From Octopus sinensis (Eukaryota), in contig NC_043020.1 of assembly GCF_006345805.1 (NCBI RefSeq), positions 27,776,001-27,840,000 of the forward strand: a stretch of DNA of 64,000 bases. The letters run 5' to 3'. The notes beneath the pieces were generated by a model. That model was not told where the DNA came from. It saw nothing but the letters and a program-made list of their open reading frames with translations, and did not search any database. The translations under genes were made by a program, and so were the position numbers. Position 1 is the first letter of the stretch. The number at the start of each line of letters is the position of its first letter. This document shows, one piece after another, positions 1-64,000 of this stretch.

Positions 1-60
1 GAAGTAAATGCAGCATAATTATATTAATTAATTATATATATATATATATTATATATATAT

Positions 61-96
<36 letters not shown>

Positions 97-117
97 CATA
101 CAAACAGAAAAAAGTAG

Positions 118-1581
118 CTAAGCCGTTTTATTTCTTTTCGCGTCGTTTGATTGACCGGACGAGTCAGATCCCCCTATAATCGCCCATTCTTGGATTTCTC
201 CTCTTGCCAATATTGCAAATATTATTGCACCAAATACACAAATACCACTGTACAAGGATAACACGATCTGCCATTCTTCTTGTGTACCGTTTGGGGTTAA
301 AGCTTTTGTAGTTAAGGAACTAATACTGCCGGAGAGTGCAGATATTGCATTAGCAATTGAATACACAACACCAGCAAAGCTTGGCGCAATGTCGATGTTA
401 TTAGGGATAACTCCCCCACTGGAAAATGACAGAGTGATACCACTGAGCAAAAACAAGACACTTATCAGAATGGTTTGGTCACATCTGAGAAATCCTATGG
501 TAATCAGTATACATGCTGATGTAACCATCGAAAAAGTTTGGAATAAAACGCGAACGGAACGGTTTGACAGATATTTCTTTGAACGCAAAATGTCTGCGAA
601 TTTTCCACATATCGGTAGAGCAAACATTTGTCCCATGGAAGGAGCAGACGACATTAAACCGTTCGATGTTGTTTTAATGTTTAAGGCTTCTTTCATATAA
701 AGAGGTAGCAACGTCTGAAAGGACATATCTATCCAATTATAAGCAAACAAACCAATATTAATGGCCCAAACTGCAGGGGAAGAAAGCAGCCGTTTCCAAG
801 GTACCTTTTGAACAGCATTTTTACATTTTATAGCGTCGTTTAAGTAGAAACGTTCTTCTTCACTAATAGCTGGATGAACGTCTGGATTATCGTAAACAAC
901 ATACATCCACACAAACCCAAACACCAACGATAATCCACCAAATATATAAAATATCGAACCCCATCCATTATCAAATCCATATACACAAAGGTAACTTGAA
1001 GTAGGAAAGGCTACAATATTACCGAGAATTTGACCAGCAAATGTAAGCCCAATTAATACACCGTTCTCTTCTGGAGGGGCCCAACGTCCGATTAGGAAAA
1101 AAACTGCTGGAAATATAGGTCCAGATGCCATACCTGTTAATATTCTTAGAGCAAGCATAAAGTAACCATTAATTCGAGTTAAACTTGGGTGAAGAATTGC
1201 TAGAATGGATGTTGAAAGAATTGAACCTGCAGCGGTTATTTTCCCACCATATTTATTTGCCAATGCTCCACCGAAAATATTAGTCACCATATATCCATAG
1301 AAGTATCCAGCCAGTATGTTTGATTGTAACGTGTCGCTCCATTCGAACTCTCCTTCTATGTTTGGATTAAAGGAATCATTAGCGAAACCAGAACAATATT
1401 GGTTGTTCGTAGTAACGTTAACTTCCTCATTTGTACGATTGGCTCTTTTCAACATACAAACAAAGGACATGCTCAGATCGACTCTTAATGTTTGCATGAT
1501 AAGTAATGCCACAGTACAAGCGTAACATATCCTCCATCGACATGAATAATAACGCTTAATGCCACTGGTAAATTTCGACAT
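118..1581 (-). CDS. SLC17A5-like: SLC17/sialin-like MFS anion-transporter family protein, paralog A (487 aa, single coding exon)
   Basis: Uninterrupted ORF with SLC17 motifs LRVDLS (TM1), EFEW, GYFYGY, RWAPPEE, VYDNPDVHPAISEEER, VPWK, DIAPSFAG, TQEEW and GEIQEW. A candidate acceptor (tttgcag) lies 2 nt before the ATG. Confidence 0.95.
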   Translation of the reverse strand: MSKFTSGIKRYYSCRWRICYACTVALLIMQTLRVDLSMSFVCMLKRANRTNEEVNVTTNNQYCSGFANDSFNPNIEGEFEWSDTLQSNILAGYFYGYMVTNIFGGALANKYGGKITAAGSILSTSILAILHPSLTRINGYFMLALRILTGMASGPIFPAVFFLIGRWAPPEENGVLIGLTFAGQILGNIVAFPTSSYLCVYGFDNGWGSIFYIFGGLSLVFGFVWMYVVYDNPDVHPAISEEERFYLNDAIKCKNAVQKVPWKRLLSSPAVWAINIGLFAYNWIDMSFQTLLPLYMKEALNIKTTSNGLMSSAPSMGQMFALPICGKFADILRSKKYLSNRSVRVLFQTFSMVTSACILITIGFLRCDQTILISVLFLLSGITLSFSSGGVIPNNIDIAPSFAGVVYSIANAISALSGSISSLTTKALTPNGTQEEWQIVLSLYSGICVFGAIIFAILARGEIQEWAIIGGSDSSGQSNDAKRNKTA

Positions 1582-3839
1582 TTCTGCAAATTCAAATTCT
1601 CTTTCTTCTCCTTATGCTGTGCCCGCTGTTTAAGATTATATTAATTCATAAGTAATACAATCTTTTTTATATTTAAACGAAAACTTTAAGCCAGCGACTG
1701 CAGTTTATTGGCTTACTTGTATACTTTTGTCAAGTGACGTTTGTTAGTTTCTAATTCTTTTGCAATTTCAAAATAGAAAATATTTGTTTGATCTCTAACC
1801 GAATTACGTCTTCTTCCAAAATCTTTGATTACAATATCTTAGTACAATTATATTTCACAGTACATTCGGGTAATGTAATATCGATAAACATGGAAGTCAT
1901 TTGCCAATCACTAAAAAGGAAATATCGGCTCACAGTTTGGTGTCTGGTGACTTCGTTTCACCATTACTTAGGAATAGAAAACATCGCGTCAAGGAAAGAA
2001 TACAGGCAAATAATAAAGTAACAATGAAAATGAGGAAATGAGACGGTAAATTATTGAGAACACAGATGCAGGAATTGTTTTGTAATCCGTAATGTTTGCA
2101 ACAAGACTTAAAACTCTCACTTCTAATTCTTTCTTCGTCTACAGTAACAGACGGGTTATTGAAAAGATGTGAGTTCAGTTCAACTTCGTTCGTTGATATG
2201 TTGGATAATTATTTTTTAATAAGAGCTCAGTGTAGCTGTGATAAAGGGAGATTGTAAATTCCTTGAAGGCCATGTTTTCAATACTGTTGCTGTTCGTTGT
2301 CCACTTATAGTTTATATTAGTGCTGTATAACTTTGTGATGGTGTATATATTGTAGTTTCTATTCGAGGCTCAGTCATTCCATGTAATCCATTCCTTGCAT
2401 TTAAAATGTTGCAGAAACTGAAGATCCATTGTTTAGGAAATATTAAGGCTGTGAGAAATGTCGGTGGATAGAAACGATGAAGTTGAGAAATAAAATTCTT
2501 TGTGTATTTCTTTATGTTTCTTTCCTTTATTGGAGAATTTTCTTCGTTCAGTTATGAAGTAATCGATTGTGCATCTCCTCAGATGTGAAATCCTGTACCA
2601 TGTAAAAGAAATCAACATTAGTGAGATATTCCATTTAGATGTAGTTTTATCTTACATTCTTATCGCTTTATGATCTCTTAAGTGTAAAGTGAGAGATGTA
2701 TGTACAATAACGAGAGTATACATAGAGAGGTATAATTACTGCAAGTGGCTGAAATATGAGAGCGTCACGTTACACGTCAAAAAGTATTTAGTAAAGAGTA
2801 AAATGAGAAGTTATGGTTTGTGAACAATAACTTCGGGAGTGTTAAATCAGAAAATAAAACGACAGGTCAAATTGTTATACATTTATTGTTTCGGCATTGC
2901 GAGACCAAAAAACCTGGTGTAGAACTCCAGAACGAAGAGTTAGACGAGCATTGAGAGGTAATAGGAAAAATAGACGACCAAAGGTATAAATGAGTATCTT
3001 ATGAACACCATTAGCTCACAGCTGTTTCTGCTATAAGAGGGAGTGGATTTGTAGTTGAGTGTCTAAATAACAAGTTAAAGCTTCATCGGAGCGTTGAATA
3101 TGCTGTGCAATTTCTTTGGGAAAATAATTACATTTCTGCTTATATATGGAACGGTGTTATCAATGAGAAAGTCAATACAGAAGACAGATATCTTATCGCC
3201 TGAGAAACGCTCGTGTTTGCGGTAGATGGGTTCTACTTTATGGAAAATACATTCCTTCTCACCCGAGAGATAAGCTCTTACTCACGGTAGATGGGTCTTA
3301 TTGCGTAGGAAAGAGAACCGTCCTGGTCCTACAGGGGCTCTTGTTCACATCAGAAAGACTCCTCTTTACAAGAGATAAATTTCTTCACCCTGGAAGATGT
3401 ATCCCTTATAGGACGGTACTACTGATGCAGTATAACCATAATTAAGGTCTAGTTAAACTGCAAAGGAGAGGTACGGTGTTTGTATAACGTTGCAGCCTGT
3501 CTCTGTTTTAATAGAATTCTTTTTGTAATATCACATTGTGTTGAATAACAGTGGTTTACAGAGAAACTGAGGTAAACATAAAAACAAAGAAAATGACTCT
3601 CCCCAGACACAATAGTTTAAAAATAGTTGTTGTAGCCTAATTTGGGGGTGCTGATTTCAGATACAAAACCAGTTTTCACTCATCATCTCTAGATTTTAAG
3701 ATATACATTTTTATGATTTTGCGACAATTCACGTAACCATGAATTGATCAATTTTTTATTTTATTTTCCAGATTTTTGCGATACGTAAGATACACATTTC
3801 TACAATGTGTAGAAATATTCTCAAAAGACGTCCTCCGGT

Positions 3840-4330
3840 GAGAATGGACTGGAACACTGCATATAGATATTAGCGGACTCAGTAAGTGGGCAGTTCGTAT
3901 CGGAATGCAGTTTGGTGCTAGTTCCACTGTTCGTGTGTTGATAGTCGAAGCTGGAGTTCAAAGTTCGAGTTAGCATGATGGATTGTTGGTTCTTAACAGA
4001 TTGTTGTTACGTTGCGTGTGGCTACTGCAGTTTGTTTCGATCATATAGCTATTACACTGCTTCAGTGTAATCGTTTATCCATAAAGATATAACACAGACA
4101 TACGTACATATTCAATCCAGGAACGGGAAATATCAACCAAGTACATGATGCACAAAAGGGACAGAGATGCAGGAAAAGCAGTAAAATGTGACAACCGACG
4201 CAGACTTCGTGGAGATAATACCGAAGATATCACCCACATCATAAGCAGTTATCCGAAAATATAATCATGACATTATCTACCGATGAGACATGATGGTGTA
4301 GCTGGGATACTATTTAATGAAATCCAGCGG
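3840..4330 (+). mobile_element. Degenerate fragment of an RLE-type (R4/NeSL/HERO-like) non-LTR retrotransposon
   Basis: Manual translation near 4115-4330 gives QEREISTKYMMHKRDRDAG..CDNR.RL.GDNTEDITHIISS.PK..HYLPMRHDGVA, resembling the CCHC/RHD region of RLE elements. It contains stops and is recognised from memory only. Confidence 0.4.
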
Positions 4331-4533
4331 ACGGATAACCTCGAGAAATGGATCTTGAAGCACAATAAAGCTATATATTATACATGTAAATAATATTTTC
4401 TGAAACGCATTTTTGATAGAAAATTACGAAGAATGCACGAGATGCATACCTAAAACCATTATTTCACCTCTCCCTGCTTTATAATTCTCATGTTGTGAAC
4501 ACACACGCATACACACATACACACTTACACACA

Positions 4534-4569
<36 letters not shown>

Positions 4570-5284
4570 CTTTGTATATATCTACATATATATATATTAG
4601 ATTTATCTTATATTAAACTTTTTAATACTTTTTGATAGTTATATATATTTAATAAATAATAATAATAATAATAATAATAATAAGAATAATAATAAATAAA
4701 TAAATATTTATAAATATAAATTAATAATTTAATTTTAAATTTTAAATTTAAATAATTTAAATTTTTAAATTTTATATTTTATATATTTTGTATATTATAT
4801 TAATTATTTTTATTTTATGTTTTGGTTAAGGTTTTTCAGTGTTTATTGCCTAATTTATCTCTAATTTAATTTATATATATATATATATATTATTATATAT
4901 ATATATATATATATAATGCAGGGGGCTTAATAGCAATCTAAACACCTAAAGACAAATGTATTGACGTCAATAAAGTGAGAAAGTGTACAACGTTGTACCA
5001 GTATGCTAGATATGGCTCAGGGGTCGTTCTGACCTTATTTCTAGCATAGCGATGCTGGCACAACTTTGGACACTGTAACTTTAGTGACCTCAATCTATCT
5101 ATCTATCTATATATAAAATTAAAGAGTGCTTGCATGTACTCACACACACACACAAACACAGATACATACATACAATATTATATATACATAATATATATAT
5201 ATATATATAATATTATATATATATATAATATATATATATAATATCTATATATATATGGGTGTTGTGTGTGTGTGTGGTGTGTGT

Positions 5285-5575
5285 GTATGTATGGCCTAGT
5301 GGATAAGGTGTTGTACTCACGATGGTGAGATCGTGGTTTCAATTCCTAGGCAGGGTGGCGTGTTGTGTTCTTGAGCAAAACACTTCAACTCTCGCTCTGC
5401 GACCTCTTCGACCCCTGATGCGTGGCACCCCGGGCACCTGCTCAGACAATGTTGATTTGATGGAGAGGAGTGAGGTAATGTGCGGTACATACGTTTGATC
5501 ATTGGAAATAAATCATTTGTGTGAGTCGTTCGACGAAAAAGCTGAACATCTATTCGTTGTCATCGACGGGAGAGC
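5285..5575 (+). mobile_element. tRNA-derived CORE-type SINE
   Basis: A-box-like tggcctagtgg and B-box-like gtttcaattcc, followed by the CORE-like gtgttgtgttcttgagcaaaacacttca. Ends at (TA)n. Confidence 0.7.
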
Positions 5576-5576
5576 C

Positions 5577-5970
<394 letters not shown>

Positions 5971-6256
5971 ATACTGTAATATTAAATGAGAGATAAAGCC
6001 ACTATTAGCAAATGAAACATAATAAACTTAACCAAAACATAACATAATATAATTATAAAATATACAAATATATAAATATTAAATTTTTAAATTTTATTAT
6101 GTAAATTTAAAATGATTAATTTATATTTATAAATTTTTATATTTTTTAAATATTTTAAAAATTTTATTAATAAATTTTTTAATTTTTAATTTCTAAACTT
6201 TTTTGTATTTAAATATATATAACTATCAAAAAGTATGAAAAAGTTAATGTATTGTG

Positions 6257-6287
<31 letters not shown>

Positions 6288-7236
6288 GATATATATTATA
6301 TTATATATATATAAAGGTTTGTATGATTATGTATAGAGGGATATATATTATTCAAAGGAATTCCAACTCTGTTTTTTATGGTTTATTTATATTCTTTATA
6401 ATATTAATGTAGAATATAGAATAAATAGTATAAATAATACATATATAGTAAAATGAAATGAAGTATTGATTGTCTTATTGAATAGATGAAATATTGAATA
6501 TAAAATATTAAGGAACTAGTATACTTTCTTGCATTTAAGCAGTCTTGAAGGTCCCAGGTTGTGACAGGAATGTTTCAACTGTCTATATATATATATATGT
6601 ATATATATATGCGTGTGTGTGTGTGTTTGTCTGTGTGTCTAGCTGTGTCTGTTTCTCATGACTTACCGGCTGTTTTGGTCATCTTCCTTAAGTTTATCGA
6701 TATGCAATGGTAGGTGTCATCCGAACTTCAAAAGAACGCAATCGGTCTTTATACTTCAAGAACAGCTGCCATCTTTACTTGAATCCGTTCAGAGTAGTCA
6801 ACTCTCCAACTGACTCAATAAAGAAATACTTTCAGCTGTAACTGGCAGACGTCATTAACATATCTACAATTTATTGAGGTTATCAAATTAAAGGACAGTG
6901 GCGTGACAGTTGTTTGTCTGTTATTTTGAATTCATTATGCATAACATATTTATATATTATCTCTGACTTTGGTTACATTTATTCATTTGGCCTCAATGTC
7001 CCTTTCCTATAATCATATTCCTTCAGGTGTATATTCATTGCCGAGCACATCTGTACGCCTTAACACGCCCTAACTTAAACAGATGGACACACAGACATGT
7101 GAACACAAGCGCACACATATGTATATATGTATATAAGCAAATAAAAGAATAAAATAATACACACACACACACACACATACACATACACATACACACGTAT
7201 ATATACATAAATAGACATGCATACATGTACTCTATA

Positions 7237-7645
7237 GGCGCATGTGTAGTTGTGTAATAAGTAGCTTGCCTACCAACCACATGGTTCTAGGTTCAGTCCT
7301 ACTGCGTGGCACCTTGGGTGACTTCTAGTATAGCCACACACCGACCAGTGGATTTGGTAGGCGGAAACTGAAAGAACCCGTCGTATATATATATATGTGT
7401 GTGTGTGTATGTGTGTGTGTATGTGTGTGTGTGTGTGTGTCTGTGTATTTGTGTGTCTGTGTTTGTCCCCCAACATCATTTGACAACCGATGCTGGTGTG
7501 TTTACGTCCCCGTAAATTATCGTTTCAGCAAAAGATAAAATAAGTACTAGGCTTACAAATAGTAGGTCCTGGAGTCGATTTGCTCGACTTAAGGCGGTGC
7601 TCCAGCATGGTCGCAGTCAAATGACTGAAACAAATACAAGAATAA
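7237..7645 (+). mobile_element. SINE family 'A' (tRNA-like head, internal TA/TG microsatellite, conserved tail)
   Basis: Head ggcgca..gtagcttgc.taccaaccacatggttc..ggttcagtcc; tail ...gcggtgctccagcatgg.cgcagtcaaatgactgaaaca. The same element recurs at least eight times in the window. Confidence 0.85.
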
Positions 7646-8984
7646 AAGAATGCACATTAATGCCTCACTTAATGAGGGTCAACTTTACGAAGAACCGTTT
7701 TACGGGACCTCGACTTTACAAGTGTTATTTTATAGTAAATATAAAACGGTTAAGCTGCTATTTTGTGAACGTAGTGCAAAAGTTTCTACTACCATAACAA
7801 ATGCTTCTGAATGTTACCGAGAAATTTATTGAGAGCGAAAAAAAAGCCTGTAAGCAAACAATACTAAACTTGTTTTTTAAAAAGGAATCAACTAGTCCGT
7901 CTACGAGTGTTTGTGTGCGAGTCTAGTGCGAGTGAAAGTGATTCAGAAAACGACAATAATAATAATATTTTTTATTATAAATGATCTTGACATTATTTTT
8001 ACTTTACATAAAATATTCTTTACATTCTGCTGTTGTTTTACTGACGGTTATTTTGGAGTAAAAATTTAATTACGATTTCAAACATTGCTACTACGTGAAA
8101 TATATGGTCTGCTTTACGAGATTTCGCTTTACCAGCGGTCTCCGGGATCAAATTAACACGTATATCGGGGCATTACGGTATATACGTAAAAACACACCCA
8201 ACACTACGCACACATATACACATTACACTACACACACATACACACTCACACATACACACTACACGCATACATACACACTCACACATTCACACAGATATAA
8301 GACCAATTCTCAGACAGACGAAATCAGAGTTTGGAGCGATTAGCGAAGTCACGAGTCTCTAGAAAGATCGTGAACATTGACGAAAGTTCTTTGACGAATT
8401 TAATTCATCTACACAAGGTTGCATCTAGCATCATTAATTTTGTATGATCTAGCATGACTAAGTAATTTATACTTTGACAAGGAAAATACTTTGACAAGGA
8501 AAATAACTGATTTTAAGAGATTAACTCTGTTTAAAACATATTCTGAAGTCCTCAGTAGCTGACCAATCACGTCTCTTATAAGAAACCAGTACAAATGATA
8601 TTTTGTTCTGGAATTTAAAAAGAGACTAAATGTTTTTATATAATTGGGGGTGAATTCTACGAAATAATTCCTTCATATACACATTACACTACACACACAT
8701 ACACACTCTTCACGATCTCTTGAAGGCTTATAAATTCTGATGACGTAAACAAAACATGATAATACGTTGCTCTCTTTTCCTTTGTACTATTTAACTCAGT
8801 TTCCTATTGTGAAATCCTTATTAGCTTGGAAATGGATTTAACAGCTTTATTCCATTCCAATTGGTGTCATTACAAATCCAGCAAATTCTACGTCACAATA
8901 TTTAGTTACCTAGCTATATATGTATATATATATCCTATATTCTACCAACACCACTATCAACTCTTACCTCTCTTTTGCACGCAT

Positions 8985-9380
8985 ATTTTTTTTCTCTCCT
9001 TCTTTCTGTGTTTTTTCTCTGTGTATCTTTCTGTTGAAGAGCGTAGGCTCGAAACGTTAAAGACTTGTTTTATTTATATTTCCTGAGCGCCATACTAATA
9101 CGATTGTTTGTTTGTATTCCACCTGCCTTCGTCTTTTGTTTATTTCCGTAAACCTGCCTTCGTCTTTTGTCTATTTTCATAAAGCTTCCCGTTATAGATA
9201 TTTATATATATATATAACGGGAAAGTTTACGAAAATAAACAAAAGACGAAGGTAGGTGGAGTACAAACAAACAAATGTATTAGTATGGCGCTCGGGAATA
9301 GAAATAGAACAAGTCTTTTACGTTTCGAGCCTACGCTCTTCGACAGAAAGATACACAGAAAAGAAACAAGGAGAGAAAAT
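8985..9380. mobile_element. Inverted pair of a PLE-terminus-like element carrying a hammerhead-like motif, centred on a short (TA)n
   Basis: gaagagcgtaggctcgaaacg at about 9036 and its reverse complement at about 9321. The arms are reverse-complementary over about 170 bp. Confidence 0.7.
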
Positions 9381-9908
9381 AAGAAAATGGAGGACTGCGA
9401 ACTTTATGTATGTACATGCATATATACTTTTTGCATGATGTAAAAGGATAAAATCTCTTTATATATGTATATGTATTAATGGATGTTTTTGCGCATGTAT
9501 GTATATGCATGTGCATGTATTTGGTACCAGTGTGTATATATATATGTATGCAGATTTAGACTAAAGTTTCCATTTTCGCTGTATGATATATCAATATAAT
9601 GACATTGTATATTGTGACATTGTATATTGTGACATTGTATATTGTGACATTGTATATTGTATTTTATTTTATTGAATTAATGTACTGACATCTCCCATAT
9701 GCATCTGTCTATATATTATGTTATACTATATTATATATTATATATTATATATTATATATTATATATTGTATATGTAATATGCAATATAATATATTATATT
9801 TATTATATGTTATGTTGTGTTACATTGAATTATATTATACTATATTTTATGTGGTATTTTCCATCTACAATGTATTGTGAATAGCAGGATGCACATATTC
9901 CTACATTG

Positions 9909-10016
<108 letters not shown>

Positions 10017-10174
10017 GTTTTTAGTAATGTAATGCAATGAACTTTGGACTTTGTATATGTACCTTTGATGTGGATATATATGTATATTCCAGTATATAGA
10101 TTTGATCAACTGTAACCTTATGTGTAATGTATATTATTTGTATATACTTATATAATGTATTGTAGGTGTATACA

Positions 10175-10223
<49 letters not shown>

Positions 10224-10820
10224 TATATATATATGTATATATGTAATATATGCATATTCTGTATATGTGTACTTGTTAATATTTATATTTGCACTTTATA
10301 TCTTCATTCATATCTTCATAATTGTACTTTATAATCTCAGACGAGGCCTTGAGATAAATATATATCAAGGCCTCATTTTTAACTGACATATTACCTCAAT
10401 ACATCTGACTATATGGACATAATGAGATACCCTTATCTACAGGCTGAACAGCTGTAAGATCCATTTTATATGTATTATTTTTATGGTATTATCTTACTTA
10501 TTGATGTATATTCTGTCTTATTCTGTGGATTTGAATGTTCCTATTTAATTTAATTTATTAGTTAATAAATTATATGAATTGGTATTATCTGGGTGATGAT
10601 TGAAAGGAATCTATTCTCGATTTTCTTATTTTGATATATATAATATATATATATAATATATATATAATATATATATATAAATATATATATACACACAGCA
10701 CACATATATATATATACTACGTGCATACATATGATGCATAAGTATTTACACACACACACACACATATATATATATAACTGTGTATGTGTATATATACAAG
10801 AGGGAAGAGAGAGAGAGAAA

Positions 10821-10851
<31 letters not shown>

Positions 10852-10933
10852 AGAGAGGAAAGAGAAAGAAAGAGAAGCAGACATCGCATATGTATGTGTA
10901 ACAGAGAAGGGTTTTGTTTGTTCTACAAGAGAA

Positions 10934-11033
10934 NNNNNNNNNNNNNNNNNNNNNNNNNNNNNNNNNNNNNNNNNNNNNNNNNNNNNNNNNNNNNNNNNNN
11001 NNNNNNNNNNNNNNNNNNNNNNNNNNNNNNNNN
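10934..11033. other. Assembly gap (100 N)
   Basis: Run of exactly 100 N, typical of a scaffolding join of unknown size. Confidence 1.
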
Positions 11034-11825
11034 TTATTGTTCAAATATCTTGGTACAATCTCTGCATTCATTCTACCATCTATCACATGTAAAATGCCAG
11101 TTGCCGTACCATTTGCAGAGAAACACCCCCCCCACTATGATGTTGCCACCTTCCCAACCGTCTCCAAACTTTATGGTAGTGAATTGTGTTTTTTCGGTAA
11201 ATAGGCGGTCCATCTTTCCCAAACATGGCTACGCGAATTTCATCCGACAATTCAATTTTCAACTCGTCTGTCCATAGAACATTTTCCCAGAATGTATCAG
11301 ATTTATCTTTATGTTCATAAACAAATTTTAAACAGGCATCTCTATGCCTTTTAGTCAACAGCGGAGTTTTTCTAGGAGAGCGTGACTTCAGTTCATTCCT
11401 ATGAAGTTCATTGTTGATTGTTCGTAGTGTAACACTAGTCTCTGAAGCTAACAAATCTTCTAGCAACTCCTTTCTGGTGATCATTGCGTTCTTTTTCGAT
11501 TCTTCGATTCATTTTTATTAAAGATCTAGGGGAAATCTTGCGTGGTGCACCGGATCTTATTTTGTTTTCAACAGTTCCCGATTTTTTATATCTTTGAATA
11601 AATGGAGATGTAGTAGAAAATGGAATCTGATATTTTCCTGTAACTTTTACCTGCTTTCCACAGTTCAATAATTAAATTTTTCACTTAATTTGTAAGTTCT
11701 TTACTTTTCGCCATTATTACGATAATTCAGTGCTGAATGAAGAAGCTAGCGTTTTATTTTAACAGTATTTTGTGGCATAGAAAATCATGAATTTATTCCG
11801 TACGAATATTTATTTGCCCCCATTG
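11034..11825 (-). mobile_element. Tc1/mariner transposon, 5' part, frameshifted and cut by the gap
   Basis: ORFs 11435-11668 and 11083-11484 give HTH and first-D regions (RSGAPRKI, SRSPRKTPLLTKRH, WENVLWTDE). Then GGNII..CFSANG..IDGRMNAE runs into the Ns. Probable TIR end caatgggggcaaata with a TA target at 11826-11827. Confidence 0.85.
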
Positions 11826-11859
11826 TATGTATGCACATAATAAATACTCAGTTTTTTTA

Positions 11860-12150
11860 CACTAGTTGTACTCATACTTAACAGTACAGACACTTCAATA
11901 CTAATCGTACTTTGATACTACTCGTACTTTAACAGTTTTTGTACTTAATAGTACTCGCACTTTAAGAGTACATCACTTTAATAGTACTCGTAGTTAAATA
12001 ACACTCATACCTTAAGAGTACTAACACTTTGATAGTACATTTTCCAAAGTACTTGCATATAAATAGTACTCGTACCTTTGATCTTTTACTTTAAGAGTAC
12101 TCGAACTTTAAGAGTACAGCACGTTAATAGTACTTAGTCTTTAATAATCC
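11860..12150. repeat. Degenerate 16-17 bp tandem repeat (agtactcgtactttaa-like)
   Basis: Repeated agtac/gtact..ctttaa units. Confidence 0.6.
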
Positions 12151-12780
12151 TTTTTACTTTAGGCAAAAGGCCAGAATTAAAGCCTGAAATTTATTGCATC
12201 CGGATATCCCATTGATGAGTACATTCAAATAGGTTTCGTATCCACTAAACTTTAGTGGAAACTCATTCATCCGTGACATGCCCCTTCATTAACAATTGGA
12301 GCAGTGTTTGTCTTGTAAATATTTATGCCAAATATGACGTTACATATTCTTTTCATTTTATATTTTTTTAACAGGTTACCAGTTGAACTCAAGTATTACC
12401 AACCACCCGAAATGCCATAAAGAGAAAATATCAAATCGGCGCTGATAAATTATTCCACACAGAGGGAGATGTATAACAAACATTCACGCTTGAACTATCA
12501 AATAATTTCTCATTAAACCAGTTTATATCTTGTCCAATGAAACCATCAAGCGGAAACATAGATTTTATATGCCATTCTCTCTAAGAACCAGTCGCAAAGA
12601 TGTCTCACAAAACTCACCAAATAGTTTTTGTTTAATGAAAGCACAGAGAGCAGGAAATTCAAAAGCCATTATTTCACAATCACACGCATCTTGTATGTAT
12701 ACACGCACACGTACGTTTATACGTGAATACATCAATCTCTGATATATTTTTTTAAAATTTCAACTGATCATAAATTTTAA

Positions 12781-14250
12781 ATGATGAAAATCAGCGGATT
12801 TATTAAGCATTATTCGTCGTATCATTGGATATTATGCTATGTTACTTTCATGACCGTTCTCCTGTTACACACATTAAGAGTTGACCTCGGTATCGCCTTT
12901 GCTTGTATGCTGAAAACATCCAACAGTTCACTTCAAGAACTTAATCATACCGGAATAAAGGAAGAATGTCCAGGGTCGGAGAATCATTTACCGAATAAAA
13001 CATTTGAAGGCGAATTCGAATGGAGCAACTCTTTACAGTCCCAGATGTTGGCTGGATACTTTTATGGATATACAGTGACTAATATATTTGGTGGTATGTT
13101 AGCCGACAAGTATGGAAGTAAAAATGTTCTGGGTTTTTCCATTATCTCGGCATCTATTTTGGCTCTGCTCCACCCAAGTTTGTCTAGAATAAGTGGGTAC
13201 TTTACCCTTGCCTTAAGGATATTAACGGGTTTGGTTTTAGGCCCTATGGCCCCATCAGTCCAGTCGTTGTGGGGACGTTGGGCACCACCCGAAGAGAGAA
13301 GCTCACTAGTTGCGTTTTCGTTTTCTGGCCAAACATTAGGGACCATTATATGCATGTCGATCTCAGGTTTCCTTTGTGAATATGGATTTGACAACGGATG
13401 GGGTTCTATATTTTACTTATTCGGTGGAACAACGCTGCTGTTTAGTTGTGTGTGGTTTTGTGTTGTTTATGATAATCCAGATGACCACCCCAACATCAAC
13501 GAAGAAGAACGAGTATATTTAAACAAAAACAGAAAAGATAAGAGTGAAGTAAAAAATGTACCTTGGAGGAAAATACTATCTTCTTCCGCCATTTGGGCCA
13601 TTACCGTTGCCCATATGATCACCAGCTGGACAAATACGGTCTTCCAGATGTTGTTACCATTATATATGAAAGATGTATTAAACATTGATCCTTCGGCGAA
13701 TGGTTTAATGTCTTCAACTCCGTCGTTAGGACAATTCATATTTTTACCATTATCAGGAAAACTTGCAGATGTTCTACGTTCAAAGAATTATCTGTCAACT
13801 CGTTCAGTCCGAGTAATATTCCAGTCTATCTCTTTTATTGGTTCAGCATCTCTACTTGTAGCCATCGGATTTCTGAAATGTGATCAGACTATTTTAATAG
13901 GAATTCTTTTATTCCTCTCTGGCGTGACGACTGCATTTTATTCTGGCGGTTTCTTGGTAAACCATATCGACGTTGCTCCCAGATATGCTGGAGTTTTATA
14001 CGGATTTACCAATACATTTGCATCAATATGTAGTATTTTATGCCCCTTGGCGGTTAAAGCTCTTACACCAAACGGTACGCAGAAGGAATGGCGAACAGTG
14101 TTGATCATGAGTGGTGCACTCTCGTTGTTTGCGGCAATAATTTATGCGTTATTTGCGAAAGGAAGTGAACAAGAGTGGGCTTACACTAAAGACAATTCTT
14201 CGCAAATTTCTGAAAAACTGGAAAAACCTTTATTAAAAGAAAGTTGCTAA
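12781..14250 (+). CDS. SLC17A5-like: SLC17/sialin-like transporter, paralog B (489 aa, most divergent copy)
   Basis: Intact ORF with LRVDLG, EFEW, GYFYGY, WGRWAPPEERS, VPWRKIL, NHIDVAPRYAG and GSEQEW. Confidence 0.95.
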   Translation: MMKISGFIKHYSSYHWILCYVTFMTVLLLHTLRVDLGIAFACMLKTSNSSLQELNHTGIKEECPGSENHLPNKTFEGEFEWSNSLQSQMLAGYFYGYTVTNIFGGMLADKYGSKNVLGFSIISASILALLHPSLSRISGYFTLALRILTGLVLGPMAPSVQSLWGRWAPPEERSSLVAFSFSGQTLGTIICMSISGFLCEYGFDNGWGSIFYLFGGTTLLFSCVWFCVVYDNPDDHPNINEEERVYLNKNRKDKSEVKNVPWRKILSSSAIWAITVAHMITSWTNTVFQMLLPLYMKDVLNIDPSANGLMSSTPSLGQFIFLPLSGKLADVLRSKNYLSTRSVRVIFQSISFIGSASLLVAIGFLKCDQTILIGILLFLSGVTTAFYSGGFLVNHIDVAPRYAGVLYGFTNTFASICSILCPLAVKALTPNGTQKEWRTVLIMSGALSLFAAIIYALFAKGSEQEWAYTKDNSSQISEKLEKPLLKESC

Positions 14251-14629
14251 AATTTGTTGTTTAATCTGTTGATACCCTGTTTATTATTCCCGGTTAAATC
14301 TCGTTTTAACTTTAGGTAAAATTAGTTGCCGGGGTTTCCGTTTGCGAATACATCCTGAGTCATTACGTTATCGCTCAACCAACTTCAAGAGTCGTTTTGC
14401 GCATCCTGTCCGAAATATAAAAACACATTCATTTTTAATTTCATCTCCACAGATTCTCTATAGAGATTAGAGCCAGCACTGAAAATTATGACCTTTCGTA
14501 TACGAATATATAAACAATGCGGTCGAAGATGGAAAAATAAGTAATGGCTATATAAGCATAATTCAAGAGTTCTTACCCTTTCTTCAGCACCACATCCACA
14601 TTAACCCTCTACAAACACATTCTTTTCTA

Positions 14630-15060
14630 CTCTTTTCTACACAAGGCCCGAAATTTTGGGGAGAGCGCCAGTCGATCAGATCGACCCCAATACGCAACTG
14701 GTACTTAATTTATCGATCTTGAAATGATGAAGATCAAAGTCGACCTCGGTGGAATTTGAACTTAAAGAGAGACAAAATACCGCTAAGCACTTTTCCCGGC
14801 GTGCTAACGTTTCTGCAGCCTACCGCCCTAAAACAACTCAATATTCTTTTCTACTCTAGGCACAAGGCCCGAAATTTTGGGGCAGGGTGCCAGTCGATTT
14901 GTACGACCCCAGTACGCAGCTGGTACTTAATTTATCGACCCCGAAAAGATGAAAATCAAAGTCGACCTCGGCGGAATTTGAACTCAGAACGTAAAGACAG
15001 ACGAAATACCGCAAAGCATTTCGCCCGGCGCGCTAACGTTTCTGCCAGCTCCTCGCCGTC
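14630..15060 (-). mobile_element. Two adjacent copies of SINE family 'B' (tRNA head plus conserved central domain, possibly Meta/MESC type)
   Basis: Reverse complement reads ggcg..agctggcagaaacgttagc..gttctgagttcaaattccgccgaggtcgact..tcggggtcgataaattaagtaccag. The domain name is from memory. Confidence 0.8.
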
Positions 15061-15816
15061 TTCCCCCTCAAACATATTGCTCTAATAGTCACTAAGTTTA
15101 GCTGTATAACACTCCTGCAAAGACCAATTTAAATGTTAAACGCATTCTTGACAATTAACCGAAATGCATTGTCGCTACCAGCAATTTAATAGGTTTTCTT
15201 AACATAGGCTATACACGACACGGCTGAATCAAAAGAGGAATGATCTGATATGTTTTTAATCGACCCTGGAATGCTGAAAGACGAAGTCAACTTGAATAGG
15301 AATGGAACTATCTCAGAAAAAGTAGTGGATTAAATTTCGATGTGCTCAAAGTATTTTATCAGACGTTCTTATGCATTATTCTCTATAGTTGAATGATTAG
15401 GAAGATCATATCGCAACAATTAGGTTCCATTTTGGACAGAGGTCCTTTTTTTTATAGCTTTAAGTTGACCGAATTCGTAGGAATATAACTTGGTAGTCGT
15501 AAACCATAGATGCTTGTCAGGTAGATGGTACTTGTAATCCATAACTTGTCACACTGATTCTGTTTAGAGGTACACGTGTCTATGAAATACTCAGCCGCCA
15601 TACCTGCTCGTTAATTCACTGGCAAATAAACTAGCAGAGAAATATGAAAGACTCTTCCCCCAGCGCTCGCACCTTACCTCGTATGGCCTAGCGGCCCTCA
15701 CTGTTTATTTTCACTGTCCTTTTTTTTGTAACCAAATTTGACCCTCCGCAAATCCCAAATTTTATTTTGGTTCGCGAGAGCAACTGTTTTCTCGAAGGCA
15801 CATATTGTCGTGAACT

Positions 15817-16230
15817 GCTCAGGAGCGGCTGTGCGGTAAGTAGCTTGTTTACCAACCACATGGTTCCGGGTTCAGTCCCACTGCGTGGCACCTTGGGCAA
15901 GTGTCTTCTACTATGGCCTCGGGCCGACCAAAGCCTTGTGAGTGGATTTGGTAGGCGGAAACTGAAAGAAGCCCGTCGTATATATGTATATATATATGTG
16001 TGTGTGTGTGCGTGTATGTTTGTGTTTGTCCCCCTAGCATTGCTTGACAACCGATGCTGGTGTGTTTATGTCACTGTCACTTAGCGGTTCGGCAAAAGAG
16101 ACCGATAGAATAAGTACTGGGCTTACAAAGAATAAGTCCCGGGGTCGAGTTGCTCGATTAAAGGCGGTGCTCCAGCATGGCCGCAGTCAAATGACTGAAA
16201 CAAGTAAAAGAGTAAAAGAGTAAAGAGTAA
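15817..16230 (+). mobile_element. SINE family A, full length, (agtaaaag)n tail
   Basis: Same head and tail as the 7237 copy. Confidence 0.9.
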
Positions 16231-16349
16231 ATGTGTAGAAAAACAGCCGACAACTGATGAAGGGTCGTGTTTTTATGTTACTTGTCTTGTTTTCCATTTG
16301 TTTCTCTCGCTGTTCGCAAAAAATGTTTGTCTTCGTATTTCATGTTGTT

Positions 16350-16539
16350 TACGTTTTGTGACGATCAAAAGTGATCGTATCACAGAAGAATTTTAAAAAT
16401 GTAAAAAGCAAGATTAGGTTTATCCGTGGAAAGAAAAACCTACGGAGAAGACCACGCTAAACTCAGGTAGGGAGGGAATAAATACATGAGAGCAAAGTGC
16501 TCTCTCTCTCTCTCTCTCTCTCTCCTCCTCTCTCTCCTC

Positions 16540-16599
<60 letters not shown>

Positions 16600-17914
16600 T
16601 TACAGGATCATGCTCAAAGTGGTTTCGTCACTCACACGCACCATATTTACTACATTCATCCACCTTTTTTTGAAACTTTCACGAGAAAAAACCTGCCTCT
16701 CTATTCTCACCTTCCTTTTCAAGTGGCACTTGAAAAGGTTGATGAGCGATTGGCCAGAGAGGTTTGTCTCTAATCCCTTCACTAATCCACTATAGAACGC
16801 CTTTGTTGTAATGAAGTCGCACAAGTTTGATCCCGGACGGCAGAGTTGCTTGAGATCAATGCGACACTCGCGGTGCCATTCGCCTAGCATCGGTCTCTGT
16901 TTGATCCACAACTGCAGTTCGGCCAAGGAGACGAGCTGCGGGAAAGCGCGCCGCACAAAAGGCGGCCACACTTGTTCACCGTCGTCTATGAAGCGCCAGA
17001 GATGTCGGAGTCTCAGCGCATGCCTGTGCATCATCGGCCACGGCATGCCCAGCCCTCCATTTAGCGGGTGTTGACAGCAAATGGATTGCCTAACCATTGG
17101 GACGCTTCCCTTCCAGAAGAAGCGGAAGTGTATGCGTTCCAGTTTGGTGATGGTAGGGTCGGGACAAGGCACGACGGTCAGACGGTACTCGATGACGGAT
17201 GCGACGTACGCGTTCGCCACCTCCGCCCGACCTTTTAGCAATAGCTTCTTCTCGGTCCATTACTGGGTGAGATTGGCCACCCTAGTCATTATTTCGCCCC
17301 AGTTCTTCTCCATTTGGAACCAGAGTCCGAGCAATTTAGCCGGTCCGTCGGTCCAGCGTCCCACTATGGAGATGCTGTTAGACGGTATGAGCTCCCGTTG
17401 CCGCTTCGTATTCTTTTAGAGTCTCGCCGATCAGGTCGATGTGCTTGTGACTCGGCATTATGACGGTGATGTCGTCCGCGTATGCAGACACGCTCGTCCT
17501 GCATCCCAATTCTCGCGGGATGCCCCTCAGAGTCGCCAGCTTCCGCAGTAGTGGCTCGAGAGTCAATACGTATAGAAGCGACGAGAGGAACCGAAAGTGC
17601 AGTGTCGAAAGGTCTCGATGTCCATTTACGCGAATTACCGAAGGGATGCCTCTGTACAAAGCAGCTAACCAGCCACGGAAAACGGGACCGAAACCAGCCG
17701 CTATGAGGACAGCCTCTAAGTATCGATGGTCTACTCTATCGAAAGCTTTCGATTGATCCAAATTGATCAGGGCCCCACCCATGCCAGGTTTCTTAACTAC
17801 CCTGTCTATGATGTAGCGCATCAGATGGAGGTTGGCAAGGATGCTCCGGCCCGCCACTGCGTACGTTTGCGCCTTGTCGACTAGTTTCTCGATGACAAGC
17901 GCCAACCTCTTTGC
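16350..17914 (-). mobile_element. L1/Tx1-clade LINE, 5'-truncated ORF2 (RT through C-terminus) plus part of the 3' UTR
   Basis: LDQSKAFDRVDH, TLEPLLRKL, SAYADD, GGLGMP and a C-terminal HLKRKVRIERQV..TTLSMIL stop at 16600. 16350-16470 matches the 3' UTR copy at 18773-19080. The 5' break abuts (TATC)n. Confidence 0.85.
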
Positions 17915-17986
<72 letters not shown>

Positions 17987-17987
17987 C

Positions 17988-18048
<61 letters not shown>

Positions 18049-18081
18049 TAGAATGATAGATAGATAGATAGATAGATAGAC

Positions 18082-18116
<35 letters not shown>

Positions 18117-18275
18117 CATACAGACATACAGACAGACAGACAGACAGACAGATAGATAGATATATAGATAGATAGATAGACATACAGACATACAGACATA
18201 TAGATATACAGACAGATAGACAGACAGACAGATAGACAGACAGACAGACAGACAGAAAGATAGATAGACAGAAAG

Positions 18276-18316
<41 letters not shown>

Positions 18317-18337
18317 TAGATAGATAGATAGATAGAT

Positions 18338-18397
<60 letters not shown>

Positions 18398-18455
18398 GCA
18401 GAAAGAGAGGTAGATAGATAGATAGGCAGAAAGAGAGGTAGACAGATAAATAGAT

Positions 18456-18494
<39 letters not shown>

Positions 18495-18497
18495 CAC

Positions 18498-18543
<46 letters not shown>

Positions 18544-18573
18544 GCAGAAAGAGAGGTAGACAGATAAATAGAT

Positions 18574-18616
<43 letters not shown>

Positions 18617-18621
18617 CACAA

Positions 18622-18690
<69 letters not shown>

Positions 18691-18706
18691 AAGACAGGTA
18701 GCTAGA

Positions 18707-18750
<44 letters not shown>

Positions 18751-18772
18751 TAGATAGATTGATAGATAGATA
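17915..18772. repeat. Compound (GATA)n/(GACA)n array, about 860 bp
   Basis: Directly visible, with internal higher-order duplications (gataggcagaaagagaggtagacagataaatag). Confidence 0.95.
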
Positions 18773-18926
18773 TGTTTCTTTATTAGCACACAGGGCTGCA
18801 CACAGATAGAACAAATTACAAGTAGAGCTTTTCTTTTGAAGGTATTAAAAAAAAAAAAAAAAAAAAAGAAGGGGGAGGTTCGATCAAAGGGATCGTAAAA
18901 GGAGAAAGAGGACAAAAATAAGGGGG

Positions 18927-18959
<33 letters not shown>

Positions 18960-19080
18960 AGAGGAAAAAAAAATGATCAATAGGGATCGTTATCACAGAA
19001 ATGTCAATATGAAGTGTAAAGGGGAGGACAGGTGAGGTTTACCCGTGGAAAGAAAAGCCTGCGGAAAAGACCACGGTAAC
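18773..19080 (-). mobile_element. 3' terminal fragment of the same Tx1-like family, flanked by (GATA)n on both sides
   Basis: Minus strand ends gtgctAATAAAgaaaca followed by (TATC)n. Shares ccgtggaaagaaaa.cct.cgga.aagaccacg with 16427-16460. Confidence 0.7.
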
Positions 19081-19183
<103 letters not shown>

Positions 19184-19703
19184 TTCATGTGTGTGAGTAT
19201 TTGTACTAAGCAATCTACAAAAGTACTTTACTGACATACATGGGTTCTGCGCATGAATCGTAATGCGACACACGAGGCATTTATCACAGAACTACGCTAA
19301 GTATAATTCATTCCTTCCACACACGTTCTCGCACATCTACTGGGTGAAGATTTGCCTGCGTTCATATTTACGTAGCAGATATCGGGCTGCTACACTTGCC
19401 AAGACTACATAGAGAGTTCATTCAGCACTGTTGGCATTTTAAATAGTGTTATTTTGTTATTACGTAAACCGAGGGGATTACACGCGTTGAAGGCATTCGT
19501 TTGAAGATATCTGGTGCTGAATGGTAGAGATCGTTCCGGTTCCGTTACAGCCCTGGGATACAATCAATGATAACGCTTAATGTGTATGAGACAGGGGGAG
19601 AGATGAACTCGAAGAAAGGGACAAAGAACTGGTAAGTATTGAGAAATTTGCCCCCCCCCCAAATACACTGACACTCACAGCTTTACACGTATATATTTAT
19701 ATA

Positions 19704-19843
<140 letters not shown>

Positions 19844-19980
19844 ACAATTGCACCGTGGAAGGTGTTTGTAAGCCATTTAAGAAACACCTTCCACGCTGCA
19901 ATTGTTTTCGTTTCAGCACACGATCCCAGATCAAATCACTTGCTATGCGAGTACATCTCCGTAATATATATTATATATAT

Positions 19981-20026
<46 letters not shown>

Positions 20027-20132
20027 GTATGTATGTATGTATATGTATATATGAATGAAAGAATGTATCCACGTTTATAGACAGGTAAATAGATAGTAAA
20101 TAGATAGATAGATGATGGATGGATGGATAGAT

Positions 20133-20229
<97 letters not shown>

Positions 20230-20683
20230 TGCATGATACATATACACGTATATTCAAGTGGATACATATGTATTTGCGCTTTTACGAGTAGGTGCGTATG
20301 AATGAAAGTTTGTAAGTACACACGTGTATGTATGTGTATGTATATATATATGTGTGTCTGTCTGTCTGTATGTATGTATGTATGTATTATGTATGTATGT
20401 ATGTATGTATGTATGTATGTATGTATGTATGGAAATTCGTTCGAGGCTGACAATTCATTGCCTTCCTACTTACTGATTGTAGTCTGTTCGATCTCTCATC
20501 GATCCATTGGTCACAATGTACGTTCGTCCGTTCATCCTTGTCTCACCTGATGACTCCGCCGCACTCTCAACGGGAAACTCTGAGTAACGACAGACTAAGT
20601 CGTCAACAACAAACAAAATAAATAACTCCGTTTCATGGATCATGTACATATTCAAACGTTGATATGTATAAAAGTGTGTGTGT

Positions 20684-20717
<34 letters not shown>

Positions 20718-20969
20718 CGTGCGTATGAGCGTTCGTGCTTCATGAAAATTTGTAGATTTCGTCTAGATTAAGGAAATGCAAAAGTATTTTGCATCAACTT
20801 TATATAATAATATAGGTATAAATTAACGTTAATATTATCAACGTATTCAATTTTAGAAAACATAATATCTATCTCAGTGATTAATTATTGATCTCTTACT
20901 TTTCAGTGAATGCACCGCCGTCGATTAATTTTTGCCTCGACCAAGAACATAAAGAACATTTTTCAACTT

Positions 20970-21183
20970 CACCAATTCTGGCTCACCAATTCTGTTCACC
21001 AATTCTGGTTCACCAATTCTGTTCACCAATTCTGTTCACCAATTCTTTTCACCGATTCTGTTCACCAATTCTGTTCACCAATTCCGTTAACCAATTCTGG
21101 TTCACCAATTCTGTAAACCAATTCTGTTAACAAATCCTGGTTCACCAATTCTGTTAACCAATTCTGTTCACCGATTCTGTTCA
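20970..21183 (+). repeat. 13-14 bp minisatellite (caccaattctgtt), 16 units
   Basis: Units counted directly. Confidence 0.9.
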
Positions 21184-21909
21184 TCGACATTTGTCACTGA
21201 AATAATATATCTTGAAGGCGGATCCTAGTTTTCGATCACGTTTTACATACAAGGAGTGACTCAACCTGGAATTGAAACTTCATCATAAACGACACTACCC
21301 TGAGATACTGGACTAATATAAACTGTAACTAATTATATCAAAGGACCGAGAGGAATTGAACATACGTCTTCAAATAACCAATCAGTTATCACACATATTG
21401 CAAAAATTTCTTCTGCATGAATAAATTTCAGACGGGAGCATTTAGAAGACTGCTATCGTTTTTCCCAACCATAAATGATAACAGGAACTTTGAATCTATG
21501 AACTCTGTAACTTATTGTTATAATTCTGCGCCTTCACGATTAAGTTGCTCCTTAATTGTATTCTTGGTTAGACGTGAACGTGAAAATTTTATATCCAAAA
21601 GCATAAAAGAGAAACGAAATATCTTACCAGAACAACAAAATTACCGTATATAGATGACTGGATTTATAGTGATTCGTAAAGGACTTCATTATTTAAAGAC
21701 AACGTATCAATGTATTGTGAACTGTAATGATATTAAAGATACGTAATTATAATTTTCGAAAACATTTATTTCCTTCACTAATATGTTTGAGAACAAAGAT
21801 CTTTTTTGTAATGAAGTTATGACAAACAAATCAACAAAGTGGGCAAGTGAAATATAATTTGCTAAACAGCGGCAAGTGCTTGTTTCTTAACTGAGAACAT
21901 ACATTATCT

Positions 21910-23428
21910 TATTTCTTTACTACCCACAAGGGGCTACACACAGAGGGGACAAACGAAGACAGACAAACGGATTAAGTTGATTATATCGACCCCAGTGCGT
22001 AACTGGTACTTATTTAATAGACTCCAAAAGGTTGAAAGGCAAAGTCGACCTCGACGGGATTTGAACTCAGAACGTAGCGGCAGACGAAATACCTATTTCT
22101 TTACTACCCACAAGGGGCTAAACTCAGAGAGGACAAACGAAGACAGACAAACGGATTAAGTTGATTATATCGACCCCAGTGCGTAACTGGTACTTATTTA
22201 ATAGACTCCAAAAGGTTGAAAGGCAAAGTCGACCTCGACGGGATTTGAACTCAGAACGTAGCGGCAGACGAAATACCTATTTCTTTATTACCCACAAGGG
22301 CTAAACTCAGAGAGGACAAACGAAGACAGACAAACGGATTAAGTTGATTATATCGACCCCAGTGCGTAACTGGTACTTATTAATAGACTCCAAAAGGTTG
22401 AAAGGCAAAGTCGACCTCGACGGGATTTGAACTCAGAACGTAGCGGCAGACGAAATACCTATTTCTTTACTACCCACAAGGGCTAAACTCAGAGGAGGAC
22501 AAACGAAGACAGACAAACGGATTAAGTTGATTATATCGACCCCAGTGCGTAACTGGTACTTATTTAATAGACTCCAAAAGGTTGAAAGGCAAGTCGACCT
22601 CGACGGGATTTGAACTCAGAACGTAGCGGCAGACGAAACGAATACCTATTTCTTTACTACCCACAAGGGGCTAAACTCAGAGAGGACAAACGAAGACAGA
22701 CAAACGGATTAAGTTGATTATATCGACCCCAGTGCGTAACTGGTACTTATTTAATAGACTCCAAAAGGTTGAAAGGCAAAGTCGACCTCGACGGGATTTG
22801 AACTCAGAACGTAGCGGCAGACGAAATACCTATTTCTTTACTACCCACAAGGGCTAAACTCAGAGAGGACAAACGAAGACAGACAAACGGATTAAGTTGA
22901 TTATATCGACCCCAGTGCGTAACTGGTACTTATTTAATAGACTCCAAAAGGTTGAAAGGCAAAGTCGACCTCGACGGGATTTGAACTCAGAACGTAGCGG
23001 CAGACGAAATACCTATTTCTTTACTACCCACAAGGGGCTAAACTCAGAGAGGACAAACGAAGACAGACAAACGGATTAAGTTGATTATATCGACCCCAGT
23101 GCGTAACTGGTACTTATTTAATAGACTCCAAAAGGTTGAAAGGCAAAGTCGACCTCGACGGGATTTGAACTCAGAACGTAGCGGCAGACGAAATACCTAT
23201 TTCTTTACTACCCACAAGGGGCTAAACACAGATAGGACAAACGAAGACAGACAAAGAGATTAAGTTGATTACATCGACCTCAGTGCGTAACTGGTACTTA
23301 ATTTATCGACCCCGAAAGGATGAAAGACAAAGTCGACCTCGGCGGAATTTGAACTCAGAACGTAGCGGCAGGCGAAACACTGCTAAGCATTACGCCCGGT
23401 GTGCTAACATATCTGCCAGCTCGCCGCC
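21910..23428 (-). repeat. Tandem array of eight about 184-bp SINE-B bodies behind one complete SINE head
   Basis: Unit starts (tatttcttta) at 21910, 22094, 22278, 22460, 22647, 22831, 23014 and 23198. Only the last unit continues into the tRNA head (..ctgccagctcgccgcc, 23428). Confidence 0.92.
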
Positions 23429-23492
23429 CTCAGAACATACATTACCTACGCGGACAAAGACAATTTCAGATTCTAAATATCGCGATATAAAT

Positions 23493-24947
23493 ATGTCTAC
23501 ATCTACCAGCTGGATTAAACAATATTTTTCCTGTCGAAGGAGATTATGTTATGCCTGTGCTACGGGTTTTCTTTTGATGCAAGCAATGCGAGTTGATCTG
23601 AGTATGGCTTTTGTTTGTATGTTGAAGACACCCAATCGTACAACTGAGGAAGTTAACGTCACCGCAAACAACCAGCATTGTTCCGGTTTAAGCAATCATT
23701 CTATAAATAGAGATTTTGAAGGAGAATTAGAATGGAGTGACACATTACAAGCAAACATGTTGGCTGGGTACTTCTATGGGTATGTTGCAACTAATGTTTT
23801 GGGTGGATTTTTGGCAGACAAATATGGTGGGAAAAGAGTTCTTGGGATTTCAATTCTCTTAGCATCAATTTTGACCCTTCTTCACCCCAGTTTATCTCGA
23901 ATTAATGGTTACTATACACTTGTTCTAAGAATATTAACAGGCGCAGTATCGGGGCCGCTGCCTCCGTCGATTCACTCCTTATTCGGACGTTGGGTCCCTC
24001 CACAAGAAATTAGTTTATTGATTGGGTTTGCATTTGCTGGACAAATTTTAGGAAGTATTTTAGGTCTTTCAGTATCGGGTTTCCTTTGTATATATGGATT
24101 TGATAACGGATGGGGTTCTATATTTTATATATTTGGTGGAATATCGTTGGTGTTTTGTTGTGTGTGGTTTTATGTGGTTTATGATAACCCAGATGTCCAT
24201 CCAACCATCAGCAAAGAAGAAAGGTCTTATTTAAACAAAACAATAGCGAGTGAAAATGGGGTCAAAAAAGTGCCTTTGCAGCGGTTGTTGTTTTCGCCTG
24301 CGGTTTGGGCCATCAACTTCGGTTTGTTCGCTTATGCCTGGACGGATTTATGTTTCCAGATACTGCTACCTCTATACATGAAAGGAGCCTTAAATGTGAA
24401 TACAACATCCAACGGTTTAATGTCATCTGCACCTTCGGTTGGACAAATTATTGCTTTGCCCTTAGGTGGAAAGCTTGCAGATATTTTACTTTCAAAGAAA
24501 TATCTGTCAACACGTTCTGTTCGTGTTTTATTTCAAACCTTTGCGCTGATTGCTTCAGCATGTCTGTTGATAGCCTTAGGATTCCTCAGATGTGACCAAA
24601 CCATTCTAATAACTCTCCTTTTATTTCTCAGTGGTATAACTTTATCATTTGTCAGTGGTGGTGTTCTTGTCAACAATAGTGACATTGCTCCACGTTTTGC
24701 TGGTATTGTATATGGAATCGCGAACACTTTTGCCTCGACGTCGGGCAGCATTAATTCTTTAACTACAAAAGCTTTAACCCCAAATGGTACCCAAGAAGAA
24801 TGGCAGATCGTGTTTGCTTTAAGTGCTGTTATATGTGTTGCTGGTGCTATATTATTTGCCATATTGGTAAAAGCTGAGGTCCAAGACTGGGCAACATGTG
24901 AGGCATCCGTTCATCCCAGCGACACAAATAGAAATAAAATAGTCTAA
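23493..24947 (+). CDS. SLC17A5-like: SLC17/sialin-like transporter, paralog C (484 aa from ATG 23493)
   Basis: MSTSTSWIKQYFSC aligns with the starts of the other paralogs. The 76 upstream codons in the ORF track are antisense SINE sequence. Full SLC17 motif set, no stops. Confidence 0.93.
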   Translation: MSTSTSWIKQYFSCRRRLCYACATGFLLMQAMRVDLSMAFVCMLKTPNRTTEEVNVTANNQHCSGLSNHSINRDFEGELEWSDTLQANMLAGYFYGYVATNVLGGFLADKYGGKRVLGISILLASILTLLHPSLSRINGYYTLVLRILTGAVSGPLPPSIHSLFGRWVPPQEISLLIGFAFAGQILGSILGLSVSGFLCIYGFDNGWGSIFYIFGGISLVFCCVWFYVVYDNPDVHPTISKEERSYLNKTIASENGVKKVPLQRLLFSPAVWAINFGLFAYAWTDLCFQILLPLYMKGALNVNTTSNGLMSSAPSVGQIIALPLGGKLADILLSKKYLSTRSVRVLFQTFALIASACLLIALGFLRCDQTILITLLLFLSGITLSFVSGGVLVNNSDIAPRFAGIVYGIANTFASTSGSINSLTTKALTPNGTQEEWQIVFALSAVICVAGAILFAILVKAEVQDWATCEASVHPSDTNRNKIV

Positions 24948-25055
24948 CTTGTTTACATTTTTTCTTTACTAGATTCTTTGTGACACTATTGTTTTTATGT
25001 TGTAGATCATTGCTATGTGTTCATATTTTCTTTAATATATACATATATATATAAG

Positions 25056-25355
25056 TGGAGGCGCAATGGCCCAGTGGTTAGGGCAGCGGACTCGCGGTCG
25101 TAGGATCGCGGTTTCGATTCCCAGACCGGGCGTTGTGTGTGTTTATTGAGCGAAAACACCTAAAAAGCTCCACGACGCTCCGGCAGGGGGTGGTTATCCC
25201 TGCTGTACTCATTCTCTCACTCTTTCTCTCACTCTTTCGTCTGTTGGCCTGCACGCTTAGCCAGCGGGGTGGCGTGATTCGAAGGCTAAAACAATGCGAA
25301 CGCATTGTGACCAGCAATGTGTAACAACATCTGATGGTCTGGTCGGTCACGTGAT

Positions 25356-25362
<7 letters not shown>
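25056..25362 (+). mobile_element. SINE family 'C' (tRNA-derived)
   Basis: tggaggcgcaatggcccagtggttagggcagcggactcgcggtcg..ggtttcgattccc A/B boxes, non-tRNA body, ends in (TA)n. Second copy at 51015. Confidence 0.85.
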
Positions 25363-25397
<35 letters not shown>

Positions 25398-26027
25398 TGA
25401 TATGTATATATGGTTCAAATGTACAGAGACAGAGACAGGCGAGGAAATTACGAGCTGCTTTGACGCTTGGGAAAAATTGAAAAGTCTTCGTCGTTTCGGG
25501 TTTGCGCCCTTCTACAGAAAGGGATGAGAGGGTAAAACACGGAGACAGAAAAAAGAATGCGTCGGGATTTATGGTTCCAAATGTTGAAATGAAGGAAGAA
25601 ACCAATGGAAAAAGGGGATAACAGTGACCCGGCTACACTATACATACATGTATAAAAGTTGAAAATTACATGCGAGTAGATGTCTGCGAAATAAGTATTC
25701 TTACATGGAATACAAATTAAGAAAAAGTCATGTAATAGTCACCTGCAGTTTTTGTATTTATTTTGTTTATGTCTCATAATTGCAAATCACACCTGTTTAT
25801 ATATGTATACATCAAAGAGACATTGTAGCAATAATAAAAAAAAATGTTGTTGTTACTATTGTTATTGTTGTTTTTGTTGTTGTTGTTATTTTTCGGTCAT
25901 TATTCGGAGTTGAACAAAAGTGTCTCGCGTTACGTTTCCAGCTCTTTATGTTTCGAGTAAAAATCCCGTCAACTAAACAAACACATTCCGTTTAAATTTC
26001 GAACTGTATGTCTAACTGAAAAACAAT

Positions 26028-26063
<36 letters not shown>

Positions 26064-26087
26064 CAGCAGCAGCAAAAATTGATAAAA

Positions 26088-26123
<36 letters not shown>

Positions 26124-26128
26124 TATAC

Positions 26129-26750
26129 TTCAGATACTCTATCCTCTAATTAGCCTTAAGATTAAATAACGTTTCACCCACACTTTAATATATTTTTGGA
26201 TGCTCTACCTTCTAACTAGCCTCAAGATTAAATAACGATTATTACCCACACTTTAATATAATTGTAATATTGTTAACATATTTTCAGATACTCTATCCTC
26301 TAATTAGCCTTAAGATTAAATAACGTTTTACCCACACTTTAACTTTAACTTTTTCACCCACACTTTAATATATTTTTGGATGCTCTACCTTCTAATTAGC
26401 ATCAAGATTAAATAACGATTATTACCCACACTTTAATATAATTGTAATATTGTTAACATATTTTCAGATACTCTATCCTCTAATTAGCCTTAAGATTAAA
26501 TAACGTTTTTATCCACACTTTAACTTTTTCACCCACACTTTAATATATTTTTGAATACTCTACCTTCTAATTAGCCCCAAGATTAAATAACGATTATTAC
26601 CCACACTTTAATATAATTGTAATATGTTAACATATTTTCAGATACTCTATCTCCTAATTAGCCTAAGATAAATAACGTTTTTACCCAAAACTTTAATATT
26701 GTTAATATTAATAATACTCTATCCCATAATTAGCCTTAAGATTAAATATC
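26129..26750 (+). repeat. Higher-order tandem repeat (about 155-180 bp dimer of two related about 60-90 bp subunits), 3.5 copies
   Basis: ttcagatactctat recurs at about 26129, 26283, 26463 and 26637, alternating with gga/gaa-t.ctctaccttctaa subunits. Both subunits share aagattaaataacg..acccacactttaa. Confidence 0.85.
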
Positions 26751-26759
26751 TTCTTGTCT

Positions 26760-29700
26760 TCTCTCGAACATAGTTAAATAGATAAACAAATAGACAGATC
26801 ATCCAGCATGTCCAGAGCATGGAGACCTGACGAGCTGGATTTATCCGCACAAGCATGGGAGTGCGCCGGCGGAGATAGCCCTAGCGAGGTGATTGCGGCT
26901 GCGCTGAAGAGCAGAGGCTACAAGAGGACAGCGGCTCAGATGGAGCGAAGAGACGGAATTCGTGCGCTCATATGCACTTGTACGGTCGCACATGGCGCAC
27001 TTGATGCCATCTTTGAGAACGAGCGAGGCAAAGATGACAAGAATGGAGACGATGAAAGAAGTCACCCCCACCGGGTGGATGCCCGGGAGGAGGTTTGAAT
27101 GAGAAACCTGCCCGGGAAGTGAACCCAGGTGCAAGTTCTCCAACCGGCAGCAAAGGCCATGGAGACGGAGAACCCGGTGAAGAGGTAGAGAGGAGGAGGA
27201 AGAACTAAAAGAAGGACTGGTAGAGCTAAAGGAAAAGCTCAAGCAGGACCAAAGGGTGAAAAACCAGGATAGAAGTGGAACCGCAAAAGATGGAAACGGA
27301 CAGCGCACACAGGTGTGTAGGTTCTACCTGAGAGGTTCCTGCTGGCATGGAAAGGAAGGTGCAGGCTGCCGCTTTGCACATCGGGGACCCTGCCACAGAG
27401 ACACGAGGCAGATGGACAAACCATCAACACAAGGAAAAGGGATGGACCACGCACCACTTGCCCCAAAGCGGAGGTACGCAGATGTTGTGCGTGCCACAAA
27501 CCACCAACATGATGTTGTCGAAAGGGCAGCTGCTGAGCAACAATCTTTTTTGTGCATGGCACAAAAGATTGTACAGCAGCTGACCTGGCTTCATCAAACC
27601 CAAGCCCGCAGGTGGGACTACCCACTATATACCAGACCACCACCACAGCAAACAGACCCAGGATGGACACCACCGGCAACAACGTACACCTCACCTCGAT
27701 GCTCCTACTGAACATCAGAGGACTGCAAACACTCAGTAACAGGACAAAAATCCCGTTCCTGAGAGATTTTGTTGCATGCAATCAAGCCTTATGCATAGCA
27801 CTAACGGAAACGCACCTGAAACCGGATATAGCAGATGCGGAGTTACACATACCACAGTATGCTGTACTACGGACCGACAGGAAAGAAAGGAGTCATGGAG
27901 GGTTGCTATGTACATCCGTGAGGACCTCACACCCCAGGTCCTCTTGTCATACTCAAACTCGGTGTGTGACACACTAATTGTACATATTAGGCAACTTGAT
28001 GTAGTTGTGTGTGCTACATACCGCCCTCCAATGCCCCAAGCCATGTGGGCAAGTTTGAAGACTGCCTTATAAAATAGAAGAAGTTCTAACCACATTAGAA
28101 CAACACATAGTGTACTTCTTATGGGAGACTTCAATCTGCCAAATGTCAGATGGCCGCGGGGCCTTTCTCTCCCAGGAATGACAAGATGTGAACGAGGACA
28201 GGCGAGGTCCCTCCTGAACCTCATCAACACCTGTACATGGAGCAGGTAATACTCCAACCAACCAGGGCAGGTAACACACTGGATCTCTGCTTCACAAATG
28301 ACATGGATCTCATCCATAATGTGAAAGTGACACCGTCACTACTCTCGGATCACCACATGATAGAGCTGACCATGTACGGGCCAAAAGAGAGCACGGACAT
28401 GCAGCCTACAAGAAACCCCCAGAATCTTTCCAGCTTGAACTACCATAAGGCAAACTGGAAACAAATTGAGAAAGAGATCCTCAAACAAAACTGGCCTAAA
28501 TGTCTCTCCTCGCCAGACATCGACGTGAAACTTCAACAATTCATGTCTGTAATGCAAGCCATATGCTACAAATATGTCCCAGAGAGAAAGGCCACTGTAC
28601 ACAAGAACAAAATCCCCAGAGAGAGGAAAATTTTAATGAGACGGCGTACGAAATTTTCAAATCGCCTAAACAAACAGATTGAAAGCAGTGAAAAGTCCCG
28701 CCTAAAAATAAAACTGTTGGAAATCGAAAAATGTCTGAAACTCTCCCATGAAAAGGAAAGAGCAGACAAAGAAGCCTGGACTATAGACAACATAAAATCT
28801 AACCCCAGAGCTTTCTACAGGTATGCCAAAGAAACAGCTACGGTGCACTGTAGGATAGGGCCACTCCTCGAAAAGGATGGCACACTTACAGGAAAACCAA
28901 TGAGGGTAAGTGAAATACTGAATGAGCAATTCAAGAGTGTTTTCACTCCACCCCTTGGGCATCTCCAAATCACCAATCCAACTGACTTTTTTACCACTGC
29001 AGATATAAATCAGAGGCGGCGACGATAGATTACATCGATATAAAGGAAGACGATGTAATCAAGGCTATAGATGAAATGAAAACAGACTCAGTACTGGCCC
29101 CGATGGATTCCCGGCAATCCTCCTAAAAGCATGTAAGAGAGTCCTAGCAAGACCACTGCAGTTCCTCTTTCAGAGCTTCCTTGCAGCTGGCAAACTTCCA
29201 AGAAAACTGAAGGAAGGTAAAATATGCCCCATTCATAAAGGAGGTAGCAGAGCGGAAGCCAAGAACTATAGACCTATCTCTCTGACCTCACACATCAGCA
29301 AGGTCATGGAACGAATAGTCAGAAGGAAGCTGATCACCTTCCTTGAAGAAAATGACTTGCTGCCCGACACCCAACATGGTTTCCGACCAGGGAGAAGCTG
29401 TTTAACTCAGCTCCTACAACACTATGACTGGGTGCTGAAACGGCTGCTCAACCACTCAAATGTGGAAGTGATATATCTCGACTTGCAAAGGCCTTTGATA
29501 AAGTCGATCATGGAATGATATGTCACAAACTGCGTGATCTCAACATAGTTGGAAAACTGGGAGAATGGCTTCATGACTTTCTGAAAGATAGAAGTCAGGT
29601 GGTAGTGGCCAATGGGGCCACTTCCATTAACACGCAAATAGTGAGCGGTGTTCCGCAGGGCACTGTTCTGGGACCACTACTGTTCATAATGGCCCTCTCA

Positions 29701-30741
29701 GACATGCCCTCAGCCACGCAGAGAGCCACGATCACAAGTTATGCAGATGATACAAAAGTTTCACAGGCAATACAGAACCCTGAGGACACTAAACACCTGC
29801 AATGTGAGCTAGACAAAATACACAAGTGGGCCGAAAAGAATAGCATGCAGTTCAATGCTGAAAAGTTTCAAGCTCTATACTATCAGCATGCAAAACTAAA
29901 TGCAATACCCAATGAATACACTGGACCCGGAGGAATAGCAATCCCAGAGGCACAATCAGTGCGTGACCTGGGTATTCACATGAGTGATGACGCGACCTTT
30001 CGTGTACATGTTGCTAAATTGGCAATGAAATGTAGACGACTGGCCGGATGGATCCTCAGAACCTTTAGAACAAGAGAACAAGAAACCATGATGGTCCTCT
30101 GGAGGACACTTGTCCTAAGCCACTTTGACTACTGCTCTCAGTTATGGTCACCATCCAGTGTCAGTGATCACAGAGCTCGAGGCGATCCAACGTAGCTACA
30201 CGAAGAAGATAGCCTCTATGCAGAATGTAAGCTACTGGGAAAGACTCAGGAAATTAAAATTATATTCCCTGGAGCGTAGGCGGAAAAGATATGCCATAAT
30301 ATACATCTGGAAGATCCTGGAGGGACGTGTCCTGAACTTTGGCATCGAGAGTTACGCAAATGCCAGAACTGGGCGCCACTGCGTGGTGCCTAGGACTCCA
30401 AACTTGCCATCAAGATGTAGGACAAGATTCTGTGATAGCCTGGGCTTCCGAGGCCCACAGCTCTTCAATATCCTCCCGAAGAACCTGAGAGACCTGCATG
30501 GGTGGATACAGATGTTCTTTAAAATGAAGCTGGATCTCTTCCTGTCAGGTGTCCCAGATGAACCAACTTCACGGCAGGAGGGGTAGATGAGGGCAGCTGC
30601 ATCGAACTCTCTCATGCACCAAATAGCAGCTGCTAGAAAACCTTCATGAAGTGAAACCAAGTAGCAACACCAAATGGCGGTGCCCCAGCATGGCCACAGC
30701 TCATAAGCTGAAACTGGAAAAATCAAAATCAAAATCAAATC
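26760..30741 (+). mobile_element. Near full-length CR1/L2-group LINE: ORF1 with CCCH zinc finger, ORF2 APE endonuclease plus RT, (AAATC)n tail
   Basis: CRFYLRGSCWHGKEGAGCRFAH; LLNIRGL..ALTETHL..RTDR; NYRPISLTS, QHGFRPGRSCLTQLL, SGVPQGTVLGPLLF, YADD; LYSLERRR. Broken by several 1-bp frameshifts. Exact clade uncertain. Confidence 0.9.
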
Positions 30742-30760
30742 ATTATTATTATTATTATTA

Positions 30761-31798
30761 CTTTTTTTTTTCTTCTTTCAAATTTTCTTCCATTTCTTGC
30801 CGAGTGTCTTCCCGACTCCTAGGGCAAAGAAACTCATAGTGTATATTGGTAGGCCATTAAACCAAACTCAGTAGTTCGTTCATTTTTTTTTTTTTTTTTT
30901 TAAAGTTAAATTAAAATACATGGGCAGCAACAGTTCTCACATCGACAATGCTCTTCTCATACGTGTGATGTACCAGTTAAGACAATCTTTTGCACTGCTT
31001 GCAGGGATGGTAAGCCAGGGATCATTCTCATATAATTTTCGGTTCCCTTCTTGATCATTCCTAGTGCTCCTACGATCACTGGTATTGTAACCGCCTTGAG
31101 ATGCCACATTTCTCAATTTCAATGAGTAGGTCTTTATTTTTCTGAGCTTGTCAAACTCTTTCGCTGAGATATTATGATCACAGGGGATGCTCATGTCGAT
31201 CAATAAGCAAACTTTATTTTTTGGTCTTTCACAACAATATCTGGTTTATTGGCCTTGATGGTTCGGTCTGTATGTACTGGAAAGTCCACAGAATGGTTAC
31301 ATTTTCTCCTTCAGTTACAGCCTCAGGGTGGTGATTATACCACTTGTCGGCAGTTTTGATATTGTAATGCCGACTTATTAGCCAGTGGAGATATTGGCCA
31401 ACTCTGTCATGTCTTAATTTATACTCCACTGGTGCTAAGACTTTACATCCAGAGATTAGGTGGTCCACTGTTTCAATCATGTCGTTGCAGAATCGGCATT
31501 TTGGGTCTGCTCCATTTTTCATCACATTGGCCTGGTAGTTCCGGGTTAATAGGCTTTGGTCTTGAGCAGCCAGGATGAAACCTTCGCTCTCTGCTTTTAG
31601 CCTGAGCTCCGCAGCACTGATGGGTTTGCTTCTGGTCAACATCAGCTTGTTGCTGCGGGTCACATATTTGCCGTGCAGAGGTTTCTCCTCCCACCTATCA
31701 GCCAATTGCTCGTGCGCTTTTTTCATTGCCATCATTTTCACCTTCTTTGCAACAATAGTTGCCGTACTTCCTCGGGTTGTTCAGTTTGGGTATCCTGC
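30761..31798 (-). mobile_element. R4/Dong-like non-LTR retrotransposon 3' fragment (CCHC plus restriction-like endonuclease), copy 1
   Basis: AAQDQSLLTRNY, CRFCN..ETVDHLISGC, RHDRV, then (frameshifted) ANKPDIVV..LIDMSIPCD..KE.DK. Both ends abut (TAA/TAT)n. Confidence 0.85.
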
Positions 31799-31799
31799 A

Positions 31800-31861
<62 letters not shown>

Positions 31862-31866
31862 TATTA

Positions 31867-32434
<568 letters not shown>

Positions 32435-33024
32435 TTAACTGCTCAAGACCAAAGCTTATTAACCCGGAACTACCAAGCCAATGTGATAAAAAATGGAGCT
32501 GACCCAAAATGCCGATTCTGTAACGATGAGATTGAAACAATAGACCACCTAATCTCAGGGTGTAGAGTCTTAGCACCTGTAGAATATAAAGCAAGGCATG
32601 ACAGAGTCGGCCAGTATTTACATTGGACAATATGTCAGCATTATGAAATCAAAACCGTTGACAAATGGTATAAACACCATCCTGAAGCTGTGACTGAGGG
32701 AGAACATGTGTCGATTCTATGGGACCTCCCCGTACAGACCGACAAAACTATAAAAGCTAATAAACCGGATATTATTATAAAAAATCAGACAAAAAAAAGG
32801 TGTGTTTATTAATTGACATGAGTATTCCTTGCGATCACAATATAGCGGTGAAAGAATTTGACAAGATCAGAAAAATATAAAGACTTGCTAATAGAAACTG
32901 AAAAAATGTGACATCTCAAGGCGACTACAGTACCAGTGATTGTAGGATCTCTAGGAATGATAAAAAAAGGTACTGAAACCTATTTGAAAATGATACCAGG
33001 CTTACCATCCCTACAGGAAGTGCT
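32435..33024 (+). mobile_element. R4/Dong-like fragment, copy 3
   Basis: ORF 32483-32812: CRFCNDEIETIDHLISGC..RHDRV..LWDLPVQTDKTIKANKPDIII. Begins at the end of (TAA)n. Confidence 0.85.
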
Positions 33025-33449
33025 ATCATATACATTGTTTGGTCTTGTTATAAAAGATGGCCTACAGCAAATGTTCTTTCTATTATCTTGAAGCAGACAA
33101 ACACTCCAAACGATTAAGATGACTTCTATTTCGAGACTCGTACATTTCCGTTCATAGTCGCTTTTTTTTGCTTCATAACACTGACATAAAAGATCCGGTA
33201 CTTTAAACATTTGATATATCTATAATTGTATTAAAACTATCAAATAATGAGTGAAGTAAACAAATGCATTCAATAGACAAAATGTTTAATTATGCATTCG
33301 AAGTCGTTCATTGCAAAACCCTTTTTTTTATTATTATTATTATTATAATGATTTATTCGTCTTATTTTGTCAGTAAACATTTTCCCCATATTCCGCTTCC
33401 TTCGTTATTCTGACGTGTTCTACTTAAAATAAAAGTTATAATAAACACT

Positions 33450-33945
33450 CATTCAAAAATCGACCCCGAAAGGATGAAAGGCAAAATCGACCTCGGCGGA
33501 ATTTGAACTCAGAACGTAACGGCAGATGAAATACGAAAATCGTAAATAAATACCTATTTCTTTACAACCCACAAGGGGCTAAACACAGAGAGGACAAACA
33601 AGGACACACAAACAGATTAAGTCGATTACATCGACCCCAGTGCGTAACTGGTACTTATTAATCAACCCCGAAAGGATGAAAGGCAAAGTTCACCTCGTCG
33701 AAATTTGAACTCAGAACGTAGCGGCAGACGAAATACCTATTTTTTTACTACCCACAAGGGGCTAAACACAGAGGGGACAAACAAGGACAGACAAACGGAT
33801 TAAGTCGATTACATCGACCCCAGTGCATAACTGGTACTTAATTTATCGACCTCGAAAGAATGAAAGGCAAAATCGACCTCGGCGGAATTTGAACTCAGAA
33901 CGTAACGGCAGACGAAATACGAAAATTGTAAATAAATACCTTTTA
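33450..33945 (-). mobile_element. Tandem SINE-B bodies, about 2.7 units
   Basis: Same unit and junction (gaaatacctattt.tttacta) as the 21.9-23.4 kb array. Confidence 0.85.
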
Positions 33946-34555
33946 AGACTGTTTGCATTTCCTGTCCCTTTCAAATTTAAAATTTCGTGCATTCGGTTTG
34001 AAGTCAGCTTTCCCACGTTCTTATTTCTCGTATTTTGCATTCTGGATGAATATAGAATTGAACAAACGCCCACACAAACGTTCCGGTCAAACAATTAGAG
34101 CGATTAGTTTAAATTAAAATTAATATAACGATGTTTTCATGAGAAATTAATTTCCTTTGATGGTCTCTTATAATCTTGAAACTATGCATAAGCTCCCGCA
34201 CGAACAATATAAACATTTCCCTCAGTTTATGTCAACAGACATTAAAGATTCAACGCTAGTATCTACATGAAGATTGTATAAATCTTTCATCAAAGACCGT
34301 TAGCGACAAGATTTTGTGCAAGTTGTTTACCTCATTATACATTGGAAGTTTACATACCCTAACACCCGAAATACATTCACATGTCGAAAACTGGTACTAA
34401 ATAATAGAATTTTTTAAGATTCCATCCTAACCCGGGTTAACAACGAACACAGGTTTGCTGTAGAGCACGCAGGGGATAACCAAGAAGAAAGTTAACAAAG
34501 AATCGGTAAGTGTAGAGAAACATACATACACCTATTGATAGATGCATACATGTAT

Positions 34556-34634
<79 letters not shown>

Positions 34635-34812
34635 TAAATATTTTCTCTCTTTATTTTCTCTCCTTGTTTCTTTCTGTGTTCCTTTCTGCAGAAGAGCGTA
34701 TGCTCGAAACGTAAAAGACTTTTTCACTTCCCGAGCGTTATACTAATACATCTATTTGTTGTCTACATCACCTGTCTTCGTCTTTTGTTTTTGTGAATTC
34801 TCCCCTATATTT

Positions 34813-34911
<99 letters not shown>

Positions 34912-35487
34912 AATTAAATAATGAGGGTGATAAATTGAATATTAATTTAATTAACATCAATTTAAAACCACTAACCTAGCATATAGAAAAATCTGAGAAT
35001 TCATATTTGTATTACAAGCGTATTACTGGTGTTTGCTGATTTTTTTTCTAGAAAACATTCTTTTCTTTGTGGTAGATCGTAGGTGATCTACTTCTAGCAT
35101 ATTGGTATCCACTTAGTGGTCATCCCTTTTTATACGTATGTATATATATATATATATATATATATACAAATATATATATATATATATATTAATATATATA
35201 TATATATATATGTATATACAAATATATATATATATATAGTTATATATGTATACGTATATATATATATATCTGTATATAATAGTTATCGCCATACTAATAT
35301 GGCATTCTTATAAAAATAAGAATAAGCTGTCCGCTTATTAGCTTTATTCTTATTTTATAAGAATGCCATATTAGTATGGCGATAACTATTATTTTCCGGA
35401 ACGCTGCCGCTGTTCTCTTTTAGAGAGACTTAGTAATTTTAATATTTCTATTATATGTATATATATATATATATATATAATATATAT

Positions 35488-35553
<66 letters not shown>

Positions 35554-35904
35554 TTATATAATATAATATATATATATAATATATACGTATAAAGAGCGTA
35601 GGCTCGAAACGTAAAAGACTTTTTCACTTCCCAAGCGTTTATACTGATACATATGTTTGTTTTCTACACACCTGTCTTCGTCTTTTGTTGTTTTTTTTCG
35701 TGAATTCTCCCTGTACATACATACATACATACATACATACATACATACATACTACATACATACATACAACATACATACATACATACTACATACATATATA
35801 TATATATATCAAACCAGCTTGATTCAGAATCAAACTGGTTTGATCTATACATGTAACTCCCAATACAATTGTTGATTGCCTTTCACTCGTTTGTCTAATC
35901 ACTC

Positions 35905-35967
<63 letters not shown>

Positions 35968-36031
35968 ATATTGTATGTATGTATGTATATATATATATAT
36001 ATATATAATATATATTATATATATAGACATG

Positions 36032-36103
<72 letters not shown>

Positions 36104-36249
36104 ATATATATGATATATATTCATATATATATGTATATATATATTCATATATATATATATATATGATATATATCTACATATATGTATGTATATGTATTAT
36201 ATGTTGTGTAGTTATATATTATATATATATATATAATATATATCTATAT

Positions 36250-37240
36250 ATTATTTATTTATTTATTTATATATAGATTTGATAGTCCTACATGTTTTTT
36301 CTACAACTTTGATCTTAAGGCCAGTTGTGCGCAGGATTTTCTTAAATGCCTTACATAATTCGTTCTTAGGTGTGGCGTTAACATTACACTGTGAAATTTC
36401 TTGTTATCATACCAAGTATTGATTTTATTTCTTTTGTTGGTGTCCCTCTCTAACCTATTCCAGAACTTGCTGCCGTATAGGGGGCATATACCGTTTTCGT
36501 CATCTCTTAGAATGCGTTCGAAACTTGTTTTCGCTCAATTGCACATTCTGATTCTATCGTACTGTGTGTATCCGCAACGTTGCATTCGGGATATGTAGGC
36601 TGCTGAGGAGACGAAGGACTCCTCAGGGAAGGGCCGCAAGAGGAAGAAGGTGAGCAACAATAGTTGCTCATCGAAGGATCCTGGGGATGAGGGAGGAGAG
36701 GTGAATCTCCTGGTCACGGAGGAGACACACCCTCCTCAGGTGAGAGGGAAAAAGAGGAAGATGCAGTTAAACGGGACATTGCCGGCAGTCGGTGACAGCA
36801 CCGGAATGTTCCGGAACTTTGCCGGTAGGAGTTGTGCCACCGGCAGGGGAAGAGACACCGTTGGGGGGAATTGTGTCACCAACGGTAGAATTGCTACCTC
36901 GGACCCGGAGGAAGAGGAACTATTGGTCTTCTTCAACAGAGGCGGAGAGGTAGAAGAGGTGGTGGAAAAGCACCATAAGGGAGTACTTTTAACCTTCACA
37001 CAGGATCCCGAAAGACACCGCAGATGGCTGTGGAGGTCATAACGGTGTCTGTGAGGTGTAGGCTACAGGGACTCAATGAGGAATATCGCTTGTGGCCGGG
37101 CGACGCCGGCTCGGATCCCGCCTTGGTCTTGAATGAGGCGTGGGGGATGAGTATACGGGCACAAGGGATGTTGGGGAGGAATAATGACAAGTGGTTGAAA
37201 AGCCTCAGTGTTATAATGTTCATTATATTTATTGAATGTT
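36250..37240 (-). mobile_element. Possible degenerate Penelope-like element fragments
   Basis: Minus-strand translations NATPKNELCKAFKKILRTTGLKIKVVEKTCRTIKS (about 36270-36390) and LFNHLSLF..CARILIPHASF (about 37130-37220) resemble PLE ORF segments, recognised from memory only. Confidence 0.3.
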
Positions 37241-37504
37241 ATTGTGTTTAAGAGGCTTAAACATTCTTAAATGGACAATTAGTCCAAAAATTGTGAAACT
37301 GAAGTGAGAGGTTCAATACCTCGTTTTGCCTTTTTCTGTGAAAACAAAGAAGAGAATAATGTTTTTGAGAAGCGAAGGATCGGCGGCCGTTTTTTGTCTT
37401 ATATCGTCCTTATCATCATTCTTATCATCATATTCCTCATCAATGTCTTTGTCCAGCCCGCAAGCTACTTTGTATCGTGCTTTTATGGCAAAAAGTTTGA
37501 AATA

Positions 37505-37890
37505 AAGTAGCTTGCTTACCAACCACATGGTTCCGGGTTCAGTCCCACTGCCTGGCACCTTGGGCAAGTGTCTTCTACTATAGCCTCGAGCCGACCAAAG
37601 CCTTGTGAGTGGATTTCGTGAGTGGAGACAGAAACTGAAAGAAGCCCGTCGTATATATGTATATATATGTGTGTGTGTGGGGGGGTGTTTGTGTGTCTGT
37701 GTTTGTCCCCTAACATCGCTTCACAACCGATACTGGTGTGTTTACGTCCCCGTAAGCTAGCGGTTTGGCAAAAAGAGACCGATAGAATAAGTACTAGGCT
37801 TACAAAGAATAAGTCCTGGGGTCAATTTGCTCGACTAAAGGCGGTGCTCCAGCATGGCCGCAGTCAAGTGACTGAAACAAGTAAAACAGT
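37505..37890 (+). mobile_element. SINE family A, 5'-truncated
   Basis: Head, microsatellite and tail as in other copies. Confidence 0.85.
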
Positions 37891-38527
37891 AAAATGAGAG
37901 TATACAAAAGATAGCATTTCATCATTTCATCATTCCACAGACTTGGCATTTCAAGGATTACTGAACGCCAACAATTAAATAGCGTGCAATTATGTCAGTA
38001 GAGGATTCACATGAGATGAAGGCGGTCATGGGAGAGTGAAAGGAACTAAATATAAAGGAGAGGAATTTGTTCAGATTCCGTTGCAGGCTGACACAAGAGC
38101 GACCACCTGTCTTATTGCATATGAGGAGGAGTAAGGGTAGACATGAGGAAGATGACAAAGAAACGGTGAGTAAAGAAAAGACGAACAAACCCACACGCAC
38201 ACTGAAACACACACGATATATATATATATATATATATATATAGTCGCCATGATAGATCGTTAGCCACTACACACATTTTTTTCTCTCCTTGTTTTTTTTT
38301 CTGTGTCCCTTTCTGTAGAAGAGCGTAGGCTCGAAACGTAAAAGACTTTTTCTATTCGTGAGCGTTATACTAATACATCTGTTTGTTTTGTAGCTGTTGT
38401 CATTATTCTTTTTCCGTATCAAAGTCAGCCCTGCAACGTTAGTCCTATGGTCGACTTCGTCCCACCCAGGACAAATAATCTTTAGTAATATCCAGTACCA
38501 TGTTATCGAATATTACATTGAGGTTAA

Positions 38528-38764
38528 GGCGGCGAGCTGGCAGAAACGTTAGCGCGCCGGGCGAAATGCTTTGAAGTATTTCGTCTGCCGCTACGTTCTG
38601 AGTTCAGATTCCGCCGAGTTCGACTTTGCCTTTCATCCTTTCGGGGTCGATTAAATAAGTACCAGTTATTTACTGGGGTCGATGTAGTCGACTTAATCCG
38701 TTTGTCTGTCCTTGTTTGTCCTCTCTGTGTTTAGCCCCTTGTGGGTAGTAAAGAAATAGGTATT
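38528..38764 (+). mobile_element. SINE family B, full monomer
   Basis: ggcggcgagctggcagaaacgttagc ... cccttgtgggtagtaaagaaataggtatt. Confidence 0.88.
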
Positions 38765-39719
38765 TTAAATAAATAAAAATAGAACAAAAAACATTCGTTT
38801 ATCCTGCAACTTTTCATTACTTCGGATGAACCAAACGAAGCATATTGAAAATAGGGATTCACGTTCATCTATTAATTTGGAAATTATGGGTTGACGAGAC
38901 AGCTAGAAATAAATGCTAAATGTATTTTCTTTATCACCTCAGTTTATATAAAATATAAATCACGTTGTAAACTTTCCTATAACGTCCAGATTTTGGTTTT
39001 AATCGTCTTAACGCCAATACTATGAAACTTGCTTTTTAAGATTAAAGTAATTTTTGTTTGCCCACTATATACAAATTCTAACGATTTTGATCAATAAAAT
39101 TTATCCCAGTTGGCAATACTGAGTTAAGTCAGTCGCCGTAAGACGGTCAAACAGAGCAATTGCTGAAGCTCTTTGCTGGTAAGCAAATAACAGATTGTGG
39201 TAATTAGTGTATTTTTATAGCATTTGTTTTGTATTACGGTGTGTATTTATTTTTATTTTTCTCATCGTAATTATTGTTTTCTACATTTCTTTTCACATAT
39301 TTTATGGTAATTATTGTATGGTAATTAAAATGCAATCAAATAAACGTGCTTGTGTAAATCAACCAAACAACTTCTACTGTATCTGTGGACAATATACACT
39401 TAAGCCACAATCGTTCCAGCACACTATCTCAGATCAGGTCACTTGCTATGCAAGTACATCTCCGTAATTTATATATTTCAAACATATATTTGCACGACAG
39501 TGTGTCATGAAAACTATATATAAAATTTGACAGAAAACAACAGACGAAGACAAGCGTAAGAACAACAAACAGGTGTATTAGTTTAACTTAACGCTCGGGG
39601 AAAATGTAAAAGTATTTTGCGTTTCGAGCCTACGCTCTTCGTCAGAAAGGAAGGAATAAGGAGGGAAAAATGGAGAGAGAATGACAAAACAAAAAAAAAT
39701 CAAAAACGGTGGGAGAAAA

Positions 39720-39731
39720 ACTTTGAATATA

Positions 39732-39766
<35 letters not shown>

Positions 39767-39777
39767 TGTATGCATGC

Positions 39778-39810
<33 letters not shown>

Positions 39811-40290
39811 TGTATGTATGTATGTATGTATGTGTGTATGTATGTATGTATGTGTGTATGTATGTATGTATGTATGCATACTTGTAAGTATGTATGTATG
39901 TATGTATGTATTTATGTATGTATTTATGTATGTATGTATGTATTTATGTATGTATGTATGTATGTATGCATGTATGTATGTATGTATGTATGTATGTGTG
40001 TATGTATGTATGTATGTGTGTATGTATGTATGTATGTATGCATACTTGTAAGTATGTATGTATGTATGTATGTATTTATGTATGTATGTATGTATGTATG
40101 CATGTATGTATGTATGTATGTATGTATGTATTTATGTATGCATGTATTATGTATTTATGTATTTATGTAAGTATGTATGTATGCAGGCATGTATGTATTT
40201 ATGTATTTAGTGTAAGTATGTATGCATGTGTATGTATGTATGTATGTATGTATGTATGTATGTATGTATGTATGTATGCATGTATGTATT
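39720..40290. repeat. (TATG)n microsatellite, about 570 bp
   Basis: Directly visible. Confidence 0.95.
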
Positions 40291-41560
40291 TTAGCATGGT
40301 CAGCCGAAAAACATTATTATATAATTCACGGTAGGCAGCCAGTGTTGCCAGGTATGCCAATAAAATGTAAGAGTTAAGGAAGGGAGTAGATGATCCGGCT
40401 ACATATATTTCCTAGCAAGCGGAACTTCGGAAGGGGTTAATACCCAAGCGAGGTGTATACTGCAGGCTACTCTTCAGGCGAAGGGTATCTTAGTTAAATG
40501 AAGATTACCATGTCGCAAAGTGATGCATGTGAACACACGGACGCATTTATTAGTCGCTGTGAAGATCGAACCCTCCGTGTGTTCACATGCGTCGCCTTGC
40601 GACAAGGTAAACTTCATTTAATCAAGATACCCTTGGCCTGAAGCTAAGTGCGCGCGTACACACACACACCAACACAAACCAGATACACACACACACAAAC
40701 ACACACACACACACATAGCGTGTAACGTTACAACAAAACTACTAAATCATACGTTTAACAGTTATATGTGTAATTAATTCGTATATAGATTCTCTCTCTC
40801 TCTATCTCTATCTCTATCTCACACACACACTACAGAAACATAACACTGTTATCATAACAGTAATACACAATTCGTATATAGCTACTCAAACACACGCTGT
40901 ATTAACGACCTGTTCTGCGTTTATGGAACGAAAGAATTTTAAGGAAGAGAACCGAATACATTTAGAAAACTGTTGTAAATATATTAGTGGCGATTACCAC
41001 TCAAGTCCTAATTAATTTGCTCAATTAGTGAATTATACATTTTCAACGGATTGAAATGAAGACAGTTACTACTAAATGATACAGGCAGCCATGACATCGG
41101 TTACCATCGGCCACATATCATGTAGGGGTAAACATGGGAAAATAATAAAGATTCAGTAAATTAGGGTCTTTACCGTGTCGATATTTATGTTTCCCTCCGA
41201 ACTCTTCTCCTTCATGCGTAAAACGAGTCAGAAGTGCAAAATCTATTAGATTGGTGATGTGTTATTGGGGATATCGGATTTTTTTCCGAATGTATTTAGG
41301 GGCAACTCTGCTATGATGTTGATAAGCAAGACATTTCGTGTTTGGCGGTAAGTTGACATTAGTTCAGGTCTTTCGTTTAGTATTAAGACTGGGCGACAAT
41401 CATATCACAACGTTCCTCTTTACGAAGTTCAATGTAGACGCACTCTTAGAGACCTTGTGACATAATCGATGTCTCCGCAAAAATACAAACCACGCCAGTT
41501 AAGTGACGAACCGATCCAACATTCACATACATGACCAGCCACGTGATCAATGCTTTAGCA

Positions 41561-41762
41561 CAGTGGTTCTCAGCCTGGGGCCCGCGGATCCCTGGTGGTC
41601 TGCAAATGTAGTACTGGGGATTCGTAAACTAAATTCAATATTTCATCTATCTATCTATCTACATATAAGGATAAGGATAAAAAGGGTCTGTGGGAAAACT
41701 CATTTAAATAAAAGGGTTGCGAACACTGTCGCGAACCACTGGGAAAAGGTCGGGAACCACTG
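41561..41762. mobile_element. hAT (Charlie-like) MITE with 8-bp target-site duplication
   Basis: TIRs cagtggttctc / gggaaccactg. Exact direct repeat CTTTAGCA at 41553-41560 and 41763-41770. Confidence 0.9.
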
Positions 41763-43181
41763 CTTTAGCAGAATGACTTTTGCGAGTACCTTGGCCAGAA
41801 CTCAGAGGTGGAGTTCTACACACTCCGCACAGCAGATAAATTTAGTCCTTTTCTATGCCGTCAACTATTTGTCACAGTATCGTGTTTCTTACTGAATGTC
41901 TGAGTGTATTTATAAGTAAAGTCGTTTCTGTATATTTATATTTTATATAAAATCTAGATATGACAGAAAAAAAATCTAGTCTTAGATTTGAAGTCAGCTA
42001 ACCGAAAATAGCTTGGTCTTCTGTAATAAAATCTCTGTTGTCGAGTGCTATCAAAAATTATTTGGTATATAGCATCGTTAGATGTATGATATTATCAGGT
42101 ATTTGATATTATCAGGTGTACATAATATCCTCAATAATATTATTAATTTCAGAACGCATAAAATTGATTTCAATGATTTACTATTGATTTCTTGTATTTC
42201 AGAGAACGCACCACAGTCGATAAATTCTTGCCTAAACCAAGAATATAAAGAGTCGTAAAGAAATACTAAAAGAACTCTACCAATTCTGTCCACTGTCATT
42301 TGTCACTGAACTACCATTGCCTCAAGATGGATCTTCAGTTTCAACCAGATTTTATATACAAGAATTGAATTCCATGGGAACGACTCAACCTGAATTGGAA
42401 ACTGCATTGTAATCGCCTCTATACAGGTCACATTGAACTAATCTAAAACATCATTAAACAGGTGAAAGAATGCAAATCCTTTTGCAAACGGAGCATTCTA
42501 TATCGCATCTACACTGGGATTTTACAGAGAATGTTATTAAACAAATCAAAGAACCAAGTGGAATTGAACACACACCTTTCAATAACTAATCGGTTACTAC
42601 ATATCTTTCAACAGTTTCTCACGTGTGACGTCTCTTATAGGACACGGTAAAAGAATCTTAGAACCTGCGGTCTCTGTGTTTTACTGTCACAATTCTACAC
42701 TTTAACTGTTATTTTGCTTTATTGTATTCTGACTGTGTTGTACTATTTTCTATTTCTAACTAAAGGAGAAGCGAAATAAGTTACTAAATTAACCATAACT
42801 GACATATGCTGATCCTTACCTTTCTAATGATCGATAAATGACTTGCATGTTTAACAATAATAATTATACCAAAATCTTGTGAATTATTACAGTACTACGA
42901 CACATCTTAATCATAATTTTGAATGAACATATTTCATCCCTTGAAGAAAATACTATTTTAAGACAAAATAAATATTTTTTTAATATAATGAAATCAATCA
43001 TGGCAAACAGATCCAGATGAACAAATCGAAAGAGTAATTTGTTAAACTGCAGTAACTGTCCGTTAGTTTTTGTTGGAATATTTACAATTTACATCATTCG
43101 CTGTTTATTATACGTTCAGACTCTCTGGAGTTTCAGGTTTACGATATTTGCATTGAGAGATTCAGTCGGAAGGACGTAATA

Positions 43182-44644
43182 ATGTCGAAGTACACCAGTT
43201 GTATGGAGCGTTATTATTCATGTCGATGGAGACTATGTTATGCTTCTACTGTCGTTTTTCTTCTCTCGCAAACACTAAGAGTTGATCTAAGCATGGGATT
43301 TGTTTGTATGTTGAAGAGACCCAATCGTACAACTGAGGAACTTAACATTACTTCAACTAACCAACATTGTTCTGGTTCGAATAGTTATTCAGTTATTCGA
43401 AATTATGAAGGAGAATTCGAATGGAGCGACACCTTACAAGCAACCATGTTAGCTGGGTACTTCTATGGCTCTATAGCAACTACTTATTTGGGCGGTTTAT
43501 TGGCGGACAAATATGGCGGTAAACGAGTTCTTGGTGGTTCACTTCTCACTTCATCCATTCTGACCCTTCTTTGCCCAAGTTTATCACGAATTAGTGTGTA
43601 CTATATGATTGTTCTAAGAATATTAATAGGTATGGCATCAGGAGTGGTGGCCCCAGCGATACACTCCGCATTTGCACGTTGGCTCCCTCCAGAAGAAATT
43701 AGTTTATCCATTGGGTTTACATTCGCCGGACAAATTGTAGGTACCGTTGTAGGTCTTTCAACATCAGGTTATCTTTGTGTTTATGGCTTCGATAATGGAT
43801 GGGGTTCTATATTTTATGTATTTGGTGGAATATCGTTGCTGTTTAGTTGTGTGTGGTTTTATGTTGTTTATGATAATCCAGACGTCCATCCCACTATCAG
43901 CAAAGGAGAACGTGCTTACTTGAAGAGAACTGTAATAAGTAAGAGACTAGTTAAAAAAATACCTTGGAAACGACTGCTTTTTTCCCCTGCTGTTTGGGCC
44001 ATCATCTTCGGTTTGTTCGCTTATGCCTGGACTTTCATAACTTTCGAGACATTGCTCCTCTATATATGAAAGAAGCCTTAAAGGTTGATTCAGCCTCCAA
44101 CGGTTTCATGTCGTCTGCTCCTTCGGTTGGACAAATTATTTCTATGCCATTATGTGGAAAGCTTGCAGATTTTATACGTTCAAAGAAATACCTGTCAACT
44201 CGTTCTGTTCGGGTTTTATTTCAAACCATTTCTCTGATTGCTTCAGCGTGTCTGATGATTGTCATCGGATTCCTCAGATGTGACCAAAGCGTTCTGATAA
44301 CTATCCTCTTATTTCTCAGTGGTATAACTTTATCATTTGCCAGTGGCGGTGTTGGTGTCAATAACAGAGACATTGCTCCAAGTTATGTTGGTATTATATA
44401 TGGAATTGCAAACACTTTCGCAATAAGTTCGGGCGGCATGTGTTCCTTAACTACAAAAGCTTTAACCCCAAACGGTACGCAAGAAGAATGGCAGATTGTA
44501 TTAGTCTTGTGTGCCGGTATATGTGTGTCTGGGGCAATATTGTATATAATATTGGCAAGAGGAGAAATCCAAGAATGGGCAAGGTCTGAAGGATCTAGCT
44601 CAATGGATCATCCAAAGGAGATAAATAACAGTACAACAATATAA
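43182..44644 (+). pseudogene. SLC17A5-like: SLC17/sialin-like paralog D, single 1-bp deletion at about 44056 (pseudogene or sequencing error)
   Basis: ORFs 43182-44069 and 43964-44644 join into a full-length paralog if one base is restored in ttg ct_ cct cta tat atg (LLPLYM in all paralogs). No other lesion seen. Confidence 0.6.
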
Positions 44645-44911
44645 GCTGTCCACTTTTGTTATGTCTAGATTAGTTTGACGTCGTTATTTTCATTTGAAAA
44701 TTCGCTGACGATTCTTAATATTTTCCTTAATATATCGGTGCGTGTGTTGCTGTGTGCTAAGAAGATATATCCCCAGACACATGCTTTTCTTCTCAGTTCC
44801 ACTGCGTGGCAATTTGGTATCTGTCTTCTACTATAGTCTCGGGCTAACCAAAGCCTTGTGAGTGGATTTGATAGATGGAAACTGAAAGAAGCCCGTCATG
44901 TATATATATAT

Positions 44912-44959
<48 letters not shown>

Positions 44960-44972
44960 ATATATATATATG

Positions 44973-45225
44973 TTTTTACATACAAATTAAGGACTGAACA
45001 CGAAAAGTGGACAGTCAACATGCTAGATATAGACGTCAAATCGCCATTCTCCACAAAGAGTATGTTCTCAAATAAAACTCAGCACAAAACCAAAGCATTA
45101 AACAAGACAAATGTGCTGAGTTTTATTTGAAAACATACTCTTTGTGGAGAATGGCGATTTGACGTCTATATCTAGCATGGTGACTGTCCACTTTTCGTGT
45201 TCAGTCCTTAATTTGTATGTAAAAA
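44973..45225. repeat. Inverted repeat, 114-bp arms, 25-nt spacer, 2 mismatches
   Basis: 44973-45086 is the reverse complement of 45112-45225. Confidence 0.95.
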
Positions 45226-45427
45226 TATTTTAATCTTCGGATTCTTTTTAATATGCTAGACCACTGGTTTTAATTGACTAATATCAATTTCTACCCTTAA
45301 TTAATTTTATATATATATATATATGTTTATATATACACAGCGGGCTTCATATTAAATAATAATATGACAACAAAAGAATGAATGAGACCTCGATATTATG
45401 TAGAATAGAGGAATTTATCTATAACTA

Positions 45428-45599
45428 TAATATGTGACAATTAGTTGGTTGTCATGATAAAACTCTGAGTTTCGGATGATACAGGAGATGAAGTCCTCTC
45501 CGGCATCTCATTTTAATAACTGATGAGATGCCGGAGCGGACTTCATCTCCGGTATGGCATCTCTCAGTTTTATTATGACAACCAACTAATTGTCACATA

Positions 45600-45602
<3 letters not shown>
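45428..45602. repeat. Imperfect inverted repeat, about 80-bp arms, containing hammerhead-like halves
   Basis: atatgtgacaattagttggttgtcat...ccggcatctcat / atgagatgccgg...atgacaaccaactaattgtcacatat. Confidence 0.9.
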
Positions 45603-45631
<29 letters not shown>

Positions 45632-45636
45632 TATAT

Positions 45637-45670
<34 letters not shown>

Positions 45671-45729
45671 CATAAACACAAGGCAGGAACGAGTACAGAG
45701 ATGTCTTCACACAATTTAAATAAACAAAT

Positions 45730-45901
45730 AGGCGCAAGAGTGGCTGTGTGGTAAGTAGCTTGCTTACCAACCACATGGTTCCAGGTTCAGTCCCAGCGCG
45801 TGGCATCTTGGGCAAGTGTCTTCTGCTATAGCCCCGGGCCGACCAATGCCTTGTGAGTGGATTTGGTAGACGGAAACTGAAAGAAGCTCGTCGTATATAT
45901 G

Positions 45902-45940
<39 letters not shown>

Positions 45941-46390
45941 TTGTGTGTCTGTGTTTGTCCCCCTAGCATTGCTTGACAACCGATGCTGGTGTGTTTACGT
46001 CCCCATCACTTAGCGGTTCGGCAAAAGAGACCGCCTTTTGTCGAGCAACTCGACCCCGGGACTTATTCTTTTGTAAGCCCAGTACTTATTCTAGCGGTCT
46101 CTTTTGCCGAACCGCTAAGTAACGGGGACATAAACACACCAGCATCGGTTGTCAAGCAATGCTAGGGGGACAAACACAGACACACAAACATATACACACA
46201 CACTTATATATATATATACATACATACGACAGGCTTCTTTCAGTTTCCGTCTACCAAATCCACTCACAAGGCATTGGTCGGCCCGAGGCTATAGTAGAAG
46301 ACACTTGCCCAAGGTGCCACGCAGTGGGACTGAACCCGGAACCATGTGGTTGGCAGACAAGCTACTTACCACACAGCCACTCCTGCGCCT
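45730..46390. mobile_element. Tail-to-tail inverted pair of SINE-A copies
   Basis: Plus copy 45730-46033 and minus copy 46034-46390. Confidence 0.92.
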
Positions 46391-46952
46391 ATGTATGTGC
46401 ATATTTCATTAATTTGCATGTACGGCTCATAATTCGTTTGCCTCTACTGATGGTATTTTAATAATACCATTCCTCTTATATTTATTCATAAATAACTTCA
46501 CACATTTCGTTTGCTTAAACAGTGTTTTGTCACTTCAAACGAACTTTTGCACGCACGGTAGGAGAATATTTTAATATTAGTTAGCTGAAAGACTTTTGCT
46601 AAAGAGAAACAGGCACCTATTTGGCCCTAATTTCGAAACCAGTACCAAGTTGACCAGCATTACCTGTGCTGACCTATCAAAGGTAAGACGTTATTAATGT
46701 CTGTATTAGATTTATGACTATTCTATCTCTATTATATATATATATATATATGTGTGGAAACCCTTACGCTAGAAAGAGATCCGCTATGGTCTCAACCACT
46801 AAGAATTGTTCTCCAGAAAATTTAGCACACCAGAAACTTAAGCGATGTTATAAAATTAATATCCAATTTTTCCCCCTCATCTTGATTTTATATATATATA
46901 TATATATATATAGAAGACTATTGTAGTTCGCTTGGAGCATTGTGCATTGTTT

Positions 46953-47073
46953 GTAAAGAATAAAAAGTTTTGAATGGTACAACAATGTACTATAATACAA
47001 AAAATGGACAGGTATATAGTCCATTTTTGTATTATAGTACATTGTTGTACCATTCAAAAATGTTTATTCTTTA
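46953..47073. repeat. Hairpin, about 55-bp arms, 9-nt loop
   Basis: tgaatggtacaacaatgtactataatacaaaaaatggac-aggtatata-gtccatttttgtattatagtacattgttgtaccattca. Confidence 0.92.
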
Positions 47074-47099
47074 TATATATATATATATATATATACATA

Positions 47100-47151
<52 letters not shown>

Positions 47152-47639
47152 CATACACACACACATATATATATATACACAAATATACATATATATATAT
47201 ATACATACATACACACATACACACATACACACACACACACACACACAACACACACACACACATATATACAAACATATACATGCATATATGTTGTTTATGT
47301 TTGGCATTGTGACTCACACAAACTGATTAGATTTTGGAAATGACTCGATGCAAGGATTTGGGATTATTTTTCTGTCTTTTTTTTGTTTTTTTTATACTTA
47401 ATCTTTGAGAGCAGTCGGGTTCATTTTTAGTATTCTCATTCGTGAGATAAGTCGAGTTTATTTCAGATATTCTCCTTTTAAAAGTTATCTGCGGCTAATC
47501 ATTGAGAGGACGTTGATGTTGCCTTGGCGAAGGTTTGCTCTCCCTGAGGGCTCTAATTCTTTTAATCTTTTATTTGTTTCAGTCATTAGATCGTGACCAT
47601 GTTGGGACACCATCTTGAAGAACATTCAGGGGAAAAATC

Positions 47640-48510
<871 letters not shown>

Positions 48511-49067
48511 CACATATGTAGACACACTTGCCATTTAGATATTTCTTTCCAGTTGATACATACTCATATAATGAAACTTCGTAATATATTTTTTTGTTTA
48601 ATTCCTTTTTTATTCTTTATTCTATATTCGTTTTTCTTTACTTTTTTTGTGGGGGGGGTTTACCTCCCATACGAATTACGTTTGAATATCTTTAATCAAC
48701 TCTAACATTTTCTATGCTGCTGACACCGTCGGATGGAGTGGGCATGCTTCTGGTGTTAAAACTATGAAGATATCTGACTACCTAACTGAAGATGAGATAT
48801 TTCATATATACATAGATTGATTTTGCGTTTTCTCCTTGTTTTCTTGTTTTTTTGCTATTCGTTGTTGCTGTTCTAATGAATTCGTTTATAAATTTATTGA
48901 TTTTATCATTGTTATACAATATTTTGTAAAGGAAATATTTTGAGATAGATGATAGAAGACGAGGAGGTCGATGTCATCAACGATAAAGTCAAGTGTAGCT
49001 AGCGGGTTGTCACTCGTGTTTGGATGTTTACATTATATTTTGTTTCTTATAATTGTAACCGTTTAAG

Positions 49068-49350
49068 TGGAAGCGCGTGGTTTAGTGGTTAGGGTGTTTG
49101 TAATTTCAATTCCTGGACCGGGCAACGCGTTGTGTTCTTGGGCAAGACACTTCACTTCGCGTTGTCCAGTTCACTCAGCTGGCAAAACGAGTAATCTTGC
49201 GACGGACGACGTCCCGTCCGGGTAGGGAATATAAAAGCCATGAAATGCGGAAAACCGGTCCTTATGAGCCGGTATGAGTCCAGAAAGAAACTCTTCTAAC
49301 TTTTTAAGGCGGCGGGCTGGCAGAATCGTTAGCACGCTGGACGAGATGCT
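49068..49350 (+). mobile_element. CORE-type SINE followed by a SINE-B head
   Basis: gttgtgttcttgggcaagacacttcac CORE-like segment, then ggcggcgggctggcagaatcgttagcacg. Confidence 0.7.
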
Positions 49351-49789
49351 TAGCTGTATTTCTATTGTTTTGTAGGAGCTGGACAACATTCTCAGCTATC
49401 CTAAACATCTGGAGCCATTCTAGGATCCATGAGTGTGGCACACTATCATGCCTTTTGGTAATCATTCCATGCCGTTGCTATGTTTTTCTTCCTACGTTTG
49501 AGCAATATTTATCTTCTGTTACATATATTGAATGTATTACATATTTGTGTAAGTGTGTTATGGAATAAATTTTTTTCCTTTACTCTTTTCCTTATTTAAA
49601 TTATCATTGTTGTTGTTGTTATACATTGTGTGAAGCAATATAATATGCCTATTGGATTATAACATGAATTTAGAAAGTGCTCTCCTTTTCTAATCAGCTG
49701 GGGTTTAATCAATGCTTATTTAATTAGCTGAATAGTATGCGAGCTAAGTACCTACATGAAGTGCTGACCAGATGATAGCCTTTTATACA

Positions 49790-50330
49790 AGCAATGAGTC
49801 ATTGATAATGCCATGTGAGGCCCTTATATGACATTTGATCCCCGCCAAAGAGTTGTACATTTGATGGCATAATACAGATTTGAGCTGGCTGGCAGAAGGA
49901 ACCGGTGTCACAGAATGAAGTCTTTTGACATGCCTTTTTAATCCAACTGAACGACACACCTTTCCATAGGTTGCGCATAATCTGTTGTCAACAAATAGCT
50001 GTATCATACTTCACAAGGGGTCGATTCTTGTAGCTTCTTTGATAGCTGACCAGGCCTGCACGACTTAAGCATTGCACCCTAAAAGTCACACGCGTGAAAA
50101 CCCATACTTCTTCGTTTTCCACAAGTTCGTTCTTTCAAAGCTTTCTCCTGATCTTCTCCGGCTAAATTCTCTCTCTTCGGGAAACCATTGTACACTATTT
50201 CCCTCCATCTCTTTCCGTCTTGCGCTACTCGCCCCCAATCAACATCTGAAATTCCTGTTTGAGTCAAAGCAGTCTTAAGGCAGTCTATGAACCTCGTTTT
50301 GCGTTTAGGTATGTGGCCTCTTACTATCTT
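49790..50330 (-). mobile_element. RTE-clade LINE 3' fragment
   Basis: KRKTRFIDCLKTAL..DW.RVAQD.KRWR followed by degenerate C2H2-like segments (C.TYGKVCRSVGLKRHVKRLH), typical of RTE C-termini. Confidence 0.6.
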
Positions 50331-51014
50331 CCAGCTCATCTTACACACATGCATACAAACATATATACATACAGACATATATACATGCATGCATGCATAC
50401 TTACATACATACACACATACCAAAAATGGAGCCTTGTGTCTTTGTTAGAAACTGGCTCCCTCCTCAGTGGAAGATTTATAATGATTAGCAAATAGAAGAT
50501 ACATACATACATACACACACACACACATACATACATACATACATACATACATACATACATACATACATACATACATACATACATACATACATACATACAT
50601 ACATACATACATACATACATACATTAGCACACCTTCAGTTGTATACTACTGACAAATATGTAACATTATCAGGTCGATATATAATCATCAGGTGTATGAA
50701 TTATCAATAATATTCTCAGTGTTATCAAGAAGAGGAAATATAATATTGATCTCAGTGATTTATTATTGATTTCTTACATTTCAGTTCAAGCACTCCGATC
50801 GATTGGTTCTTGTCAGAATTAAGAAGATAAAGAGGCGTTTGGAAATATTCGAAGAACTTTGTTTCTCGACTTCAATTCTCTCCACCGACATTTCTCACTG
50901 AAATATTATTCTTTAAAGCTGAAATTACATGGTACGACTCAACATGAGAATCGAACTGCAATCTAAACTCCAAGGATATATATCCAGGACTAATATAAAA
51001 TACAATTAAACATA

Positions 51015-51230
51015 TGGAGGCGCAATGGCCTAGTGGTTAGGGCAGCGGACTTGCGGTCGGAGGATCGCGGTTTCGATTCCCAGACCGGGCGTTGTGTGTG
51101 CTTATTGAGCGAAAACACCTAAAAGCTCCACGAGGCTCCGGCAGGAGGTGGTGACCCCTGCTGTACTCTTTCACCACTCTAAAAGGCGGTGCTCCAGCAT
51201 GGCCGCAGTCAAATGACTGAAACAAGTACA
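51015..51230 (+). mobile_element. Chimeric SINE: family C head joined to family A tail
   Basis: Family C sequence to about 51180, then aaaggcggtgctccagcatggccgcagtcaaatgactgaaacaagta. Confidence 0.8.
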
Positions 51231-51563
51231 GAAAAAAAAATATCAATAAACACAAACCACGCTGCAAACCCATCATTCTAAGACTATTCTACCATTCTAT
51301 ATCGCAGCTACACCAAGATTTTAGAAAGAATATTATTAAAGAAAGCGGCCAGCTGGAATCGAACGCCCATCTTTGAATAACCAGTCGGTTGCCTCAATCC
51401 TTTCAACAGATTCTTATGCATGTGCGAGGTCTTTATACATTCAGTTTACACAGAAAGAATTGGAAGTGGTGGCATTAATTCCTGTCTCAACAGAATCTCT
51501 GAATTGATATTCTCTCAAACTTACTGTCACAATTCTGCCCCTTCACAGTTACTTTATTTTTTG

Positions 51564-51953
51564 ACTAGCAGTATCGCCCGGCGTTGCTCGGTTTGTTTCG
51601 ACCCTTTAGAATTGGTATTTTTGAAAAGTAAAAATTTTGCATTATGTAGCTTGTTATTCTCTTTAAGTGAACATTTTTCTGGTTGAAATACACAGAAAAA
51701 TGGCGACACAGCAGTCAAAAAATCGTAAAAAATAGGGATTTTCATAGAAAAAAGCACCTTTTTGATATAAATAATTTTTGGTGTTAACATGGTCCGATTT
51801 GAATTTTTTCTTCTACGGAAGGAAGAGCAAGCCTTCTTCTATCATACTCTCAATTTTGGTCAACTTGCGCCCCAGGGTCTCGGAGGAGATAGTGTTAGTT
51901 GAAGGCTACCAAAGCTGCCATACACAGACAACTTCAGCTTTATATAGAGAGAT
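51564..51953 (+). mobile_element. Helitron/Helentron-associated non-autonomous element (HINE/DINE-1-like)
   Basis: Starts actagcagtatcgcccggcgttgctcgg and ends cagctttatatagagagat. It interrupts a segment that is continuous in the paralogous upstream regions. Confidence 0.55.
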
Positions 51954-52257
51954 TACACTCTTATCTTCACTGATGCATTTTTCTTTTACTCGTAAGCAAA
52001 GGTCAGACTAAATAGGTTACCAAACGATCGTAACCGACGTTTATCCATACAGTGACTGCATTGATAAAACTGTATCAGTCACAGTGACTGGTAATTAACG
52101 TTCGTGTTTTATTGATAGTAAATTGTACCAACATACTGTGAGATGCAACTGCACTAAAAGCTGTAAAAACAGATTTTATGAGATGAAATCGTCTTAAACA
52201 AACCAACAAAATTGACAAAGCAATGAATTAAGTTCTTAAACTGCAATTATTATCTTC

Positions 52258-52677
52258 TAGTCTTTACTCTTTTACTCTTTTACTTGTTTCAGTCATTTGA
52301 CTGCGGCCATGCTGGAGCACCACCTTTAGTCAAGCAAATCGACCCCAAGACTTATTCTTTGTAAGCCTAGTACTTATTCTATCGGTCTCTTTTGCCGAAC
52401 CGCTAGATTGTCAAGCGATTTTGCGGCGGACAAACACAAACACACAAACACACACACACACACTCATATATATATATGTGACCTCGTGAAGACGACCTGC
52501 AATTTTTTTTTCCTGTCCTCCCGTCTCGGGATCTTTCTTTCTTTCTCTTATGTTTCCGACGAAGAGCTCCGCTCGAAACGTCATACCCTCCTTCTTCCAT
52601 TTTCCTGAGCGCCTAATAATAATAATACTGTAATTGTTCCACGTGTTGTTGTTTTTTCTGTTTTCCCGTTTGGATTA

Positions 52678-52775
<98 letters not shown>

Positions 52776-52970
52776 TATAATATATATATATATACATATA
52801 AATATATACGATGGGCTTCTTTCAGTTTCCGTCTACCAAATCCACTCACAAGGCCTTGGTCGGCCCGAGGCTATATAGAAGACACTTGCTCAAGGTGCCA
52901 CGCAGTGGGACTGAACCCGGAACCATGTGGCTTGTAAGCAAGTACTTACCACACAGCCACTCTTACGCCT
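52258..52970 (-). mobile_element. SINE-A split by a hammerhead-like element and (TA)n
   Basis: Tail 52258-52480, inserted element about 52500-52680, (TA)n to 52800, head 52805-52970. Confidence 0.8.
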
Positions 52971-53078
52971 ATAGTCTTTGTTTACACTTTTACAATTCAC
53001 ATCACTCACAGTTTTATATATTTTCAAACAATAAACTTCCAGCAAAATATTGTGAGAATTAGTAGAAAGGCCATAATA

Positions 53079-54542
53079 ATGTCGAAATTTACTCGTTGTA
53101 TAAAGCGTTATTCTTCATGTCGATGGAGATTATGTTACGCCTGTACTGTTGCTTTTCTTCTGCTACAAACATTGAGAGTTGATCTAAGCATGGCTTTTGT
53201 TTGTATGTTGAAAACACCCAATCGTACAACTGAGGAAGTTAAGTTTACTACAGGGAACCAGCAGTGTTCCGGTTTAGATAACCGTTCTCTAAACCAAAAT
53301 TATGAAGGGGAGTTAGAATGGGGCAGTACCCTACAATCAAACATATTGGCTGGGTACTTCTACGGATATATAGCAACTAATATTTTGGGTGGAATTTTGG
53401 CAGACAAATATGGTTGGAAAAGAGTTCTAGGAGGTTCGCTTTTATCAGCATCCATCCTGGCCATTCTTCATCCAAGTTTGTCTCGAATTAGTGGTTACTT
53501 TACTCTTATTCTAAGAATATTAACAGGCACAGTATCAGGACCGTTCTGCCCTGCGATTTACTCTTTATTTGGGCGTTGGATCCCTCCAGATGAGATAAGT
53601 TTATTTGTTGCGATTACATATGCTGGTCAAATTCTTGGGAGTGTTGTAGGTCTTTCAATATCTGGTTTTCTTTGTGATTATGGCTTCGATAATGGATGGG
53701 GTTCTATATTCTATGTATTTGGTGGATCATCGTTAGTATTTAGCACTGTATGGTTTTATGTGGCTTATGATAATCCAGATTCCCATCCCACTATCAGTGA
53801 AGAAGAACGTTCTCACTTAAAGAGAACTGTAATAAGTGAAAAGGCAATTCAAAAAGTACCATGGAAACGGCTGTTGCTTTCACCTGCTCTCTGGGCAATC
53901 AACTTCGGTTTCTTCGCTTATGCCTGGACGGATTTATCTTTCCAGATGTTGCTGCCCCTATATATGAAGGAAACTTTAAAAGTTAAAACTACATCCAACG
54001 GCTTAATGTCGTCTGCCCCTGCCATTGGACAAATCATTGCCCTTCCGTTGTGTGGAAAATTTGCAGATTTTATACGTTCAAAGAAATACATGTCAACTCA
54101 TTCAGTTCGAATTGTATTCCAAACCTTTTCTATGGTTACTTCGGCTTGTCTGCTGATAAGCGTAGGCTTTCTGACATGCGACCTAACCGTTCTAATAACT
54201 ATCCTCTTGTTTCTCAGTGGTATAACTCTATCGTTTTCCAGTGGTGGTGTCATCGTCAACAATATTGACATCGCTCCAAGTTACGCTGGTGTTATAAATG
54301 GAATTTCTAACACCTTTTGCTCAATGGCTGGTAGTATTAGTACCTTATCTACAAAAGCCTTGACCCCAAACGGTACCCAAGAAGAATGGCAGATCGTATT
54401 TGTTTTATGTGCTTCTGTATGTCTAGGTGGTGCAATACTATTTGCAGTCTTGGTAAGAACAGAAATCCAAGACTGGGAAAGGTCTGAAGGATCCAGAGCA
54501 ACTGTTACTTCCAGAGAAATAAATAAAATTGCAAAAGTTTAA
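53079..54542 (+). CDS. SLC17A5-like: SLC17/sialin-like transporter, paralog E (487 aa from ATG 53079)
   Basis: MSKFTRCIKRYSSC matches paralogs A and D. The ORF-track start at 53052 is a GTG. Intact, with all family motifs. Confidence 0.95.
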   Translation: MSKFTRCIKRYSSCRWRLCYACTVAFLLLQTLRVDLSMAFVCMLKTPNRTTEEVKFTTGNQQCSGLDNRSLNQNYEGELEWGSTLQSNILAGYFYGYIATNILGGILADKYGWKRVLGGSLLSASILAILHPSLSRISGYFTLILRILTGTVSGPFCPAIYSLFGRWIPPDEISLFVAITYAGQILGSVVGLSISGFLCDYGFDNGWGSIFYVFGGSSLVFSTVWFYVAYDNPDSHPTISEEERSHLKRTVISEKAIQKVPWKRLLLSPALWAINFGFFAYAWTDLSFQMLLPLYMKETLKVKTTSNGLMSSAPAIGQIIALPLCGKFADFIRSKKYMSTHSVRIVFQTFSMVTSACLLISVGFLTCDLTVLITILLFLSGITLSFSSGGVIVNNIDIAPSYAGVINGISNTFCSMAGSISTLSTKALTPNGTQEEWQIVFVLCASVCLGGAILFAVLVRTEIQDWERSEGSRATVTSREINKIAKV

Positions 54543-54834
54543 CTAGTGTGCTATGTTGTATATATGTATATATATATTTCTTTACTACCCACAAGGGGCT
54601 AAACATAGAGGGGACAAACAAGGACAGACAAAGGGATAAAGTCGATTACATTGACCCCAGTGCGAAACTGGTACTTAATTTATCGACCCCGAAAGGATGA
54701 AAAGCAAATAGCCACTACACACATTTTTTCTCTCCTTGTTTTTTCTGTGTCCCTTTCTGTTGAAGAGCGTAGACTCAAAACGTAAAAGACTTTTTTCTAT
54801 TCCTGAGCGTTATACTAATACATCTGTTGACTGG

Positions 54835-55160
54835 AGAGGGTTGTTGCTGAAAGACTATATCTGTAGCAGCAGAATTTGGCTCCTCACCCTTCTTCTGGTA
54901 AGAGTCAGGAGTGAGTATTGGAATATATATCAACGACTTCACCAACACCATTTTCTGGCATCTTAATTCCGCTAAACGTGTGGAGGGAATGCTAAGAAAG
55001 ACACCGACCATACTACCTACAGCACCAAGGCCGAGCTGGTGACCAAGATCAATGAGATGTTTGAAGATCTTCCTAAAGACACAGTGAGGAACGCATACAC
55101 CATGTTCCGGACTCTGTTGAGACTGTTACGAAAGCTGAGAACGGATAACTTTAAATAAAA
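54835..55160 (+). mobile_element. Tc1/mariner (maT/DD37D-like) transposase C-terminal remnant
   Basis: Fragments QQ.LAP.P.S.KSQ..., FW.LNS, and TYSTKAELVTKINEMFEDLPKDTVRNA.TMFR resemble mariner-group C-termini. Confidence 0.5.
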
Positions 55161-56094
55161 TGTTATTTCTCAGCCATTATCTAGTTGATATTTTTTTGTT
55201 TAAATTACTGTTATTTTTGGATTGGATATTGTATTTTCTTGTCCCTTTATGCGCATGTGCTAGTCAATATACATAATGCCTTATCTAATTAGGTACTTTT
55301 ATGATTTAGGCTGAATGAAAGTAATGTAACAGACGACTGACTCCCCAGTATAATTATACGTATAATTTATTCCTTTACACGTGTTCACACTCTCAGAGAC
55401 TTGCAGTGTTGAATATTTTTAGATTAGAAGTAACTTCAGGATCATATATTACTTGACACTATAGATTTATTACAGGCGCAGGAGTGGCTGTGTGGTAAGT
55501 AGCTTGATTACTTCCCACGAGTATTTGTTGTCTGTGTGCGCATGTGCCATTGTGTTGTGCACTGAAGAAATAGCCCGCAGTGTTTAGCCTGCCAAAAGAA
55601 GCTGCTGCAAGGTAACACTTTTCCCTCTTGGATCCAGTGAGGGTTGTTGTCTGTGCTTATTTTTTTTTACAAACAAGGAGTCCTCACTGGATTCAGGATG
55701 CTGGTCTATTTGCGGTTCAGCAATATGGTCCATAGTAAATGAAAATTTTTTCTCATTGTGGGAAGAACAGTTTGGTGGGCGTATCCTCCAGCCAAAAGTT
55801 GTCCACTTTTTAACAGTGTATGTTTTTACAACATTTACCTTTATTGGAAAGCTGTATTTCAAGTGGAGCAGTCCAGGTTCTAATTGGAGTACCATAAGGG
55901 CTTGGAGTACCTGAATGCCCAGAAGATTTTTTTGCTGTGATTTGTTTTGTTTTTTTGAACTGTTGTTTTCTTCTTCTATTGGGACATTTTTATTGAACTG
56001 TTTGCTTTTTTTCTTCTTCCCTTTTGTTTCCTTTTGAATTATCTCTTTCCTTTTTTGTGAAATATTGTTTTAGACTTTTTTATTTTTTATTTAA

Positions 56095-56380
56095 AACATG
56101 GTAAAAAAAATACGGATAAGATTTTAGAGTGGGAGATTGTCCCACCTAATTAGTGGCTCAGACAGCAAGAGGAAAGGACGGTGGTGTAGAGAACGTATCC
56201 GAAGGTTCTCGATACCATTACCGTCTTCCCCAAGCAAATGATTGAGCAGGAGTTGGCAGAACATCTGCCAACCATTGGGTATGTCCCTAGGGGAGTCAAA
56301 CATGCAACGGTGTGGTTGCTGTTTGACACCCCAGGGGAGGCTCGCAATTTTGCGAGCAAGCCCGTTGAGGGTAAAGAAAA
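56095..56380 (+). mobile_element. Possible L1/Tx1 ORF1 5' fragment
   Basis: GC-richer island encoding ERTVV.RTYPKVLDTITVFPKQMIEQELAEHLPTIGYVPRG..TVWLLFDTPGEARNFASKPL. Recognised from memory only. Confidence 0.3.
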
Positions 56381-56384
56381 GCCT

Positions 56385-56690
56385 TGTCAGTGGATTTCGT
56401 AGACGGAAACTGAAAGAAGCCCGTCGTATATATGTATATGTGTGTGTGTGTGTGTTAGTTTGTGTGTTTGTGTTTGTATGTGTGTTTTTTATCCTCCAAA
56501 CACCGCTTGAAAACCGATGCTGGTGTGTTTACGTTCCCATAACTTAGCGGTTTGGCAAAAAGAGACCGATAGAATAAGTACTAAGCTTATAAAGAATAAG
56601 TCCTGGGGTCGATTTGCTCGACTAAAGGCGGTGCTCCAGCATGGCCGCAGTCAAATGACTGAAACAAGTAAAAGAGTAAAAAGGGAGTAT
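56385..56690 (+). mobile_element. SINE family A, 5'-truncated
   Basis: Body, microsatellite and tail as in other copies. Confidence 0.85.
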
Positions 56691-57016
56691 ACACATTATT
56701 AATGAAGACAGCGTTTCATAATTTCGACGAAGTCTACGGCGGACTTGGCATTTCAAGGATTGCAGAACGCCAACAATTAAATCGAGTGCAATTATGTGAG
56801 TAGAGGATTCACATGAGATGAAGGCGGTCATGGGAGAGTGAAAGGAACTAAATATAAAGGAGAGGAATTTGTTCGGATTCCGTTGCAGGCTGACGTAAGA
56901 GCGACCAACTGTATTATTGTATATGAAGAGAAGCAAGGATAGACGTGAGGAAGATAACAAAGAAACGGTAAGTAAAGAAAAGACGAACAAACCCACAAGC
57001 ACATTTAAACACAAGC

Positions 57017-57057
<41 letters not shown>

Positions 57058-57206
57058 TACACATAACTGTATATACATCCATATATGTATAAACAAACAT
57101 ACACTCACAGACATATTAACACACATAAGTACATATACTTACATGTTTACATAGATACATATATACATGCAAACATGCATACATACATACATACATACAT
57201 ACATAC

Positions 57207-57367
<161 letters not shown>

Positions 57368-57525
57368 TAGAAAAAAAACACCTTTTATTAATTTAATAAT
57401 GAAAAATCAAATTATACCATTTAGAAAAATTACATATAATAGTAAGATTAAATATAAGATAAAACATATAACGATGAATAACGATGCAAAATAGTTATTG
57501 CATTATTATATTATAAATTATATTA

Positions 57526-57610
<85 letters not shown>

Positions 57611-58131
57611 CGTATGTATGCTGAATTTTTGTTTCCCTCGCGATAGGTGAAAATCCGCGAAATAGAAACAGTACTGTTTTTGTTATTATTTCTATACTTT
57701 GCATTTATTTTTTTTTTAATTATAAACACATAAAAAACACCACACACCCGTCTCCCGAGTTTTGTTTCTCATACAGTTTGTGCGATTCTTTATTTACTCA
57801 TCGACGATACACGACGTATTTTCTTTTGATATATTTTAATTAAGGTGTTATACTGTTCTGTACTGTTTGCTAATTTCATTTATTAATTTATTAATTTGGG
57901 GGCGTGAAAATGCAGAACGCAGAATGACTTTTGCGAGTACCTTGGCCAAGGACTTCTCCTCTGAGTTCTGCACACTCCGCACAGCAGATAAATTTAGTCC
58001 TTTTCTATGCCGTCAACTATTTGTCACAGTATCGTGTTTCTTACCGAATGTCTGAGTGTATTTATAAGTAAAGTCGTTTCTGTATATTTAAACAAAAATA
58101 CGATAAGACAGTTGTGGAATTTTAGATAAAA

Positions 58132-58400
58132 GTCGGTGAGCTGGCAGAATCGTTAGCACGCCGGGCGAAAGGCGTAGCCGTATTTCGTCTGCCGTTACGT
58201 TCTGAGTTCAAATTCCGCCGAGGTCGACTTTCCTTTTTATCCTTTCGGAGTCGATAAATTAAGTACCAGTTACGCACTGGGGTTGATATAAGCGACTTAA
58301 TCCGTTTGTCTGTCTGTCCTTGTTTGTCCTCTCTGTGTTTAGCCCCTTGTGGGTAGTAAAGAAATATGTATTTCGTCTGATGCTACGTTCTGAGTTCGAA
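58132..58400 (+). mobile_element. SINE family B monomer plus start of a second body
   Basis: After gtagtaaagaaata the sequence restarts at gtatttcgtctg..ctacgttctgagttc. Confidence 0.85.
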
Positions 58401-58859
58401 TTCCACCGAGGTCAACTGCCTGTATCAATTAGTAGTAACTATTTTCATTTCAATCCGTTGAAAATGTATAATTCACTAATTGAGCAAATTAATTAGGACT
58501 TCAATGGTAATCGCCACTAATATATTTACACCAGCTTTCTAAATGTATTCGGTTCCCTTCATTAAAATTCTTTCGTTCCATAAACGCAGAACAGGTCGTT
58601 AATACAGCGTGTGTTTGAGTAGCTATATTGTGTATCAAATATTTTAATTACTGTTATGATGACAACGTTATGTTCTTGTAGTGTGTGAGAGATAGAGAGA
58701 AAGACAGAGAGAATCTATATACGAATTAATTACACATATAACTGTTAAACGTATGATTTAGTAGTTTTGTTGTAACGTTACACGCTCTGTGTGTGTGTGT
58801 GTATATGTGTTATTGTGTGTGTGTACGCGCGCGCTTAGCTTTACATTGTCGCATGAAAC

Positions 58860-59720
58860 CCCAGAACCCGTTGGCACGTGGCCTCTGTGACAAGTGGCCT
58901 CTCTAGAAATTGAAGGAGGAAAAGACTTCGTTACTTTATGTCCATAACGGGGGACTGTCTCCCTTTGGTTGTTATTTGTAATCGACACTGTTATCACGTG
59001 GGTCCCAGGACACCAGCAGGAATTTCCTGAAGTGCAAACAAGGTCTGAAAGTATCCATTCTGTTGCATTGTGTGTAATTATGCTTTTAAAGTTTGGGATG
59101 GAACTAACACTTATTCTTGTCCCTCGCAGATAGACATTTTCCAATGCATCACAAATATAGAAAACTCTTTAATAGTCATCACCTAAAAATTAGTTTTACT
59201 TCGACCCCAAAATTTAAAAGTATCATAACACTCAATGCAACACAACAACACGAAGCCGGCTGTTCCTGTAGGGATAAAGACTTGTACCCACTAAATGGAG
59301 CCTGTATGACCGAAGCCATTATTTATGAAGCCACCGAAAATTCTACGAACGGTTATAATGTAATTTCATCCAAAAGATATGTAGGTCTCACAGAAGGAAA
59401 TTTTAAAGCTAGATTCAACAATCACACTTTATGCTTCAGATACTGGAATAGACGATAACCTACCAGTTTATCCAGTTATGTATGGTTCTTAAAAGAACAA
59501 GGTGTCAACTACAGGATTTACTGGAAAATCTTAGCTGAGTGTAAACCTTATACCAATGGTAGTGGCAAGTTCAGCCTTTGGAATATGGAAAGATGGCTCA
59601 TCTGAAGTTCCTTGGACACGCTACTTGTTTAAATTCAAGAACTGAACTTGGTTCATGTCCATATGTCACAAAATACCTATTACGGTTTGGGGCTAGAATC
59701 CACTTATTTACTATGTTCCT
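58860..59720 (+). mobile_element. Penelope-like element 3' fragment (GIY-YIG region) with a short related fragment in opposite orientation at 58860-59125
   Basis: DRHFP.HHKYRKLFN...CSCRDKD.YPLNGAC.TEAIIYEA...RYVGLTEGNFKARFNNH. The minus-strand RISVSSIPNFKSIITHNAT parallels KISFTSTPKFKSIITLNAT. Confidence 0.8.
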
Positions 59721-59889
59721 ACACAAGCCTTTCCATATGTTGTAACTTCCATTAATTTTTGATTTTTAAGTCTTTATTTTTATATATTTTTCATTTTTTT
59801 CCTTTTTCCTCTAATTGTGTGAATGTGTATGTATGTATATATTTTATGTGTATATGTGTGTGCGTATATATATATATATATATATATAT

Positions 59890-60019
<130 letters not shown>

Positions 60020-60342
60020 ATATTATTTTAATAATAAAATCAATTATATTTTTACCTGGTAGCCAGTGCGGAAATGAAAACCTTTTAGACAATTTTTAAA
60101 ATTGTTTTTATAATTATATACATAATTATGATAATGGGTCAGCTTTATGCCTCACCTCGTACCGTTAGATGTGTGTGTGTGGTGTGTGTGGTGTGTGTGT
60201 GTTGTGTGTGTGTGAGTATGCGTTTGTGTGTGTGTACTTTTGAAAATCTTTTTTATTAAATGTGAAACCGGTCAATTCAATAAACATCTTTAAAAGACCC
60301 TGCATTTTCAAATCTTCTTCCCTATATATGCATATGTGTATA

Positions 60343-60400
<58 letters not shown>

Positions 60401-60406
60401 ATATAT

Positions 60407-60724
60407 AAAGGAAATGAAGAAAATGCTGACAAAATAATTCAAGTAAGGGAGAGTGTATTTAATTAGGTGAAAGTTCTTTTTACCGGTTGCGCATTGTTAT
60501 GCTTATCAAAAGATTTTTTAAGAGAGATAGAGTTCCTTTCTGATGGATTTTTTTCTCTTATCTGACTGTCAGATAAGTGAAAAAATCCATCAGAAAGGAA
60601 CTCTATCTCACTCAAAATATCTTTGATAAGCATAACAAATGCGCAACCGGTAAAAAGAACTTTCACCTAATTAAATACACTCTCTTACTTAAATTATTTT
60701 GTCAGCATTTTCTTCATTTCCTTT
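60407..60724. repeat. Palindrome with about 160-bp arms centred on 60567, (TA)n on both sides
   Basis: ttatctgac-t-gtcagataa centre. The arms are reverse-complementary out to aaaggaaatgaagaaaatgctgac / gtcagcattttcttcatttccttt. Confidence 0.93.
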
Positions 60725-60761
60725 TTTTATATCACAACTCGTGTTCCAACACCTCCTTTTT

Positions 60762-60805
<44 letters not shown>

Positions 60806-60914
60806 ATATATATATTATTTATATATATATATATATATAATATATATATATATATAATTACATATACATATATATGTTATATATATGTATGTATATATGT
60901 ATATATATATATAT

Positions 60915-63900
60915 ATATGAAAAAACAAGTCAAAAATAGAAAATGCTAAAATAATTTTATAGTGAACATTTCAGTACCGGTTTCGGTCATTTTGAGACCT
61001 TTTCAACTGTAACGATTAATAATTAAATTTAGAAAAATTAGAAGAAAAGTTTTTTTAAAAGAATATTTCTATAGTAGTGTTCAGATTTAAGTGGCATTCT
61101 GCCTTTCTCTGACTCCCTTGTTTGCACTTGTGTGTCGGAGGTCGTTGTGAGTTCTTGGAAGGGTAGTAGAGGGAGAAGGCTGGTGGGGAAAGGGGGATGG
61201 GAGAATCTGGGAGTGCCCTGATGGTCGTATTTTGAATGTCAGTGGCGGCTGGCAGTCTCAGTTCAATTCAGGAGAATATTTATATTGACAGGCTTGTTTA
61301 TAGAATTAGCGTAGGTTTATAGAATTAGCGTAGGTGTTATACTAAAAAACATTAGTGACAAAGTTAAGGGGTAGGGGGTGGAGAAGTAGAAGAAGAAGAA
61401 GAAGAAGAAGAAGGAGAAGGAGAAGGAGAAGGAGAAGATGACGATGATGGTGGTGGTGGTGATGATTATGACGACGATGATGATGATAATGATGATTGAA
61501 GAAGAAGGAGGAGAAGGAGAAGATGGTGGTGATGATGGTGGTGATGATGATGACGACGATGATGATGATAATGATGATGATGAAGAAGAAGAGGAAGAAG
61601 AAGAAGAAAAAAACAGAGAAGGGGGAATATGAATGGGTGTAAGTATAGCTATGAAGGGGCTGATTAGTAATGGATTCTATGGAGTGTAATATTTGTGTGT
61701 ATATATTTTTTTTTCTTTTATTCTAAAGTTGAGGTATATTAATTGTTTGTCGTAGACCCGTTTAGAAGTGGCTTGTATTTTGTAATAAAGAGATTTTCTT
61801 TACTTATTCGTTGTCTCGAGTTGTATCGTCCCTAAATTGGTAGAGGGGGAAAATTCTGAAGTTTGGTGTTTTTTTTTTTTTGCGCAAGTATCTATGTGTT
61901 GGCTAAAAGCTATTTTTCTGTTTTGGGGAATTTTTATCTGGGATCTGTGCAGGGCCATTCGTTTACGCAAACCATTTTTTTGTTTGGCCTATGTACTGCT
62001 CTTGACACCCGAGCAGGTTAGTGAGTATATTAGGTTCTCCGAAGCACATGTGAAGTTGCTTTTCACTGTAAACCGTTGTCCCTGCTTGAAGGAGAACTCT
62101 GATCCCTCAATTAGATAGTCGCATATCCCGCAATTGGGTCTTCCACATTTTTTTACTGTCGGCTTCTGTGTTGAGGAGTGAATTCGGGCTTGTGTAAGGA
62201 GACTTTTCATGGATCTAGGCTGTCTTTTGCTTTTTATGATCGTGTGTGTTTGGAGGATTGTGTTCATTCTGTGGTCTTTTTTTAGGAGGGGTATGTTGTG
62301 GAGGATGGTGTCGAAGGCTTCGTTATTGAGAGGGTTTTGTGTGTGGAGATGTATGGTAAGGCTTTTGGTTGTAAGTTTTTCTTTGATTTGGGATGTCTCA
62401 GTTCCTTGATGTTAAGTTGAAGGGCACGTTGAATGCACTTGTCAATAAGTGAAGGTGGATAGTTCCTGGTGATTAGGGTATCTTTTAGTTCTTGTAGTCG
62501 TGTGTCTCTGGTGTTTGCGTTAGAGACTATAGTGCATATCCTTTTTGCTAGATTGAAGGGGATATTCATCCTGGTGTGTCTGGGGTGGCATGAATTGAAT
62601 GGAAGATATTGCTTAGAGTCTGTAGGCTTATAGTATATGTCTGTTTCTATTATATTATTAGCTTTCTTAATGAGGATATCGAGGAAGGGGAGTTGTTGTT
62701 GGCTATATTCCATCGTGAATTGGATGTTTACGTCCAGTCCGTTTAAAATTTTCTGGAATTCTATGAGTTTTTCTATATTTTTATGCCAAAGGATGAAACA
62801 GTCATCTAGATATCTCTTCCAGTTGTTTTCTATGTAGATGGAGAAAGGGCTGCCATATCTTTCTAGAACCTTACGATACAGACTGATCTCTAGGTATCCT
62901 ATGACTAGTTTGGCAAAGGAGGGGGCCATTCGTGTACCCATCACAGTCCCCGATTTTTGTCGGTAGAAGTTGTCATTGAAGGCGAAGAAGTTATTTTCCA
63001 GATGAAATTTGACCCCTTCTATCACAAATTCTTTTTTGATGCGGTGTGTTAGTTCGTTGGCGTGATTCTCTAGCCAGAATTGGATTGCCTCTAGTCCTAG
63101 GTTGTGGGGAATATTGGAGTAGAGGTTGACTACATCGAAGGATACCAGTATGGTGTTTTTGTTTATAGTATTCGGTAGGTGATTGAGCATATCTAAGTCG
63201 TCCCTTATATAACTTTTGACATGTTTGAGGAGTGGTTTTAACAGGGTGTCTAAAAAGTTACTGAGGCGGTGGGTTTCGCATGCGGGACCTGCTATTATGG
63301 GTCTCAATTTGAGGTCATTAGGATTAGGGACTTTAATTATTTTGTCTGTAGCTATCTTGCATGCGTTGCTTATTTTTTCACTTTTGTGGATCTTAGGTAT
63401 ACCGTAGAATTGGCTAGTTTTACTTGTGAAATTGGTCATATAATCATATTCTTTGTCGGTGAGCCCTGCTTTGTATGGTTTAATATAGATTTTAGTTCCC
63501 TCATTATTTTTTGTTGACTGTAGTTTTGTGCCTTTTCATAGTATGTTGTGTCTTCCAGCATAGAAAGTACCAAAGTTATGTAAAATGTCGTGTCCATTAG
63601 ACAACAGCACTCCCTTTATCGGCCTCTTTGATTATTATGTTTTATCTAGTTTTACTTTGTTCAACTCAGCCCATTCTTTTTGCTTAAGTTTGGTTTTGGT
63701 TTGTTTGTTTGTGCATGTTGATATGGGTAATTTGATATGTGGTCACAGAAATCATCAAGTGTTTTATTCTTACCTTCGAGGGGGTGTAGTTACTCCTATT
63801 TCTGGCTAACGATTCGTCCTCGTTGTATTATCGTATAGCTCCTCAGTAAGTCTTAATTTTCTGCAGAATTCTGCGATGTCTTCTTTCATTTCATTGTAGT

Positions 63901-64000
63901 TGGGGTGTTGTGGGGTGGGTGTAAACTTGAGTCCTTTGGAAAGTATGTTTATTTGGTTTGCTGTTAGTTCCTTGTGAGTTAGATTAATAATTTTTATTAC
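60915..64000 (-). mobile_element. Penelope-like element: RT plus GIY-YIG ORF (stop at 61739, 5' end beyond the window), 3' terminal region ending at (TA)n
   Basis: LSKGLKFTPT, FYGIPKIHK, LRPIIAG, LVSFDVVNLYSNIP, GTVMGT, RYLDDCF, PFLDI, YYKPTD, then CGRPNCGIC..FTCASENLIY.LTC..YI. A few 1-bp frameshifts. Confidence 0.93.
60972..61009 (-). ncRNA. Minimal type I hammerhead ribozyme, U3-A8 core variant
   Basis: Minus strand: CAG UUGAAAA GGUC ucaaaau GACC GAAA CCGG UA CUG, i.e. stem I, core, 4-bp stem II, GAAA, palindromic stem III, UH site and stem I'. It lies on the sense strand of the PLE. Confidence 0.7.

Follow-up and report, generated by a model that had tools for sequence, protein, structure and literature searches.

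Human sialin (SLC17A5; PDB 8dwi, 8u3d), a lysosomal H+/sialic-acid symporter, is the best match in both sequence and structure for the octopus proteins analyzed here. In sialin, N59, T153, and R168 line a lumen-accessible tunnel, while F305 and Y306 are found in the central pocket (PMC9858498). A glutamate on TM4 is described as conserved across the SLC17 family (PMC11649914, PMC9858498), and E175 of sialin is equivalent to E191 of VGLUT2 and E133 of the E. coli D-galactonate/H+ symporter DgoT (PMC9858498). In DgoT, a TM1 aspartate (D46) near the arginine is a protonation site (PMC11649914). The SLC17A1-5 members form clade IV, in which lineage-specific expansions tend to occur (PMC2824716), and an expansion of the "sialin" family in octopus was reported by Albertin et al. 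2015, as cited in PMC6110919 and PMC6062618; these two reviews list only the expansion itself, and we found no residue-level or mechanistic description of it in the literature searched.

The window we analyzed, a 64,000-nucleotide stretch of Octopus sinensis chromosome CM016882.1, is one stretch of the expansion reported in 2015—i.e. the same family and the same phenomenon—and covers part of an array in which members of an octopod-specific, intronless SLC17 subfamily lie in tandem. By itself, this locus is an ordinary member of a known and annotated expansion. The initial annotation counted five paralogs, and five copies are present; however, D has a 1-bp deletion (~44055-44057, immediately ahead of PLYMKE), so these amount to four genes and one pseudogene. 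The intact, intronless coding sequences are A (118..1581, minus strand, 487 aa), B (12781..14250, plus strand, 489 aa), C (23493..24947, plus strand, 484 aa), and E (53079..54542, plus strand, 487 aa), with B belonging to the older subclade; the D pseudogene spans 43182..44644 on the plus strand. The genes fit the octopod intronless expansion in having a single-exon CDS of ~485-490 aa, in forming tandem arrays on one chromosome, and in carrying Q54, D59, H/Y153, T171, and S175 (sialin numbering).

An assembly gap (10934..11033) is located in the intergenic region between A and B, with 9.3 kb separating it from A and the B ATG following 1.7 kb downstream; it touches no gene and no SLC17 reading frame relies on it. 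Its left side is microsatellite, and a frameshifted Tc1/Tc3-type transposase remnant (11034..11508, minus strand; PF01498, E=3.8e-13) enters it from the right. A and B are 72.7 kb apart in O. bimaculoides vs 11.2 kb in the window, and A and E are 327 kb apart in O. vulgaris vs 51.5 kb in the window. Because A is 73-327 kb from the other genes in these two Octopus assemblies, the gap probably conceals much DNA, and continuity of sequence across it is not supported.

Membership in the 12-TM MFS fold and in SLC17 is evident from matches of the window copies to MFS_1 (PF07690, E=1e-44 to 1e-60), from the AF2 model of E (pLDDT 85.5, pTM 0.86), and from the top Foldseek matches of this model, which are sialin (TM-score 0.92-0.94), then VGLUT2 and DgoT (0.78-0.87 for the latter). 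Against sialin, E aligns gap-free through TM1, TM4, and TM7 (phmmer vs PDB chains, E=4e-85), with Y54 corresponding to Q, R57 to R, N59 to D, R168 to R, E171 to T, E175 to S, F305 to D, and Y306 to L, while VGLUT2 aligns as RILQGLVEG (R184..E191). The SLC17 arginines of TM1 (R33; sialin R57, DgoT R47) and TM4 (R146; sialin R168, DgoT R126) are found in all five copies, and the TM4 glutamate at R+7 is Ser or Leu in all five.

The motifs quoted in the initial annotation are all found at homologous positions. The TM4 strings are RILTGMASG in A (1120-1146, minus strand), RILTGLVLG in B (13216-13242), RILTGAVSG in C (23928-23954), RILIGMASG in D (43617-43643), and RILTGTVSG in E (53514-53540, corresponding to sialin R168..G176; B to E on the plus strand), with Glu absent from both R+3 and R+7. 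The TM1 motif (Q/H)xxRVD is likewise present in 5/5 copies, reading QTLRVD in E (53166..53183, plus strand; sialin Y54..N59) with equivalents at 1477-1494 (A, minus strand), 12868-12885 (B), 23580-23597 (C), and 43269-43286 (D). The TM7 triplet equivalent to sialin W303-T304-F305 reads W-T-D in E (53925..53933, plus strand) and C (24339-24347), W-I-D in A (727-735, minus strand), and W-T-N in B (13627-13635), while D (44028-44036) continues as W-T-F-I-T-F-E; the glutamate earlier noted in D TM7 thus belongs to a pseudogene. A histidine at the sialin T153 position, within an LHPSL motif, had been overlooked. Its codon is at 53469..53471 in E (plus strand), with equivalents at 1189-1191 (A, minus strand), 13171-13173 (B), 23883-23885 (C), and 43572-43574 (D, where it encodes Cys). 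Overall, A and C share Q30, R33, D35, H131, R146, T149, and S153 ahead of W283-I-D285 and W-T-D285, respectively. B has H30, R33, D35, H131, R146, T149, L153, and W-T-N285—i.e. Leu at the sialin 175 position and Asn in place of Asp285—and D differs through H131 to C, T149 to I, a retained F285, and E289. This pattern is not due to chance, since it is kept in ~50 octopod paralogues, and the TM1/TM3/TM4 motifs are also kept in orthologues from two other Octopus species.

The initial annotation read the loss of the TM4 glutamates as a sign of a rewired transporter and named, as an outcome that would refute this, that most invertebrate sialin-like proteins share the substitutions. For the Glu loss, that is the outcome, and the loss is not specific to these five genes. 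The 150 nearest cluster representatives at 50% identity contribute 156 domains, of which 114 (73%) are non-acidic at R+3 and R+7 alike and only 17 carry E/E, so that this is the majority state and is shared by most invertebrate relatives. As such, the R+7 glutamate defines the studied members of SLC17 and not the family. The nearest "sialin-like" proteins of molluscs, annelids, nemerteans, and brachiopods all lack both glutamates, with bivalve, gastropod, chiton, nemertean, annelid, and brachiopod relatives having L/I/M/V at 171 and T/S/Q/A at 175. By contrast, the canonical sialin clade, which includes molluscs such as Babylonia, has E/E in 96/118 TM4-covering domains and the signature YRNTREEH(N/Q/Y)NFY in most of 124 domains. 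The true-sialin signature, Y54-R57-N59-T153-R168-E171-E175-H298-x-N302-F305-Y306, is kept from cnidarians to vertebrates, while in the window genes the corresponding positions are Q/H-R-D-H-R-T-S/L and variable from there on.

In neighbor-joining trees, the intronless octopod clade (bootstrap 100/100) is placed as sister to a group containing a multi-exon "sialin-like" gene, P0045 (98/100 for both together), and this group falls within a Glu-less lophotrochozoan clade (87/100) distinct from true sialin. The window genes fall outside the canonical sialin group, which is not one clean bipartition (18/100) and has soft limits. Loss of both glutamates is the ancestral state of a large lophotrochozoan clade. 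The members of that clade, named "sialin-like" or "slc-17.2-like" by automatic annotation, share with the window genes the two arginines, the loss of both TM4 Glu, and in part H298/N302. Its non-cephalopod members, however, are hydrophobic at 171, carry Asn at 59, and lack His153, and the window genes differ from the clade in being intronless and tandem and in Y54Q, F305D, Y306L/I, and a variable C-domain pocket. P0045 resides on a different chromosome, has at least 11 coding exons across 48 kb, and carries D59, H153, T171, and S175, as the window genes do. The lack of introns suggests that a P0045-like gene was probably retrocopied to found the intronless subfamily. At the window genes, neither a poly(A) tract nor a target-site duplication is left, and the flanks are unalignable.

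Given that most invertebrate relatives share the Glu loss, what is octopod-specific comes down to a small number of added Asp/His residues together with a variable pocket. One specific feature is the N59D and T153H pair, which is octopod-wide and also present in the multi-exon relative; Y54Q and F305D are specific to the intronless expansion. N59D without His153 also occurs sporadically in a chiton, Capitella, Haliotis, and a nemertean, and the association of D59 with H153 inside octopods is weak and not phylogenetically independent. A further specific feature is a hypervariable C-domain half of the pocket beside an invariant two-arginine half. Across 26 octopod paralogues, R168 is conserved in 26/26, R57, Q54, and T171 in 25/26 each, S175 in 24/26, and D59 in 22/26, while positions 298, 302, 305, 306, and 411 are in the 86th-96th entropy percentiles. 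Asp at 305 occurs in only 14/26 of these paralogues and, as B is also without Asp285, pairing of R33 with Asp285 cannot be general.

Could these substitutions be without functional meaning, the array being decaying DNA? D speaks for this, being a pseudogene not only in O. sinensis but also in O. bimaculoides, where the orthologue has other lesions (an N-terminal deletion and two stops), and its dN/dS is elevated (0.438). Yet A, B, C, and E are full-length reading frames with 1:1 O. bimaculoides orthologues (also in O. vulgaris for A and E), A being 93% identical to its O. bimaculoides counterpart. Their orthologue dN/dS values (0.233, 0.254, 0.235, and 0.238, respectively) indicate purifying selection, and paralogue values are 0.18-0.38. 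With the key residues also kept across ~50 paralogues, Argonauta included, decay of the whole array is very hard to credit.

In line with the initial annotation, the products are very unlikely to be canonical H+/sialic-acid symporters: both TM4 glutamates are gone, the genes lie outside the true-sialin clade, and 3/5 residues that hydrogen-bond Neu5Ac in a docked pose (Y54, Y306, N302) are lost or variable. Sialin and the window proteins have in common the 12-TM MFS fold, R57, R168, Y119, N430, W303, and a glycosylated TM1-TM2 loop with a conserved Cys. They differ at E171 (T), E175 (S), Y54 (Q), N59 (D), T153 (H), F305 (D/N), and Y306 (L/I/M/T), and at the variable H298, N302, and S411; the window genes are also intronless. 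An N-terminal cytosolic dileucine is reportedly the lysosomal-targeting signal of human sialin. The window proteins have 12 residues ahead of the TM1-aligned region, compared with 36 in sialin, and so lack the stretch with this signal; no LL occurs in these 12 residues.

We find that the best overall explanation, which we hold to be somewhat better than evenly balanced, is that the array encodes octopod intronless SLC17 organic-anion (carboxylate) carriers in which counter-charges have been relocated and specificity has diversified. The invariant R33 and R146 would still form the half of the cavity that binds the anion, while the TM4 counter-charges of sialin (E171-R168, E175-R57) would have been relocated. 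Asp35 and His131 are at positions expected to line the N-domain water tunnel adjoining R146, and Asp285, in most paralogues, would sit in the central pocket opposite R33. The canonical TM4-Glu relay being inoperable, any pH sensing or H+ coupling would have to run through Asp35/His131 and/or Asp285. Paralogues differ from one another in the C-domain half of the pocket (sialin 298, 302, 305, 306, 411), and the array may most simply represent a carrier repertoire with one common anion anchor and diversified substrate specificity. Homology to sialin argues that the new aspartates do not face lipid, N59 being in the tunnel and F305 in the central pocket (PMC9858498), and both are within confidently predicted helices in the AF2 model of E; the cavity-facing geometry and Asp-Arg distances follow published descriptions of sialin at ~34-38% identity. 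With regard to expression, the Logan contigs examined terminate in microsatellite instead of poly(A).

The initial annotation instead suggested that the acidic gains could neutralize the anion site, allowing neutral, zwitterionic, or cationic ligands, channel-like behavior, or a sensor role. A pocket Asp at sialin 305 is indeed rare outside octopods (1 of ~150 representatives and a few Mytilus proteins) and the pocket is strongly remodeled. However, in sialin E175 and E171 already serve as the partners of R57 and R168, so that two Arg with two Asp in A, C, and E represent relocated counter-charges with unchanged net buried charge, and the (near-)invariance of R33 and R146 argues for anionic and against cationic substrates. 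The fold and all gating helices are predicted to be intact, the tails are short, and there is no extra domain or other channel-like or receptor-like addition. We therefore regard neutralization as improbable.

Alternatively, the proteins could be uncoupled or membrane-potential-driven organic-anion uniporters or exchangers, as reported for SLC17A1-4 (NPT) and VNUT, with Asp and His being only structural salt-bridge partners. The organic-anion exporters SLC17A1-4 (NPT1-4) belong to the same clade IV, but to a vertebrate-specific branch absent from the 150 nearest representatives. They are not known to carry Glu at either of the TM4 sites; for example, TM4 of human NPT1 reads R-A-V-Q-G-A-A-Q-G, with Gln at both. 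The Glu-less relatives of the octopod genes are hydrophobic at 171 and often at 153, with Asn at 59, leaving a tunnel without titratable group, and they are widely conserved and presumably functional; SLC17 uniporters have also been described (PMC11649914; PMC13351989). Against this, the octopod tunnel is re-polarized relative to these relatives (D59, H153, T171, S175) and kept so in most paralogues, which exceeds the needs of charge burial, and buried Asp/Arg pairs, such as D46/R47 of DgoT, are the usual MFS device for H+ coupling (PMC11649914). We consider uncoupled transport unlikely, although a serious possibility. DgoT resembles the octopus proteins in its SLC17-type fold, TM1 Arg, TM4 Arg, and TM1 Asp near Arg, but it keeps E133, is only 19-20% identical, and has its TM1 Asp at R-1 (sialin L56) instead of R+2 (sialin N59). 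VGLUT1-3 (SLC17A6-8), the second-best structural match, share TM4 RIL-x-G, the two Arg, and the lack of Glu at R+3 (Gln), but keep E191 at R+7 and have H128 and R322; in the octopus proteins, the R+7 and R322 sites are occupied by Ser and Tyr, respectively.

A fuller scenario within the relocated-charge reading is that lophotrochozoans lost the TM4-Glu relay and octopods then rebuilt a titratable site (TM1 Asp and TM3 His) within the same water tunnel, next to the TM4 Arg. Retrocopying and amplification to dozens would have followed, yielding a pH-sensitive organic-anion repertoire that keeps this site and the two-Arg anchor while varying the other half of the pocket. As a whole chain of events this is speculative, and we doubt that every step will hold. 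If the rebuilt-site reading is true, however, it would be a natural experiment in re-evolved ion coupling in an MFS carrier.

Structural papers build the SLC17 coupling mechanism on TM4 glutamates described as conserved family-wide. True sialin, VGLUT, and DgoT follow this rule, which fails in most of the nearest invertebrate sialin-like proteins. Octopods are a handy test case, as they combine many close paralogues, a pocket with one conserved half for anchoring the anion and one variable half for selectivity, and a candidate substitute for the lost proton site. As such, a few octopod proteins could reveal how SLC17 works without the canonical relay, and a possible gain is a function for one of the gene families highlighted for their expansion in the octopus genome.

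The window, from chromosome CM016882.1 of Octopus sinensis assembly GCA_006345805.1 (∼27.776–27.840 Mb), is AT-rich, with abundant microsatellites, SINE-like repeats, and reverse-transcriptase fragments, and it contains 5 single-exon SLC17 reading frames: A (118–1581, minus strand, 487 aa), B (12781–14250, plus strand, 489 aa), C (23493–24947, plus strand, 484 aa), D (43182–44644, plus strand, frameshifted), and E (53079–54542, plus strand, 487 aa). Pairwise identity among them is 53–71%, the 4 intact copies (A, B, C, and E) all match Pfam MFS_1, and the array genes are annotated in databases as "sialin-like" or "slc-17.2-like". The Logan contigs examined for signs of transcription end in (CCAT)n and not in poly(A); the gene flanks hold neither retrogene hallmarks nor a common duplication unit, dispersed repeats being the only sequence that can be aligned among them. 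Rapid species-specific turnover of the paralogs is rejected, as orthologs exist at ≥90% identity for A, C, and E (in their own clusters) and at 89% for B, and their seeming absence is an artifact of clustering at 90%.

A sixth intronless SLC17 paralog (L002 17113–18570) lies ∼5.6 kb past the left edge of the window, tail-to-tail with A, and in O. bimaculoides more SLC17 copies are found on the outer side of A (L007 15083–16586 and 21360 onward). The A region of O. vulgaris is in tandem duplicate, with two 390-aa models ∼8.8 kb apart (L009 10001–11173 and 18836–20008), and both copies are 97–99% identical to window 20–5625; either this duplication is a recent one or the O. sinensis assembly has collapsed it. 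A tRNA-derived SINE-like element is present at 22043–23426, and also at 15817–16230, 37505–37900, 45666–46392, and 52785–52972; directly upstream of C it forms a tandem run of ∼185-bp units, and the recurrent "...RPRKDERQSRPRRNLNSERSGRRNT..." pseudo-ORFs are its translation. Retroelement debris amid the genes, i.e. RVT_1 fragments, a weak zf-RVT match, and an ORF with a Torus domain, is found at 29075–29515 (plus), 31232–31780 (minus), 62285–63535 (minus), and 27181–27708 (plus).

The assembly gap (N run, 10934–11033) is intergenic, with A 9.3 kb away and the ATG of B 1.7 kb downstream, and none of the SLC17 reading frames depends on it. Its left flank is a microsatellite, and a Tc1/Tc3 transposase remnant, frameshifted and on the minus strand, runs into it from the right, with no continuation at the left. 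Window 20–10644 can be aligned collinearly to the A locus of O. vulgaris (83–99% identity, mostly 97–99%), of which the final kilobase shows no match to the right flank of the gap. The A and B orthologs are 72.7 kb apart in O. bimaculoides compared with 11.2 kb in the window, and those of A and E are 327 kb apart in O. vulgaris compared with 51.5 kb. Given this spacing and the right-flank mismatch, continuity of the sequence across the gap is doubtful, and the N run probably replaces tens to hundreds of kilobases, in which further SLC17 paralogs may lie. To judge from its protein accessions, O. vulgaris has ∼15 gene models in the A–E interval (comparison loci L007, L008, L005, and L009). Relative orientation is identical in O. 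sinensis, O. bimaculoides, and O. vulgaris, with A directed away from B–E.

The initial annotation spoke of five paralogs; five frames are indeed present, but only four are intact. Specifically, D carries a 1-bp deletion immediately before PLYMKE. In its O. bimaculoides ortholog (L006 6558–8018) this site is still in frame, and the lesions are different ones: most of TM1 is lost to an N-terminal deletion, and premature stops occur at two places (KRLV*KIPW and IQE*AAS), so the two genes were broken independently. Ortholog dN/dS is 0.44 for D and 0.23–0.25 for A, B, C, and E. Counting the conserved positions at which one copy alone differs does not set D apart (5 such positions, about as many as in A and E). 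It is identified as a pseudogene by the frameshift, by an ortholog that was broken on its own, and by the doubled dN/dS; the Glu in its TM7, "four residues later", which the initial annotation had noted, thus carries no functional weight.

The substituted TM1, TM4, and TM7 motifs reported in the initial annotation are correct and all in place. With phmmer, E aligns to human sialin (8dwi) at E = 4e-85, gapless through TM1, TM4, and TM7; R57 and R168 are kept (sialin numbering), and the changes are Y54→Q, N59→D, E171→T, E175→S, F305→D, and Y306→L. Alignment to VGLUT2 places RILQGLVEG in the same register (R184..E191), and DgoT E133 and VGLUT2 E191 are the equivalents of sialin E175 (Hu et al. 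2023, PMC9858498).

Loss of the two TM4 glutamates, 3 and 7 residues after the conserved Arg (R+3 and R+7, sialin E171 and E175), is not a special trait of these paralogs, contrary to the initial annotation. Searching 1.84 billion cluster representatives with a profile built from A, B, C, and E gives 2,041 proteins at E ≤ 1e-30. Among 156 domains from the best 150 of these 2,041 representatives, 114 (73%) have no acidic residue at R+3 or R+7, while 17 have Glu at both, 19 at R+7 alone, and 5 at R+3 alone; in these same domains R57 and R168 are near-universal. Position 171 is L/I/M/V and position 175 is T/S/Q/A in the closest named relatives of the octopus genes, which belong to bivalves, gastropods, nemerteans, annelids, one chiton, and one brachiopod.

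True sialin, i.e. the SLC17A5 ortholog clade, is separate from these relatives. A Babylonia protein has the full human sialin signature, and a search with it recovers orthologs from cnidarians to vertebrates. The canonical clade has Glu at both sites in 96 of the 118 TM4-covering domains among the matches listed, with YRNTREEH(N/Q/Y)NFY as the typical signature. In neighbor-joining trees, the intronless octopod clade is recovered in 100 of 100 bootstrap replicates, its union with the octopod group of multi-exon "sialin" in 98, and a Glu-less lophotrochozoan clade that holds both in 87. By the initial annotation's own yardstick its headline claim is refuted, and the TM4 loss is older than molluscs. 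The best 120 matches to a mollusc canonical sialin include gastropods, bivalves, and a chiton and no cephalopod protein; cephalopods may have lost true sialin, or theirs may rank below these 120. No NPT protein is present among the homologs fetched.

Other changes are narrower in distribution. N59D is paired with T153H, a TM3 His in an LHPSL motif that was absent from the initial annotation, both in the intronless genes and in P0045, a multi-exon octopod "sialin" with at least 11 coding exons spanning 48 kb on a different chromosome; the TM3 His arose together with N59D. The His codons are at 1189–1191 (minus strand) in A, 13171–13173 in B, 23883–23885 in C, and 53469–53471 in E; pseudogene D has Cys at this position, and some paralogs have Tyr or Gln. 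His at 153 is essentially octopod-only, and Asp at 59 also occurs sporadically elsewhere. In sialin, N59, T153, and R168 line a lumen-accessible tunnel ending at E171, which T153 contacts (PMC9858498). Outside cephalopods, the relatives combine Asn59 with a hydrophobic side chain at 171 and either Thr or a hydrophobic one at 153, so octopods repolarized this tunnel. The intronless expansion is further marked by Y54Q, F305D, and Y306L/I; sialin F305 and Y306 line the central pocket together with R57 (PMC9858498). Proteins from Logan/ENA contigs (P0046, P0099, and P0242) are, as a group, sister to the multi-exon "sialin" of octopods and have Gly59, Tyr153, and Ser at both 171 and 175; they may represent decapodiforms or some other cephalopod lineage, and would be useful for dating the Asp/His gain.

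Across 26 octopod paralogs, conservation differs between the halves of the cavity. The N-domain half is nearly fixed (R168 in 26/26, R57, Q54, and T171 in 25/26, S175 in 24/26, and D59 in 22/26), while positions 298, 302, 305, 306, and 411 of the C-domain pocket half are in the 86th–96th percentile of column entropy. E, as modeled with AlphaFold (pLDDT 85.5, pTM 0.86), superposes on sialin with TM-scores of 0.92–0.94, and D35, H131, R146/T149/S153, and D285 (sialin positions 59, 153, 168/171/175, and 305) are all within helices.

The initial annotation proposed that new acidic residues could neutralize the anion site. In sialin, however, both arginines are already paired (E171–R168 and E175–R57), and A, C, and E combine two Arg with two Asp, so that the counter-charge is relocated and no new neutralization arises; Asp–Arg geometry and cavity exposure are read here from published descriptions of the sialin structure. 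That the arginines are invariant speaks for anionic substrates, of which sialic acid is an unlikely one, as already proposed, since neither Y54 nor Y306 is kept and N302 varies. The favored interpretation is a set of organic-anion carriers, in which the anion would be held by an Arg anchor common to the paralogs, the acidic partners of Arg would have moved to new positions, and selectivity would have diversified from copy to copy. The main rival is an NPT-like mode, in which transport would be uncoupled. For carriers with relocated acidic partners, Asp35/His131 may be a substitute pH-sensing site.

The octopus N-terminus is short and has no counterpart of the region with the lysosomal signal of sialin, which suggests a non-lysosomal location. 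The tail of B (14200–14247) ends in ...EKLEKPLLKESC, a dileucine-like motif not found in the tails of A, C, D, and E; judged from this motif, B may have a different subcellular address.

The sialin expansion of octopus has already been reported (Albertin et al. 2015, as cited in PMC6110919 and PMC6062618), and lineage-specific expansions of the SLC17A1-5 clade are known in fly and amphioxus (PMC2824716); a residue-level description of the octopus expansion was not found in the literature searched. As such, the motif observation is real and its headline, the Glu loss, is ordinary, and what remains, in an expansion known beforehand, is octopod-specific residue variation of modest extent.
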